Shown here: positions 1 through 64,000 of the stretch, in pieces
How the letters are laid out: each line of letters starts with the position of its first letter
How positions within the stretch are numbered: position 1 is the first letter of the stretch
Assembly: GCA_964199315.1 (NCBI GenBank)
Contig: OZ116704.1
Location: 8,618,001 to 8,682,000 of the forward strand
Origin: Orbicella franksi
Taxonomy: Eukaryota
Direction of reading: 5' to 3'
Length of the DNA stretch: 64,000 bases
Translations under genes and position numbers: made by a program
The notes under the pieces: generated by a model
The model's input: only the letters and a program-made list of their open reading frames with translations
Database searches by the model: none
Told to the model about the DNA's origin: nothing

Positions 1-464
1 TGTCTTCGCACCGAAATTTCCTGGATACCGCCGGCGGAGAAATAAAGGGTTCGGAGTTCCGTCTTAACTACCGATTTAGAGCAGTTGCTTAGGGATTTCT
101 GAGGGCGATATTTAGGGGAAAGCTATATTTTGGAGTGTTTTACAGTGTTAAATGGCAAATTTTATATGAGGGAACGTCGCTTTGAAAAAAAAAAAAATGA
201 TTTCGCGTGTGTAACTATTGCCAGTCCCAAACCATGCGTTAGAATTTGAAATCCCTAAAAGTTGGAGAAAAGAGGAAGAGTTCCGATGTTTCTTATGAAT
301 CAGAAATAACTTAGCCTTCTTTATAATCGTAAGAATGGAATTACTGTTTACACGTAAAAGGGGAAAGTTACTGTAGAAAGTCTGTTGCCGGGCGGATACG
401 GGTGTTTATTACCTCATAACGTTTATGGTAATGCAAGTCTCATAAAACCCATCCGTAGCATTAA

Positions 465-1244
465 GGTGTCCGAACACAGTTTTTGCGCGCGCTTTTGCTG
501 ATGCAATTCAGCGCGCGCACAAGGATTGCAAAAAGCAAACATGCCGTCAATAGAGCGATCATTTTATTTACTCGACACCCGCATTATCTGTGCTATTTTT
601 CTCTATAATTGAACGCAGTGTATTGATGGCTTTAGTCTTTTATTATAAAGGTATGTTAGCCGAAAAGGTAACGATGCAAAGAACCCAGCAATTCTCAGCT
701 TTTTCTATGTTACCGAAAGAACCCAGTTAAATGCAGCGCATGCGTAGTAAGTCAAAAAATTGCGATTGAATGAAAAATTGCACTCTCGGAAATACGCCTA
801 TTTCTCGAGAACCACTCATTAGAATTTCACGAAATTTGGCACAAAAATACTTTAGGAAATAAGTAACTGGAGTATTGGAAATAATTGCACTTTAACAAAG
901 GAAATTCTAGATATTCCAGTGAACCCTCAACAAGGGATAATTTAAGATCTCTCTGTTAAATTATTAGCAAAATGGTGTTAAGTTGTGAGAATCGTTACAA
1001 GCTTGTTGCATGTAAATTATAAAGAAAATCTAATGACTCGATTTTCTACAAATAAACAAAACCGATTTTAAAGGCCTGTTTATATTTATTCATGTTGCCA
1101 TGACAACGGCACATACGTCAGCCATCAAAAAACCAAAGTTTGTGTCGGTAACTTGCTTGCTGCCATTATTGGCGACCGAGGGATCAAGGGTTTTAGAGAA
1201 AAAGGTGAATGAAACACAGGTATCAAAAACTGTGTTTAGCCACC
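465..1244. mobile_element. Non-autonomous DNA transposon, Kolobok-like (TTAA TSD, RR termini)
   Basis: TTAA at 461-464 and 1245-1248. Imperfect TIRs GGTGTCCGAACACAGTTTTTG / CAAAAACTGTGTTTAGCCACC. No long ORF inside. TTAA plus a 5'-RR terminus fits Kolobok rather than piggyBac (CCY). Confidence 0.7.
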
Positions 1245-1326
1245 TTAAGCACGTGGACACTTAATCTATTGACACTGATTTATATATTTGGATTTAGATG
1301 CCTTTTAAGTTTTAGGTTTTTCTTAC

Positions 1327-1398
1327 ATTCCGGTCAACGTGACTGGCCAAACATGGCCGTGATTTGAAACTTTTGAAGGAATCTTCAATGGAAGAAAC
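1327..1398 (-). other. Putative 72-nt exon of a divergently transcribed gene running off the left edge
   Basis: Minus strand: acceptor ctttttgcacag|, donor |gtaaga, length 3n, open in two frames (e.g. VSSIEDSFKSFKSRPCLASHVDRN). Another minus-strand donor ccctg|gtaagt at 1586/1585. No homology recognised. Confidence 0.35.
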
Positions 1399-1721
1399 CT
1401 GTGCAAAAAGCTTATTTTTCAAAATGACGGTTAGAAACCTTACTTAGCAACAAATTCATGACCAATTGGTAGTTAAGAAGGACTCCTAAATGTTTGCTTT
1501 GTTTAGTTTTGTCCGAAAAATACTGATTCCCCAAGAAAACATTACACCAGCTTTCCATAAGTGAAGAGAAAATGTTGCTACTTACCAGGGAAATTAGGAA
1601 AGCATGTTAAGTTCGTAACCTTTTTTGTTTACATGAACGACGAAATTCCCGCCCTTTTTTCAAACTTGGAGCCTAGCGTGCGGCCAAAAATCGCGCATGA
1701 TAAAAACGACTTTCCGCTCTG

Positions 1722-1850
1722 AAGCCTAGTGGCCCATCAGGTTGGAGCTTAAGTTATGTTTCCGTACTATGAAGCGACAAAGAGTATTTTGACGACCCCC
1801 CCCCCCCACGTCCCCACCCCCAACCTGGATAGAAGGCTAGTCCATTGCAG
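1722..1850 (-). mobile_element. Truncated tRNA-derived SINE (3' part only)
   Basis: gtggcccatcagg...gagtattt...cctggatagaaggctagtccattgcag aligns by eye with the 3' part of the full SINE at 12362-12664. Confidence 0.65.
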
Positions 1851-2331
1851 ATGTTTTCATGGAGGTACGGAGAGGGTCGTAAATAGAAACAGTTGAGAGA
1901 GAATTCGAAACAGCCACTCTTGTTTCCAAAGTTACCATAACTCGAAAATCAAAGACGCTGCATGTAACAATGTTTTCCCGACTTAGAAAGGATTACATAC
2001 GAACAAGAAGCTAAAAACTGGGCGGGTTAAAATTTTGGATGTTACGTGCATGTTAAAGGTTACTGCTTTTCCTCTCAAACAATAAAAGAATAAAGGTTGC
2101 ATACTTCACAATCCACTCCACAAAACGCACACCAAAATAGAAGTGGTTCTTAAGCTCGTTTCCCGTAAATTAATTAATCAAATATTTTCAGGCACAGAGG
2201 GAGACCCAAAAGATAATTGGTCATTTTTTCATTACTTTGCATTGCAGATTGCCAGACGATATCCTTTCATCTGGAGTCGAGGAAGCTATATCAACTCTTC
2301 AAGGAAAGACCGAGAGAGTGAACTTAGCATC

Positions 2332-5300
2332 ATGTCTTCTCGACGCCGTAGTACTGGCAGGAACTTGCCCGCAGACCCTCGGACCACAACGGTCATCAAA
2401 AATGAAGAAGCTGGCATTGCGTTGATAACGGCGACCAATCACGAGTGGGAAGAGGAATACCAAAGATTGCTTCTCGAGCACCGAGACTTGAAGGAAAACT
2501 ACGACAAAATGGAGAGCAAGTACCAAGAAATCCAGAAGGAAAATGTGAAAGTAACGAGGCATATGGAGCTCTCAATTGAGAAGTTCAACCGAGAAAAAGA
2601 CGGCCTCATTCGACAAAAAGAGGAGCTTAACATTCAAAATGAGAAACTGCGGAGCGATGTTCGCGAAAAGGGTGGCAAGATTGGCGACTTGCAAAAGGCT
2701 CTAGTGGAAAGCCAAAAGAAGGCCGATTCTCGCAAGGAGGAGCTGTTCACCAAAACCAAGCAACTAGAGAAGTTGGAAATTCTCATCAACGGTCTTCAGA
2801 ACCACACCATTCCAGAACTGAAACAGAAGCTCAACAAGTCTGAGGCTGACATGGAGATATTCAAGGAGAAAAGTAAACAGCTTAACGTGGATCTTGATAA
2901 AGCTGAAGAAAAGAATGATGAAGATCAACAGACCATTGAGAAACTACGCAAGGAGAAGAACGCACTTATCGAGAAGCTGGCTAGGGCCGAACGCGAGACG
3001 AGGGAGGCCGAAGACGCGCGCCATAAGGAAGAAGACAAGGTAGTCAACCTGCAAAACAAAGAAATATCGCTTCACGACAAGATCAGTCAGTTGGACGCGG
3101 AACTTCTCGCTGCGGAATCAAAGATAAGAGACTTGGAAAACGAGCTGAACAGGCGGCTGGCCGAACCAGTCGAAAAGAGTTACAACATCAATGTAGTGGA
3201 AAGTGAACCAGCACTTCAGTCAGCTCCACCTAGCTTTTCATTTGGAGATCACTACGACAAAGAGCAGTTCGAGATGCTGGAGAAAAAAGTAAAGGACCTG
3301 GCAGATAAGAACAAGCGATTTGAAGACGAGAACTTAGGCTTGAAGGGGAAACTCGATATGGCCAGTAAGGATATCAACAAGTGGGAGAAAAAGTATGAAG
3401 ACGAGAACAGGGAGAAGAGTAAGATTGCAGCTCTGCTTGAAAATGAAAAGGGGAATTATGGACGGCTCAAGAATGAGTACAACGAGCTGAAAAGCCAGCT
3501 GGCGAAGGCGGAGAGGACGATAGAGCATGATAAGAAGGAGATGGCTAGAAAGGACAGAATCATAGAAGAACTGAGGGCGAAAATTCTGCAGCTGGAGCAA
3601 GACGTAGAGGATCGAGAGGGCACCATTGCCAAGCTTGAAATGAAGCTAGAGCAGTTGGAGAAAGAAATGGAAAAGCTGCACGAGGCCACTTTGGAACATC
3701 AGAAAAAATATGGCGATCTTGATAGTGATTATAAAGTCAGTGAAAAAGAGAAAGAGTCCGTACAACGAGATCTCGACCAAGTATCCATAAAAATTGCTGA
3801 GTTGGAGAGTAAGTTGAGAGAATCTGAAGAAGAGAAAAACTACTTGCATAAGGAGAACGCAGATCTTCGACAGAAGCGGTTGCGCTTGGAAGATGACTTG
3901 GACACTATTAACAAAGATAAAACAGTGTTTGAGAATCAAGTCCAAGACTGGTCTGACCAAAGCAGCAAACACCGCAAGGTAGCCGACAATATGAAAAAGA
4001 AACTGGCTCAAGCTCAAGACGAGGCAGAGCAGTACAAGAAAGAACTGGCGCAGAACAACAACAAGATAGACGAGTTGAATAAGAAATTGTTCGACCTCAA
4101 CTCGCTTTATGATACGAGCCAGACAGACCTTTCAAGTGCCCAGGACAATAGCGCGTTCAAAGATGACGAAATAAAGCATTTGAATAAGAAGATTGACAAC
4201 AAAGAGAATGAAATTAGCAAGCTTGAAGCTCAGCTAGAGAAGACGACAAAAGAAAGGGACAATGCTGAGGTTGAACTTGCTGGTGTCCTGGAAAAACTTC
4301 AGCATATGGAACCAAAACGAACAACAAACGATGAAGTCTTCAAACCAGCCGAGGTGACCTATTCTTACCAGCAACCAGACTTGGAAACTGACCTAGCACC
4401 CCTCCGTCAGAGAATCTACGAACTTGACAATGAAAACAACAGGTTGAAAAAGATTGAAGAACATCTCCAAAGCGACATCAAAGACAGGTTAGTCCAAATC
4501 GCTGCACTGGACAGAGAGAATACTAAGGTCAAAGCAGAAAATGAAGACTGGGAGAGAAAAGCAAATGATATGAAGAGAAAAATACACGCCCTGGAGAAAG
4601 AGGAAGATGAACTTATGGACACCAATACCGACCTACGCGAAAGACTAGATGACCTGAGTCCAGAGGTTGACAAGCTGCAGAAAAAGGTAGAAACGTTAAC
4701 CCTTGAGCGCGACAGACTGAAGGAATATCTCAGCGAGTCGAACTTCAAATTCACCCAGAGCAAAGAAGATTACAACAAAAAGAGTCTGGATTTCTCGGAG
4801 CAGGTAAAAGTAAACAGCACGCTTGGGAAGACTGTTAAGAAGCACGAAGCTACAATGGAATCATTGACCCAAAAGTGCAAAATGCTGGAAGAAGAACTAG
4901 AAGATTTGAGACCGGAATTGAAAGCAGCATTGGCGAAAAATGAAACATTGGAGACCGAAAACAAAGAATTGGATTCTCGCAATAAAATACAAAAACGCAA
5001 GATAGACGACTTGCAAAAAGAACTACGAGAAGAGATCGAAGCAAAGGAGTTGCTGCAACAAGATGTCGACTCATTGGGCTACAAGTTGAACGTCGCAGAC
5101 GCAAACAACAAGGCACTAACCAAGCAAAGAAATGATTTGCAAAGTCAGATCGACGACCTGGAAAGCAAACTAAGGAAAATCAAGCCAGAGCTCGAACAAT
5201 GTCGAAACAAGCTTAAAGACAAAGATCGCATCATAAGTCGATTGCAATCAGATTTGAAAGACAAGGATTCGCAGCTTACCGCAGCCAAACGAAAGATCAA

Positions 5301-8300
5301 TACTCTGGATGAGACATGCACCTCATTAAGAAAAGAGGCAGAGGCTCATAAGAGTGCAAGTGAAATTAACCGAAATCGCGTAAAGGAGCTTCAAATTCAG
5401 CTTCAGGAGATGGGTAACAGCATGCAGACAGCCGTGGCGAACGTCTCCGTCGTTCATTCAGCACCACCACAAAGCTTCAGAGAAGAAAGGCTCCGCAGTA
5501 CACCTGACGAAAGGATTCACGACTTGGAGACACTGCTGAAGAAGAGCGAGGCTCGTGAAGATCAGTTAAGGGATCAGCTGCAACGCCTTGAGAACCGTCT
5601 TCCTATAGCAGAGAAGGACGCTAAAAAAGCTCAAGACAAAATAAGCGAGCTTCAACCTAGTGTAACCAATCTACAAAGGAAACTGGAGGACCTAAGAAAA
5701 GTGTTAGACAGAAGCAACCGTGAAAAAGAAGATGCCAAAAAAGAGTTGATGGAGGCTCAAACACAACTGACAGTTTTGAAAACAAAAGGCGAGGCGGACG
5801 CGAATGAAATCTCATCCTTGAAAAGTCAGTTAGAACAAGCCAACCGACGTCTCGCAGAGAATCATGAAAAACTGCTAGCTATTGACGAGGAACATGTGCA
5901 TCTTCGCTTGCTTGCAGATGGTCATAATAAAGACAAGGACGACCTCAAGACAGCGTATGAGAGATTGCAAATAAAAAAGAACGAACTGGAAAACACGGTG
6001 GAAATAAAGGAGTCCAATTTGAAATCAAGCCAACATGCTTGCGACACGTTAAGAGAGGAGAAGATTAAGGCACAACAGGAGCTTAACGAACTTCGGCGGA
6101 CAACTTTAGTTGACTTAAAGAGAAACCTTACCCGCATGCAAGGTGAGCGAGATCGTGCTTTGGAAGACGGCAGGATGGCTATGTCGAAAATAGAAGATCT
6201 TGAAAATCAGTTGGCAGAGGCCATGACGAAACGAAAAGAACTAGAAAGGGACAACGACGACCTCGAAGCTGAGATACGCCAACTGAAGAACGAAATTGAA
6301 ACGAATCGTAAAAAGATTGAGGACCTGGAGGATAAAATAGAAGTATTAAACCTTGAACTCGAGAGAGACGAGAAAGATATAGATTCTTTGAAGGAAGAAA
6401 AAATCAAGCTCGAAGATGAGTGTGCAGACCTCCAAGTTAAACTGGCAGAGAAGCAGGATGTTATTAACATTGCTCCGATGCAAGTCGCCAATGTAGAAAC
6501 AACCTACGCAGCCGCCCCCGGGTTTGATTTCGGTTCAGATCCAGACGCTTTAAGGGATCTTGAAGATGAAAATATGGATCTAAAAGAGAAGCTACAAAGA
6601 GGTGAAATGGAATACGACGTTCTGCGAGAGCAACTAAATGACTACAAGAACAAGCTGGGAGACTCGGAGGGCAAGTGCCAGCGTCTTGAGACAAACCTTA
6701 AAGACAAAGACAATCGCCTGCAGGAGCTTGAAAAGACGTTGCCAGAGGCTGTGGAGGAGCTAAATTTGGTAACTGATAAATATCATTCAGCGGAACGCGA
6801 ACTAGAGCTCTTAAAGGATGAGTTACAAGACGCACAGACCAAGTTAAGTTCTGCTGAAGCACAACAAGCTGCTGGATTTGCCAAACTCAGAACACTGCAG
6901 CAACAACTAGAAGCTGCCCAGAAGGACTTGCTTGACAAGAATGACGATGTTATCGAAAAACAACGTAAAATCAACGAGCTCTACGCTATTCTGGAGAGCG
7001 GAGGCAAGGACTCAGATCGCTTGAAGCAAGTTATTGAGGAGTTGAGAGAAGATGTTGACCTTAAAGACAGAGAGAACGCAAAACTACAGAAGGATATTCG
7101 CATCACTCAAGAAAACCTCGCTAAACTTCAAGCAGCCTTGGAGGACATGGAAGGCAGGTTAAATGACACAGAGAATGAGCGAGAAGAATACAAAATGAAA
7201 GCCGATGGTTTAGAGGTAGAGATCGAAATGCGCGATAAAGTACTGGAAGAGGCACAACATGAAGTAGACGAAACCAGGGACAAGTTGAAGGCAGCCAAGA
7301 AAGAGATTGACGCCCTTCGTAGTCAACTAAAAGAAGCAAATGTCAGCTTAAAGGCAGCCACTGATGAGAAGAGGATCCTTGAGAAACGAATTGCCGAACT
7401 GCAAGCAATAATTGAACAGCTGAGGAAAGAATTATCTGCTAAGAATACAGCGATTACTCCTAAATCTGGAACAAGCGATGCATATCTAAACGAACTTAGG
7501 AATAAACTTGCAGAGTACCGAACAAAATATCAGGAAGTTTGCAACGAAAAGATGAGACTAGAGCTGGAACTGCGAGAAAAAGATGTCAAGATTTCACAAG
7601 TTTCTGGTCCATCGGATACATTACGCGAAGAGCGAGACCGTCTTAAAGACGAAGTTATAAAACTGCAAGGCACTCTCAAAGAAACAAAGAAAAACTATCA
7701 AAAAGCTCAAAGGGATATAGAAGAACTACAACGTCGCTTGGTGTCAAAGGACAGCGAAATAAAGCGCTCGGAAGATAAAATTGCAAAACTAGAGGAGGAA
7801 AAAGAAAAAATGAAGAAAGACTACGCCAACTTGGAGAAAAAGAACTCGGATTTGAAAGTTGAATACGAGAAGCTCAAATACGAGAAGAACAAGGCAGAAA
7901 ATGAACTTTCTCTGCTAAAGAAGAAATTCCAGGCTCTGCAAAACCAGATCAACACAGTGGATGTGCCCAGGCAGAAGCAAGACGTTGTGAGCAGAAAGAA
8001 GTATCAAGAATTGGAGGCAAGTTGTCAGGATGCACTGCGTGAAAAGGAGAGGGCAAAGAGTGATATGGCTGCTTACCGAACTAAGATGGCAAGGTTGGAA
8101 GCCGAGATGAACGAACAGAAGAGAGAGAAAGACGTTTTGGAAGATGAAAAGCATCGTCTAAGGAACAGCGAAGCTGAGCTTAAAAACAAGCTCCAAACAT
8201 CGAGAGACAGACACAAGGAAGACAAAGACAAGATGCTGGAGTGGCGTAAAAACAATTTCTCACCCTTAGAGCAAGAACTTCAGAGAACCAAAGGACTCAT

Positions 8301-10917
8301 CAAAAAGCTCGAAAAGATGAACGCAGCCAAAGACCACGAAATTGGAGATTTGAAGGACGATCTTGCAGATCGTGATAGGAGAATTGCCGAGTTGGAGGAC
8401 GAACTGGAAAATCAGGATGTCACTGACGCTGGGCCACTAGACTCAGTTAACATAGACATCAGAGGAGACTCAGAAGCACTTCAACGGGCTCTGGATGAAA
8501 AAGCAGATGCGGTGAAAGAAGGTCAGAGGTTGAAAAGCAAATTGTGGACTATAGAGCACGACATGGAAATTCAGAAGACAAAAGAAGCTCAGCAAGAAAA
8601 AATGGTAGCTGAAGTGAATAACATGAACGACAAATTGAAGGACGAAATACGACAGCTAAAGAAAGGAACTTGGGACCAACAAGGGTCATACAACAAGCTC
8701 ATTAAAGAGAATAGCGAGCTCGCCTACCAAGTTAACACGTTGAAAGAAGACAAAGAAGACTTGGACAAAGACATTCAAGAACTCCGCGATGAGCTGAACG
8801 ACGTAAGAGGAGAAAATAGAAAATTAATGATAGAGAACAAAGACCTCAAGATGGACCTGCAGCAGTTAGAAATCAAGCTGCACGAATTGGAAATTGGACA
8901 CAAGCTTGCAAAGGACGACAACGAGAAAATCAGGAGTGATCTGTTACAGACTCAGAGCGAGAATGCAGATTTGAAGGACAGCTTGAACAGGCGTGATGAT
9001 GAAATGATCCAGGTGCAAGCAGTAGCTACAGTGGAAAGTGCCCCACCCATGATGTTCGAAGATGACGTGGATGGAATAAAACGGGACAAAGACAAACTGC
9101 AAATTGAGCTAGAGGCGGCGGAAGATCAGGTTAAAATGCTGCACGACGAACTTGACGACAAGCAGGCCAAAAATGACCAGATTCAAGTCGAGCTGACAGA
9201 AGCCAGAAGAAGACTCAAAGAAGACGAAGCAGACATCAAGAAGCTAGACGCTGAAATCGAAAATCTACGCCACGAGCTGGATCTAGCGAACCAAAACTGC
9301 GACGATCAACGAACCGAGAATCAAAATCTTTTGGAAGCAAAGGAAAATCTTCAGACAGAGGTGACCGATTTGCGTGCAGATGTGAAAGATATGGAGACAG
9401 AACTACAAAAACTAGCTAAGGTGAAAGCTGATTTGGAACGAGAGCTGAAGAGAGCCGGTCAAGCACCCATAGAAAGGCGACCTTCACGAGATCTTCACAA
9501 CGAAAAAGAAAAGAAGATCAGAGAACTGTCAGAAAAAGTCGTACAGTTGGAGCGGGATATACAGAAGGGTGGATACGAACTGACATCACTGAGAGAAGAG
9601 AATGATGACTTGCAAGAGAAGATAAATAGCCTAAGGGATGAGAACAACTTCCTCCATTCCAAGTTGTCCCAGCTTGAACATGATAACAGGAGAGATAATA
9701 ACAAGATCGTTGAACTCGAAAAAGAGAAGCAAGAACTGCAAGATATGTTAGACAACAGCAGTGGCGGAATCGATTCCGGGAGAGACAAAGACCTGACGAC
9801 AGAAGAGAACAAGACATTGTTAGAGAGAAACAAAAAGCTGCAAAATGATCTAGAACATCTCAAGCAGGAAAAAGCCAACATGAAGAGGCAACTGGATGAG
9901 TACAATAGGAGGTTAGATGATAACTCGAATCAGCTAGCCGTTCAGATTACGAAATTTGTTGGAGATCAGAGCGAGACATTCAGGAAAGACGCCCAGGAGA
10001 AAGACAACAAAATTGATAAGCTGCAGCAAGAGAAGTTGGAAGTAGAAAAGAAGTTAGAAAGTCTGACAGAGGAGTTGGATGCAGCACAATCTAATCTCAG
10101 CGACATTCAGAACCAAAATGAAATTCTTCAGGAGGACATAAAGACCTTAAAGGAGGACAAAGCCAAGCTGGATAACAAACTTATTGAAGAAATGAACTTC
10201 AGCAAGGTCAAGACCGCTGAGCTGGAGGCCGAACAGGATATTCTTAAGAACAAGATTAAGGACAAAGACGATCTTGTCAAAAAGTATGAAAAACAACTTC
10301 AGCAGCTCCGAGAACAGTTGGCCATGTCTGTTCCCAGCGACCAGGCCTCAACCACTTTGATACTGGATGTAGACAAGCGTCGGAAGCAGCGCCAGCACAG
10401 CCTGATGCTGTCCTACCAAGAGGGTTTGATGAACAGGCCAGGTGGACTGTACCGCTCGACAAGTGAAAGCAGTCTCCCCAACGGCGACATCTCCAGGTCA
10501 AGCGACAGCGGCAAAAGCGACTTAGAGCACTCTCAGATTGGCGAACTCCTCAGTAAAGAGATCCCGCAGAGTAGACGAAACAGGGACAGCGCACCCAGAG
10601 ACCACGTAGGTGAGACGGTTGAGGCTACCTCAAAGGTCACTACAGAGTCAGAGCCTGATTATGCCGCACAGTTACGCAGCAGCACGCCAGTCGACGATAA
10701 TGAAGATATAAAGAGCAGCAGGAGACCATCTGATAGAGATTCTGGAAGCCAACGTTATGGAGGTTACCGGGACAGTGACAGCACTCGAAGCAGAGTCAGT
10801 AGCGGTAGAGACAGAGACCGAGATTCAGACAGCATCAGAGGCCGTGAGTCAGACAGGGCTGACAGGCGTTCCGAACGTGGAAAGGACCGCAACAGATCTG
10901 AATGCCAGCAGAATTAG
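2332..10917 (+). CDS. Giant coiled-coil protein A (2861 aa from ATG 2332), coded within one exon; C-terminus CQQN
   Basis: Uninterrupted 8.6 kb ORF, E/K/L/D/Q-rich heptad-type sequence with rare Pro-containing breaks. Splice acceptor ttactttgcattgcag| at 2247/2248; ATG context agcatcATG matches B (agcaccATG). Colinear with paralogue B over its whole length, with many synonymous differences. No orthologue recognised. Confidence 0.9.
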   Translation: MSSRRRSTGRNLPADPRTTTVIKNEEAGIALITATNHEWEEEYQRLLLEHRDLKENYDKMESKYQEIQKENVKVTRHMELSIEKFNREKDGLIRQKEELNIQNEKLRSDVREKGGKIGDLQKALVESQKKADSRKEELFTKTKQLEKLEILINGLQNHTIPELKQKLNKSEADMEIFKEKSKQLNVDLDKAEEKNDEDQQTIEKLRKEKNALIEKLARAERETREAEDARHKEEDKVVNLQNKEISLHDKISQLDAELLAAESKIRDLENELNRRLAEPVEKSYNINVVESEPALQSAPPSFSFGDHYDKEQFEMLEKKVKDLADKNKRFEDENLGLKGKLDMASKDINKWEKKYEDENREKSKIAALLENEKGNYGRLKNEYNELKSQLAKAERTIEHDKKEMARKDRIIEELRAKILQLEQDVEDREGTIAKLEMKLEQLEKEMEKLHEATLEHQKKYGDLDSDYKVSEKEKESVQRDLDQVSIKIAELESKLRESEEEKNYLHKENADLRQKRLRLEDDLDTINKDKTVFENQVQDWSDQSSKHRKVADNMKKKLAQAQDEAEQYKKELAQNNNKIDELNKKLFDLNSLYDTSQTDLSSAQDNSAFKDDEIKHLNKKIDNKENEISKLEAQLEKTTKERDNAEVELAGVLEKLQHMEPKRTTNDEVFKPAEVTYSYQQPDLETDLAPLRQRIYELDNENNRLKKIEEHLQSDIKDRLVQIAALDRENTKVKAENEDWERKANDMKRKIHALEKEEDELMDTNTDLRERLDDLSPEVDKLQKKVETLTLERDRLKEYLSESNFKFTQSKEDYNKKSLDFSEQVKVNSTLGKTVKKHEATMESLTQKCKMLEEELEDLRPELKAALAKNETLETENKELDSRNKIQKRKIDDLQKELREEIEAKELLQQDVDSLGYKLNVADANNKALTKQRNDLQSQIDDLESKLRKIKPELEQCRNKLKDKDRIISRLQSDLKDKDSQLTAAKRKINTLDETCTSLRKEAEAHKSASEINRNRVKELQIQLQEMGNSMQTAVANVSVVHSAPPQSFREERLRSTPDERIHDLETLLKKSEAREDQLRDQLQRLENRLPIAEKDAKKAQDKISELQPSVTNLQRKLEDLRKVLDRSNREKEDAKKELMEAQTQLTVLKTKGEADANEISSLKSQLEQANRRLAENHEKLLAIDEEHVHLRLLADGHNKDKDDLKTAYERLQIKKNELENTVEIKESNLKSSQHACDTLREEKIKAQQELNELRRTTLVDLKRNLTRMQGERDRALEDGRMAMSKIEDLENQLAEAMTKRKELERDNDDLEAEIRQLKNEIETNRKKIEDLEDKIEVLNLELERDEKDIDSLKEEKIKLEDECADLQVKLAEKQDVINIAPMQVANVETTYAAAPGFDFGSDPDALRDLEDENMDLKEKLQRGEMEYDVLREQLNDYKNKLGDSEGKCQRLETNLKDKDNRLQELEKTLPEAVEELNLVTDKYHSAERELELLKDELQDAQTKLSSAEAQQAAGFAKLRTLQQQLEAAQKDLLDKNDDVIEKQRKINELYAILESGGKDSDRLKQVIEELREDVDLKDRENAKLQKDIRITQENLAKLQAALEDMEGRLNDTENEREEYKMKADGLEVEIEMRDKVLEEAQHEVDETRDKLKAAKKEIDALRSQLKEANVSLKAATDEKRILEKRIAELQAIIEQLRKELSAKNTAITPKSGTSDAYLNELRNKLAEYRTKYQEVCNEKMRLELELREKDVKISQVSGPSDTLREERDRLKDEVIKLQGTLKETKKNYQKAQRDIEELQRRLVSKDSEIKRSEDKIAKLEEEKEKMKKDYANLEKKNSDLKVEYEKLKYEKNKAENELSLLKKKFQALQNQINTVDVPRQKQDVVSRKKYQELEASCQDALREKERAKSDMAAYRTKMARLEAEMNEQKREKDVLEDEKHRLRNSEAELKNKLQTSRDRHKEDKDKMLEWRKNNFSPLEQELQRTKGLIKKLEKMNAAKDHEIGDLKDDLADRDRRIAELEDELENQDVTDAGPLDSVNIDIRGDSEALQRALDEKADAVKEGQRLKSKLWTIEHDMEIQKTKEAQQEKMVAEVNNMNDKLKDEIRQLKKGTWDQQGSYNKLIKENSELAYQVNTLKEDKEDLDKDIQELRDELNDVRGENRKLMIENKDLKMDLQQLEIKLHELEIGHKLAKDDNEKIRSDLLQTQSENADLKDSLNRRDDEMIQVQAVATVESAPPMMFEDDVDGIKRDKDKLQIELEAAEDQVKMLHDELDDKQAKNDQIQVELTEARRRLKEDEADIKKLDAEIENLRHELDLANQNCDDQRTENQNLLEAKENLQTEVTDLRADVKDMETELQKLAKVKADLERELKRAGQAPIERRPSRDLHNEKEKKIRELSEKVVQLERDIQKGGYELTSLREENDDLQEKINSLRDENNFLHSKLSQLEHDNRRDNNKIVELEKEKQELQDMLDNSSGGIDSGRDKDLTTEENKTLLERNKKLQNDLEHLKQEKANMKRQLDEYNRRLDDNSNQLAVQITKFVGDQSETFRKDAQEKDNKIDKLQQEKLEVEKKLESLTEELDAAQSNLSDIQNQNEILQEDIKTLKEDKAKLDNKLIEEMNFSKVKTAELEAEQDILKNKIKDKDDLVKKYEKQLQQLREQLAMSVPSDQASTTLILDVDKRRKQRQHSLMLSYQEGLMNRPGGLYRSTSESSLPNGDISRSSDSGKSDLEHSQIGELLSKEIPQSRRNRDSAPRDHVGETVEATSKVTTESEPDYAAQLRSSTPVDDNEDIKSSRRPSDRDSGSQRYGGYRDSDSTRSRVSSGRDRDRDSDSIRGRESDRADRRSERGKDRNRSECQQN

Positions 10918-11008
10918 GTACAGGAATCAAATAACTGTTGTCAGGATTTATGAACTCTCACAGCAGTGTTCATCTAAACTGTAGTTCAGCACACCATTTC
11001 TTACTTAG

Positions 11009-11053
11009 CTGTCCAAAGAGGAAAGCAGCAGAGCAAAGTGCCAGCAGAATTAG
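11009..11053 (+). other. Putative alternative terminal mini-exon LSKEESSRAKCQQN*
   Basis: Acceptor catttcttacttag| at 11008. Phase-0 reading ctg tcc aaa gag gaa agc agc aga gca aag tgc cag cag aat tag. The 19 nt tgccagcagaattaggtac is identical at 10903-10921 and 11039-11057. Confidence 0.4.
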
Positions 11054-12361
11054 GTACCAAAATTACAAAACTATATCTAATCACTACCGTAGGTTGTACT
11101 TCAAAAGTAGTCTTGACTTGAGCTTAAATGTGTTACGCCCTTTTTGGTTAGATGATAAGTCGTTTTTTACTGATTTGGTGGTCAATGCTGATCACAATGA
11201 AAGAGCGCTCAATAAGACTCGAAAAGACCAGAGAAGAACTACAACTACTTTTATATCTTAGGGTCTTTAATATTTAGTTACACTGTCACCGGATAGACAC
11301 GACGACCGTAGAAAGTAAAAAGGTCCTTAGTACATAATTATTAGGATCCTCGTAGTCCAAGCCATTTTAGTTGGCTACAAGTATTTTTTTGAATCATTAT
11401 TTCTTACACAGTAATAGGGCAACGTGAGATCAGTTGAATGTACCTGGGGGTCCAAAAGCGTGGGGCTGCGAGACTAAAATCTAACCTTGCGCTTGGTTTA
11501 TACGTCCTCTTTAGAAAGAACAGAATATAAGGCAAGGAATTTAACCCTTCAGAAAAGATATTTCTATTAGATATCTTCAGTTGGAACTACAGGTTCAAAA
11601 CGTAAATTGAGGATGCCTTTTGAAATGCAAGATTCCAAATTATATTTCTACCTGTTCAAGCGGCGTCCAACTAACATGCACGTTGACAACAAAGTCAGAC
11701 TTGTTTTTATTACGCTAATGTAATTTCGCCGTATTATGGCAAATTTTTCGCATTATTTTCATTAATATCTATCTCGATGTTATAGCCTTAACCTATTCGT
11801 TTGGCAGGATAATAGAATTCGAATGCAAACTAGGAAATTCGTTCGATCTAATTATGCAATGACTAATTTCAGTACACAGTCCGTAGTTACTTACTGCGAA
11901 GGAAGATCGACTTCAGCGTGTACTATCCCCTAAGCGTTCTAGTGATGCCCATCCAGTATGTTTTAAGGCGTGTACGTCACCCTGTATCACAGAAAATTGC
12001 AGTCGGGTGACGTTTGTATCATAAGTTCATAACATGAAGAAAGAATTGCTTCAGAGGAAAATAATCTCGGAATGAAAACAAAGCTTCTTTTAATCCTTCC
12101 TGGCGCGTGCCTTGATCCCAGTAATTCTACGTGTAATACTGTGGGCACACGAAACAAAGCACACTTATTGAGGGATGACCTTTGATGAAATTTGTTTATG
12201 TATAACTTAGAACTCCATTATCCTTGTAGACGAACTAGTTTTTAAACAACCTCGTCCGCGTAGTGGGCGAAGGCTGTGCTATACTTAGAAATGAATATAG
12301 CATTTTTTGCTGATGTATACTAATAAAAGTCTTTTGTTTTCTTAACAATGCGCCTTTGGAA

Positions 12362-12664
12362 AATAAGTCTGCATACAAGCCAAGTGGCGACCATCAGATG
12401 CAGGCCTGCGCTTACTTCCGGTTTCAGTAGCATGAAGAAACTAGGAGTATTTCTACTCTCCCCTGGATGGGATGCTAGTCCTTCGCAGGGTTATCCCCAC
12501 AGCATTAAATTCGCCGGTATCCATTTATACACCTGGCTGGAGAGAGACGCTGTGAGAGTAAAGTGTCTTGCCCAAGAACACAACACAATGTCCCCGGCCA
12601 GGGCTCGAACCCGGACCGCTCAATCCGGAGACGAGCGCACTAACCATGAGGCCACCGTGCCTCC
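12362..12664 (-). mobile_element. Full-length tRNA-derived SINE
   Basis: Minus-strand head ggaggcacggtggcctcatggttagtgcgctc (A-box-like) and gggttcgagccc (B-box), then gtgttcttgggcaagacactttactctcac core and tail. ~300 bp. Confidence 0.85.
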
Positions 12665-13071
12665 TGCCATGATGAGGTACAAAAGCATTGTAAAAGTAAC
12701 TTCACCTTCTAAGACACAAGATCAAAATGATAAATCTCCTTATAGGCTGAAAACAAACTTATTAACTACAGACAATTATATAAAATCTCCATACCCATCT
12801 TTCGATGCTTGCTACGAGAAGTTCCCAGTTTACCAAGACATAACTGCATAATCCCCTGATTAACAGTTTTGTGTACTGCTGCTGCCTGTCAAACAAGGGA
12901 GAAATTAGATTTTCATCACTTTCAACAAATGAAGTTAATCTTCTAGTCCCTTACTTTGTAATACAAACTAAAAGACATGAAGTTTTGGCAAATATGTTTT
13001 GATTTATCTGGACTTAAAGTTGTTAATAATTGAATGTACATGTATGAGCTCTGGATATGGTTTGACTGCCA

Positions 13072-13531
13072 CCCGTGGGGGGGGGGGGGGGGGGGACTCC
13101 CAGAAAAAATTGGGTGCGGGTGTCTGGCCCGCGTCCCAAAACCCTCACCCTTTTTCTGACCAAAATCTGCGATATTCCCTACCCTATTTATGACCTGACC
13201 TGTAAATCAAAACTCTGTTTCAGACCTGCGTTATAATTACTTCCCTAGTTCAGACCAATGTTAAATTACTGTAAACATATTTTGTGAAGGGCTTTTGTTG
13301 ATTTTCTTTTCGATAATGATGAAAAAGTGGCTTTTTCTTAAAAACATACCCGTATCAAGGCTAGAGTGCAAAAATCATACCCTATTTATGACCAAAATGG
13401 CCAAAATCAGCTAAAATCGATACCCTATTTATGACCAAACCAGCTGAAAAACCATACCCTTTGGGGCCGGACAGACCTATATAGCCCATATAAGGGAGTA
13501 ACCCCCTAGCCCTGCCCCCCTACCCCACGGG
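13072..13531. mobile_element. MITE with 8-bp TSD
   Basis: TSD GACTGCCA at 13064-13071 and 13532-13539. Termini CCCGTGGGG / CCCCACGGG, inner ggggactccc / gggagtacccc. Internal repeats of accctatttatgacc. Confidence 0.85.
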
Positions 13532-14225
13532 GACTGCCACTTATATAGTTTAGCAATAACAAAAGTAATGAAATGAAAAATGAATTTCAGATTGATTCTT
13601 TAAGTTTTCATGAACTACCAGAATTTTTAGGTGTGGCACATTCCTCAATTGTTGCTGTTTTTCCTCAATCAAAAACCAAGCACAAACTGGTTGAGTTGCA
13701 TGTGTCATCAGTAACATACCGATGTACTCGCCAAATTAGCGAGGCAAAAGTTCATTTCAGATTTTGAAAACATTCAAGGTTAGAAATACTCACTCAGTGA
13801 AATAATTTTGTTATCCCTCTGAATTCAATTATTATTCTGTTAAGGCAATTTAGCTTTGTTGTCAGTGGTAGCTCCATTTGATGGGCCGAAATAAAAGACA
13901 CAATGAACCTTTGTCTGGATAAACATTTGGCTATGGGTGAAGAACCCATAGCCGCTTTAATAATCACCATTGTTTTGAAAAACTACAGTAACAATAATAA
14001 TAAATGCTCTGCCCATCAAAGGTGAGGGCAATGAACCCACTTTAGTAACGTGGGCAGCCCCACCCAACCAGTGACAACAAAGCAAGCTGAAAGAAAAGCT
14101 AAATAAAAAGGGGCTTAGCTTGGCAACTGGTTAAACAGACTACAACCACAAAATTTAGGGTTGTAAACAAATTGCCCCTTGCAGAACAGGGTTATATTGA
14201 GTGAAAACAACCCATAAGAAAGCGC

Positions 14226-14595
14226 AACAGCCACCCCTGTAGACCGTTCATCACTGCATAAAAACAGCCATACTACAAACACTATCAAGGCTGAACAGTC
14301 ACCCCTATAGACTGCTCAGAGTGTATCAGAAAAGCCAAACTACAAAAACTATGAAAGCTTAACAGCCACCCCTGTAGACTGCTCAGCAGTGTATAAAAAC
14401 ACCCACGTTACAAAAGCTATTAGAGCTGAACAGCCACCCCTGTAGACTGCTCAGCATTGAATAAAAACAGCCATATTACAAAACTATTAAGGCTGAACAG
14501 CCACCCCTGTAGACTGCTCAGCAATGTATAAGAACATCTATACTATAAAAAATATGAAAGTTGAACAGTCAGTCCTGTAGACTACTCAGCAATTT
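14226..14595. repeat. Minisatellite, ~6 copies of a 67-68 bp unit
   Basis: aacagccacccctgtagactgctcag core starts at 14226, 14294, 14361, 14429, 14496 and 14564. Confidence 0.9.
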
Positions 14596-14806
14596 GCATG
14601 GAGCAGCCGTATTCCCAAACTAACAGCTTGTGCTAGAAGGTGCACCGTGAAGACTGGGAACACTCAGTAAAGTGATTATTAATTTATTTTCATTTCCAAC
14701 ACTTTGAACAGAGATGGATTATGAAAAAGAGAGGCTATTGCAGGTTCTTTTTCTTTTTTTTTGGACAAAAATTTCTCTCAGATCCTGGAGTAATGTAATA
14801 TGACAT

Positions 14807-14997
14807 TGTGCAGTTCCACAAAAATATCCATACTCTCCCCACAAAAGGCATTGGAACTTTCTGAGGGTAAGGGTTTCTGTAAGATAAAATAAATTCACTA
14901 AATGCATGAAACTTAATTGGAATTTCCTGACTGGTGGGGGGTCTTAGAAAAACATCTTTCTGTGGGGGAGGTTATGGATATTTTTGGGAACTACACA
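14807..14997. mobile_element. MITE
   Basis: Imperfect TIRs tgtgcagttccacaaaaatatccatactctccccaca / tgtgggggaggttatggatatttttgggaactacaca. Confidence 0.75.
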
Positions 14998-15477
14998 TGT
15001 ATTGTAATAGAGTATAAAATCAACAATTTGAAAGAAAACACTGCACATTTTAAGTGGTGTAAGCTAGATTTCCACTCTGGTTATTTCCTTTCTCTCATCA
15101 CATTGACTTCCAGTTTGCATTACTTCACCCTAGGTAAATAAACATTCAAAATCTATAATTATAACTAGCTTGAAATTATTTCAAGTCCTTTATCAAATCA
15201 CAATGGATAGTTCAATAAAATTCATAACAGGGTATGGTCCAACAGAAAATATGCTGAGCTGAGGCTAGGATCCTGTGAGAGGCTATGTGTTACAAAAAGA
15301 AGCAGGTATGAAAGAAGGGACTTTTTTCTGGTAATGCCTCCGTAAAACTTTCCATCTGGCTATTGACCCAGACATGTGCAAATGCACACTCCACTGATAT
15401 ACCATTCAACATTTTCTTGACAAAGTTAGTTCTTTAACCTGTAAAAAAGACCTCGTTTAGTGCCGTATATATAATTA

Positions 15478-15645
15478 TATCTTATTGATCTGGCATGAGG
15501 GCCATACTCAGGGAGAATAACAACATGAGGTCTTGAAAGTACAGACTGAGCACAGTGAGGTCTTTTTAAAAAGATGAGAGGTTGATATTTCTCCCAGTAC
15601 AGTCCTGAGCAAGCTTGGTTAATGAGAGATTTATTACACGACTGT
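15478..15645. repeat. Degenerate palindromic interspersed repeat
   Basis: Imperfect inverted arms 15499-15524 (ggccatactcagggagaataacaac) and 15581-15605 (gttgatatttctcccagtacagtcc). Resembles a common anthozoan repeat, from memory. Confidence 0.55.
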
Positions 15646-16220
15646 AACTACCCAAAAATCTTCTTTAGTGATCTTACGCAGGGAAAGGTACATGATGTAG
15701 GACAGTGGAATGTAGGGAGTGGACCTGCTGGTCACATGCCCCACCAACTCCTCCCACTTACAAGGGCATAGCTCTGGAAATCCAGAAATATTACATATTT
15801 GTATACTAATTTATGGAAAGCATCTTCAATAATTAAACTGGCAAGTTAAACAGTCTCTAGCTAGTTTTTCCTATCAATTATCCCAGTTGACTTATAGGTA
15901 ATATTACTGAATGACTAAATAAACAACGTTTTCCATGTTCTGTTCCAATTGGAAAACTTGGGAAATGGCATTTCTGAGCCACCAAAAATAAAAATCTCTT
16001 TGGGGATTCTGTCCTCAAACTCTCTTAGCATTGGTTACAAATAAACACAATTGCAGAGATGAATGACCAGGATGGTTTTTGAGTTTTCTAAATTACAGGG
16101 GCAGGAGCACGACAGAAAATGGCAGGATTTGGGAGATGAAGGTACAGGAGGTGGGACAGCATGCAGGCTACAGGAATACCCACCTGGGTGTATTAACAGA
16201 TATGCTAAAAAAAGCTTCAA

Positions 16221-16320
16221 TACCGTAAATTCTTGAATTAGCGCCCAGGGAGCTTATTTCAAATTTAGGACAAGACGGGGGGCGCTTATTTAAGGGGGGG
16301 GGAGGGCGCTTATTTAATTA
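16221..16320. mobile_element. MITE fragment with TACCGTA terminus and ggggcgcttattt subterminal repeats
   Basis: taccgtaaattcttgaattagcgccc followed by repeated (g)ggcgcttattt. No matching right end seen. Confidence 0.45.
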
Positions 16321-17137
16321 TTGCCATATCGTGGCCTGACATGACAATTTTTTTTATACATCATGCATCTACTCGTAAACAACAACAATTATGTTTTCAG
16401 ATCGATGGGTTACCACATTTTCTAAGGTATAGGGTTCCGCTTGCGCGCCTTCGGCGCGCAGGAGCTCCGCTATTAAGCTTAAAGGTGCGTAGTCACTCTT
16501 ACCTCATCAGAGACGCAGGCTCACCTACGATATGGCGCGGAGTTTTACCAGGCCTCTAAGGCGCTCGTTGATGGGTGACCGAAGAAAAATAGGTCTGCAA
16601 TGCATATTTATGGTCGTCAAAGGGGGGTGTGGACAAAACGTGGGGTAGGCCATGGCCTACCCTATGGCCTACCGGTGGTCAGATTTTTAACAACATAAGA
16701 GAGTCGAATGAGTAACAGATGTATTTACCTATTTATGAAGATGTTAATATAAATAATTTTAAGACTATTGCTCTTGCAGCCATTAAATCTTTTGTATAAT
16801 GTATATTCAGACGTCCTAACTTATCTCGACAAGATTATACTTAATCTATTATATTTTATCTTTTACTAACTTATAATTTTTACTGTATATATACATATTG
16901 TAATTATTTATTACGTGCTTTTATTATGTTGTTTTCAACTCCTAGTAAAGTTCCACTGTTTCAGGAGTATACTTATTAAAGATTTAAAGATTAAAGATGT
17001 ATCCCTTTTATCAGCCACTTCTGATAACCAAAATTATCTTCTCAATTTCGTAGCCACGAAAATAAATAAATGGACTGTGAATCTGTTAGAGAAAGTAATT
17101 CTTTGAAACTTCTCTTAAATGAAAAAAAGAACTTTGC

Positions 17138-17295
17138 ATTGATGGATTTGATTGATTTTTGGTTGATTGACCGATGGTCACACCTTTTTGTCCTCTCAGA
17201 ACTCACATTTCGTCAAAAAAAATAATTGTATTGATGGATTGATTGGTTGGTTGATTGATGGTCACACCCTTTTTGTCCTCTCAGGACTCACATTT
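17138..17295. repeat. Imperfect direct duplication of ~70 bp
   Basis: ttgatggatt(t)gattg...gatggtcacacc(c)tttttgtcctctcag(a/g)actcacattt at 17138-17210 and 17230-17295. Confidence 0.8.
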
Positions 17296-17721
17296 TTCAT
17301 CAAAATTTTTAAACCTGAAGGCTAGGTTTCTAGGTAAAACTGACAAGATCGACCATGCTTTTTTTTTTTTTCTGGCAAGCCTTACGTTTGTTAAACTCAT
17401 TAGAGATAATTACTACCTTACGTTAGCTCGACGAAATTTTTTCTTTGAGTAAATATTTTAGAAAGTTTTTCTCCTAGTTGTCAATCAATTTTCAAAGGGT
17501 TTTCAGCTGACAAAAACAATTAATGCTCAGGGTCCCGAGAAACTATATTTCATAGTTAAACTTTTAGTTGCCACGAGAGTTTGAATCATGTTCAGGGCGC
17601 TTGAATCTGCGAATATGCCATTAATACAAAAGTACAAATTTACATTTTGCGCCCGAAAGGCCCAAAGGTGAAATGCAGGCGGTGCCATCCTTTTGATAGT
17701 GCAGCTACTGCTCGTTCAAAA

Positions 17722-18135
17722 GGGCCTGTTTATAAGAGGAAAAAATGTCCCTGGCAGGAGAATGACCCTATTTCCCGGTGACCACAGGACATCTTTTAAC
17801 AAGAATTGATATGAAAACAGCTGTTCTCGCCTGCTGAGCCCAAAATTTGCCATTCCGGTTACGCGCATGCTCTATATGCCCCGAATTGTTCCTGCTACGC
17901 AAGTCCAACTGATACTTTAAGTGGTGACAGAAGAAGAGATGGCTTGCCTCCCTCCTTCCCCCCGCCCCCCACAGGGTCACTCTGGTTACTCTGGTACCCG
18001 AGCTTACTTTCTGATTTGTCATGTGAACAATTCTGACCGATCCTGCTTCTCATAAAGAAGAGCGTGAAAAGCTCTCTTGGGTTGGTTCAGTTTAGAAGGT
18101 GACCCTGACCTGCCAGGGATAACTTTCTCCCTTAT
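17722..18135. mobile_element. Degenerate MITE
   Basis: Inverted ends ataagaggaaaaaatgtccctggcagg (~17732) and cctgccagggataactttctcccttat (~18109-18135). Confidence 0.5.
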
Positions 18136-21100
18136 TTTCGACTGTCAATCTTGTTTTCAATCAATATATCTTGTCAGAAGCTCTAGGAAGACAACGTCAA
18201 ACATAATTACAGTTGTAAGCTTGCCGTTTAATTAACTTTTTTAAACTATTCTGACGTAATAAAGATCTCTTAGTCGTTGTCATCACAGTTCTTCACAGAA
18301 ACCTAACCTGCAATGAAGACGATTTATCTTATCCCTGAACCGTGACCTTCAACAATTAGGAAAGTTGAACAAAAAAGCATCATTGTGGTAAGCTCTTAGT
18401 AACAAATAGTTCTTAGTAACAAATAGTTTCCCGGAATCATGCGCCTATTGGCTTAGCAAAAAACCATATCACCACATAACACATCAGGTTTACACAAAAA
18501 ATCGAACTATAGGCAAATGATCAACGGAAGAATATGAAATATCCACCGGCGTATATTTAAAGTTGTCATGTTACGATCCTGTTTTACTGTTGAATTATGT
18601 TCGTGAGAATTAGTTTTTTCTTTTTCGCTGCACGATTTTGGCTAAACAGGATCGCTTTCGCCATATTTTCTTCTCCATTTCTGCCTTGAAGTCCGTATAA
18701 ATCAGAATTACCGAATAACAACCAGCAGAATATCGCAAGATACCCTACAGGAAATTACAATTTATTTATATTTTCATAAATTTCATAAAGGTATACTCTA
18801 TACGAAATTTAGTACACTGATTCCAACGCATATTCATAGGTGACTTTTCTTTGATGTAGCGAAATATTACGAGGAGCACGAACTCCCACCTCGCCGACGC
18901 CCTTAAAGATAACTCGCAACTGCTCGTCGAAATTCGAGACAAAAAAGAAACTTGCAATAGTTTAAAAAGCTGTTCACCACTGCAAGCCAGCTACGTGGCG
19001 CTAAAGGAATATTTGTGTTAAGAATTATTTGAAATGGAAAGAGCGTTTAGAAAGAGCATTGTTTCAAGTGCGCCGGGTTCTATAGAAAGTGCCCTACAAG
19101 CATTGGTTATGACTTACAACACTGTCAGTACTGTCTTCATGTGATTCGGCGAACTATATACTAGTGGAAATTGCTATCTTATTTTCGGTGGCTGAACGCT
19201 ATCCAAACCCCTATTTGGAAATTCCAACTCGAAACTAGTAATCAAAACGACATCAAAATTCTTGTAGTTTAAGATCTGTAATTAGAGACTGCTTTTTTAT
19301 GGGAAAACAGGGTAAAAGTGTTTTTATACAAATGTTAACGACGGAACGGCATTTGTCTACAATAATTGATTACAGAAACAAAAAAAACAAAAAAAAGCAA
19401 ACATTTGGGAAACAATTTTGAATGTTATCGTTACAGACTTCTACTAAACAGCGTTTAGGAAGGACTTTTTAATTCATTGTTACCTTATCGTGTACATGTG
19501 CACGTTAGCTTCTTTCATTCCTAGCTTATTTTTCTGTTCTAGTTGGTACGCCCAGTTGCGTCCCATTTTTCTTTTTTATCGAGCACTTTAATGTTCTAAA
19601 TATCTTACATGTATGTAAACAAGCATATTTGAATTCCCTGCTTGACAGATAATTCGGGCTATTTGTTTCATGATGGGCAGAAGTGCTCCAAAATGGTTAT
19701 CTCTTGAAAAGTAATTATCACAACTGTCCAGAAAGTGGTTATTCACAACAAAGATTTTGTTGGCAGTTTCCGAAAATAGGCATTTCGGAGAACAAATGTT
19801 TGATTTCAAGTAACCTATAGCGATCTACTTTCTTAGGCGGCCTGTCGCGAGCAAACGATGGATGTCACATTAGCACTACTTCAATACAAGTTTACGTCTA
19901 TTACAAAAATTATTCATTTAAAACGTCCCTTAAATTTTGACAAGGCCTTTCCACAAATGTCATCAAAATTCATTTAAATATATTTCTGGAAATTCTCAAA
20001 CAATTGTCTAAATATCACAAACACATTTTCTTAATATCTCGAACAAACCTCTAAATATCCAATATTTTGTTGTAAAATGTTCTGATTTTGAATCGCTCGG
20101 ACCAAAATTTTCAAAATTGTCTTGCAGCCGTAGTAGGAGTAGAGCAAGAAGGTTCAGGCTCCTTGATGTTACCAGCATCCGCCATCTTGAAAAACTGCTG
20201 GTTTAGTGCTTAAGCTTTTATTGATATGAAATATATTTTTCAAGAGGGAAATCTCTTAGCTGGATTGTTTACGGCACAGAACTGGTTATTAGTTAGAAAA
20301 AATAGCAAGGAACACACAGGGCACGGCCAAAAAAGCTATAAATTTTCAGTTTCTTAATATCCCTAATTTTCTAAATATCTTAATATTTTCTAAATATCTA
20401 GGAAACATCTAAATATCTCAACGAATATCCGGATACTCGTGGAAACTCCTGATTTTGATGTAATGGTTTGCCCTATTTACGTTTTGTAAATATATTCTTT
20501 TATTCTTATAAGACTTGTTAGACATATAAGACATGTCCCTGCCATATTACCAACAAACTGAATAACCATGTATAAAAACACCTGCTTCTTTTATTCTTAA
20601 TTTTCTTTATCTTCCAGTCGATACTTGTATCAGTTCGATACTTTTCATAAATTAGGCAGTTACTTGAGAGATATACGTTTACACTGTGTTTTGTTTCCCT
20701 AGAGGGCATGTATTTGTTGTTGCCAATTTTGTGGCATTTTATTTGGTACAGCGCTGGTATGTAATCGTGCAATTTGACAATAATAGGTAGACGAATCGTT
20801 TTGTATTGATACTCCTCTCTCGCTCCTCCGATAGATGGATAGACACCTTTATTTAAAAGTAAAAATCTAAAGGTAAGAATTTTAGGGTAGTCCCTTCAGG
20901 GAGCTTACAAAGCATCTCTGCTATCAATAGCAGTCCGAAGCTATTACCTAACATAGATTACACAATAACAGGATATATACAAAAATAAAAACATAAATAT
21001 AGGAAATTATATTACAACAAATAGCAAAAGCCTATAACTACCATAGTAATATCTTCAAATTTATATACATTTACAGTATTTATTAAAAACCGTACTTCCA

Positions 21101-21972
21101 TGAATTTCGAAGCGTTTCTTCCCGTTAACTGGACACATTTCTTGTCGACAAACTTTAAGGGTTAAACACGACTTTCAGGCACGCTTTTTATCGCAATATA
21201 TTTTGAACAGAAGCGCTCGGTTTTGGTTCGAAATTATCAGCGCTACTGGGAATACTGTTTGCACAAAAGGCAAAAAGAAACGGGGAGCATTCTTATATTC
21301 GAGTTGCACGGAAGGAAAAGAACGGGACTGCAAGTGACAGTTAAGATGAATTTCTAAATTCAAAAATAAAACAGAGCGTAAAAACTAAAAAACACAAATA
21401 AAGAAATGTCTATCACTTCAGCAATACGTCAAGATAAAGAATTTTGTTCAGAAACGGTGAAATAAATGCTGTTGACACATAGACGACTCATCTCAAGCCC
21501 TTTCTCTCGCAATGAATTATTTCTATCGAAACACAGCAAAAAATAATTTCGAAATATTTTGATAATTGCAAAGCAGGCAAGGTTTGTCAATAGGTTTTGA
21601 CGTTGAAATTTTCCTCGTTGTTCGAGACAACTATTGTTGCCCCCCGACAACCGTTTAATCATTTCCAAAGTCGTTCACTGTAAATACTAAACAACGAATT
21701 TCCACGCCTTCGTTTTCGGAATTTACCGAAGCAAGTTTATCGGTTTTGTTACCACTGATAGTATGTGGAAACAAGGAAAACATTTTCTATTTCTAAATTG
21801 TTAAAACTTGGATCATTGGAGAATGCAATTCAAAAGTTCTCATTGGCTTAGCCATCATGTTATATGATCAATTGTACCATGCTCTAAAAATATGGTAAGT
21901 GCGCGCGTAACCTTTGGGGCGTTTTCAGTTTTATTTTACTATAGTTTCTATATTTTGGGTGCGTTTTTAATA

Positions 21973-22091
21973 AAACAATTATTTCATTCACGCTTGTTTG
22001 ATCTGAGATGATAAAAGCTAACTGGGCGCTACGCGCCTCATTGGCTATCTATCATCTCATATTCAATTTACGCGCGCGGAATAATTGTTAA
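21973..22091. repeat. Palindromic hairpin repeat
   Basis: aacaattatt...gatctgagatgata...ctatcatctcatattc...aataattgtt nested inverted arms. Confidence 0.7.
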
Positions 22092-22140
22092 ATATAAAGT
22101 ACTTTAAATTACAAGAACTGTACTACCGAGAAACTTCGTG

Positions 22141-22194
22141 TATAAAACAGACCGAGATATTTTCATGAGCTTCGCAAAGATTTCAGGTAAATTG
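22141..22194 (+). promoter_or_regulatory. Candidate TATA box and short first exon for gene B
   Basis: tataaaa at 22141. Donor-like cag|gtaaat (22186/7) and ttg|gtaagc (22194/5) lie ~220 nt upstream of the acceptor ttttgcattacag| at 22412. Motif evidence only. Confidence 0.3.
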
Positions 22195-22499
22195 GTAAGC
22201 AGCCGGCATAGAAGCAGAGCAACCATTGTATAACGTTGGAATGGCTTGCGCAATCGATCCAGAGAAACAAAACAAACAGTTTAAAAACAAGAATATAAGT
22301 TTAAAGACGACTTGCCTTAGTTTTATTAACAAAGTACTTAATTTTTTCTCGCAATGAAGAAAATTCATAAGATATTTTTTTAAAACCACTAAAGCCTTAT
22401 TTTGCATTACAGCCTGCCTGAAGATACAGTTGCATTTCAACTCCAGGACGCCAGACTATCACGCTTTCAGCGACAGACCGTGTAGGTGAGCTTAGCACC

Positions 22500-25400
22500 A
22501 TGTCTAGTGCTGGTGAGCTCGAAAGCTTACTGACGGAAAGCGTGACCACAACGGTCATTAAAGACGAGGAATCGGGTATTGCGTTGATAACGCAGACCAA
22601 TCATGAATGGGCAGAAGAATACCAAAGGCTGTTGCTCGAACATAAGCAGCTTCTGACCAGCTATGATGGCAGGGAGAGCAAGTACCAAGAATGTCAGAGA
22701 GAGAATGTTAAGATCCAGAGGCATATGGAGCTGTTAACTGAGAAGTACAATGTAGAGCGAGACAGCCTCACGCGGCAGAAAGAGGACGTTAACATTCAAA
22801 ACGAGAAGTTACGGGCAGAACTCCGTGAAAAGAGTATCAAGATCGGCGACCTGCAGAAGAGTTTGGTGGAACGTCAGAAGAGGGTCGACTCGCAGAAGGA
22901 GGAGCTTCTTGGCAAAGTCAAGCTGGTCGAGAAGTTGGAAACTGCCATCAACGATCTTCAAAACAAGACTATTCTAGAGCTTAAACAGAAGCTTAACAAG
23001 TCCGAAGCCACCCTGGAAGTCGTTCAGAAGAGAAGTAGCCAACTTTCCTTAGAACTCAATCAGGCTGACGACCAGTGCGAGGAATATGAACGGTCCATTG
23101 AGAAACTGCGCCAGGAGAAGATAGAACTTATGGAGAAGCTAGCCCGAGCCGAATACGACATCAGAATGGCCGTTGACGCGAGAAACAAGGCAGAGGAGAA
23201 GTTGTCGTCCTTAGTGGAAACAGAAAGATCGCTTCGAGACAAAAACAGCCAGTTTGAAGCGGATCTTCTTGCTGCACAATCAAAAATAAGAGATCTGGAA
23301 AATGAACTCAATAAGCGGCAGGCCGAAGCAGAGGAATCAGGTTACAACATCACTGTTGTACAAAGTGATGTGAACCTTCAGTCCGCTTCACCTGAAGTTT
23401 CCACGTTTGTCTCTTTAGGAGATGATGTGCTTAATAAAGAAAAGGAAACACTCAGGAAGAATGTTGAAGAGCTGGACGTTAAGGTCAAGCGATTTGAAGG
23501 TGAGAACTTCGATCTGAAGAGGAAACTCGATATGGTTTCTAAGGACGTCAACAAGTGGGAGAATAAGTATGAGGAGGAGATTAAGGAGAGGAACAAAATT
23601 ACCATTCAACTTGAAAATGAGAAGGGCAACTATGGGCGGCTTAAAAACGAGTATAATGAACTAAAAAGCAAGCTGGCTAAGGCAGAGAGGACAAATGAAC
23701 ACGACAAGAAGGAGATGATTAAAAAAGACGACATGATAAACGATCTGAAAGCAAAGATTGTCCAGCTGCAGCAAGACATCGATGCTCGAGAAGACACCAT
23801 TGCCAAGCTTGAAATGAAACTGGAGCAGCTGAATAGGGAAATGGAAAAGCTTTATGAGGACGTGTTGGAACACCAGAGGAAATATGGCGATCTTAACAGT
23901 GATCACAAAGTCAGTGAACAGGAGAAAGAATCTGTACAAAGGGATTTCCACCACGTGTCCATAAGAATTGGGGAGCTGGAGAGTAAGTCAAGAGAATCGG
24001 AGGACGAAAAGAAATACCTTCAAAAGGAGAACGCCGATCTCCGACAGAAGCTATTACGACTGGAAGACGAACTGGACACTACGTTCAAGGATAAGACAGT
24101 GTTTGAAAATCAGTTGCAAGAATGGTCTGACAAAAGTACCAAGGAACGCAAGATGGCCGAGAATTTGCGGAAGAGGTTTGCACAAGCTCAGGAAGAAGTG
24201 GAACAATACAAGAATGAGTTGATACAAGTGAACACCAAGATCGACGAGTTGGTTGAGAGATTGTCGGAACTTAACTCTCAGTACGATACTAGCCAAACAG
24301 ACCTTTTAAGTGCTCGGGCCGATTGCGAGTATAAAGATGACGAAATAAAGCGTTTGAAAAAGGATATTAACGACAAAGAAAATAACATCAGCAAGCTCGA
24401 AGTTCAGTTAGAGAAGGCAATAACAGAGAGGAACAATTCAGAGGTTGAACTTGCTGGCGTTCTTGAAAAGCTCCAACACGTGGAAATAAATCGAGTGGGT
24501 AACGAAGAACAGCTCACATCCGTAGACGTGACCTACTCGCACAGTCAGACACAAGAACTTCAAGGTGACTTGGCACCCCTCCGTCGAAGAATCTATGAAC
24601 TTGAAAACGAAAACAACAGATTGCAAACAATTGAGGAACATCTTCATAGCGACATCAAAGACAGTGAGAACAAGATAGCTTCATTGCAGAGGGATCTGAA
24701 TAGGGCCAATACAGAAAATGAACATTGGGAGAGAAAAACAGCTGATTTGGAGGATAAAATCAACATCCTGGAAAAGGAGGAAGATGATCTGAATAGGATC
24801 AGCACCGATCTTCAAGGACGAAAAGATGAACTGAACGTGGAAGTCGAGAAGCTGCAGAAGAAGGTGGAGACGCTAACTCTTGAGCGCGACAAGTTGAAGG
24901 AATATCTCAACGATTATAACTCGAAACTCACCCAGAGCAAACAAGAGCAAAACGACAAAAGTCTAGAATTCTCGGAACAGGTTAAAGTCAACACCACGCT
25001 TAAAATAATAGTAGAGAAACACGAAGCTACCTTGCAATCACTGACTCAAAGATGTAGAGAGCTGGAAGAAGAACTGGAACATTTGAGACCGGAATTAAGA
25101 ACTGCATTGGCCAGAAATGAAACACTGGAAGCGGAGAGCAAAGATCTGGATTTTCGTACCAAAGTACAGAAACAGACGATCGAAGACCTGCAAAAAGAAC
25201 TACGAGAAGAGATTAATAGCAAGGAGTTACACGAACAAGATTTAGACTCGTTGACCTACAAATTAACCGTGGCTGAGGGAAATAACAAGGCTCTGACCAA
25301 GCAAAGAAATGATTTGCAAAGTCAGATCGATGACTTGGAGACCAAACTGAGGAAAATCAAGCCAGAGCTTGAACAATGTCGTAACAAGCTAAAAGACAAA

Positions 25401-28400
25401 GATCGCATCATAAGTCGGTTGGATGCAGATGTGAAAGACAAGGATTTGCAGCTTAACGCCGCCAAACGAAAAATCAGCACTCTAGAGGACAATGTCACCT
25501 CCACAAGGAAAGAGTTAGAAGCCCAAAAGAGTGCAAACGAAATCAACCGTAATCGCGTACAAGAACTTCAAATTCAGCTTCAGGAGATGAGCAGTACAAC
25601 GCAGACAGCTGTGACGAACGTTTCTATCGTTCAGTCAGCACCACCACAAAGTTTCACAGAAGAACGTTCCCGCAGCACTTCAGACGAAAGGGTTCAGGAC
25701 TTAGAGATACTGCTAAAGAAGAGCGAGAGCCGGGAGAGTCAGTTGAGGGAAGAGCTGCAGCTCCTTGAGGACCGCCTTCCAAAAGTAGAAGTTGACGCTA
25801 AGACAGCTCAAGGGAAAGTGAACGAGATTCAACGCAATGTCAATACGCTTCAGAAGAAGCTAGAAGAGGCCAGAAAAATGTTAGAAAGAAGTAACCATGA
25901 AAAAGATGCTGCCAAACAAGATTTGATGGAAGCTCGAACACAGCTGACACTTTTGGAAACCAAGGGCATGGCGGACGCGAATGAAATCTCATCCCTACAA
26001 AGTCAGCTGGACCAAGTCCACCAACGTCTCGAGGAGACTCATCAAAAGCTTCTTTCTCTTGACGAGGATCATGTACACCTTCGCCTGGAAAAAGATATCC
26101 ACGATAAAGAAAAAGAAAACTACAATGCAGCGGTTGGGAGATTGAAGGGTAAAAAGCTCGATCTGGAGAAGAGGGTCGAATTGCTGGAGTCCAGTTTGCA
26201 ATCAAGCAAACAAACATGCGACGCATTGAGAGAGGAGAAGTCAAAGGCTCAACAGGAACTCAACGAACTGCGACAGACAACTCTAGCCGACTTGAAGAAA
26301 AACCTTACCCGCATGCAAGGGGAGAGAGACCGTGCTTTGGAAGACTACAGGGCAACTATGTCGAACATAGAACACCTTGAAAATCAGTTAGCTGAGGCCG
26401 CGGTGAAACGAAAAGAGCTAGAGAGGGACAACGATAATCTTGATAACGAGACTCGGCATCTGAAGAACGAAATCGAAACAAATCGTACAAGGATTGAGGA
26501 ACTAGAGGACAAAAGCGACACATTAAATCTGCAGATCCAGCAATACGAAAAGGGTATAGATGAGTTGAGAGAAACAAGAAGCAGACTCGAAGATGAAGTT
26601 GCGGACCTTCAAGTTAAGTTGGCAGAGAAACAAGACGTCATTAATATTTCTTCTGTAAAAGTCTCCAGTGTAGAAACTACATATGCAGCAGCCCCTGGTT
26701 TTGAATTCGGTTCACAACAAGATACTTTCATGGACCTTACTAATGGAAAATTCGATCCCAAGGAGAAACTTAAACAAGTAGAAATGGAGTACAATGTTTC
26801 AAAAGAGCAGCTGAATGATTACAAAAACAAGCTGGGAGTCGCAGAAGAAAACAATTACACCTTGGAGTCAAACCTTAAAGATGCAGAAAATGACCTCAAG
26901 GATCTTGAAATGAAACTGCGAGAAACCGTAGAAGAGTTAAATTTGATGACTGATCAATATCAATCAGCGGGACGCGAACTCGAGCTCTTAAAAGAAGAAT
27001 TACAAGATGCACAGACCAAGTTAAGTACTGCTGAAGCACAGCAAATTACAGTAGTTGCCAAACTGGGAACAGTGCAGCAACAGCTAGATGCTACCCAGAA
27101 GGACCTGCTTGACAAGAATAGTATTGTTATCGAAAAACAACGCAAAATCAATGAGTTCTATGCTATCCTTGAGAGCGGCGACAAAGACTCTGATCGCTTG
27201 AAACAAGTTATTGAGGAGTTAAGAGAGGACATTGACGTGAAAGACAGAGAGAACGCAAAGTTACAGAAATATCTTCGTGTAACTGAAGAAAATGTTGCTA
27301 AACTCCAAGTGACCTTGGAAGAAATGGAAGCAAAGTTACACGATACCGAACATCAGAGAGAGGAATACAAAATGAAAGTCGATGGGTTTGAGGTAGAACT
27401 CGAAATGCGAGATAGAGCACTGGAAGAGGCACAACGTGAAGTAGATGACACCAGGGGCAAGTTTAAAACATCTAAGAAGGAAATTGTCACCATACGTAGT
27501 CAACTAAAGGAGGCCAATGCCAACTTAAAGGCCGCTGGTGACGGAAAGAGGATCCTTGAAGGACGAATTGCTGAGCTTCAGGCAGTTATTGACAAGTTAA
27601 GGAAAGAATTGTCAGCTGGGATTAATTCTAAGCCTGGAAATGGTAATGTACATGTAGATGACTTGAGGAAGAAGCTTCAAGAATACAGAGTAAAATTACA
27701 AGATTTCAACAACGAGAAAATGAAACTAGAGCTGGAACTTCGAGAAAAAGATGCAAAGATTACGCGTGATTCTGGTTCTTCGGATACATCACGCGAAGAG
27801 CAGGACCATCTTAAAGACGAAGTTATAAATTTACAAGCTACTCTTAAAGAAACGAAGAAGAATTACCAAAAAGGGCAGAAACTTTCAGAGGAACTCCAAC
27901 GCCGCTTGGTGTCAAAGGACAACGAAATCAAACGCTATGACGACAAAATTGCGAAATTACAGGAAGAAAAAGAAAAACTGAAGAAAGACTGTGCCAACCT
28001 TGAAAAGAAGAACTCTGATTTGAAGATCGAGTATGAGAAGCTTAAATATGAGAAAAGCAAATCAGAAAATGAATTATCTCTGTTGAAGAAGAAATTTCAG
28101 GCTCTGCAAAACCAACTGAACGTAGCGGATGTTTCCAAACACAACCAAGATTTTGTAACCAGAAAGAAGTATCAAGAGTTAGAAGGAAGCTGCCAGGATG
28201 CACTGCGAGAGAGGGAGAAGTCAAGGAGTGAAATGGCTGCTTACCGCACCAAGATGGCAAGTCTAGAAGCCGAGCTCAACGAACAAAAGAGCGCAAAGGA
28301 TATTTTGGAGGATGAGTTGCATCGTTTCAGGAACATCGAAACTGAGCTTAAGGCTAAGCTCCAAACATCGAGGGACAGGCATAAAGAAGACAAAGACAAG

Positions 28401-30947
28401 ATGCTGGAGTGGCGTAAAAATAATTTCTCTGCCTTGGAACAGGAACTTCAGAGAGCCAAAGGACTTATTAAAAAGCTCGAAAAGATGAACGCAGCCAAAG
28501 ACCACGAAATTGAAGATTTGAAGGACGATCTTGCTGATCGTGAAAAAAGAATTGCCAAGTTGGAGGACGAACCTGTGGGGGAGGACATTATCGACGCTAG
28601 AGCCTTGGACTCAGTTAACATCGACATTAGAGGTGATTCTCAAGCCGTTAAAAGGGCTCTGGATGAAAAGGCAGATGCAGTGAAAGAAGTTCAGAAGCTT
28701 AAAAGCCAAATCTGGAATTTGGAGCACGACATGGACATCCTTAAGACAAATGGGACTCGACAGGAACGACTGGTAGCTGAAGTGAACAGCCTGAACGACA
28801 AGTTAAAAGATGAGCTACGACAGCTGAAGAAAGGAAGCCGGGAACAGCAGAGATCATTCAAGCTTGATGCAGGGAAAAGCGAGCTCGTCTACCAACTTAA
28901 CACGTTGAAAGAGGACAAAGAGGAACTGGAAAGGGACAATCAAGAACTCCGCGACGAGCTGAATGAAGTCAGCAGTGAAAATCTGAAATTGATAATGGAG
29001 AGCAAAGAACTCAAGCTCGACCTGCAGCAACTAGAAATCAAGCTGAACGAGCTGGAAATGGGACACAAGCTAGTAAAGGAAGACAACGATAAAATTCGAA
29101 GTGATTTGCTATTGTTCCAGAGCGAGAATACGGATCTGAAAGAAAGTCTTAATAGACGGAATGATGACTTTATCCAGGTGCAAGCAGTAACCACAGTAGA
29201 GACGGTAGAAAGCGCCCCGCCAATGATGTTTGATGTTGACCTTGACGAAATAAAACGAGAAAGAGATAAACTGAAAATCGAGTTAGAGGCGGCAGAAGAT
29301 CAAGCTAAGATGCTGCAGACGGAACTTGAGGATAAGCAGACCAGAAATGGTAGGATTCAAGTTGAGCTGATTGAGGTGAAAAGAATAGTTACAGAATATG
29401 AAGTAGACATCAAGAAGCTAACCACTGAACTAGAAAACCTACACCATGAGCTGGATCTGGCGAATCAAAACTACGAAGATCAACGGAACGAAAATCGTGT
29501 TCTTTTGGATGCAAAAGAAAATCTCCTGGTGGAGACTAACGACTTACACAAGGAGGTGAAGGATCTGGAAATACAGCTTCAAAACCTTGCTAAGGAGAAA
29601 GCAGAATTGGATAGACAGATAAAGAATGCCGGCCAGACAGCTACAGAAAGACGATCCTCGCGAGATCTTCACAATGAGAGGGAAAAGAGGATCAGAGAGC
29701 TCATGGAAAAAGTCTCACAGTTGGAGCATTACATTGAAAAGAGTGCATACCAAGTGTCAACCCTGGAAGAGGAAAATAGTGACCTGCAATTAAGGATCAA
29801 TACCCTGAAAGATGAGAACAGCGAGCTCTACACGAAGTTATCCCAGTTTGAACTCGATATTAGGAGGGACAATAGCAGGATCGTGGAGCTCGAGAAGGAG
29901 AATCAAGAGCTGCAAGAAATGTTAGGAAACAGTAATGCAAACGGAATCGATTCGGGGACTGAGAGCACAGCACTGTTGCAGCAGATCAATACATTGAACG
30001 ACAGAAACAACAAGCTGCAAACTAGTCTACAACAAGCCAAGCAAGACAAAGCCGAGTTGAAAAAACAACTCGATGAATACAGTAACAGGTTCGACGACAC
30101 CTCTAGGCAGCTAGCTGTGCAGATTACTAAATTCGCTGGAGATCAGAGTGTGTCATTGAGAAATGTGGCCCTAGAGAAAGACGAAAAAATTGAAAAGCTG
30201 CAGCAAGAGAAGCTGGAATTCGCAATGAGGCTGGAAAGTCTGAAAGAGGAATTAGAGGCAGCAAAATCTAGCTTCAGCGATATTCAGAGTCAAAATGAAA
30301 CTCTACAGCTAAGCATCAAGACCCTGACAGAGGACAAAATCAAACTGGATATCAAGCTTGTGGAAGAAATAAACCTCCACAAAGTCAAGATTGCTGAAAT
30401 GGAGGCCGAACAAGACATTCTGAGGAACAAGATTAAAGAAAAAGACAATCTGGTGAAAAAGTTTGAAGTACAAGTTCAGCAGCTCCGCGAACAGTTGGCA
30501 ACATCTGTGTCCAGCAACCAGGTGTCTACTACGTTGGTCATTGATGTCAGTGACAAACGTCGTAGGCAGCGACAGCTCGGTCAGTCGTCGTCTTATAAAG
30601 AAGGCTTGATGAACAGGTTTGGGGGACTGTACCGTTCGACAAGTGAAGGCAAGATGCCTTCTGAGCACTCTCAGTTTGGTGGGACGCTCAGTAAGCAGCA
30701 CTCTCGTGGCGATCTCAACAACGTTAGTTCAGCAGAACACCTCTTCAAAGAGGCAGTGGTGACCACCGAATCCCAGCCGGAGAATAGCACCCAGGATAGC
30801 ACCAGGAGACCAATCTCCGATGATGAAGACAAAAAGAGTGGAAGGAAAGTATCTGAAAAAGATTCTGAGAACCAAGTGCAAGAGAAGGAAAGGCGGCCTT
30901 CCGTTCGCGGAAAGGATCGTAACAGAGCCGATTGCAAACAGAATTAG
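22500..30947 (+). CDS. Giant coiled-coil protein B (2815 aa), tandem paralogue of A; C-terminus CKQN
   Basis: Uninterrupted 8.4 kb ORF colinear with A from TTTVIK.E..GIALIT.TNHEW to GKDRNR..C.QN*. Homologous acceptor at 22412, 87 nt before the ATG. Confidence 0.9.
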   Translation: MSSAGELESLLTESVTTTVIKDEESGIALITQTNHEWAEEYQRLLLEHKQLLTSYDGRESKYQECQRENVKIQRHMELLTEKYNVERDSLTRQKEDVNIQNEKLRAELREKSIKIGDLQKSLVERQKRVDSQKEELLGKVKLVEKLETAINDLQNKTILELKQKLNKSEATLEVVQKRSSQLSLELNQADDQCEEYERSIEKLRQEKIELMEKLARAEYDIRMAVDARNKAEEKLSSLVETERSLRDKNSQFEADLLAAQSKIRDLENELNKRQAEAEESGYNITVVQSDVNLQSASPEVSTFVSLGDDVLNKEKETLRKNVEELDVKVKRFEGENFDLKRKLDMVSKDVNKWENKYEEEIKERNKITIQLENEKGNYGRLKNEYNELKSKLAKAERTNEHDKKEMIKKDDMINDLKAKIVQLQQDIDAREDTIAKLEMKLEQLNREMEKLYEDVLEHQRKYGDLNSDHKVSEQEKESVQRDFHHVSIRIGELESKSRESEDEKKYLQKENADLRQKLLRLEDELDTTFKDKTVFENQLQEWSDKSTKERKMAENLRKRFAQAQEEVEQYKNELIQVNTKIDELVERLSELNSQYDTSQTDLLSARADCEYKDDEIKRLKKDINDKENNISKLEVQLEKAITERNNSEVELAGVLEKLQHVEINRVGNEEQLTSVDVTYSHSQTQELQGDLAPLRRRIYELENENNRLQTIEEHLHSDIKDSENKIASLQRDLNRANTENEHWERKTADLEDKINILEKEEDDLNRISTDLQGRKDELNVEVEKLQKKVETLTLERDKLKEYLNDYNSKLTQSKQEQNDKSLEFSEQVKVNTTLKIIVEKHEATLQSLTQRCRELEEELEHLRPELRTALARNETLEAESKDLDFRTKVQKQTIEDLQKELREEINSKELHEQDLDSLTYKLTVAEGNNKALTKQRNDLQSQIDDLETKLRKIKPELEQCRNKLKDKDRIISRLDADVKDKDLQLNAAKRKISTLEDNVTSTRKELEAQKSANEINRNRVQELQIQLQEMSSTTQTAVTNVSIVQSAPPQSFTEERSRSTSDERVQDLEILLKKSESRESQLREELQLLEDRLPKVEVDAKTAQGKVNEIQRNVNTLQKKLEEARKMLERSNHEKDAAKQDLMEARTQLTLLETKGMADANEISSLQSQLDQVHQRLEETHQKLLSLDEDHVHLRLEKDIHDKEKENYNAAVGRLKGKKLDLEKRVELLESSLQSSKQTCDALREEKSKAQQELNELRQTTLADLKKNLTRMQGERDRALEDYRATMSNIEHLENQLAEAAVKRKELERDNDNLDNETRHLKNEIETNRTRIEELEDKSDTLNLQIQQYEKGIDELRETRSRLEDEVADLQVKLAEKQDVINISSVKVSSVETTYAAAPGFEFGSQQDTFMDLTNGKFDPKEKLKQVEMEYNVSKEQLNDYKNKLGVAEENNYTLESNLKDAENDLKDLEMKLRETVEELNLMTDQYQSAGRELELLKEELQDAQTKLSTAEAQQITVVAKLGTVQQQLDATQKDLLDKNSIVIEKQRKINEFYAILESGDKDSDRLKQVIEELREDIDVKDRENAKLQKYLRVTEENVAKLQVTLEEMEAKLHDTEHQREEYKMKVDGFEVELEMRDRALEEAQREVDDTRGKFKTSKKEIVTIRSQLKEANANLKAAGDGKRILEGRIAELQAVIDKLRKELSAGINSKPGNGNVHVDDLRKKLQEYRVKLQDFNNEKMKLELELREKDAKITRDSGSSDTSREEQDHLKDEVINLQATLKETKKNYQKGQKLSEELQRRLVSKDNEIKRYDDKIAKLQEEKEKLKKDCANLEKKNSDLKIEYEKLKYEKSKSENELSLLKKKFQALQNQLNVADVSKHNQDFVTRKKYQELEGSCQDALREREKSRSEMAAYRTKMASLEAELNEQKSAKDILEDELHRFRNIETELKAKLQTSRDRHKEDKDKMLEWRKNNFSALEQELQRAKGLIKKLEKMNAAKDHEIEDLKDDLADREKRIAKLEDEPVGEDIIDARALDSVNIDIRGDSQAVKRALDEKADAVKEVQKLKSQIWNLEHDMDILKTNGTRQERLVAEVNSLNDKLKDELRQLKKGSREQQRSFKLDAGKSELVYQLNTLKEDKEELERDNQELRDELNEVSSENLKLIMESKELKLDLQQLEIKLNELEMGHKLVKEDNDKIRSDLLLFQSENTDLKESLNRRNDDFIQVQAVTTVETVESAPPMMFDVDLDEIKRERDKLKIELEAAEDQAKMLQTELEDKQTRNGRIQVELIEVKRIVTEYEVDIKKLTTELENLHHELDLANQNYEDQRNENRVLLDAKENLLVETNDLHKEVKDLEIQLQNLAKEKAELDRQIKNAGQTATERRSSRDLHNEREKRIRELMEKVSQLEHYIEKSAYQVSTLEEENSDLQLRINTLKDENSELYTKLSQFELDIRRDNSRIVELEKENQELQEMLGNSNANGIDSGTESTALLQQINTLNDRNNKLQTSLQQAKQDKAELKKQLDEYSNRFDDTSRQLAVQITKFAGDQSVSLRNVALEKDEKIEKLQQEKLEFAMRLESLKEELEAAKSSFSDIQSQNETLQLSIKTLTEDKIKLDIKLVEEINLHKVKIAEMEAEQDILRNKIKEKDNLVKKFEVQVQQLREQLATSVSSNQVSTTLVIDVSDKRRRQRQLGQSSSYKEGLMNRFGGLYRSTSEGKMPSEHSQFGGTLSKQHSRGDLNNVSSAEHLFKEAVVTTESQPENSTQDSTRRPISDDEDKKSGRKVSEKDSENQVQEKERRPSVRGKDRNRADCKQN

Positions 30948-31507
30948 GAACCATGATGGGCTCTTGGAGCTTGCAATAACAGAACTGTTATTTAAATATG
31001 TGAATTCTAACATCGGTTTTAATTTGACTCTCAAGACACTAGTCGACTTTGTGGGGTAAACCGTCTCAGGGGCCTGGACTCAGCGGAGGACTGGCAGATA
31101 TAGGTACAACATTGAGTTACAAAGTAGTTTACTTAAGTGATTTGATAGATCGGATCTATTTTTTGCATAGCAGTCTAAAAGATAGAAGTTTCCATCTCCG
31201 ATAATGGGGTCTTGTGGTACGAAATTTGCTAGTAGGTTTCTTTTGGAAGACCTCCCTCTACAGACGCCTCAGCGGAAAGGGCATAAGATAAGCAAGGGAT
31301 GCTAAGGAATTGGTGTTAAATGATCTTCATAAATCAGGTTTAATGAAGACTAAGTTTTTGGAAGCGATACAAAAATTTGTTTTTGCTCTTTTAGATGATG
31401 ATATCATTTAGTGGCAGTTAAGATTAAGCTACCTAAAACTAGGTCTACATCCACATTTTGCAGCCATATGGTGCTAGAGGGCAGGGAACTCGTGAGAAAC
31501 TGCTTTA

Positions 31508-31748
31508 GGCCCTGTCCACACTACGCTGGAGAAATTTAAAAACCCAAAAATCAGCAGTGATTTGGGATTTGTGTTTGAGGAAAACTCGGGAAATCCCATA
31601 ATTATCGTGACGTCATCGTTTTCAAAATGTTTTCCGTCCACATTAAAACGCAAAGTTGGTCTTTTCAAATTCCCACGGTTTGATGGGCTTTTTGGAAAAG
31701 CTCCGTTTTCGTGACGGATTAATGTGGACGGTAGGCCTAACCGTAGAA
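31508..31748. mobile_element. PIF/Harbinger-type MITE, probably 3'-truncated
   Basis: TTA|ggccctgtccacactacgctggagaaattt terminus, internal gttttcaaa motifs, gtggacggtaggcctaaccgtaga near the end. Confidence 0.55.
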
Positions 31749-32160
31749 CAGACCAGACACTTAGTTGTCGACAACTATTTGTTTTCGACAACTAAATATT
31801 ATCGACAACTTAAAGGGGGGAAGGGGGAAGGGGAAAGGGCGGGAATTGTTGCCAAGACGCTTGAAAATAGAATTTTTACTGCCGAGCGTCTCAACACTTT
31901 TGTCGCTTATTTTTGTTTCATTTTATTTTGGTAGATTTTGAGAAAGGGACTATAACTGACGTATTTATGCTTAATCAGCGTTCTTTGAAGCCTGTGCTTT
32001 TAGCAGTTTCACTTTGATCACGTGGTACGGCTCTTAGAACGTATTTTTCAGTTGCTAATGTTAATCCGAGAATCGCTGGCTAGGTAATTGAACCATCTCT
32101 CACGTTAGCTTCAAAATTGAGTAAACAATTCCGTATTGGGAGTTTAACTATATTCCTTAG

Positions 32161-32453
32161 TATGGAGCGGTTTTCAATCGAGTGTCGTTAAGCCAAAACC
32201 CAAGTATTCACTCTGACCAATTCAAAAGTGGCACAGACTGAGTCCAGTGGACCAATCAAAACTCGAAGTAATTACATGTGGCTGCTGCAAAGCGCGGGAA
32301 AACTTGTGTTAGCGAGTTAGTTTAGCGAGTTACGATTTGTTTTGGTTTATCTTCTGATTGGACGAAAACGTGACGCGAGTTTTTAAGCCAGTGGTATAGC
32401 GTAGTTGATTCAAAACCAAATAGTTTTCGGCGCTCAAATGAAAACCTCTCTAT
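32161..32453. mobile_element. MITE
   Basis: Imperfect TIRs gagcggttttcaatcgagtgtcg / cggcgctcaaatgaaaacctctc. A related copy lies at 45412-45549. Confidence 0.7.
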
Positions 32454-33164
32454 GCTATCAGTCTTGATTTTCATAACGATCACCAGGTTCGGTGAAGTAC
32501 TTAGCTTTCTGTCAAGGTTACACGCCATTTTCACGCGCGCAATATCCGTTTTTTTTTTCTTTTAAAAAAAAGCTTATACTCCAATATCTGTTGGCATAGG
32601 ACAGAGATACATGGACTTCAGTTTTTAGTCGGCATTAATCTTCGTGGTGTGTGGGTGGAAAAGTGCCTTAGTCTGTCCCCAGAGTTATTCCCCATTCCCA
32701 CCCTCTTGCCTTTTGGCTTGTTTATATGCAATGCGCTGAGTTAATATTTTGCTAAGCTTTCGACCTTGACGAACTCAAGACAAAAATAGAGGGTCTGTGG
32801 ACATACTAAAAGTGCCCTCGTTTGTGATAAAACTTGAACTAAAAAGAGGTCAAGAAAATGAAAACTCTTGTCGACTTTTCGTGAAAGGTATCGGGAAACA
32901 GTACTAATACAGGCTGTGCTGTTTGAACCTGGAGGTTTTCTTGTTAAGCTTTTGTTTTTAACTACATTTTGCATAGTTCGCTTCGACGCTCTTAATAACT
33001 TAAGCATTGTTTTGTTATGTTTATTTGTGGCAATGTCCTGAGAGATGGGATAGTTGGAGCACTTTCTTCCATCCCTCAGGTCTACATATTGAAACAAAAG
33101 CAGTGGTGTACAGCAGAGCGAGCAGAATTAGATGGGGCAATCATGGAACTGATATTTTGTCCGA

Positions 33165-33443
33165 CTACAATCGGCGACATAATTACTTGACACATTGTCT
33201 TTCAATAGTACTTTTAGTGCACCAAATAACACCACTCTTTTCATCGCGCAATAAACTGTGGAGAAGACCCCGCTCCCTCACTCAATGTTGCTTGTTTGTA
33301 GCTCAAGATCACAGCAATTGCCACATAACATTGTTTGGAGGGAGAAGGGTTGAAAAGGACAAGCGAGTGGGAAAAAGGATTCACAGTGGCGAAATAGGGG
33401 GTTAAAAAAATGAATGTGTGAACAATTTTGTCACCGATTGTAG
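33165..33443. mobile_element. MITE (CTACAATC...GATTGTAG), unit 1 of an abutting pair
   Basis: TIRs ctacaatcggcgacataatt / aattttgtcaccgattgtag. Confidence 0.7.
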
Positions 33444-33631
33444 CTACAATCCCCGGCAGACAAAAAAGTTGGAACACGAAGTTCTCCCCTCCCCCCACTT
33501 ACAATGTTGATAATCAGGTGATTTTTTCCCTTTTTGTTGGAAAAAAACCCCCACATTTTCCAACATTGATTAAGGAGGATGGAGGATACGTGATCCAGCT
33601 CAACAGTCCCAACTTTTGTCCGGGATTGTAG
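33444..33631. mobile_element. MITE (CTACAATC...GATTGTAG), unit 2 of an abutting pair
   Basis: TIRs ctacaatccccggcagacaaaaaagttgg / ccaacttttgtccgggattgtag. Confidence 0.7.
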
Positions 33632-33846
33632 CTTTACATGAGCAGACATCCTTAGTTTTGTGTCATGCTAGATATTTTTACGTAGAGACTTTTTTTTCGC
33701 TGCAATCGTCAAAATCAGTGTGGATTGGTGGTGTTGTTCTTAATTTTAGAAAGTTACAAAGCCTTTAAGCTAGAAAAATCGCATATCTAGCTTTCGTTTT
33801 TAAGTTTTAAACCTTAATTTTATATTGATAGATGTCTAACAGTGAC

Positions 33847-34121
33847 AATTAAATGCAGACATGACAGATGCGAATGCAGCCATAACAATACTGGAAAAAC
33901 AGATCTGAAAAAATTTTCAGGCTTTGAACGGGATTCGAACCCACGACCTTTGCTACTGTTGGACATCTATTACTATGGAATTCACACACTCGAGCCGAGT
34001 GCGAGTGTTACGTCCACTGAACATAAAGGGTTCTAGTCCCGTTCAAAGCCTGAAACTTTTTTTCAGGTCTTTTTTCCAGAAGGGTTATGGCTGCATTCGC
34101 ATCTATCATCATGTCTTAATT
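33847..34121. repeat. Long inverted repeat with tRNA B-box-like inner ends (foldback SINE derivative)
   Basis: ~95-bp arms 33847-33942 and 34028-34121 (agatgcgaatgcagccataac...ttcaggctttgaacggga(t/c)t(c/a)gaaccc) around an ~85-bp spacer. Confidence 0.8.
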
Positions 34122-35452
34122 TTATAGTTAGACTCTATGGCACGATTGTTTGATTAACAGTTAGTAGTTAGTTGCAGCGAAAGCAAAACTTGTGCGTATA
34201 TTTCCATGTTATAGGAACGCTTGTCCAGTGCGATTCACTGGTTTGTAAGCAGTGGGTGCATCTGTGAATGCCATTATCTTTAAGTTTCCGATCAAGGAAT
34301 CAAAGTGCTTCGTCCGCATAGAAGAGGGCGGTGCGTTATAAAATTGTAGTATTTGTAGCCGGTATGAAATAAATAAACGTTTTTCCTGCTTTTAAAACAT
34401 GCAATTTATCGAAGTTGATTATACTGAAAAATAACCTAAAGACAGTTGACGAACAATGGGGATGATACGCAACAGAGCAGTTTGAATCGAGTAGCCTTCG
34501 CAGCTATAACTTGGGTCGTCACGCAAGGTTGCGTGACGGCAGCGCAGCTCAAGAGACTAATCGGAATCCGTCCCAGTTTCATAAAAGGTCAAAGTCAGAA
34601 GAATTTCGTCCGCCAGAATCTGTGTCCGAGAAATGACATTACAGTAAGTAAAACAGGTATAGGGAGAGGAAAGAGGGAAGAGGGTGTGGAAGGGAAAAAA
34701 AGAGAGAGAGTAGCTGGAAAGCATTAGCCTAGTTGGGTTATAAATTCTTGTTGTTCATTGCCACACATTTCTTTTGCTTTCAGAGGTGAGAATTTGGAGG
34801 TAAATCAAGACAATCTCCAAGTTGTTTTCAATCCAACTTTTCGGTACAACTGCACAAAAAACGTAGAGTTTTACTTTGTAAAATATGTATTACCTTGAAA
34901 ACCGTTACATATCTCTACCTCAAACAAAAGTAAACATAGAATCGCTGTAGACATAACGATGCAAACTGTTTTAGAGGACGCCTTTGATTTACGAGTTCAA
35001 ATCAAGGAACACACTTTTTGTTGATAAATGATTAAGTCAGTTGATCAAAGTTCATCATATACATCAGTAGCCTGATACTTGCGCCTGACAAATTGTAGCT
35101 TAGCAAAATCTGAACGTATTCAGACGAAATTGAAAGTTTCCAAAAAAATCAGTTCATATCCGAGCTAAGACAGTGACTTCATTTGGGCTAGTCTAAAATT
35201 CCTATTTCTCTAAGTCTTGAAGACTCTCAGTCGGTTTCTGTTTAACACTGCGCTAGCACGAATCTCATTTACGAGATACCTAATCACATGTCGGATTTAA
35301 ATTTATGAAAAAAACATTGTAACAACTATTAATTCCAAAAATTGTTTGCCACACCCTTTTCGTTCTGTAAGTTCATGAAAGGTTTCTCTGAATTTGTACT
35401 TATTAGCGAAATTCACATCATAGGCCCAATCTCTTTCTAAGATCAAGCTTGT

Positions 35453-38400
35453 CTACTTCAACTGTGATTTAAAACTGGGATGAATACTGCTTAAGCTTAA
35501 GCTATGGTCCTCGGTTACTCTTCTACCAGTGAAGCTGTGTTCCGCTACGGACAAACTGCGCACACTCAGAACTGGTGAGGAGCTAACAAGAGAGCGAAGA
35601 TCTTCAATTGTCAGCAGCTCGTGTTCACATTTGAATATTTCTCTCATCCGTCGTTCGGATTTCTCGTAAGCTTCTTTAGTTACGAAAAGTTCCTTTTCTA
35701 GTTTTCCGATTTCCTTTTGCGAGGACGCTATTTGCAAGCGCAGTTTGCTCAAGTTGGTGTTCTTCTCTTCCATGACGCGCTCGTGATAATCATTTTCTGC
35801 TTTTAGTTTTCTGGCTTCTTTTTCCAGCTCGTAGATACATTCCTGTTTACTCCAGAGTTCTGTTTTTATTTGTAGTTCCATTTCTAATTTCATTGTCTCA
35901 TTTTGCTGCTTGACTTCTTTGAAGTCGTTTTCCAGTTTGGCGTATTTGCTCTGCACAATGGAAAGCTCTTGATCCTTTCTAGAGTTTCCAGTCATGGCAA
36001 GATTCTGGGCTTCAGACATCTTCCTCCTTGAAACTGACAGGTCATACTCTAACGAACACTTGTTCTTAACGAGGAAATCCCGCTCCTTGCAAATATCGTT
36101 CAGCCTCAATTTCAAAGTTCCGTTTTCTTTCACGTTCTCAGCAAGCACAGCTCTCAGCGAATCTGCTTCCTTTTTAAATTCTTCTACCTGGAAGCTCTGC
36201 CTCTCAGAGAGAAAGGACTTTTCGGCGAGTTCTTTCTTGGTGCTCTCAATTCCCGCTTGTAGTTGTACAGTCTCCGTGCGAAGGTTGTCAATCATTACAT
36301 TTTTCTCATCGATCTCTCGCCTATAACTATCAATGCGGCTGTCAATCTCAAGCGAGGTGTGGATTCCATCATTCAAATTATAATCCAAAAATTGCTTTTG
36401 CAAACCATCAAGCATGTGTTGTAGATAATCCCTCTCTTTTGAGACCTTCTCCAAATCGATTCGAAGCTCAAACATTTTTGCGGTCTCCTTCTCTCTGTCT
36501 AGTTCTTTCAGACCCACGTCGCTTACCTTGTTTGCAATGGAGACCTGTTGTTCGAGTCGACTCTTCTCAGCGATGAGGGTACTGTTGGTTTGTGCAAGAC
36601 TAAACATTTTCTTTTTGGATTCCTCAAGTTTAACGTGTAACTGTAACTTTTCTGAGTGAAGTGAATCAAGTTTCTCCTTATAAGATGAAAGCAATATGTT
36701 GAGGGACGCTACTTCGCCGTTCAGCTTTCCTTTGTCTTCCTTGAGTTGCTGCATTTCGCTACTTTGTGGAGTGACATCAGCGGAGCTAACATAGCGACTT
36801 TCCTGTTTCACAATTCCTGTGGTTTCTTGTAGCTGGGAGAAACGTTGTTGCAAAACGCTAAGTTGGAAGTGCAGATCACCATTCTCTTGCTTTATGTCAT
36901 GGTAGCTTTTTTCCCAGCAAGAGATTTGCAGCTCGAGTTTTTGAAAATCAGCAGACAGATTTTGCTTCTCCTTGTATATTCGCTGGTAATCATCTCTAAA
37001 TTGTGAAAGCTCCGTCTTAAGCCTGTCCATTTGAAGGCTATTGGTAGCTTTATTTTCTGCTAGCATAACTTCAGATTCTTTTCTAGTTCTCTCGGTTTTC
37101 TCAAGTTCCTCTCTTAAGTTGCCATTACTTCTTCTGGCCTCGTCTATCAATCTCTTCACTTCATCTTCTTGCCTTAGCAGTCCTTTCAGTACATCATCTA
37201 GCGATTCGCGGCGCTGAGGAGATGTTTCTATTACAGATAATCTTTTTTGAGTTTCGAGAAATTTTTTGTGTACGAAATCGCAACTTTCCTGGCTCGAAAG
37301 GTAAGCTGACTCCATTTGAAGGGCTTTCTGCTCAGCTAAGCGAAGCTTTTCTTCCGTAACCTCTATATTCTTTTCGCAAGAGTCGCGGTATTCTTCCAAC
37401 CGCATGATTGTGTTCTTAGAAGCGTTAAGTTCCTGCTGGAGAGTTTCCACATTCAGTTGTAAATTATTCCCGTCAGAGTAGTCCTGCTGTTTAGTATTTT
37501 TCAATATCCGCCCTTCTAGATCTTCAATCCTTCTTGTTCTCCAAATCACCTCACACTCGAGCTTTTCTTGCTGTCTTCTTGCTTCAGATAGCTTGGATTC
37601 GAGATCAAGTACTTTCTCCTCCAATTGAGAAATCTCGCGCACATGTTCTTCGTTTTTCCAAATGAAAGACGATTGGTGTCTTGAAACAGATTCTTCGATA
37701 CGTCCAAATGTCTTCTCGGTTAACACGGTGGATTCGTCGTGTTGGACAATGCTTTGCTTTGCTTTAGCCATCGCTAATTCCTCCCGTAATTCCCGGGTCT
37801 GTCGTTGAAGTGATTCGTATTTAGACTTGATTCCAAAATTACTTCTCTTTAAGGCCAGTAATTCCTTCTTGCTATCTCGAAGCTCTTCCTCTTTTGTAGA
37901 GTTCTGAGCTTCTAAGTATGACATCTTCTGACGCAAAGACATGATTTCTTCTTGAAGGAAGTCGGCTTTGTGTTTTGAATCGTTCAAATTCTGCTTGTGC
38001 ATCGATTCGAGAGCCTGACTGTCAGATAATTCAAGTCGCAGCTTGTTATTTTCTTCAAGTAGTTTCTTGATGTTCTCTTCGGTTACTAATATACACTTGT
38101 CTTTCTCGTCAAGCTGTAGCTTCAGCCTTGCTAGTTCTTGGCTTACGTTGTTATAGTCGTCACTCCCACAAGCAATTCTCAGCTTTGACGATCGAAGTTC
38201 ATCTTCTAAGAGCTTGATTTTGGTGCTTTGTTCTTTTTGCCAGCTATCGTTCTTCGCCAGTTCCTTCTTGTAATTTTCAACCAAGGCCCTGAGGCTGAAC
38301 AACTCTCTTTGCTTTTCAAAGAATTCTTCCTTACTGTAAACCATCCTTTTGTTGGCCTCATCTAGCTGTGACCTGAGTGTAACTTGCTCGATAATTGCCT

Positions 38401-41400
38401 TTTGCTGCCCTTCTTCAGAAGTCGTCATCTTTCTTTGGCAAACGTTGACGCTATTTTGGAGTTCCTGAATATGTTGTTGCGATGCATTCAGTTTTCCTTG
38501 CATTTCTGTAACAATCCTCTTCATGTTAAACACCTCTTTTTCCGCCTCATCTCGGTCCCTAGTTGCAGCAGTTAACAAACTTTGCGTGCTGATTAACTCC
38601 TGACTTAGCACGAAGATGTCTTTTTCTAGCTTTTGGTTCTCCTTCACCACGTGCTCTGTGGACGACTCTTTACCATCCAGGCCTTTGTGTTCCAATAGCA
38701 CGCGAGCCTCTTGGAGGGTTCGCTGCGTACTTAACAGTTCGTCGTCTCTGTTCTTCAGCGTTTCTATGTACTCTTGAACTTGTTGCTCCAGTTGCATTCG
38801 TGCATTTTGTGCATTGTTGATCTCCATTTCTAATTTTAATATCTTTTTTCGTGCCTCTTGTATTTCCGTATTAACAGTCTCCAATTTAACAACTGAATGA
38901 CGGTGGTCATCTTTCAACGGAGTGAATTCTTTTTGAAGCGCTATGAGGTCTTGCTCAATTTCGCTCTTTCTTGCTTGGATTACATCGTATTTCGATTCCC
39001 ATTGAGACTCTAAAGTCCGAGCAGCAAAAAGATTTTCTTGGAGCTCAGCTTCCTTCTCAAGAAATGCTCGGCTGCTTGCTTCCAACTCGACAATTTTTCT
39101 CCTTTGCATCATGACTTCTCTTTCTAGAGTTTCAATTTTTTCTTGAAAAACAGAATTTGCATTTTCACTAGCTTGAAGTCGTGGAAGAGATTTGCTTTGA
39201 AGTTCAAGGCTCTGATACCGTTCAGCCAACTCTTTGTATTCCACTTCTACCGTATGCAGCCTTTTCTTGAAAGAATCTGCCTCTATTTCTAAGTTTGTGT
39301 TCTTCGCTTGAAGCTCTCTAACCTCTCCCTCTTTCTTGATTGCATCGGTCTTAAGAATGTTGATGGTGCCTTCTAGATTAGCAATCTGCTGATCAGATGA
39401 CATGTGACTGTCTTGGTGCATCAAGGAACTGTTCTTCCATTCTTCCACTTTACCACATAGTGCTTGTTTCTCACGGTCCTGTTCCATTATTTGATGTTCA
39501 AACGACGCTAGTTTTGCCATAGCAGACTGGTACTCAGTTATGAGTCGGTCTCTTTCAATGGCCACTTTTTGAATTCGCGCTTCATAGTCAGCATTAGATG
39601 TTGTTAAGGATAAAATTTCCTGTTGTAATCGTTCTTTCTCGAGCTTCGTTCTTCCACAGTCTTCGCGAGATTCCGCTAGTGTGTGTCTCAGTGTTTCGAT
39701 GCTTTCCTCTAAGTAGAGTTTGCTAGCTCTTAATTGGTCCATCAAAAGCTCTTTCTCGTCCATCTCTTTCTTCATGGCGTCCGCCCCGATTCTTTGCTCT
39801 ATAAGCAGTTTGTCATTCTTCAAAAACTCATCATGGCTACTCGATACTCTTTGAAGAGCACTCTCAAGATGGCGTTTGACCGAATCCTTCTCGCGGATTT
39901 CATAATCATATTTTACCTCTAAGTCCGTCAATTTACCGTGTAAGGTTACCAGCTCCTCTTTGAGATTTTTCTTCTCTAGGTCGTACTTGTCAATAGCCAA
40001 CTCGTACTCCTGTATTTTAGTCTGAAGCGTTCCGTTTTCGCGGCTGTACTCCAGAGTTTCTTGATGTGCCGCTTTATTCTCCATCTCAAGTCGTTTAATC
40101 TTGTTTTTGTGGTCATCAATTTTTTGTCTGAGTGATCTTTCTCTGTCTTCACTTTGTTTGTACAGAGCTTCAACTTCCCAGATCTTCTCATAAGATGTCT
40201 TTTCCAGCTCTCCACTTTCATCATGGAAACTGCTTAACTCAAGCCTGGAGATGCTCGCGTTAGCTTCATCTAAGCTATCTTCGAGCTCTTTTGCTCTTGA
40301 CTGACTCCTTTCATAGTTAACTCCCAAGGAATCCAGGTCCTGTTGCAAAGCTGTCACCTCCGTTTCCAAGGCCACCTTGTCGTTAATCGCCTTTTCCAAC
40401 GCGATATCTTTTTCTTTTAACTCCAAACTCAGACTTTCGCAAGCTCTGTTCTTTTCCTGAACCTGATTTTGACACACTTTTAATTCTTTTTTCATCTGCG
40501 TAATGCCTGTTTGGGAACTTTCCCATTGCGTTTTGTATTCATCCTTATCAAAATGAAGGCTCGACACTTGGGCCTCAAGGCTGACAATCTTAAACTTAGA
40601 AGTACTTAACTCTTGTTCCAACTTCATGACAGAGTCTCTAAGAGCAAACACTTCTTGCTCACGCTGTTCCAGTTTCTCTTTGTATGAGGTCAACCTTCCT
40701 TCGTATTCACTTTTCTCTGCACGCAATCCCTCAGTTGTAACCTTAAAGGACATCAGCTCGCTTTTTGCCTTCTCTAATTCAGCCTCTGCAGATCTGATCT
40801 TCATATGAAGTTCTTCCACTAGTTGATCTTTCCTGAGGATTGCTTTGTTGACAGTCTCGTTTATCTTCTTTTCTTCGGTAACTTGACTTTCCAGTCGCAT
40901 AATGTTCTCCTTGTCATAAATAAGTTTTGTGTTGATCTCATCTAGCTGGTCTTTAAGCTGTGTCCTTTGATCTTGCATGGTCTCGATTTGTGATTCATAC
41001 TTCGCGATTCGAGTACGCATTATGTGGAGTTCCTCTTCTGCTTTTTCTTTCACCTGCCTGCAAGCCAATACCTCCTGTTCAAGCTCCGAGTTTCTCTTCT
41101 CTAGAATGATCAGCTTTTGCATTCGTTCTTCCTTGTTTGCAACTGCTTCCTCTAGCTCTTGTTTCAAAATTGACATTTTATTTTCTGTTTCTTCTAATTC
41201 ATCGAGAGCACCTTGTATATCGTTCTTCGTGAGTGCTGATATGGACTCCAGCGAACTGACTTTGCTCTTGTATGACGCAAGTTCTCTGGCTAGCTCACTC
41301 GATCTTGAACGCTCGTGATCTAGTTCTCTAGCCTTCTCAGCGGCCACAGACCTCTTGAAACTAGAATCCATGTTAGCAATCTTTTTCTGTGCTGCAAGAT

Positions 41401-43102
41401 AGTCTGCTTCAAGCTGCTGCTTGCGTTTCAGCGTCGTTTCATACAAGCCTTGCGCTCGAGAATGTTCTTCCTGCTTGACCATAAGTTGGTTGTGTAGCAT
41501 TTTCTTCTCCTTTTCACCCATTTCGCGCATACCCTTCACATTTGTCAGCTCTTCTCGACAAGCATCGAAGTCAACGTTTAACACGTTCAGTTTTTCGTGA
41601 AGTTGTTGTAACGATGCCTCCCTTTCTGCTATTTCCTTACGTAGCTCGTCGTTTACGCGCTGTTGCTCCATGAGCTGCGTTTTAAGTAAAGTAGCTTCTT
41701 GGCTGACAGCACTGTAAGTAGCAGAATATTCTTGCATTCTAACTTCGTAGGTAGAACGTTGATTGACGGCTTCTTCGAGCTCAGCCTCCAGCTTTGTGAC
41801 TTGTTGCTGTAGTGCCATGGTTTGGTGTTGAAAATCGTATTTCTCATGCTCGCATGCGTTATAGGACGCTTGTAGCTCCGACAACCTCTTGTAAAACGAC
41901 TGCATTTCAAGGTTTAGTTTCTCGTTTTCTTCTGAGTTCTGTCTGTTATCGGCAGTTATGTCTCGAATTCTCTTGTGTGCATCTAACGTCTCTTCTTGCA
42001 GTGCTCGTTTTTCTTCCTCAATGATCTCCATCTGAGCTTGAAGCTTGCTAACTTCACTGAACAAGGACTCAGTCTTGAGTTCGTAAGCAGTCATTGATGC
42101 TCTGAGATCCTCGATGATCTCATCCTTTTTATCGGACGCCTTTCTGCTTGACTCTGAGTTCCTCTGAGACTCTTCATAACGGCTCTGTGCCTTTGCCAGC
42201 TCTCTTTTCAGTCTTGTGACGTTTGATCGTTCCTCTTCTAGCTCCGCTTTAAAATTCGTCTTCTGCTTTGATGCACTCTCAATTTGACCCTCGTACTTGA
42301 ACATTTGGCTTTTCATAGCCGCCAACTTCTGTTCAACCTCGTTACTAGCATCCTCAGTCTTCTGCAAAAGAGATTTTGTTTCTGCAATCCTTCGCTCGGA
42401 TAACGTGAGTTCCTCTCTTACATCATCTCTTTCGCGTATTGCCGTTTCATAGCTGGACTCCAGTTGACTAATTCTAATTAAGGATTCCTCGAGTTTAACA
42501 GTAAGATGTTCGATTTCATCTTTGGCTTGAACGTAAGTGGGCTGCAACTGCGAGAATCTTCTTCCTTGGGCAAACATATCCGATTCCAGTCCAGCGATGT
42601 TATCGCGCAATCTAGAGTTTTCCATGTCCAGTTCTGCAACTTTGTCCAAGCTTTTCCTGTTAGCGTCTTCCATGGTTGTCAGTTTGCTTGACATGGCAGA
42701 TAACTCTCTTTGAAGATCGTCTCTTTCGGCTTTTATTGACTGAAGACTTGTGTCTAACTCGGCGATCTTTACTTGTGACAGGTTCATTTCTGTTTCTACA
42801 ACTTTACTCTGGGTTGCATGTAGTTCCATGGATATTCTCTGCTTAGACAGTTGCTCTTTTAGATCTTCAACCCGTGACACGAGGTCCTTATTGGCCGTTT
42901 CTAACTTTTCAACTTGGCGCGTTTTAGCAACGAGTTCTCCTTTGGAGTCCTCAGCTTGTTTCTGTATCTCAAGGACCTCCCTCTGCAGCAGAGACTGAGT
43001 TTCTTTGTTTTTGCGGAGTTCGTCGCGTGATTCACCGAGCTGTATCTTAAAGTTTTCTCTTTGCTTACTTGCGTTTTGAAGCTGCATCTCCAGTTTAGAA
43101 AC
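35453..43102 (-). CDS. Giant coiled-coil protein C, terminal exon (7650 nt, phase 0)
   Basis: Uninterrupted heptad-type ORF. Acceptor ttttcataacacag|GTT at 43103/43102; stop at 35453-35455. Confidence 0.88.
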   Translation of the reverse strand, partial: VSKLEMQLQNASKQRENFKIQLGESRDELRKNKETQSLLQREVLEIQKQAEDSKGELVAKTRQVEKLETANKDLVSRVEDLKEQLSKQRISMELHATQSKVVETEMNLSQVKIAELDTSLQSIKAERDDLQRELSAMSSKLTTMEDANRKSLDKVAELDMENSRLRDNIAGLESDMFAQGRRFSQLQPTYVQAKDEIEHLTVKLEESLIRISQLESSYETAIRERDDVREELTLSERRIAETKSLLQKTEDASNEVEQKLAAMKSQMFKYEGQIESASKQKTNFKAELEEERSNVTRLKRELAKAQSRYEESQRNSESSRKASDKKDEIIEDLRASMTAYELKTESLFSEVSKLQAQMEIIEEEKRALQEETLDAHKRIRDITADNRQNSEENEKLNLEMQSFYKRLSELQASYNACEHEKYDFQHQTMALQQQVTKLEAELEEAVNQRSTYEVRMQEYSATYSAVSQEATLLKTQLMEQQRVNDELRKEIAEREASLQQLHEKLNVLNVDFDACREELTNVKGMREMGEKEKKMLHNQLMVKQEEHSRAQGLYETTLKRKQQLEADYLAAQKKIANMDSSFKRSVAAEKARELDHERSRSSELARELASYKSKVSSLESISALTKNDIQGALDELEETENKMSILKQELEEAVANKEERMQKLIILEKRNSELEQEVLACRQVKEKAEEELHIMRTRIAKYESQIETMQDQRTQLKDQLDEINTKLIYDKENIMRLESQVTEEKKINETVNKAILRKDQLVEELHMKIRSAEAELEKAKSELMSFKVTTEGLRAEKSEYEGRLTSYKEKLEQREQEVFALRDSVMKLEQELSTSKFKIVSLEAQVSSLHFDKDEYKTQWESSQTGITQMKKELKVCQNQVQEKNRACESLSLELKEKDIALEKAINDKVALETEVTALQQDLDSLGVNYERSQSRAKELEDSLDEANASISRLELSSFHDESGELEKTSYEKIWEVEALYKQSEDRERSLRQKIDDHKNKIKRLEMENKAAHQETLEYSRENGTLQTKIQEYELAIDKYDLEKKNLKEELVTLHGKLTDLEVKYDYEIREKDSVKRHLESALQRVSSSHDEFLKNDKLLIEQRIGADAMKKEMDEKELLMDQLRASKLYLEESIETLRHTLAESREDCGRTKLEKERLQQEILSLTTSNADYEARIQKVAIERDRLITEYQSAMAKLASFEHQIMEQDREKQALCGKVEEWKNSSLMHQDSHMSSDQQIANLEGTINILKTDAIKKEGEVRELQAKNTNLEIEADSFKKRLHTVEVEYKELAERYQSLELQSKSLPRLQASENANSVFQEKIETLEREVMMQRRKIVELEASSRAFLEKEAELQENLFAARTLESQWESKYDVIQARKSEIEQDLIALQKEFTPLKDDHRHSVVKLETVNTEIQEARKKILKLEMEINNAQNARMQLEQQVQEYIETLKNRDDELLSTQRTLQEARVLLEHKGLDGKESSTEHVVKENQKLEKDIFVLSQELISTQSLLTAATRDRDEAEKEVFNMKRIVTEMQGKLNASQQHIQELQNSVNVCQRKMTTSEEGQQKAIIEQVTLRSQLDEANKRMVYSKEEFFEKQRELFSLRALVENYKKELAKNDSWQKEQSTKIKLLEDELRSSKLRIACGSDDYNNVSQELARLKLQLDEKDKCILVTEENIKKLLEENNKLRLELSDSQALESMHKQNLNDSKHKADFLQEEIMSLRQKMSYLEAQNSTKEEELRDSKKELLALKRSNFGIKSKYESLQRQTRELREELAMAKAKQSIVQHDESTVLTEKTFGRIEESVSRHQSSFIWKNEEHVREISQLEEKVLDLESKLSEARRQQEKLECEVIWRTRRIEDLEGRILKNTKQQDYSDGNNLQLNVETLQQELNASKNTIMRLEEYRDSCEKNIEVTEEKLRLAEQKALQMESAYLSSQESCDFVHKKFLETQKRLSVIETSPQRRESLDDVLKGLLRQEDEVKRLIDEARRSNGNLREELEKTERTRKESEVMLAENKATNSLQMDRLKTELSQFRDDYQRIYKEKQNLSADFQKLELQISCWEKSYHDIKQENGDLHFQLSVLQQRFSQLQETTGIVKQESRYVSSADVTPQSSEMQQLKEDKGKLNGEVASLNILLSSYKEKLDSLHSEKLQLHVKLEESKKKMFSLAQTNSTLIAEKSRLEQQVSIANKVSDVGLKELDREKETAKMFELRIDLEKVSKERDYLQHMLDGLQKQFLDYNLNDGIHTSLEIDSRIDSYRREIDEKNVMIDNLRTETVQLQAGIESTKKELAEKSFLSERQSFQVEEFKKEADSLRAVLAENVKENGTLKLRLNDICKERDFLVKNKCSLEYDLSVSRRKMSEAQNLAMTGNSRKDQELSIVQSKYAKLENDFKEVKQQNETMKLEMELQIKTELWSKQECIYELEKEARKLKAENDYHERVMEEKNTNLSKLRLQIASSQKEIGKLEKELFVTKEAYEKSERRMREIFKCEHELLTIEDLRSLVSSSPVLSVRSLSVAEHSFTGRRVTEDHSLSLSSIHPSFKSQLK

Positions 43103-43343
43103 CTGTGTTATGAAAACGTTAATGACAATATGGAAATCTATCACACCAAGAGATTATGATCTGTTGGTCAAACGTATTTTCTTACAAATATTATCAGCCG
43201 AAAGGAGCTAATCATTTCTACAGTACACATGACTTGTATATCGGAAAATATCCATCGACTGACTTAATTTTCCAGTATATGCACGAAATTAAAGCTTCAG
43301 AAAAGTGTATGCACAAAGAAAAATCGAACCGCGAGTTGGATAT

Positions 43344-43728
43344 TAGGGAGCTTAAGCACTGACGACCGCGACGCAAAGGGCCTGACGGACAGCTAGTACA
43401 AAATGAACTTCCATTTTAGTACTATACCTTGGAATTTCGCAATTGTCTACAGAAATGGTCGGTACACCGACCTGTTTTAAAGCCCGCTCAAACTAAATAT
43501 AAAGTGCCAGCTATCAGTCCCATGAGAAATTAACAAAAATTAGTCGTCGTCCCTCACGTTTTCCAAAGTATACAAAGCTTGTTCAGTTCACGCTTTGTTT
43601 TGCCAAAGACAGCCACGAAATGTAAAAACAATTCATTACGCGAGTGCATTATTATTGGTCTGCTCATTAAACATTTCCATTAAAACGTTCCCGTTGCCGT
43701 CGTCTTCGGCTTTTGCTTAAGCCCCCTA
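43344..43728. mobile_element. MITE in intron 2 of gene C
   Basis: TIRs tagggagcttaagca / tgcttaagcccccta, with gacgaccgcgacg / cgttgccgtcgtc subterminal arms. Confidence 0.75.
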
Positions 43729-44081
43729 CTCACGCAATAACACGAGATAGCATAGCTGTGTAACGTTCTGTTCATATCAGTCCATGGACTTCGGCCTGCG
43801 ATTGTGGACTTGCTATGCAAAGATTTCCGGCTACTTTCAGAAGAATTCCATACATTATCCAAAGGTTATTCTATCTTCGACTGTCACAGATCATTTCACT
43901 TCGATCACCTCCGATTATTTAAGAGAAACAAACGAATGTTCCTCGACCAAGTCCTAGGTAACATTTATTTCAATCTCAATTTCCTGAACCAAATATTTAT
44001 GCACTCTTTCCCCTCCAGGTTTGGCTATTAAAATAGTGGCTCGAGAGTTGAACACAAAGGAAACGCTTAAATTTCACAAAC

Positions 44082-44570
44082 CTTAATGCTGTAATTTTTG
44101 CTGCAGTTCACTAGCTCCCTCTGTGACTTTTCGCACTCTGCTTGTATCCCAGCCAGTTTATCTTGTAGCTCCATCAAGTCGTTCTGGATAACTTCCTTCT
44201 CCTGGACTAGGCAGTTATAACTCTCTTCCCAATTGGCTGCCTCTTGTTTTGCTGCAAGTAGCTGCTCATTATCCTCCACCGTACTTCTGTGGAGAAGTGC
44301 TGTCGTACTGGACGACAGCTCCCGCTGTAAATTGGCAAATTCCCGCTCCAGTTCGTCCTTTTCCTTTTGTAGGACATTGGTGACGTTTTTACATGAAGTC
44401 ACTTCTCGCTCTAAGGTTTCTTTCTCCCAGTCTCTCTCTGCTAGGGCGTGTTTAATCGTAACTAGTTCTTCTTGGTATTTTCTGCATTCGTTTTTTGACT
44501 CACTCAACTGATCATCTAACGCTTCCCTCGCCTTCTGAAGACTCTCTATTCTGGTCTGAAGTTGGTTAAC
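44082..44570 (-). CDS. Gene C exon 2 (489 nt, 163 codons, phase 0/0)
   Basis: Acceptor aattttatccag|GTT at 44571/44570, donor AAG|gtttgt at 44082/44081. Coiled-coil peptide VNQLQ...NYSIK joins in frame to VSKLEMQ. Confidence 0.8.
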
Positions 44571-45411
44571 CTGGATAAAATTACGTGAAAGGTTATAATC
44601 CACGAAACATATCTTCGTTATTAACAAGAAATAACAAGCGTGCAAACAGCGGTGACATACATCTTCAGAAGTGACCGTTGAGACTAGAAGTAAAAACTAA
44701 ATTTCAATTTTAAGATAAGTAACTAATTAATATTTGTTGGTCAATAAGAATGACAGAAGCCGAAAACATTTGCATATTAAAAGATACAAACTAATAAAGA
44801 TAAAGCTTTTCGCTGCTAACATTATCATTTAGGGTAGGTTTCACTGAATTCTCTAATTAGCAGAGTCTCCTTTATCTTACAATGGGTATCTGACCGTTCT
44901 CTTGCTAAATCTTCGTTATTCATTTCAATATCGTATATTGGCTGGTAAAAAAGGTTCTTTGAACAACGGTGTTACTTATTTATTTGGAATAATAACAAAA
45001 AATAGAACAATACTTTGCACAACAGCTATACCTTGACGGATGAATACTACCTCTGTTCATCAATTGATACTACAATATTGGTATCACGTAAATGCCTAGC
45101 CATTGGTGAACCAATAATGGTAATCCTTATGTCATTATAGGTTACCATAGCAACAGTATAACCTGTTAAAAACACCCTTAATTTTAGCTTTTTATAAGCT
45201 CTTAAAAGAGCTTATAACTCAAAAACGAGTTCGGTAACCGCCATTTTTTATTATCGAATTGTGATAGCGAGATAAGTTGCAACTTTTTGCAAAGTTTTAA
45301 AAAAGTTCTGTATTGTGGGTTCAGAGGCACTCTAACTTTTTGGCATTTTTGACATTTCGGACAAATTTCGAACACCTTGCTGACACCTACAAAACATACA
45401 TTAGACTAAAA

Positions 45412-45549
45412 TAGAGCGATATTCCGAATTGAGTGTCGTAAAACCAAAACCAAACCAATAACTTACCAATTAGACTACTCAGCAAATATCAAACCGCAGA
45501 GTGAAACCAAAACCAAAACCAAAGTGATTGCCTGATTACTTTCGACACT
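45412..45549. mobile_element. Short MITE related to 32161-32453
   Basis: tagagcgatattccgaattgagtgtcgtaaaaccaaaacc ... gattactttcgacact. Confidence 0.6.
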
Positions 45550-45698
45550 GTAACATCTATGAAAATGATAGTTTTACTGCAACCTCAAGATTTTTTATTA
45601 CAGATACACCGAAAAAAAACAAAACACAAATTCTATGAAGCCGTTACGTATCTCAAGGAGTGTCTCAACTAAAGTTCACTCAGAGCTTTGGAACAATT

Positions 45699-45924
45699 AA
45701 CAATTATTCACCGAAGTGTAGGTGAATGGTGGTGGATATTTACCGAGCCGCGAAGCGGCCAGGTAAATATCCACCACTTTCACCGACACTGAGGTGAATA
45801 ATTGTTTTAGTATATACCACACGAGCTGAATAACTAGCGGACCAAAGAGTAACTTTATTTGTGTCAATATGCCGACAAATGGTCAGACAAAAAAATTGGC
45901 GCGCCGTGCGATGCTCGGAGGTGG

Positions 45925-45960
<36 letters not shown>

Positions 45961-46003
45961 AACGTGCGCGAAAAGTACTATTCACTTGTGTGGTATATAC
46001 TAA
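45699..46003. repeat. Composite hairpin repeat (two adjacent palindromic modules)
   Basis: 45699-45806: aacaattattcacc...gtggatatttacc...ggtaaatatccac...ggtgaataattgtt. 45807-46003: ttagtatataccacac...gtgtggtatatactaa. Confidence 0.8.
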
Positions 46004-47541
46004 CTTAAAATATTTATGCTTTACTGTTAATATTTCGGACACTTAGAAATTACTAATCGGACGCTCAAAAATTTCGGACGGTTTAATTTGGCCGAAATTT
46101 TTGCAAGTAATGTATCCGGTAGTAATATGGCCACTGCGTGCACATGCAGGGACCCTCGCGCCATTTCAATTTCGCCCTGATTAAAACCGATTAGTGAAAG
46201 TTGCAAATTGCATAGTATGTATCTGCATAGTTAGTGGAGGGGACTAACTATGGTACCTGGTTCAAGTTTATTGATGATACTATACTATAGAACACTATAG
46301 TAATAGTTTTTTTTACACGCTTGAGATAAACACACCAAAAGCCCACGTTTTGGTTGACTTGGATACGTGTTTGCCCAAAAGGCATCACCGAAGTTTTTGT
46401 ACATGCCTAACATTAATATCTTTTCAGAGACCCAACATCAAATCAACTTTCCTACACGTTTAAAACTTAATTATTTTCATGCAAACGTGGGGTCACTAAT
46501 TCAGTCTCTGGGGACTCAACCTCTTTTATGTTTTCTGCGCCATTTTATAACTGCTGTCACGGTTTTCATTTGCTTTTCCGTAATTCAGTTTCACAGCGAA
46601 CAAGTGAAGATTTAAAAGGGCGTATGTTCCTCGCTTCCTTGAAAGTGCTTAAAGGACGTTTCAGTGTTTGGAAAATGAACTACAGGTCCTAATAACTTTA
46701 TGAATTAATAAGGAGTAATGGCGGACACAAGAAGAAAAAACAATGGTGCTATAATGAAAGATTGCACGTATTGTAATTGAACTAAGTACAGTTTAATAAA
46801 ATGCAAATTGAACTTTCCACTAGCGCAAGGCGAAGCGAAGGTTATACGACAATTAAAATTCACGTCATGAAGACAAGCTCAATATCAATTTGTACTTTGT
46901 CCAAGTTATTTACTGATGTGTTGCAATGCCTCTTATTTCTTACAGTTAGACTTGCGGCTCTCAGTTTCAAAGGGTTTCGTGTATATAGATAATTAGACCA
47001 CATTAAATCTGTGATAAAAGACCGTGCCCCAGGGAATATGGAGTAAAAATTGAAAGAATTGATAGAATAGGTGAAAAGTGTTATATCGTCACAAATCTTA
47101 CTGGGTATAAGTCCTATCAACATTGAATGAGGTCAGAAGGAAAGGAAAAATCGTTCACATCCTTAAGATTTAAATACACGAAACGTGGTGCTCCCAAAAT
47201 TTTTTGAGTGTTGCTTTACCCTGCCAATTGATCTACAAGGCCCCAGACGTGATCAGGCAGAAGCGAACCACATTGGTCAGGAACAAACAACTATTTCAAA
47301 GAGGACTGGGCACTGGGCAATTTGACCGGCTATGAGGACGAGGATTTTGCCCGCCTGGTTTGACCATCTGAAAGAAAGGTTTCTCATAAAAAATTTCAGT
47401 TTAAAACGTTTTGCCTGCCTGTGAAAAGCAGTTGCCTTCCTGCAGAAAAAGTTAATGAAAACCCAGTTACAGCCTAGGAAGTTGTGGCTTAAAGACACAG
47501 TTTTCGACCTCAGGCAATAAAAGAATAGAAAATGTACTTAC

Positions 47542-47733
47542 CTGGGCTGCATGTTCCGTTTTGACTATCTCCAGCTCGTGTTTAAACGTCCGATAAGCTG
47601 CTTCCAAATCACCAAACGTTTCCTTTGCCGAGGCGAGATGCTGCAGTGTCGCATCCGCAGCTCCAACCGACCGCTCGATCGAGTTGGAGAAGCTTGTTTC
47701 TTCTAGAGATTCCACCCGGGACAAACGAGACAT
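47542..47733 (-). CDS. Gene C first coding exon (64 codons)
   Basis: aaagATG at 47733 with an in-frame TAG three codons upstream. MSRLSRVESLEE...TEHAAQ, then a perfect donor CAG|gtaagt at 47542/47541, phase 0, joining exon 2 in frame. Membership in gene C is inferred from strand, phase and position. Confidence 0.7.
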
Positions 47734-50700
47734 CTTTGTCTACAGCTGCGCCAGGGCGGGTGTCGTTCCGCAAAATTCATCCAGTTGACATAACGAACGT
47801 ATTTCGAACGTTTTCGTGCTCTAGCTTGTACGTTCTAAACCCACTGCGTTGACTCGTTGAAACCTAAATGCTAGACTGGTTTTTTGTTGTACGACGCTAA
47901 TTTGGCTTAACTAATAAAAACCAACTTTTCAATAGTTACTCTTGGCAACAATTGTTCGCGATTACATCAAATCGCGAGAGAACAAAAGATAAGGTCCCAT
48001 AAGGTTTGGCGCGTCTTGTGTTGTCTAACTCTGTTAGTTTGACGCTTTAGGCTTAATTTGTTTGTTACAAACATTTGAGTAAGAAAGATTGCTTTCGATT
48101 GGTTGCAAGGAACGAATGTAAACACAAACATCAACACATCAAATTACTAAAATGCATCTGTTAATACAGGATGTGCTTACAAACGGTAAAGCAAAAATAC
48201 AATGATACACTGTACGATCAGGTCAAGTCATTGTGCCGTTTTTTTCGAGATCAAATTCGTTTTGTGATCATAGGCACGTTAATTTCGAGTATACAAACAA
48301 AGAAACGAAAAACTCCTGTTTAGGGAAAGGACTCTTTTTTTCACACAAGTAACTACAAGGTTTAAACAAGCTATCAGAGCTGTTAGAAACAGCCTCTCTC
48401 CTGCCATGTTTGAGCAAAGCAGTTACAATAGAGGTTCCATAACTATCTTTTCCTCTTTCCTGTTTCCTTATTAATTTATTTAGTTATTTAATTGTTATTT
48501 TTTTGTCTTGAGCTCTTCAACCCAGATAAGTATAGGTAATCAAATGATTTTGTGTGCAATTTGTAAAAAACACGCACAACAAGTGAATTTTTCAGACTTA
48601 AAAAACATTGCCAGTGCGAGTGCAATTTGTAGTCTTTCTGAAAAAAATACGAGTGCTTATATATTCCTAATAATATACCTGCAAAAATTTCAGCATGCTG
48701 ATTGGGTGAGAGCACGTCAATTAATTCCAAACAGTGTAGATAGTTAAAAATTTAGTGCTAAAAGTTGAAATTGAATGCAGAAAGCTGAAATTTAATTCAA
48801 CTTTCTGTTTGCAGCATGCTAAAAATGTTCGTGTGTATTTTATTATGTGGCAAATAAAAGGTTGGTTGTTAAAAAAGAATGTACATATCTGTCTGTCTTG
48901 AAGCTTCTTTAGTCTTCTTTGGTTTCAATAGTTTTCTAACGATGTCATCTCTGATCAGCTTTATAACCAAGTCTTATTGTTTGATCTTTGATCTTCCACC
49001 ACCTAAATTTTTTTTTGCTATCTTTTGTGTATTAAACGTAAAAATAGGAATGCTTATGGTAATACTGGGCCGTGTGTTTAGTCGAAATCCATGTCATTTT
49101 TTACGAAACGAAAAAAGCTTCTAATAAATAAGAAACGACAGAAATCTGGGAGCGCAACGCAGATCTGAGTAGGAGTTGAATTTTGCAATTTACACGGCAA
49201 ATCTCTTTGCGAATACGAAAAGACCTATAACTGAATGTTACCACATTTAGTATGTGGTATCGCGGAGGATCGAAAGAGAATAGTAAACTTAGCCTGACAG
49301 GGGCTGTTGTAAATATTACTCGAGATCAAACAATCACTGGTCCAATGACAGGCTTTTTAATTAGAAAGGACGTTCAGGTGACTTAAATTCTCGTTTATGC
49401 ATTTGTTTTAATTTCGTATTTTTGTTCACCTTTACTAGACACTCGTAGTGCTACAAATCTGCAAATTTGATGAGTTCCATTTACTGACCGACCATAATAA
49501 CATACAGCACCTATTGCCATCAAAAGAGGGAAAATTATTTTTTTGTCTGGTTTTAAGATATCCAAAATTGTACTGAATTTATCTTTACCGTTAATGTCTA
49601 CAAAAACAGGAAGCGCGCTTGTCGCTGACTATTTTAATATCTGCGGAAATGTAGAAAGATGTTTTTTGAAAAATTGTTTCTTGAAAAATTTCCAAGATCA
49701 ACTTTCTTTCCACAGGCCATCCGGCCACAGAAACACTCTATTGTCTTTATTATTCACCACGAAATATTTCATCAGCGACCAGGACTGAAGACTGAAAACG
49801 ACATGAATTTATTTACGGTAAGCTTGTCATTCAAATTTGTGTGAGCGTTTAAATTTCACATTGCCGAGGTGTCGTTCCTTGTAGCTCCTTGTTGTTTTAG
49901 TAATTTGCTTGTTCACGCGTACAACAGAAACAACTACGGTAAATGAGCACACAGTTAGGCCGAAAAAAGTTTGCGGGAAGATCTGAAAATTTCTTAGGGA
50001 AATAGTTTATTTAAGCTTAAGTAAGGCTACCTCATACCCCGAAGAGGCTTGTGAATTCCCACAGAGTGTTCAAAACAAGCACCATTGAGCTTCTTGATAA
50101 GAGACGGCACAATCATCACCTCCGACTGAGAAATTTTCTTTGAAGAACACTTGTTTCCTCTTCATTTGTGTGGATGTTTTCTGTCAGTTCTTTTGTCTTT
50201 TAATTCTTCTGTAAATGCGAGCAGTTTAGTTTTGGGCTAAATTTCCGCAGGTTTCAACAGCGACTTCACTTTGTCAGAGCGACATCAGTTTCCTTCGTCC
50301 TCTTTCCTTGTATGAAGAATATAACGTTCACCTCAAAAAACATTTCGAATCTTTCGTTTATCTTGATCATTTGGCTTTTTCTTTCGGAATTCAACCGGAT
50401 TTCAATAGTTTCAGAGCGGATTTTTGAGGATATCTCAGACGAAATTTCTGCCTCGTTCGCTTTCGCAAATGTTTTCATTTACGTGCTATCTGAACACTGC
50501 GTCACATGTTTTGATTTTGCCGCCTTGTTCCGTACCAATCATATGATCTGATACAAGGAATCACGTGAACAGATGCATTCAGTTTGCTTACAAACTTTCG
50601 TTAAGATTAAATCTGAGACATAACCTACTTGACTTTATAGAATTTTAATAATAATTAACGTAATGCTCTACGGAAGCAAGTTAGTGGAGTATTTTGAGGG

Positions 50701-50765
50701 ATAATTTGAATTTAACGAGTAATTTCTTAGAAATCGATTTGTAATGAAAACTATCGATAAAAAGT

Positions 50766-50802
50766 CACGACGTTTCGACCTCTCGGAGATCATTTTCAAG
50801 TG
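50766..50802 (-). ncRNA. Minimal type I hammerhead-ribozyme-like motif
   Basis: CAC-UUGAAAA-U-GAUCUC(CGA)GAGGUC-GAA-ACGU-C^GUG. Stem I CAC/GUG, core with U3:A8 covariation, 6-bp stem II, palindromic ACGU stem III, GUC cleavage triplet. Confidence 0.55.
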
Positions 50803-51185
50803 CGAGTAAAAAATACAAAATTAGCATAATTAGATTTTTAACAGCAGTCAGCTTAAGCAGTTAAAATTAATGTCACGAACGGTGAAATTTGAATTTTGTT
50901 CAAGTGATTGCATGTTTATTAGAGTGATTCCAAGTCGAATTTGGGGATAGTAATGATCGTGAAACCATATATTAGCATGGATGATTTGGGAGAGTTAAGT
51001 ATTAGTGGGCCAGATGAAATAAGGGTTCACCCCTTCTCGGGGTCCAGGTTGATGGAGGAGGAGATAACTGGCGTTTCAGGCTAATGTTGACGTATTTGCG
51101 CGATGGAAAGTGCACGCGTATATATCGTGGTCATGCGAGGTGTGTTGTGTCTTTGTTTGGCACTCGCACGTCACAACATTGTGTA
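50766..51185 (-). mobile_element. Penelope-like retroelement 3' remnant (decayed GIY-YIG C-terminus plus terminal-repeat motif)
   Basis: Frameshifted minus-strand peptides NVVTCEC..., ...IRQH, and GPLILNSPKSSMLIYGFTIITIPKFDLESL* resemble the end of PLE GIY-YIG domains (by eye). They are followed by the cttgaaaatgatc...ggtcgaaacgtc terminal motif. Confidence 0.55.
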
Positions 51186-51801
51186 ACACTTTCCACAGTG
51201 TCGGTTTTTATTTCTGAAGAAGTGCGATACTGACTGAGGCACAATTCTCCATACAAAATCTTTGCTGCTGGATATTTTTAGTTTCTCCAATGATTTATTT
51301 TTGTTTGTCGCACAACACTCGTGCAGATATCTGGGTGTTCATTCACGATAAGACATGTTCGGAAAAGGGGAAGAAATACTCAAAGAAAAAAACAGGGGAG
51401 GAGGGAGAAGGTGAGAGTAAAGTAGTAGGTAAATACCCAAACAAACAGATCCCCCCCCCGGGCCGCACCCACAAGAGACACATAAACGTCCATGATGAAC
51501 AATATCACTCCAAATTATACTTGTCATTTTTTTTTGACTAGCTCACAGCTCTTCTCCAAAAAGTACCGTAGTCGCCAGTCAAATAGTTCTACGTACCTAC
51601 CCGTCAAGCCGTTTTTCTTTAAGTAGCCCAACTCCCCCTTTTTGAAATCAGGTACGATGTAGAAAACTGTTATCAGTCTTGATTCCATACTAGTTTGTAT
51701 AACAAACCTAATCAGGGAAGAATGGGTTCAGGGGTGGGAGGAAGGGGGTTGGGGGGGGGGGGGGGAAGGGAACGTGTAAAAATTTAAGGATGGGACTTTT
51801 A

Positions 51802-52085
51802 TTATATGGCTAGCTTTGTGGGCGGACAAGATGAATGAAATCCTGCGCTGTGATTGGCTACCCGAGAGGCTAAGATGACGCTATCTTGCTCGCCCGGGAT
51901 TACCCGCTGTGTCCCGCAAGAAAATAGTGTTCCTTTTCTATGTAATGAATCCTTTATTGACCAAGCTTTTTCGGTCAAGACGGCTGGATATTGGCAAGTT
52001 CTTGTTTTGCTTGTTTATGGACCTCAACTCCGTCTCACTCGATAAACACGCAAGAACCGAACTAGCTTGGTCAATAACTCATATT
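51802..52085. repeat. Interspersed repeat just downstream of the LRR gene stop
   Basis: tatatggctagc...ctgtgattggctacccgag...caagatg...atcttgc...gggattacccgc...gaccaagctt...agcttggtcaataac. Resembles a very abundant coral repeat, from memory. Confidence 0.6.
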
Positions 52086-52142
52086 TACTGCTTCATGTTA
52101 TAAGTTCTGCTATGCCGTCTAAAGAAGAGTTTAATTATATTT

Positions 52143-53525
52143 TTAATCGTCTTCTTCGTCAATGCTGCGACACTGATGATAAGTGAGTCTGTTCCTTTTT
52201 AAATAATCATCTAGCACGTTCATGGGATTCTCAGGTTTGACAAAATGATAAAAATCACCGCTAGCGGTGGACAATTCCAGAAGATTAAATCGTGGTTTAC
52301 GAATCTTCAATCTGAAGTATAATTCTCTAATGTCACTGTTTACTTCTACTTCTGCCATGCGCACCTCTTCCACTGCGCTTCCGGAATTTTTCAACAGCGA
52401 CCGCAGAAGCGCGCATGCGCCTTCTACAGTGACGAGATTGTAACCGATCTTGACAACTTTCAGAGTTTCATTCAGTTCCAGACTTCTGGCAATCTTTTCC
52501 ATTCCCCGGTCAGTGATGCGGTTGTTGTTCAAGTTAAGCTCAAGAATCTTGCCATTGTTTTCCAACGATTCTGCCACACATCTAGCACCTTCGTGGCCAA
52601 TTTCGTTCCAACACAAATCCAACTTTTCCAACGTTCTATTCTCCTTTAAACCCGTGCAAATTTGTTTCACTCCTTCGTCTCCCAAACGGTTCCAGCCGAG
52701 ATTCAACTCTCGCAGTGAAGTGTTGTTTCCGATCATTTCGCCGAGGTACTCTCCACCCGTAATTCCGAAAGAATTGTGACTTAAGTCTAGAACAGAAAGC
52801 GAATCCTCAGTTTGTAAAACGTTGCTAAAGAATTGAATGTCGTCATCGGACAAGCGGTTGCGCGACAAATCAATCCTGACCAAACTATCGCTTACAGTAA
52901 GCATGTTTCCAAGTGCCTCAGCGCCATCTTTGCCAATTTTATTCTCGGATAGGTTCACATCATTTATAAGACTGTTAACCTCGAGTAACTTAGCCACGGC
53001 GGCAGCCCCCTTGTCTTGAATGTTGTTGAGTGACAGATCTAGTCGCGTGACCGACTTGTTTCGCGCCAAAGCGTCGGCGACCGCAACAGCACCCGTGGGA
53101 CCAATCCCAAGATTCCTCATGATCAATTCCGTATCTGCCGATGCCATTCTGTCGAGAAAGTACGTCATGGCGAGGGGCGGAATGCCAACATGTTCGCAGC
53201 TTTTTAAGAACGATTCCCTGAGAGACAAATCGTGTATTTGACAAGCATCTTGAACCTCTTGGTGTCTGTCCTTTCTATCTAGACGATGGATGGTCTTGCC
53301 CGTCTTTAACGTCGCGTTTTCCACGATCACATCGTCCGATTTCAAATCTTCATCGTAGGTGTCCAATATTCGGTTGAGATTAATCAACAAATTCGTCTCG
53401 GATACTGCCCGGCTCTGTGGAAAAACATAAATTTCTTCAGTCCAGCGTTTTGACTTTCTCCCAATTTTTATCCGCGGAAAAATGCTAAAAAACGGATGTT
53501 TGTTTTTCGCTCGCGACGAACGCAT
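52143..53525 (-). CDS. LRRC74: Ribonuclease-inhibitor-type LRR protein, LRRC74-like, 460 aa, intron-less CDS
   Basis: About ten 28-residue RI-type LRRs (LDLSxNxIxxxGA). N-cap FLKSCEHVGIPPLAMTYF...LIMRNLGIGPTGAVAVADAL resembles, from memory, human LRRC74A YLEACKLMGVVPVSYF...HHGLGPRGTKAIAIAL. Ends at NPMNVLDDYLKRNRL...RSIDEEDD. Confidence 0.8.
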   Translation of the reverse strand: MRSSRAKNKHPFFSIFPRIKIGRKSKRWTEEIYVFPQSRAVSETNLLINLNRILDTYDEDLKSDDVIVENATLKTGKTIHRLDRKDRHQEVQDACQIHDLSLRESFLKSCEHVGIPPLAMTYFLDRMASADTELIMRNLGIGPTGAVAVADALARNKSVTRLDLSLNNIQDKGAAAVAKLLEVNSLINDVNLSENKIGKDGAEALGNMLTVSDSLVRIDLSRNRLSDDDIQFFSNVLQTEDSLSVLDLSHNSFGITGGEYLGEMIGNNTSLRELNLGWNRLGDEGVKQICTGLKENRTLEKLDLCWNEIGHEGARCVAESLENNGKILELNLNNNRITDRGMEKIARSLELNETLKVVKIGYNLVTVEGACALLRSLLKNSGSAVEEVRMAEVEVNSDIRELYFRLKIRKPRFNLLELSTASGDFYHFVKPENPMNVLDDYLKRNRLTYHQCRSIDEEDD

Positions 53526-54689
53526 TGCTGTCGATATCTCAAAAACGTCTGTACGAAGGTTTTTAAAGATTTCCTCGACACCAAATGCAGAAATACTGTC
53601 GATAAAATCCCTCCAGAATCCTCTACGATTTGAAGTCAGTTTATCCCCATGTTCGATTTTAGAAAGACGAATAAATCAGCTGATAACTTGATAATGTTCT
53701 GGAGTGTGAAAGGTGAGCTAATCACTGTTTCACAATCCTCGCGAAATTCGAGAAGCGGGAATGTAAAAGAAGGGCAAAAGGCCGAGTACTTCAAACTGTC
53801 AAAAAACACGGTTGTCACGTCTTAGAGCCGTGAACGTAGCTAGGATAATGAACGATGCTTTCTCCAAACAGAATTACGAACGTTGAACGAAAAAGCAGAT
53901 GTTTTTTTCTCCTTATGAATAGTGAAATGGTTCTTAGTTTAAATAAGCTGGTTTCTCGAGCAAATAATTACTGAAAAACCCTGCTCTCGTATTGGAGCAA
54001 CGAAAACTTGTTAATTTTAGTTCCGATGCAATAGTTTTTTAAATACGTGTCTTGATGAAAACAAGCTTGCCCCAAATTTCACCTGGTAGAATAGATTACC
54101 TTAGAAAATTTTTGTCAATACTACAAACGAATGTACCGAAATGCACCTCGAATGATAAACAGAAAAATCATTAATTAAAGACCAAAGTAACTGTACGGCA
54201 GGTAAATGGACGGCTAACTTTTAAATAGAGAAAAAAGACAAAAGGGCCGTCATTTCATTTTGTACTCTGACGCTCTGGTTCTGACGAAAACATCTTTCAT
54301 TTCTTTGACATAATTACCCGCTGTAACCTCTAGACAGACACATGGAAATTAAGCTACAATTTAATTTTCACTGCGTAGAGAAAAGACCACCGTGGTTGTA
54401 GATTGAATCAGCAAGTAAGTAACATACGCTTAAAAAATTGTGGCCTGACGAAAGGTGAACTCCATTGCGAACTCTTTGATACACTTTCATATACGTATAA
54501 GGAAAGAGTTTTATCTCGGCTCTTTGTGGTAAAAAAACGTTTACAGTTTAAACCTGGAGCTAAAACAGTCATTTGTAATATTCTACTTCTGCTTATTTCA
54601 ATTACATTTTGTTTCCAACTCAAAATCGAAAGCGGAGGCGAACTTGTTGTGTAAAAATAAAGTGGTTCATGGCGACAATTATGACTTAC

Positions 54690-54749
54690 CGTGCCTGATT
54701 TAGTTCCGTTGTTTCGACGTACGAATAGTTCTGTGATAATGCCAGACAT
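54690..54749 (-). other. Candidate upstream exon (MSGIITELFVRRNNGTKSGT|gtaagt), possibly a 5' exon of the LRR gene
   Basis: ATG at 54749, 20 open codons, perfect donor ACG|gtaagt at 54690/54689. No convincing phase-0 acceptor found in front of the LRR ORF. Confidence 0.25.
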
Positions 54750-57700
54750 GGCATTGAGGTGGACAAAATTCTCTCTCTGAATATTTTTGGCCTTTTAACC
54801 TCGCGTTCTCGTCTTCACCAATGGATATTTTGTAAAAGTAATCAATATCTGCTTGCTAAGCTTTTGAGCTCGAAGAAACGGTTTAAATTGCAGGACTTTC
54901 CGTTTGTATCGCTGTCACCACTTCTCAAATCCTTTGCTGCGAGGATCATGTGACGGACATGTAATTTCTCCTGGGAGTGTTGAGACTTTATAAAGCAGAT
55001 AGGTAAGGAGATTAAAGAAAATCGTCAGTTTGAGCTTCCGTTTTGCTGTACCGCTTAATTCTCAGAAACAGCCGTAAACGTCTGTGGCATTAGATAAAGG
55101 AGAATTTAATTTTGACTCTGGAAAAGAAGGGTCAAAACCAATTCTTAAACTTTTCATGCCATTGAGGTACACGACCACAGATGCTTTTGTCTTTAGATAG
55201 AATGTTTTGTCTTTACAGGATATCAGGCCAATCCAAATATTATTTCAATAAATTGATATAGATATCCTTGAGCGCGGCCAACGACCTGTTTGCTAAGTAG
55301 CGCGGTCTGCCACAACGTGTGTCCCGGGACGAGATGCGGAAAGAGATAATGAGTACCATGGGAACGGCGCGCGATCTGTAACGCGTCTCTTCGCGCATCT
55401 AATCCTAACGCACGCGAAAATTAAATTGGTCCAGTCGGCGCAGTCCCTAAGCTCTCCCTTCCCCACTCTAAAGGGGCGTTGAACCGTGAACTACGCCATC
55501 TATAGCAGCAGATGACAGTAAATTGGCTTGTTATCGATCAGTTACGCGTGGTTAGGGTTAATTGTTTGCAGCATTCCTTGTTTTAGTCAAAGTTCCTTAA
55601 AAAATCGTTTGTAAGTTGTGTACTTGGTCGCGTATTCAGAGTGGAAAAACATACTGAGCAGCTTTCTGCGCATCCCTAGCTCTACTTGCGGGCTCAGGAA
55701 ATAATGCGGTCTGTAATGATGAAAAGAACGGCGGACTGCAATAAGGTACGCGAGGATGTCGTTTGATTGATTTATTTATATTTGGGCATGCATGAATTTT
55801 TTTCGGCATTTCACTGTTAAGAAAACAAGGCTCCCCCTGCCTGCTCAGAGGTTCTCTTGCTTATATATTCAGTGAATTGCTTATATGGATGCAATATGTA
55901 AAGAGGGTTTGTGAACAAAATGTGTCTTCGCATCGAAATTTCTTGCATACCGTGGGGGAAATAAAGGGTTTGGAAACCTTCTTTAGGTTAATTTTGTCCG
56001 AAAAAAATCGATTCTCCAGGCAAACAATACACCAGCTTAACATTAGTGACGTTAAAATGTTGCTGCTTACCGGAAAAATTGGGAAAGCATATAAAGTTCG
56101 TGATTCTTTTTGTTTACACGATCGACGAAATTCCTGCCATTTTCTCAAACTTGGAGTCTGGCGCGCAGCCAAAACTCGCGCATGCTTATTGCGTTTTTCC
56201 GCTCTGAAGGTCGCGTAGCTGAACATGTTGAATTCGCCATTTGAACGAGCAATTTATATCCTTGCGCACGCAGTCGCCAAATGCTCTGATTGGCTCGATC
56301 TGAGCAAGTGCGTTCATGTTATCCTTTCTCTTTCCTGGACTCTCTCTGCCTGGATTCAACCCTTCAGAGTCCAAGGACTGGACCACGAATAATTATGTGT
56401 TTAAACAGCCAACATTGATGCGATACAAGTTGCACGAAAGTCTCTAAGCATGAAAAATAAATTAAAATACAAATAAAATAATACAGTACAGTAATCACTT
56501 TTACCTTCTTGTAATTTCTTCGTCGAGTGGCAGCCTGAAAGTGAACGAAACGTAATGCAAAAGATTAGACATGAGAAATTATAGAAAATGGGAAATTATT
56601 GTGGGAAGTTCTCGCTATAAATCTTCGCTAGTACTTCATCTGACGATCCAAACGTGCGAAAATCGCGCAACTAAAGTAGTTGGCAAGGTCTGGGGGCTGG
56701 GATTTGGGGTCGTTTTCTTGTGCTATATTACGTTTGCTTTATTATTTTCTTCAATAAATTCCAGATAACATAACAACAAGTAAGAATCGCACCACTGAGA
56801 CACCAGCGAGCCAATTCTTCTTGTTTGTCATTACTGAGGTTAGTGTTTGCAACTGGTTGTTTCTAGGAGATTTGATCCTAAATTACAGGCATAGAATTTT
56901 GCCACTTCATTAAAAATTTCTTGCCGAAATATTTATTGCTTCTACTCCGTCCGTGGCTAGCCATAAATTAATTTGGGGAAATAAATCTTGATGAATTGAC
57001 ACGTACATTACAGGAAATCAAAACTTTAGTGCACCCTTTAAATAATATTTCAATTAAGGTTGAAGAAAGTGAAAGCACTTTAGATCCATTATGAGCCAGG
57101 ATTGGTCACTTGATGGTTACCATCAACTCGACCGTCTTCATAAACAAATAATTCCAACTTTTTATCATTAAAAATGTATAATTTAACAACCAACTTTCCT
57201 CTCCTGTCAATAACACCGTTTTCTTTATTTAAACCTTGCTTAGGGAATTTTTCAATTTACCTTCAGCCTCGAAAACCAGTATCGAGTTAAATATTGCTTA
57301 GGGTAGAATTTCCGATTTTTGTACATTGATTTGTTTTTTGTTGTATTCATGAAAGCCATTGACGACATCTTTGAGTATTCATCAGTTAAATAATACATAA
57401 ATATGTTTCATTTTGACTTTGCAATTCAGTCAAAAAATAAAGCAACAAAATATAAAACTTCCCCTCGAGATCCTCAAAACTGGGAGTAAAATGTAAAAGT
57501 CAGATTGCACTTGTTAAGTTGTCTTTGATGTAATGTAGATCATCAAAATATTGAACTCGAAAATCCTTGATCTTTAAGTAAGGAGACACAAGTGTAAAAA
57601 AATTCATACTCAGAACTCAGGACAAGAAGGAAGAACTCATAAAAAGACACCAAAAATATCATACAAAAAAATATAATAAAAAAATCCAAAATTTACATAG

Positions 57701-60495
57701 GAAAAAATCCTCTTACCCTCAATAGTTTTAACCAGCGTTCTCTCGCTTCCGTCATGTAGGTTTCCAAAACGATAAATAAAATTACCTTTCTTGTTCTCCC
57801 TGTGATATTAATAGCGGGATGAAAAGTTCTGCTTATTCCAGTTAGGACGTGAACGCTGAGAGATCCTTAAAAGGGAGATTTATCGTAATTGCTTTTCTAG
57901 AAAACCGCGCAAACCTCTTTCGTCTTATGTTTCGCGATGTTTCCACGCAACGACTTAAAAGAGAAATCTTCATTTATCATCAATTGACCAAATTGCACTT
58001 TCAAAGCAAACACTGTAAAGAAGCACTTTGATGCGATTCGCTTTTTCACACAAATTCATTGTTTTTCTATGGCCGCTTCAAACAATCAGAGATTACTAAA
58101 CGATTCTTGCCGAATCAGAAATGAATGTTGAACAAATACTGCAGCTTAGCATTCGGAACCGAGTAATTTAGAGTGTTAACACGAGAAAAAGATTGCTTTG
58201 AGAATAATTTTAAACCGCAAAAGTAAACTTTAAATGAAACCTGTCAAATCAAACTTCCCATGTGCGTAAACATTATGCGGCAAAAACCTGTCAGTGTATC
58301 ATATCTTTCCATACATCTTCATTTAATTTTCAAGGATGATCAAAATCTTATTTCTCTTTACAATATGAATACTTACTTCAGGAGATATGTGAGGAGAATA
58401 AAGAAAATCATTAATTATGAGATATTTTCTTGATTTATCACCAAATTCTCAGAGCCATCATTAAACAAAAAGTACGGCAGACAGTAAGGGGAACGTAGTT
58501 TTTCAATAATGCCAGGAACTTTCTCCTGCTCTTGGCGTGTCTATTTTCGCGAGAACGGAGGTTTTATTTACGCTTTCAGTCAAAAGAAGGCGGCTTAGGT
58601 GAGGCAAACCACTGATATATAGCCTCCAGCTCCAAGACGAGTGAGTACGTTCAGGCGAGAAAACTTATAGGGAGTAGGATTAGTTTAGGAAAAGGAAAAC
58701 TTCATGTTTCCTGTTTCACAAAAGGCTAAACGGCAGTAATTGCATCTCGACACAAATGTGACACTGTCAGTGGCCAATTTTACGGGCCGTATTTTGAGGT
58801 AGGGCAGCTGAACTTTAACTGTGTCCTTCATCTTCCTTGTCCGTACTTTACGGTACAAATCCTCGGGGTTTTTTGATCGATTTATGGCTCATGTAGTCGG
58901 GTCGTTAATTGCCCAGAAAATTGGTCTTTTTTACTATACCAACCTGAAGCTCGATTCCGGCAGAAATAAAAGGTTTTACACGGGTCCTTGAGTCTCGGTT
59001 ATCTTCACGAGAAAAAGTAAGATAGTTCGATTTATTGTATTTCTGTTTTTAGCACTCTTTCTGTCCAGGTTATTTCCTCGTTGTTCTTCTGTAACAAGAC
59101 TCGCGATTATCAACTTTATTTCGACCAATGAAATCAAACAGCCCTGTTAACGTTAATCATTTATATCGACAGGTGCCGCACGAACGGGCCAAATAATTCT
59201 TTATATCAACTCCATGCCTGTCACAATATTTTGTTTTTCGAAGCTGTTTCTATCCTGTAGATCTTGAAAAGACATGGAAGATTTGACAGTTGGTCAATCG
59301 CAGTTTAGACTGTGTATTGCCACGTCCAAAAATGTACACAATTTCTTTCTTGTTTTTCTAAGACGAGCAAATGAACTTACTGATAATAAATACATATTCA
59401 ATAGTTTATTCGTAGTAGAACCAAGAGAACTCATCGTTTTGGAAATTTCGTCCTGATATTTATACGTTATTTTATTCTGTGCTCGCATTCGCTAAACTTT
59501 TCGACCAGATATCACTGGAAATGACTTCGAAATCGAGAAAACTTACAGCTAACTGAATGAAAATATACGACAGAAAATTAAAAGAAAAAACGAATAATAC
59601 ACATTTAGCCGCCGTTCACTTTCCCATCATATGTCAATATTTGATCCAATTTTCATTTTAGATATATTTTTTGTAATTCTCGTGTTTTTACAATCGGGCG
59701 ATAATTTGCCGGGATGTATGCCGAGCGTTACTGAAAACAAATATCACCATGCGGGATACTGAATTTATGCATTTATACTATGAAGCAAATCGCATTATAT
59801 CTGGCATTTTACAACCACATGTACCATTTAAATTTCATTCCTAGCAATAGAAAGATTAAGCGATTTGTACCTACCCAGTGAACGATTCAGAAAATTCGCC
59901 CAATTCTAGTTTCAGGATCGTTTTCGAACTAGTTTTGTTTCGATATAGAGTTTCAAGACTTTGTATTATGTTATTGAATGAAATTGACTACCGGGCGTGA
60001 GGCAACGGTTTCCAAGGCCATCAGACATAAACCATTTGTTTCACATAGATTCGTAAAAACAGTAAAAAACGTTATCGAATACCATTAACTCCTTGCTAAT
60101 AATTTCTAGGTCCATAACGAAGGAAATATACTCACTTTTGCCTGCTCCTTCATTTTCCCAGTAAATAAGTGGAATCTATACCACGGGGAAATAACGCTGT
60201 TATTGTATACACAGGCAGCTGACAGAGTTTTAATGGTTTTCTGTTAGCTGTGTTATTTGCATAGCATTCATGCGAAATAAATTATTTATTTCTGGTAATG
60301 ATCGACACTAATTCTGTAGCATAGAAAGCAACTAGTTGTTAGTGTAAGCTTTCGAACTAATAGTGATTTCTAATTTTTAATTTTATGGAAAGCGTAAGGC
60401 GAGAAAAAATGCGACAGAAAAAAAGATCGCGCACACACTGGAGACAACAGAGAACGAGGGTATCTTGCATGTGTAAAGATGCTTAGAGAGAGTAA

Positions 60496-60889
60496 GGCTG
60501 TGTTCACACCTGGTGCCCGACACTGGTGTAGCAGCTCTCGTAAGGTCTCACATGAATGGCTCGCTACCCTTTGACAGAACAACAATGGCCTCTAGCCCCC
60601 CAAAAATAACAGCTGCTGCAATGACAACAAATAGAATGACAAGCCTATGAGCTGAGCTGAGCTGCTACACTTCCGGGTGTCTGGGCATTGGCACAAAATA
60701 GTGTTCGGCGTTCAGACACTGGGTTTTCCAAAGACCCAAGTACCATTTAGTGTCCGATTGCAAGATCGAGACCCTGTACCCTGGCACGGGCACTGTGCCC
60801 GAATTCTGGTGTGAGTACTTGGAAAAAAAGGTGTGTTCACATTATTACCCTGCGAGAACCGTACTCGAGCACTAAGTGTGAACGTGTCC
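60496..60889. mobile_element. Old PIF/Harbinger-type MITE
   Basis: TAA|ggctgtgttcacacctggtgcccg and cgagcactaagtgtgaacgtgtcc imperfect TIRs. Right TSD not preserved. Confidence 0.5.
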
Positions 60890-60995
60890 ACAGTAAGTAG
60901 CAAAAATGTTTCTTTTTGAAACCTAATAACTCTAGAAGCTCGGCCAAACATGATATGCGTAGTATGAATCAGTAAACTGCTGCTTCAGTGCAAGG

Positions 60996-61475
60996 CTCGT
61001 TCCCAGATAGAGACCGCGATCCTTTTGGTAAGTAAAGTAAAAGTAAAGTAAAATCCTTTATTTGGAACACGATTATCATTTAAGCGCTACATGCTTGAGG
61101 GGTCGTGTACCTAATTAATTACCTAATTATCTAATTACCAACTGATAAAATGAATGAAATATAAGAAATTAACTTACTTTATCGCAAATCTGATTTCCCT
61201 AAATATCGGACTAGATTTTGCCTTTGAATAAAATTGTTTAAAATTACAAGAATCATTAAAATATTCTGAAACACAGTTCCACAGTCAGCGGCTGAGAAAC
61301 CCCTGAGAGAAACCAGAAGGTGAGCCAGCATTGGTCACCGCGGCTACTCTCTCAACGTATGTTCAGAAACCATTAGTGGACTTAAACGCATGCACGCAAC
61401 CAAATTTCTGGTTTAGTCAATAGCATCGGGCGTACGGATACCAATAAGCAAAATCGCGCGGGCTCTGGGAACGAG
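60996..61475. mobile_element. MITE interrupted by a LINE fragment
   Basis: TIRs ctcgttcccaga / tctgggaacgag with ccgcgatcctttt / aaaatcgcgcgg inner arms. Confidence 0.65.
61028..61284 (-). mobile_element. CR1/L2-type LINE 3' end with (TTTAC)n tail
   Basis: Minus strand reads LWNCVSEYFNDSCNFKQFYSKAK...* (LWN...FK motif typical of CR1/L2 ORF2 ends), then a 3' UTR and a gtaaa microsatellite at 61028-61053. Confidence 0.55.
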
Positions 61476-61805
61476 TGATAAGAAGTAAGCCGAGAGTTGC
61501 GCTCTTAGAGTTTAACGTCAAACGACTGGGCACCGGTTTTTGAAAAACAAACAGCAACAACAATAATCTTTATTTTCTTTCATTGTAAAATTACATGTTA
61601 TTTGGCCCGCGGATAGCAAGTGCTAATCTGGGCGGTCCATTTATCGCTTATGCATATAACTAGATAAGTTAAATAACAATAATAACAATTAATTTAAGAT
61701 TAACGATATAGTTAATATTATTATCGTTTCTGTATATTAAGGCTACTAAAATAAAATCATGGGAGAATAATGAAAGACGACATTGATTTTAATTACTTAA
61801 GCTTA

Positions 61806-63094
61806 GGGACCGTTCATTTTTTATGAGGGAGGGGGGGCTGGTGGGATTTGGGAAGCACCATTTAAAAATCGCATGACCCCCCCTCAGCTTACCAATTTTT
61901 TCACGTGGCCCCCCCCCTTATAGCGGTCATTTTTTGGGATGACCCTCCCCAAAAAAAAAATTGAACAAACAATACTTAGATTTCAACTTTTTTAATATTT
62001 CTCTATTATCACCCTACTTCACGTTTTGTGCTCACTGTGAAGATAATATTTACAATCCCTATACTACAGAGAGCTGTTGTTTGAAAAACAAATCAAAAGA
62101 AAGAGAAGTCAATTTCGGATCTCCTCGTTATGGCTCGCCCTGAGCGTGTGGCATTTGGCCTCTCATTGGCATCTCCCTCATCTGAATTGATGAATGCCTA
62201 CAGTTTTAATGTAAAACAGATCAAATGTATAGAAGCTAAGTTGACGAAGGTCACGCGGGACATGGAAGCACTAGAAAATAAGAGCAATTATAACAGCATA
62301 TTCAAGGGCATACTCAAACAGCACATCAACAAAAGGAGAAGGAAAAAAGAAAACCGCAGAAAGTCAAATGAAAGAAAGAGGAAGCGGACTGAAAACAATG
62401 TCCAACGAGTTTATGGAATCTGTGTTGGAAACCCGCTAGGAAATGATCTTCCACAATGCCTTGTGTACCCTCTTAGAACGGCCGTCTCGGAAGAGTGTAT
62501 TAAAGTTGAGGATGTTGCCACGTCGTTATTTAGAAGAGATGGGCCATACATCGCACAGCTCTTGGAAGGGAATTATTTCACCAATGCTGCAAGAAGCAGA
62601 ATCACCACCAACCTTGAGCAGGAAGTCAGAGATTATGTTTACACCTTCATGTACCCTGAAGAGTACACTCTGACGGAAAGCATTGCTGCTTCTTGCAGCA
62701 TCGGTGAAAGAGACTCCCATAGCAGCACAAGCGGCGACGAAGAACTCGACGACAGCGAAGATGAAGATGAGTGCCAGTGAAAGTTGCATTCGAAAATAAC
62801 AGTGTTAAATACTTCTTTTCAGTAGCTACAAATGCTTTTTGTCGCCCAACGTTTTTTTAAAGCAGAAGGAAAGTTTGTAACAGATTTGTATCCTGCCTGC
62901 TATGTTTATTCTATAGCAATTTTTTTGATATTCAAACATTATGCCATTTTAAAGTTTTACTAAAATATTTCACGTGACCCCCCCTTTTTCCCTTATTTTT
63001 TTGGGATGGCCCCCCCTCGAAAGCCATTTTTTTCGCATGGCCCCCCCCCCAAATCCCACCAGCCCCCCCTACCTGATAAAAAATGAACGGTCCC
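61806..63094. mobile_element. PIF/Harbinger-type element, 1289 bp, no DDE transposase
   Basis: TTA TSD at 61803-61805 and 63095-63097. ~45-bp TIRs GGGACCGTTCATTTTTTAT(G/C)AGG(G/T)AGGGGGGG(.)CTGGTGGGATTTGGG. The GGGNCCGTTY terminus and TWA TSD fit PIF/Harbinger. Confidence 0.88.
62130..62780 (+). CDS. Orphan 216-aa ORF inside the Harbinger-type element (basic NLS-like patch, acidic tail)
   Basis: Intact ATG-TGA ORF fills half the element, with GC content clearly above the flanks. Contains a short coiled-coil, KRRRKKENRRKSNERKRKR and a GDEELDDSEDEDE tail. No recognisable domain. Confidence 0.65.
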   Translation: MARPERVAFGLSLASPSSELMNAYSFNVKQIKCIEAKLTKVTRDMEALENKSNYNSIFKGILKQHINKRRRKKENRRKSNERKRKRTENNVQRVYGICVGNPLGNDLPQCLVYPLRTAVSEECIKVEDVATSLFRRDGPYIAQLLEGNYFTNAARSRITTNLEQEVRDYVYTFMYPEEYTLTESIAASCSIGERDSHSSTSGDEELDDSEDEDECQ

Positions 63095-64000
63095 TTACTT
63101 AGAATATTTCAATTTATGAACAATCTTGTGTATCTGAAGAGAGGCATTTTCTTTGCCCAGCTTTAGTGTCATGAAGAACATCTGATTTTAGTTTTTCTTT
63201 TCAGTTTCCTTACTTTTCTTTAGGTTTAAAGATCCAGATATCTTTTATACACGATATTAACACGAATATAGAGACGCCTGTCTGTTATCCTTCTTGCGTC
63301 GGAAAATTGTGGGACGCTTTCTCGTGCCCGAAGTCAAGGATAAAAGAAGACTTTTGCATGCAGGCTACATGAGGTGCCTTGTTGTCTTAATTAGACTTTC
63401 CCAGATTTTAGATTGAAGATGGTTAACTAAAAACGGCATTATGATAAAAGTCATACTCATATCAGAATTCTTTAACTTACTTACATCTAAAATTACAAGT
63501 GATGAAGTCTTATTGTCTCCCTACAATACAAATACATTGTTAGGCACAGACGTGTTGAGAATAATAGAAAATAATCGATTAGTGGACGATTTGGACTATT
63601 CTTTTTATGTTGAATCAGCAAAATTGTATATGGATCTAACCACGTGTCGTTTTGTAAACTAGCTGGCTGGTTTTCTGTTGAGGCCGTAATCGCACCTTTC
63701 TCGTAAGTTTTCGAGGCAGCTTGATCGAGCCAGAGGAGCCAAAACACCCATGAGAAACAAACGAGAATGAATATTGTTTTTTTCCCCCGAGGCTGAATTT
63801 TCTAATTTTTCACCTGGTTTTAGGCTGAATTAAAATATTCTTGTGAATATTCTTAGATACGTTAAAGGAATACAAAGTAGACTGTGCCGATACGAAAAAA
63901 AAAAATAGACTGTTTGCCAACGAATCATACCAGAAAGGTGCGATTAGGAATTTACTGCGTCCAAATGTGGCCGTGAGTCCGGCCATGTCAGGTCAGTGAC

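What the first reader, a model, noticed from the sequence alone, without database searches (positions are those of the whole stretch)
2248..47733. Cluster of three ~2,800-aa all-coiled-coil genes, each built on a 7.6-8.7 kb exon
Seen: about 25 kb of coding sequence in 45 kb, giving proteins of 2861, 2815 and ~2776 aa with no globular domain I can recognise. A and B are colinear tandem paralogues. C is not alignable with them by eye yet has nearly the same length and faces B tail-to-tail. Established: a coiled coil rises ~0.15 nm per residue, so each rod could approach 400 nm. Inference: a lineage-specific set of length-matched structural fibres or tethers (ciliary rootlet, cnidocyte, sperm or muscle scaffold), possibly co-assembling. 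Automated pipelines would probably mislabel them myosin-, golgin- or CENP-F-like.
Basis: partly seen in the sequence, partly recalled or inferred. Interest (0 to 1): 0.75.

Follow-up and report, generated by a model that had tools for sequence, protein, structure and literature searches.

The report
Giant coiled-coil gene family in corals
The three huge coral genes are real and encode rod-shaped proteins about 0.4 micrometres long; they are three of at least eight related genes, a family named so far only in stony corals and sea anemones, whose cellular job is unknown.

Summary
A (2332-10917, 2861 aa), B (22500-30947, 2815 aa) and C (three exons, 2776 aa) are intact genes under purifying selection (dN/dS 0.21-0.29). 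B is well represented in polyA RNA libraries.

Two corrections:
- C is not unrelated to A and B. It aligns colinearly with them over about 2,200 residues, so it is a distant paralogue.
- The trio is part of a family of at least eight colinear paralogues. Six lie within 150 kb, a seventh 250 kb away, and an eighth on another chromosome. The similar lengths are therefore inherited from a common ~2,700-residue rod.

No Pfam domain passes threshold and there is no transmembrane segment. B's N-terminus is modelled as one long helix, and a 391-residue piece as a parallel in-register dimer.

Canonical rootletin and CENP-F_N genes lie elsewhere in this genome. An exhaustive profile search found relatives that are named only from stony corals and a sea anemone. 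Everything weaker was taxonomically random coiled-coil noise.

New features:
- An ancient 52-heptad (364 aa) internal super-repeat.
- A 14-residue charge period, strong in C and nearly lost in A and B.
- A/B-specific hinges and an invariant Cys at position -4 that fits published farnesylation rules.

Function is untested. The scan earlier noted another giant coiled-coil family on other DNA of this genome (s1-236671).

The parts
2332..10917 (+). Gene A: single-exon CDS, 2861 aa plus stop; rod of about 2,640 residues and a 190-residue disordered Ser/Arg/Asp-rich tail
   Evidence: ORF. 66% identical to B. Orthologues P0007 (Desmophyllum pertusum) and P0008 share the same start and end.
22500..30947 (+). 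Gene B: single-exon CDS, 2815 aa plus stop
   Evidence: ORF. Orthologues of 2811-2819 aa at 83-90% identity. dN/dS 0.26 against the orthologue in L025. 14 RNA runs, polyA libraries included, hold 0.64-0.84 of its 31-letter words.
35453..43102 (-). Gene C, giant exon 3 (7650 nt including the stop)
   Evidence: ORF. Acceptor site ...ACACAG|GT at 43102. Orthologue gene models of 2613-2644 aa start at the Met at 43087. 32% identical to G6 over 2313 aa.
44082..44570 (-). Gene C, exon 2 (163 codons)
   Evidence: tblastn with the N-termini of G6, G1, G2, H1 and D; best is G6 at 36% identity, E 5e-35. Canonical AG and GT splice sites. Also found by the own-genome search.
47542..47733 (-). Gene C, exon 1 (64 codons, begins with Met, ends CAG|GTAAGT)
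   Evidence: Homologous small first exons lie upstream of G6 (52% identity, E 1e-12), G1 and G2. It belongs to the only open GT-AG gene model.
23328..23426 (+). B residues 277-309: first non-helical hinge, specific to the A/B lineage (motif ...YNITVVQS...SAxP...) and also present in the sea-anemone homologue
   Evidence: AF2 pLDDT is 32-57 here, between helices with pLDDT above 90. Alignment A2. The other paralogues are helical at this position.
29175..29258 (+). B residues 2226-2253: break in the rod shared by the whole family (...TVESAPPMMF...). The matching break in A is at 9007-9084.
   Evidence: Low heptad score. The aligned break is present in G1, G2, G6, H1 and C.
10903..10914 (+). A C-terminus Cys-Gln-Gln-Asn, preceded by GKDRNR
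   Evidence: The Cys at -4 is kept in both A-type orthologues (CQQN, CQQS). The motif has no residue that the published yeast farnesyltransferase rules forbid (PMC10320760).
30933..30944 (+). B C-terminus Cys-Lys-Gln-Asn, preceded by GKDRNR
   Evidence: CKQN is identical in the five B-type orthologue models P0001-P0005. The sixth model, P0006 (Oculina), ends earlier and lacks the motif. [quoted passage not shown]

Best explanation
A, B and C are three expressed members of an ancient family of giant coiled-coil proteins with at least eight members, so far named only in hexacorals (stony corals and sea anemones).

Shown or modelled:
- Each protein is almost entirely one alpha-helical rod of 2,400-2,700 residues.
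- The rod is modelled as a parallel, in-register homodimer, giving a fibre of about 370-400 nm.
- The rod arose by internal duplication of a unit of about 52 heptads (364 aa, about 54 nm).
- In most members, C included, the rod carries a 14-residue charge period that could guide regular side-by-side packing.
- The paralogues differ mainly in their short non-helical tails.

Inferred: the tails decide where each rod is anchored or what it binds.

A and B are a derived sub-lineage:
- They have lost the 5' intron.
- They gained four flexible hinges about 350-390 residues apart.
- They have largely lost the charge period.
- They end in a basic stretch plus Cys-x-Gln-Asn, which probably receives a farnesyl group. 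That would tie one end of a segmented 0.4-micrometre tether to a membrane or a partner protein.

I read the family as long-range cytoskeletal tethers or fibre formers, working like rootletin/C-Nap1, golgins or the farnesylated CENP-E/F-type fibres. Which cell structure they serve is not known.
For: Real, constrained genes:
- ORFs of 7.6-8.6 kb are open, with dN/dS 0.21-0.29.
- Orthologue lengths are tightly kept: B-type 2811-2819, C-type 2613-2644, D-type 2472-2509 aa.
- The B-then-C tail-to-tail order is kept in a relative (L025).
- Run X3 (polyA) holds 0.84 of B's words but only 0.14 of a mostly intronic stretch.

Family:
- Eight paralogues align in single alignments of 2,000-2,900 aa at 150-1290 bits. 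An unrelated coiled coil (H2) gives 43-48 bits.
- The tree places the Actinostola (sea anemone) protein outside A+B, and a Montipora protein inside the D clade.

Rod:
- No Pfam hit passes its cut-off and no TM-like segment exists (maximum Kyte-Doolittle 19-residue mean 1.04).
- AF2 models B residues 23-276 as one helix with pLDDT above 90.
- ESMFold2 homodimer of B 300-690: ipSAE 0.36 against a best control of 0.00. That mark was reached by 21 of 30 solved one-chain pairs and 0 of 23 single chains. The runs agree in at least 87% of contacts and partner pLDDT is at least 74. The dimer is parallel and in register, with a/d-spaced contacts from 311 to 557.

Super-repeat and charge period:
- Internal matches fall at offsets of 364, 434 and about 350 aa, scoring 50-80 bits. 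Controls score at most 42 bits.
- The 14-residue charge period gives p 2e-6 in C, 7.5e-14 in G6, 0.013 in A, 0.12 in B and 0.82 in the control.

Tail: the Cys at -4 is invariant in the seven A- and B-type orthologue models that reach the C-terminus and fits published FTase rules.
Against: - No localisation, cell-type or interaction data exist.
- RNA laid on C's 5' part showed no splice joints. PolyA raw reads (about 12% of each run read) gave no reads on C's exons there. Expression of A and C is therefore not shown, and C's exon joins rest on homology and splice consensus only.
- The dimer model is a prediction. Coiled coils are easy passes and may be scored from memory.
- Farnesylation with Asn at the X position is inferred from yeast rules, not shown for a cnidarian enzyme.
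- The taxonomic range rests on the few hits that carry names. Octocorals and medusozoans could not be searched by name.
Confidence: 0.6

Rival explanations
1. The family provides ciliary-rootlet or centrosome-linker fibres. On this reading the members are extra rootletin/C-Nap1-like proteins that build the very long striated rootlets of anthozoan ciliated and sensory cells.
For: Language-model features place B nearest to CEP135, rootletin, ODF2 and CEP89/SCLT1 clusters. The 52-heptad (about 54 nm) super-repeat and the regular charge period would suit a striated fibre.
Against: The atlas recognition scores (1897 and 1618) fall below the level at which such hits are reliable. No Rootletin domain is present in A, B or C. 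The canonical rootletin gene lies on another chromosome (C3:34.66 Mb). No expression or localisation data are available.
Confidence: 0.15
2. A and B are mitotic or kinetochore fibrous-corona proteins of the CENP-E/CENP-F/Spindly type. These are giant farnesylated coiled coils recruited through their C-terminal lipid.
For: The conserved C-terminal Cys-x-Gln-x after a basic stretch resembles polar CaaX boxes. There are weak CENP-F_leu_zip hits at the same position in A, B and their orthologues (21-29 bits). CENP-F also has giant exons (from my own knowledge, not tested here).
Against: The leucine-zipper hits are below the 34.5-bit cut-off. No CENP-F_N or Rb-binding domain is present. Two loci with CENP-F_N matches above the cut-off lie elsewhere (C8:8.89 Mb and C11:2.99 Mb). 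Six of the eight paralogues lack the Cys. No kinesin motor lies in the ORFs, and orthologue models start at the same Met.
Confidence: 0.08
3. The family members are golgin-like membrane tethers. The long rods would be anchored by their C-termini to Golgi or vesicle membranes and would capture cargo with the N-terminus.
For: The likely lipid anchor at the A/B C-terminus, the hinged rod in A and B, the variable tails between paralogues, and a nearest unnamed atlas cluster labelled GCC2 fragment.
Against: There is no GRIP, GRAB or TM anchor. Only A and B have the Cys. The atlas hit is generic. Nothing shows membrane association.
Confidence: 0.1
4. The family members are thick-filament or myoneme core proteins of muscle, acting like paramyosin or myosin rods.
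For: Sub-threshold Tropomyosin hits, one family fragment labelled 'myosin-6-like' by a pipeline, and a regular charge period in most members.
Against: No member has the 28-residue or 28/3 period that defines myosin and paramyosin rods (p 0.8-1.0 at period 28). There is no Myosin_tail hit. The rods are 2-3 times longer than myosin rods.
Confidence: 0.05

Closest known systems
Rootletin (CROCC) and C-Nap1 (CEP250)
   Same: Paralogous proteins of about 2,000-2,400 aa that are almost entirely parallel coiled coil and form long fibres or linkers. The atlas feature search lists rootletin among the nearest clusters.
   Different: The Rootletin N-terminal domain (PF15035) is absent from A, B and C. 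This genome's own rootletin gene lies on C3. No sequence similarity rises above coiled-coil background.
CENP-F, CENP-E and Spindly (farnesylated mitotic coiled-coil proteins)
   Same: Giant coiled coils ending in a polar Cys-x-x-x box. A and B give weak CENP-F_leu_zip hits.
   Different: The hits are below cut-off. There is no CENP-F_N domain, no Rb-binding domain and no kinesin motor. CENP-F_N matches lie elsewhere in the genome. The X residue is Asn, not Gln.
Giantin (GOLGB1) and other golgins
   Same: Rods of about 3,000 aa with hinges, anchored at the C-terminus.
   Different: There is no transmembrane anchor and no GRIP domain. The possible anchor here is a lipid, present only in A and B.
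Myosin II and paramyosin rods
   Same: Parallel dimeric coiled coils whose periodic charges drive staggered packing.
   Different: The period here is 14 residues, not 28 or 28/3. The super-repeat is 364 residues. There is no motor and no Myosin_tail match.
The other giant coiled-coil family noted by this scan in the same genome (s1-236671)
   Same: An unstudied family of giant, largely single-exon coiled-coil genes, clustered on one chromosome and named only in stony corals and sea anemones.
   Different: That note reports five members on another piece of the genome, one of them an 8,123-codon exon. None of my eight members has that size (the largest open frame is 4720 codons). My searches did not link the two families.

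Membership tests
Rootletin / CROCC | Rootletin N-terminal domain (Pfam PF15035) | tested here: not met
   There is no hit in A, B or C at E up to 0.01. The domain is found above cut-off only at C3:34657883-34660098.
CENP-F | CENP-F_N domain (PF10481), with leucine-zipper repeats above cut-off | tested here: not met
   CENP-F_N is absent from A, B and C and present at C8:8.89 Mb and C11:2.99 Mb. CENP-F_leu_zip scores 21-29 bits against a cut-off of 34.5.
Golgins (giantin-type or GRIP-type) | C-terminal transmembrane anchor or GRIP domain | tested here: not met
   The maximum Kyte-Doolittle 19-residue mean is 0.75-1.04, with none at the C-terminus. No Pfam hit lies in the C-terminal 150-200 residues.
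Myosin II / paramyosin rod | 28-residue (and 28/3) charge periodicity; Myosin_tail_1 profile | tested here: not met
   Summed power at period 28 gives p 0.8-1.0 in all eight members. No Myosin_tail hit.
Parallel dimeric coiled coil (general class) | Heptad pattern, near absence of Pro and Gly, and an in-register a/d interface | tested here: met
   Heptad scores exceed shuffled controls. B has 17 Pro and C's giant-exon ORF has 7. AF2 models a single helix. The homodimer model scores 0.36 against a best control of 0.00, with a/d contacts from 311 to 557. These are predictions, not measurements.
CaaX-type prenylated proteins (A and B only) | Cys at position -4; no D/E/K/R at a2; no K/P/R at X | tested here: met
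   CQQN, CKQN and CQQS are conserved in the seven orthologue models that reach the C-terminus. The rules come from PMC10320760. CKQQ is prenylated by yeast and human FTase (PMC11152559).
CaaX-type prenylated proteins (A and B only) | Actual attachment of an isoprenoid | not testable with these tools
   This needs labelling with a farnesyl analogue or mass spectrometry.
The hexacoral giant-rod family defined here | Colinear alignment over at least 2,000 residues with the other members, far above coiled-coil background | tested here: met
   A, B and C each align with G1, G2, G6, D and H1 at 150-970 bits. The unrelated coiled coil H2 gives 43-48 bits. Position-specific conserved blocks are visible in the alignment.

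The most novel reading that the evidence does not exclude
The eight rods form a hexacoral-specific cytoskeletal system. They would act as molecular rulers or tethers of fixed length (about 0.4 micrometre), built from a 54-nm super-repeat. The charge-periodic members (C, G6, H1, G1, D) would bundle into a striated fibre. The hinged, lipid-anchored pair A and B would connect that fibre to a membrane, for example in a cnidarian-specific structure such as the cnidocyte or spirocyte apparatus or the ciliary cone.
Probability: 0.15. Interest if true: 0.7.

Novelty: new variant of a known kind. Interest (0 to 1): 0.45.

Why it matters
Long coiled-coil rods set distances and build fibres in cells; rootlets, centrosome linkers, golgins and the kinetochore corona are examples. 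This family has at least eight members and no described relative. Its rod length has been kept since before stony corals and sea anemones diverged. It also shows a clear internal 52-heptad unit and, in one sub-lineage, a likely lipid anchor. The family offers a defined set of candidates for unexplained fibrous structures of anthozoan cells. It also shows that current annotation (hypothetical, 'LRR-containing', 'myosin-like', 'cingulin-like') hides the family. Practical value stays limited until a cell type or localisation is known.

Tried and rejected
- Pfam on the whole proteins, their termini and C's small exons gave only sub-threshold coiled-coil families.
- PDB sequence search with B gave no hit.
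- Two ESM Atlas searches gave generic coiled-coil clusters with recognition below the reliable level.
- A third word-indexed protein search, with G6, added nothing.
- Literature searches found no paper on such a family. The terms tried were: coral giant coiled coil single exon; Nematostella cnidocyte rootlet coiled-coil; DDB_G0290503 with coral; anthozoa striated rootlet.
- RNA laid on C's 5' region was inconclusive. Random-primed metatranscriptome contigs cover exons and introns alike at depth 3-9, and no splice joint was seen. The polyA raw-read runs gave no reads on C's exons there.
- A whole-rod BLOSUM autocorrelation gave no clear peak at an offset of 364. The super-repeat shows only in piecewise BLAST.
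- Rejected: LC8 'TQT' motif in B's N-terminus. It is not conserved among orthologues.
- Rejected: Homer-type PPxxF reading of the SAPPxxF hinges. I had no way to test it, and the motif is specific to A and B.
- Rejected: a hidden upstream motor or globular domain for A and B. Orthologue models begin at the same Met. The one longer model, P0003, adds only an unconserved extension.
Full report
**1. Observation**

The window is G000:C7:8618001-8682000 of a stony-coral genome. The ORF list shows three giant open frames: 2143-10917(+), 22500-30947(+) and 35453-43144(-).

- A, from its first Met, is 2332-10917 (2861 aa). B is 22500-30947 (2815 aa).
- For C, I enumerated every GT-AG combination near the homology-defined boundaries. 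Only one gives an open frame: 47733-47542 / 44570-44082 / 43102-35453, which is 2776 aa.
- C's exon 2 is 36% identical to the N-terminus of paralogue G6 (E 5e-35).
- C's exon 1 has homologues just upstream of the giant exons of G6 (52% identity, E 1e-12), G1 and G2.
- Total coding sequence is about 25.4 kb within 45 kb.

**2. Real genes under constraint**

- dN/dS is 0.26 for B against its orthologue in locus L025. It is 0.29 for the 3' part of C against its orthologue, and 0.21 for A against B.
- Orthologue lengths are tightly kept. B-type models are 2811-2819 aa, C-type giant-exon models 2613-2644 aa, and D-type 2472-2509 aa.
- In a relative's 722-kb contig, the B orthologue is again followed tail to tail by the C orthologue.
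- B's exon is held at 0.64-0.84 of sampled 31-letter words in 14 RNA runs from more than ten studies, polyA libraries included.
- Run X3 holds 0.84 of B but only 0.14 of the mostly intronic stretch 42800-46800. This argues against mere DNA carry-over.
- Expression of A and C was not shown. The one read-laying run, on C's 5' part, gave low-depth contigs over exons and introns alike and no splice joints. The polyA raw-read runs gave no reads on C's exons.

**3. C is a paralogue, and the family is larger than three**

- B and C align in one alignment of 2183 residues at 23% identity (E 5e-81).
- Searching the whole genome with a relative of C found further giant open frames:

| Member | Location | Open frame (codons) |
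|---|---|---|
| G1 | C7:8545195-8553471(-) | 2759 |
| G2 | C7:8569383-8580485(+) | 3701 |
| G6 | C7:8685015-8694344(+), 3 kb past the window end | 3110 |
| D | C7:8939172-8946596(-) | 2494 open frame (2475 aa from Met) |
| H1 | C8:4630703-4644862(-) | 4720 |

- All pairs among the eight align colinearly over 2,000-2,900 residues at 23-33% identity and 150-1290 bits (A and B at 66%).
- H2, an unrelated 2574-codon coiled-coil ORF next to H1, served as an internal control. It gives only 43-48 bits over 190-365 residues.
- C is closest to G6 (32% identity).
- C with G6, and G1 with G2, are divergently oriented pairs.
- The similar lengths of A, B and C are thus inherited from a common rod of about 2,700 residues.

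**4. Range and relation to known families**

- No Pfam family passes its cut-off in any member or in the termini. The PDB sequence search found nothing.
- The genome encodes a canonical Rootletin domain on C3. CENP-F_N matches lie on C8 and C11.
- An exhaustive HMMER profile search used eight aligned rod halves (alignment A1) against 1.84 billion representatives. It gave full-length colinear hits only to proteins that BLAST assigns to one of my paralogue types.
- The named family members are from Oculina, Desmophyllum, Pocillopora, Montipora and the sea anemone Actinostola.
- The named hits checked below about 240 bits come from a fish, fungi, an alga, Giardia and bacteria (including a phage tail protein). 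That is coiled-coil noise.
- In a maximum-likelihood tree, the Actinostola protein branches outside A+B, and Montipora falls inside the D clade. The main lineages therefore predate the split of sea anemones from stony corals. The A/B duplication is younger (quick method, long-branch caveats apply).
- The names that sources give to family members are 'hypothetical protein', 'putative LRR-containing protein DDB_G0290503', 'myosin-6-like' and 'cingulin-like'.

**5. Anatomy of the rods**

- Proline is almost absent: 40 in A (mostly in the tail), 17 in B and 7 in C's giant-exon ORF.
- A simple heptad scorer lies far above shuffled sequence along the whole rods.
- No transmembrane-like segment exists.
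- AlphaFold2 with an orthologue alignment models B 23-276 as one helix (pLDDT above 90). Residues 1-22 and 277-309 are disordered, so there is no globular head.
- ESMFold2 folded two copies of B 300-690 as a parallel, in-register pair with a/d-spaced contacts from 311 to 557.
  - The score was 0.36 against a best control of 0.00.
  - That mark was reached by 21 of 30 solved one-chain pairs and 0 of 23 single chains.
  - The runs agree in at least 87% of contacts, and partner pLDDT is at least 74.
  - This supports dimerisation but does not prove it.
- At 0.148 nm per residue (established value), rods of 2,500-2,650 helical residues are about 370-390 nm long.

**6. Hidden order**

- 300-residue pieces of G6 match G6 again at an offset of exactly 364 residues (52 heptads; 64-80 bits). 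Further matches fall at offsets 431, 1590 and 2399.
- A matches itself at offsets 369 and 347-353. C matches itself at 434, which is 62 heptads.
- The same pieces score at most 35-42 bits against H2 or against the reversed sequence. The rod therefore grew by ancient internal duplication.
- Net charge has a 14-residue period, summed over 350-residue pieces:

| Member | p at period 14 |
|---|---|
| G6 | 7.5e-14 |
| H1 | 4e-10 |
| C | 2e-6 |
| G1 | 4.5e-5 |
| D | 2e-4 |
| A | 0.013 |
| G2 | 0.014 |
| B | 0.12 |
| H2 (control) | 0.82 |

- No member shows the 28-residue period of myosin rods.

**7. A and B are a derived branch**

- They lack the 5' intron.
- They carry four extra non-helical hinges at about residues 290, 677, 1043 and 1394. 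These are 350-390 residues apart, at super-repeat boundaries. Their motifs are of the type V-x-V-V-x-S-A-P-P-x-x-F.
- The other paralogues are helical at those positions.
- The first hinge is already present in the sea-anemone homologue.
- One break, at A 2226-2251 and B 2226-2253, is shared by the whole family.
- Their tails end in GKDRNR-x-x-Cys-(Gln/Lys)-Gln-(Asn/Ser). The Cys is invariant in the seven orthologue models that reach the C-terminus, while the rest of the tail drifts. The Oculina model (P0006) ends earlier.
- Published screens show that yeast FTase is limited mainly by D/E/K/R at a2 and K/P/R at X (PMC10320760). [quoted passage not shown] The motif is therefore a plausible farnesylation signal, but this is untested.
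- C and the other five paralogues have different tails without this Cys.

**8. Interpretation**

Shown:
- Real, constrained genes, with B transcribed.
- A family of at least eight members, named only in hexacorals.
- No known domain.
- Not rootletin or CENP-F by their defining domains.

Modelled:
- A parallel dimeric rod.

Inferred:
- The rods act as long tethers or fibre formers whose variable tails set their attachment.
- A and B are hinged and lipid-anchored.
- C-type members pack through periodic charges.

C differs from A and B in exactly the features that would govern assembly. I therefore see no positive evidence for A/B/C co-assembly. The cellular structure served remains open, and the rivals are listed with their tests.

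The scan earlier reported another giant coiled-coil family elsewhere in this genome (s1-236671). My searches did not connect it with this one.

Noticed in passing
G000:C7:8545195-8553471(-), 8569383-8580485(+), 8685015-8694344(+), 8939172-8946596(-); C8:4630703-4644862(-): Five further giant paralogues lie outside the window: G1, G2, G6, D and H1, with open frames of 2494-4720 codons. G1/G2 and C/G6 are divergently oriented pairs. The small first exons of G1 and G2 are only about 4 kb apart, which may mean a shared promoter region.
   Followed up: partly
G000:C8:4622001-4626587(-) (locus L018): A 2574-codon coiled-coil open frame (H2) lies directly next to H1. It is unrelated to the family (43-48 bits) and has no paralogue in this genome at E 1e-10. 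Orthologue-like proteins of 2500-2700 aa exist (P0081 at 63% identity).
   Followed up: partly
window 52146-53525 (-): A 460-aa ORF has strong LRR_6 repeats (E 3.5e-33), the ribonuclease-inhibitor / NLR-type leucine-rich repeat. It sits between C and G6.
   Followed up: no
window 45344-45711: A short repeat inside C's intron 1 has very high depth in RNA assemblies (up to about 2,300 against 3-9 around it), with many loose ends. It is probably a transcribed interspersed repeat.
   Followed up: no
window 10903-10921 and 11041-11059: The last 15 coding bases of A (TGCCAGCAGAATTAG) plus the four bases that follow (GTAC) recur exactly 138 bases downstream. I only confirmed that the duplicate exists.
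   Followed up: partly
window 43108: One RNA-library contig carries a 2-base insertion (TA) here. The site lies just upstream of the predicted acceptor at 43102, which fits this stretch being intron rather than coding.
   Followed up: no
P0045 / P0190 (XP_058971170.1, Pocillopora verrucosa 'cingulin-like'): A large cluster (328 member sequences) of short proteins of 450-530 aa is 49% identical to the first 475 residues of C's giant exon. These may be a truncated paralogue, a short isoform or fragmentary gene models.
   Followed up: no
H1 C-terminus (C8, last ~170 codons of the 4720-codon frame); A residues 2674-2682, B 2677-2685: Short Thr-rich, strand-like motifs of the type T-T-L-(D/I/V)-I-D-V recur four times in H1's tail and once at the end of the A and B rods. 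Their meaning is unknown.
   Followed up: no

Follow-up and report, generated by a model that had tools for sequence, protein, structure and literature searches.

The window analysed, a stretch of 64,000 nucleotides from Orbicella franksi (contig OZ116704.1, positions 8,618,001 to 8,682,000), covers a locus where four giant coiled-coil genes, all intronless and uncharacterised, form a cluster, two of them apparently exclusive to stony corals and easily detected in coral RNA libraries. Genes A and B are paralogues without introns (Table 1). The start methionine of gene A agrees with the N-termini of its orthologues, and the B-type orthologues P0003 and P0008 are translated directly from contiguous DNA, their genes being single open reading frames as well. 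Each protein is composed of a coiled-coil rod of ~2,650 residues and, behind it, 150-190 residues of disordered tail; at full extension the rod would measure at most roughly 0.4 micrometre. Inspection of the translations revealed neither a hydrophobic N-terminal signal nor a transmembrane segment, and A and B fit no known family, since the Pfam and ESM Atlas searches gave just sub-threshold coiled-coil noise and scattered leads. On current data, both genes are apparently confined to stony corals: the 13 homologues with a complete C-terminus apparently all come from this group, in which Oculina and Desmophyllum are the genera named.

Table 1. Position of the genes and of the features discussed, numbered from the first nucleotide of the window.
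Feature	Positions	Strand	Description
Gene A	2335..10917	+	Intronless ORF, 2860 aa; coiled-coil rod, then disordered tail of ~190 aa, end CQQN-stop; ORF and translation
Disordered low-complexity tail of A, S/R/D-rich	10345..10914	+	~residues 2671-2860; AlphaFold2 and indel-rich alignments
Basophilic kinase-type site R-R-S in A	10864..10872	+	Conserved; 15-17 residues before the C-terminus
Terminal block of A, R-G-K-D-R-N-R-S-E-C-Q-Q-N	10876..10914	+	Candidate farnesyl acceptor Cys at 10903-10905; Cys and Gln(-2) invariant; synonymous codon turnover around them
Stop codon of A, TAG	10915..10917	+	Position kept in all orthologues (TAG or TAA); RNA contigs cross it without a joint
Probable 3' UTR of A	10918..12330	+	Holds the cassette 11039-11057 and AATAAA at 12322-12327; colinear RNA contigs
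Exact 19-nt duplicate of the last four codons of A, stop and 4 nt	11039..11057	+	Non-coding; 2 exact copies against 0 expected
Gene B, paralogue of A	22500..30947	+	Intronless ORF, 2815 aa, end CKQN-stop; ORF and translation
Site R-R-P-S in B	30891..30902	+	Conserved; upstream of the terminal block
Terminal block of B, R-G-K-D-R-N-R-A-D-C-K-Q-N	30906..30944	+	Cys at 30933-30935, stop TAG at 30945-30947
Gene C, distant paralogue	35453..43144	-	~26% identity; motif absent; C-terminus ...SFKSQLK

The tails of A and B differ by large indels, as an earlier note on this DNA had described, A carrying extra blocks of ~14 and ~32 residues relative to B, and both close on a common ending. The protein of gene A terminates in ...GKDRNRSECQQN and that of gene B in ...GKDRNRADCKQN, encoded at the extreme end by TGC-CAG-CAG-AAT-TAG and TGC-AAA-CAG-AAT-TAG, respectively, so that the ending GKDRNR(S/A)(E/D)C(Q/K)QN given in that note is exact in residues and coordinates. 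Cysteine is scarce in these proteins (10 of 2860 residues in A and 9 of 2815 in B), and the sole one within the last 300 residues of each is that at position -4. In the AlphaFold2 prediction for the last 330 residues of A, positions 1-135 form a single helix with pLDDT above 90, while positions 141-330 remain below 50; given this predicted disorder, the C-terminus should be accessible. The residue immediately before the motif cysteine is acidic, and over the last 25 residues basic and acidic positions are interleaved (4-7 acidic residues, net charge of -1 to +4), a composition which offers no polybasic anchor and speaks against strong anchoring in a membrane. Further upstream, RRxS or KRS occupies the kinase-type position in 11 of 15 sequences.

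Homologues were sought by means of a word-based search and of an exhaustive C-terminal profile search of 1.84 billion representatives. The latter yielded only 15 matches, among which the family members reaching the C-terminus have the motif, the rest being truncated fragments or unrelated coiled coils. A further word-based search, restricted to 275-875 aa, returned fragments only and, due to this length filter, is uninformative on distant full-length relatives. The cysteine at -4, whose presence in orthologues the earlier note had singled out for checking, is found in 13/13 other complete C-termini of the two paralogues, with all A-type ends reading C-Q-Q-(N/S) and all B-type ends C-K-Q-N; one Oculina copy (n=1) lacks it, having a Thr codon and a tail deletion. 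When 14 complete C-termini were aligned over the last ~190 residues, 7 of the 158 well-occupied columns were invariant, Cys(-4) and Gln(-2) among them, and mean pairwise identity reached 0.78 in the last 13 columns versus 0.56 in the remainder. Moreover, the position of the stop is held despite upstream indels, as in P0004, which lacks GKD yet ends in RNRADCKQN. The end shared by A and B is beyond chance. As for gene C, which had been described as devoid of the motif, this proved right: a cysteine at -4 was sought at its end and at that of its orthologue P0010 (...HPQMK), and was absent from both.

The codons behind these residues allow the origin of the likeness to be assessed. In nine DNA sequences, pN/pS was ~0.26 over the last 13 codons, with pN 0.083 versus pS 0.83 over the last 4. 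Among orthologues the codons turn over (CAG/CAA, AAA/AAG, AGT/AGC, stop TAG/TAA) with the residues kept, and this combination of synonymous turnover and amino-acid conservation shows selection at the protein level. A DNA-level cause, whether gene conversion of recent date or conservation of an RNA or regulatory element at the stop, could be suggested by the stop context AATTAGG common to both genes and by the duplication of the stop region in 3' UTRs. Nevertheless, the blocks of A and B differ by synonymous and non-synonymous changes alike (GAC/GAT, CGC/CGT, TCT/GCC, GAA/GAT, CAG/AAA), the orthologues turn over their codons as described, and an Rfam search of the A 3' UTR gave no match. Judged from these comparisons, such a cause appears already largely refuted and is hardly to be credited.

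RNA data bear on whether the motif is translated as the end of the protein. Four runs, drawn from four studies, have one contig apiece that stays colinear with gene A through the stop, with no joint between 8800 and 12250; these contigs continue from 8800 past 12300, with right limits at 12311-12458, and the X1 contig (10,112 nt) has an inferred span of ~2218-12329. Their colinearity indicates that the motif is the real C-terminus of A, and splicing of the mRNA before the motif codons, a concern raised in the earlier note, did not occur for this gene in the four runs. The contigs stop at a high-copy 265-nt repeat beginning near 12400, and because of this coincidence their ends are unusable as a poly(A) site. 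In the case of gene B, between 0.61 and 0.90 of the words of the 3' region across the stop are present in 14 RNA runs, poly(A) libraries included, which, together with the single-ORF orthologues, constitutes indirect evidence that its stop is used in mature mRNA.

The exact 19-nt duplicate, located 120 nt downstream and preceded by AG dinucleotides, raises the question of whether alternative splicing removes or replaces the motif, possibly by way of this cassette, in which case the motif would not be the functional C-terminus; assembled RNA contigs, in addition, lose rare isoforms. However, as an alternative terminal exon the cassette was rejected, since no joint appears in the four runs and its copy in the A orthologue has decayed to Cys-Arg-stop, the true end there being intact. 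The sole loose end nearby, at 11019 in run X11, was also discarded as a splice: its letters derive from an unrelated locus, C14:8218242, with just a 17-mer in common with the cassette. The gene models of the orthologues terminate at the same stop, and the chance that splicing takes the motif away is very remote.

The tetrapeptides themselves can be compared with what is known of farnesyltransferase (FTase). In the yeast Ydj1 reporter, 17 of the 20 CKQX variants were positive, Ydj1-CKQN being 88% farnesylated by gel shift in a ram1/FTase-dependent manner, and the yeast enzyme excludes only a2 = D/E/K/R and X = K/P/R (PMC10320760). The end of B is identical to this tested tetrapeptide, while the CQQN of A and the CQQS of an A orthologue obey the same a2 and X rules; the score of CAQN, in turn, resembles those of CAQQ and CAQS (PMC10320760). 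The human enzyme closely resembles the yeast one in specificity (PMC11152559), and the genome studied here contains three beta-type prenyltransferase loci (PF00432) and several alpha-repeat loci (PF01239), their class being FTase, GGTase-I or RabGGTase. The earlier note had regarded Asn at X as atypical. It does belong to a minority, since 65% of natural CKQX ends are CKQQ or CKQS (PMC10320760), but the reporter result makes of it no real obstacle. Taken together, these comparisons incline somewhat towards the ends of A and B being new members of the CKQX-type non-canonical CaaX class, that is, putative FTase substrates, and one end of each rod would probably bear a lipid.

The conservation described above extends, nevertheless, beyond a CaaX box, as R-G-K-D/E-R/H-N-R-A/S-D/E-C-K/Q-Q-N/S, with a1 fixed in each paralogue, a2 invariant and a 13-residue block kept. 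This constraint exceeds what the permissive rules of FTase require and also fits a peptide-binding motif, so that the last ~13 residues might be a short linear binding motif or C-terminal recognition peptide whose cysteine binds a partner while unprenylated. Classical predictors, furthermore, class CKQN as a non-substrate (PrePS -5.05; low Ras-based enrichment factor; table in PMC10320760). Although credible, this explanation is considered rather unlikely: a cysteine exactly at -4 in Cys-poor proteins is the hallmark of a CaaX box, yeast farnesylates the identical tetrapeptide efficiently in vivo, and an accessible cytosolic C-terminus with a permissive CXXX is hard to hide from FTase. Moreover, partner binding is compatible with farnesylation, since the epitope could be the farnesyl-C-K-Q-N itself, shunted and left uncleaved.

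A single conserved cysteine near the end of a disordered tail, with basic residues nearby, could call to mind other chemistry at the rod end: the residue might be S-palmitoylated, join rods through a disulfide or redox cross-link, or bind a metal. A soluble protein, however, normally requires an earlier membrane signal in order to be palmitoylated; a disulfide would have to form in the reducing cytosol, the translations being without an obvious signal peptide; and a metal site is impossible from one cysteine. None of them explains the strict -4 register and the conserved Gln(-2), and this group of explanations is highly unlikely.

Among known systems, human LKB1/STK11 and NAP1L1 (both CKQQ), yeast Pex19 (CKQQ) and yeast Nap1 (CKQS) share with A and B the cysteine at -4, a polar a1 (K or Q), Gln at a2 and a small polar X. 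LKB1 also has a basophilic RRxS upstream of the cysteine; it lies nearer to the C-terminus than the 15-18 residues observed in A and B. The carriers of this class are a kinase, a histone chaperone and a peroxin, whereas A and B are giant coral-restricted coiled coils in which the farnesyl is predicted. Regarding K-Ras4B-type anchors, A and B resemble them in having the cysteine at -4 after an R/K-rich sequence, but differ in charge and in that a1 is K or Q and a2 is Gln instead of aliphatic, which makes cleavage and methylation in the K-Ras4B style unlikely. The golgins giantin, golgin-84 and CASP are likewise coiled-coil rods of great length that attach by their C-terminal extremity, which corresponds to the long tethers imagined in the earlier note. 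Tail-anchored golgins attach through a C-terminal transmembrane helix; in contrast, A and B have hydrophilic tails of low complexity, predicted to be disordered and with no hydrophobic segment, and Pfam found no golgin domains in either protein.

[quoted passage not shown] In these proteins the farnesyl serves protein-protein recruitment instead of membrane anchoring, and the Spindly motif has also been lost in certain lineages (PMC4436830). CENP-E and CENP-F, cited in the earlier note as precedents, are thus sound examples of farnesylation through a polar CaaX, but not of membrane tethering, since their farnesyl is used for docking to kinetochore proteins. No sequence homology of A or B to any of the three was detected, and A and B have no kinesin motor. 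The language-model resemblance to a C-terminal fragment of CENP-F and to Spindly is weak, with ESM Atlas hits scattered over unrelated families; the Spindly feature matches (0.89-0.94) are weak and sit beside hits to numerous unrelated coiled-coil families, the ~600-aa Spindly cluster entry is about one fifth the length of A or B, and no Spindly Pfam match was found in them. The identification of A or B as the coral CENP-F was rejected: in the Pfam search, CENP-F_N (PF10481) is absent from both and lies above the cut-off at two other loci of the genome (C8:8891870 and C11:2988412), the leucine-zipper repeats PF10473 reach 21-24 bits in A and B, under the 34.5 cut-off, and the Rb-binding domain PF10490 is matched neither in A or B nor elsewhere in the genome, although the control genomes gave no match to it either.

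On the favoured reading, the last four residues (C-Q-Q-N/S in the A type and C-K-Q-N in the B type) would act as a non-canonical CaaX box of the CKQX class, to whose cysteine the cytosolic farnesyltransferase would add a C15 farnesyl. Given the polar nature of a1 and a2, the tripeptide would probably remain uncleaved and the cysteine unmethylated, following the shunt route of Ydj1, LKB1 and Nap1; motifs of the CKQX type usually follow this farnesylation-only route, with no cleavage or methylation, and the membrane anchor is consequently weaker. Should the coiled coil form a parallel dimer, two farnesyls would lie next to a mixed-charge stretch rich in R, K and D, and through avidity the pair might provide an attachment of moderate strength that can be reversed. 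Its target might be a membrane or else a partner protein that reads farnesyl, the latter as in the case of Spindly, CENP-E and CENP-F. Speculatively, phosphorylation of the RRxS site 15-18 residues upstream may tune this attachment, a phospho-switch that we infer from the conserved site. In the form given by the earlier note, the description of A and B as lipid-anchored long tethers lacks support, in view of the mixed charge, the shunt route and the kinetochore-protein docking of CENP-E and CENP-F.

A more specific, and quite unlikely, version of the farnesylation reading is that A and B are an invention of stony corals, ~0.4 micrometre rods whose disordered C-terminal tips bear an uncleaved farnesyl-Cys-(K/Q)-Q-N epitope governed by an RRxS phospho-switch. 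Reversible docking would then take place on a membrane or partner peculiar to corals, for instance in skeleton-attachment, calicoblastic or symbiosome-associated structures. Were it true, A and B would supply the first CxQN farnesylation signal that is natural and selected and, among cnidarians, the first giant structural tether to be lipidated. The impact on annotation is small, and the proteins of A and B are still 'hypothetical' in public records. Nonetheless, if they are farnesylated, their ends would represent a naturally selected example of the recently recognised 'shunted' or CKQX CaaX class with Asn at X, kept through duplication and across stony-coral species. This would support an animal prenylome wider than classical predictors permit, and would give a first functional handle on the four-gene coiled-coil cluster.

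Re-translation of the three giant frames found in an open-reading-frame scan of the window (A, B and C) reproduced exactly the coordinates and terminal residues claimed in the earlier note for the paralogous coiled-coil genes A and B, whose products end in R-G-K-D-R-N-R-S-E-C-Q-Q-N-stop and R-G-K-D-R-N-R-A-D-C-K-Q-N-stop, respectively. Gene C was correctly described as devoid of this motif, since it ends in SFKSQLK. The motif is equally absent from the end (NSNYYL) of a further giant frame, D, located ~3 kb beyond the end of the window, and the C orthologue P0010 carries no terminal Cys. Both C and D are distant paralogues, with 26–28% identity to A. Together, A–D form a cluster of four apparently intronless coiled-coil genes (2563–3110 aa; window 2335–43144 plus D). 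The B-like protein P0003 of another species is encoded on a 1.1-Mb contig that also carries an A-like fragment (P0025), so that the tandem arrangement is conserved.

The Cys at -4, whose conservation in orthologues the earlier note had left to be checked, is kept in all 13 of the other complete C-termini recovered, with one exception outside this set in Oculina (P0005). The A-type proteins end in CQQN (P0006, P0012, P0013) or CQQS (P0001, P0014), and the B-type proteins all in CKQN (P0002, P0003, P0004, P0007, P0008, P0009, P0011, P0015), meaning that a1 is paralogue-specific and a2 always Gln, with either Asn or Ser at X. Cys is scarce in these proteins (~0.35%), and A, B and the majority of the orthologues have no other within the last 300 residues than the one at -4. 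Among the 158 well-occupied columns of a 14-tail alignment, seven are invariant, including both Cys(-4) and Gln(-2), and pairwise identity reaches 0.78 over the last 13 columns vs 0.56 elsewhere. The register outlasts upstream indels; in fact, P0004 is without GKD and still ends in RNRADCKQN. At the DNA level, the terminal block of nine sequences shows synonymous turnover (CAG/CAA at a1 and a2, AAA/AAG at a1, AGT/AGC at X, TAG/TAA at the stop). Summed pairwise counts over these nine sequences, which are phylogenetically non-independent, gave a pN/pS of ~0.26 for the last 13 codons, and a pN of 0.083 vs a pS of 0.83 for the last four. Even with this dependence, the counts rule out recent gene conversion, and equally a DNA-level element, as the origin of the shared ends. 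The C-terminus of A and B is a CXXX of the CKQX type that is translated, accessible and conserved, with selection acting at the protein level.

In the Oculina B-like protein P0005, the tail is broken by an insertion annotated as an intron, and the end reads A-T-K-Q-D-stop. Its stop context aligned to that of B with a score of 30 (shuffles 15.1 ± 2.7, maximum 28), which makes T-K-Q-D homologous to C-K-Q-N, the Cys codon having become ACC. The Cys was thus lost on at least one occasion, accompanied by a deletion in the tail. As regards structure, AlphaFold2 modelled residues 1–135 of A's last 330 as a single confident helix (pLDDT above 90), while the final ~190 residues scored below 50 and are thus predicted to form a disordered tail. 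Along the rod, a recurring short motif, also kept in orthologues, breaks the coiled coil at intervals.

Coordinates of the features described (window positions unless a contig or locus is named; G000, the genome containing the window)
Feature	Position	Strand	Remark
Gene A	open frame 2143–10917, true start Met at 2335	+	ORF scan
A, Cys codon; stop (TAG)	10903–10905; 10915–10917		
Gene B	22500–30947	+	ORF scan
B, Cys codon; stop (TAG)	30933–30935; 30945–30947		
Gene C	35453–43144	-	ORF scan
Gene D	G000:C7:8685015–8694347		giant frame, 3110 aa
V-x-V-x-(S/A)-A-P-(P/G)-x-x-F in A	~3220, 5460, 6510, 9040		residues ~296, 1042, 1393, 2235; equivalent places in B
Basophilic kinase consensus	A: RRS 10864–10872; B: RRPS 30891–30902	+	sequence comparison
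Exact 19-nt copy of A's terminal codons	11039–11057		within unspliced 3' UTR
Decayed duplicate, A orthologue	L014 ~11690–11710		
Tandem ~115 nt units, P0012 locus	L013 5150–5480		each starts at stop codon
AATAAA downstream of A	12322–12327		
~265-nt repeat	12400–12665		
Second element	13142–13642		
Oculina patagonica B-like gene	L009, CM126642.1, 12076–12575		~290 nt insertion, ~70-codon deletion, Thr for Cys at -4
Prenyltransferase beta-subunit domain	G000:C5:21022738–21023733		full-length in one 425-aa frame
CENP-F_N domains	G000:C8:8891870–8892289; G000:C11:2988412–2988813		above Pfam cut-off

The possibility that the mRNAs splice out before the Cys codons, named in the earlier note as a refutation, found no support for A. 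All sampled words of 9900–11400 are present in 12 runs recorded as RNA, and RNA runs with this locus bear the label of coral metatranscriptomes. Placement on 8800–13800 covered RNA contigs of four runs, one from each of four studies, and each run yielded one contig running colinearly across the stop, from 8800 to 12311–12458, with no joint within 8800–12250. The contig of run X1 (10,112 nt) would cover ~2218–12329, that is, the entire ORF and its UTRs free of introns, if its upstream part is colinear too. The unique intergenic sequence immediately downstream is missing or far shallower in the same four runs, which speaks against an origin of the contigs from contaminating DNA. The contigs end where an interspersed repeat of 265 nt, present in thousands of copies across the genome, begins, so their ends do not fix the poly(A) site. 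For this repeat, a first look gave at least 3,900 candidates in the genome at 91–93% identity; its depth summed over RNA contigs is enormous, and it had no match in Rfam. Moreover, the orthologues P0001 (A) and P0003 and P0008 (B) are single uninterrupted ORFs with the same stop, and 0.61–0.90 of the words of the B 3' region occur in 14 RNA runs, poly(A)-selected ones among these.

An exact duplicate of A's last codons was also considered as an alternative exon and rejected, since it lies in the unspliced 3' UTR and is decayed in the A orthologue P0001, where it reads Cys-Arg-stop and the true end is intact. The sole loose contig end beside it belongs to an unrelated locus on C14 that has a 17-mer in common with the duplicate. 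The duplicate is a decaying 3'-UTR duplication. The P0012 locus likewise carries tandem units that start at the stop codon.

With regard to the enzyme, Kim et al. (2023) used the yeast Ydj1 reporter to screen the full set of 8,000 CXXX ends and also assayed each CKQX singly, 17 of the 20 being positive (PMC10320760). CKQN counted as prenylated: its heat-map score was 4.48, and its 88% gel shift disappeared without the FTase beta subunit (PMC10320760). Under the yeast rules, a2 may be anything but D/E/K/R and X anything but K/P/R, so CQQN and CQQS are allowed, and, in the part of the data available from that source, Asn at X is comparable to Gln or Ser (CAQN 4.64, CAQQ 4.78, CAQS 4.92) (PMC10320760). 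Nevertheless, CKQN was negative by PrePS (-5.05) and in a Ras-based screen (PMC10320760), so its positive call rests on a farnesylation-only reporter. The main rival, a conserved C-terminal binding peptide that is never lipidated, is considered rather improbable. Yeast and human FTase specificities closely resemble each other without being identical, non-canonical ends included (Hildebrandt et al. 2024; PMC11152559). Polar motifs can follow a 'shunt' route of farnesylation without proteolysis or methylation, as in Ydj1 and LKB1 (PMC10320760). The coral genome contains prenyltransferase alpha- and beta-type loci; one beta-subunit frame is apparently intronless, and two further beta-type loci on C1 are split into exons. 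No paper found in the literature links prenylation to these coral proteins. With the Cys conserved and CKQN farnesylated in the yeast reporter, the signal proposed in the earlier note is plausible and better founded than before, and we lean, with modest confidence, towards reading the A/B motif as a non-canonical farnesylation signal.

The family is narrow by homology searches, and all its named members come from two stony corals, Oculina patagonica and Desmophyllum pertusum. Pfam gave nothing for A and B except coiled-coil noise below curated cut-offs, and ESM-Atlas neighbours were spread over unrelated coiled-coil families (CCDC30, CCDC89, HMMR, ODF2, TPR, Spindly, CENP-F fragments), a pattern flagged by the tool as unreliable. 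A profile built from the last 330 residues was searched exhaustively (HMMER) against 1.84 billion representatives and matched 15 proteins: those family members that extend to the C-terminus carry the motif, and what remains are unrelated coiled coils or truncated fragments. Within the window's 497-Mb genome this tail occurs in A and B only. Identification of A/B as coral CENP-F was rejected, as the CENP-F_N and Rb-binding domains are absent from both; two other loci with CENP-F_N are candidates for the true CENP-F-type genes. Over its last 461 residues, A shares 85% identity with its orthologue P0001, against 70% over the first 500, while the Desmophyllum A-type P0006 shows the opposite gradient (55% and 69%); uneven rates along the rod, or gene conversion, could account for this contrast.

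If the signal is used, FTase would farnesylate the Cys at -4 and the tripeptide would be retained. According to the two-signal principle, a single unmethylated farnesyl is a weak membrane anchor; a coiled-coil dimer would carry twice the lipid, which could offset this. The last 25 residues contain 6–9 basic and 4–7 acidic residues (net charge -1 to +4), a mixed-charge neighbourhood that weakens the membrane-anchor reading. Therefore, of the lipid-anchored tether put forward earlier, farnesylation stands as plausible but the anchor is weakened, both by this charge and by the precedents, since in CENP-E and CENP-F, as in Spindly, the farnesyl serves protein–protein recruitment at the kinetochore corona. 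The Spindly motif has been lost in several lineages (PMC4436830), losses which resemble that of Oculina in the coral family. Furthermore, an RRxS/KRS site lies 15–18 residues from the end in 11 of 15 sequences and might, speculatively, act as a phospho-switch. The tether is but one possible use of the lipid, and a second is just as likely; a paralogue-specific a1 together with an invariant a2 fit a retained farnesyl-C-X-Q-N epitope to be read by a partner.
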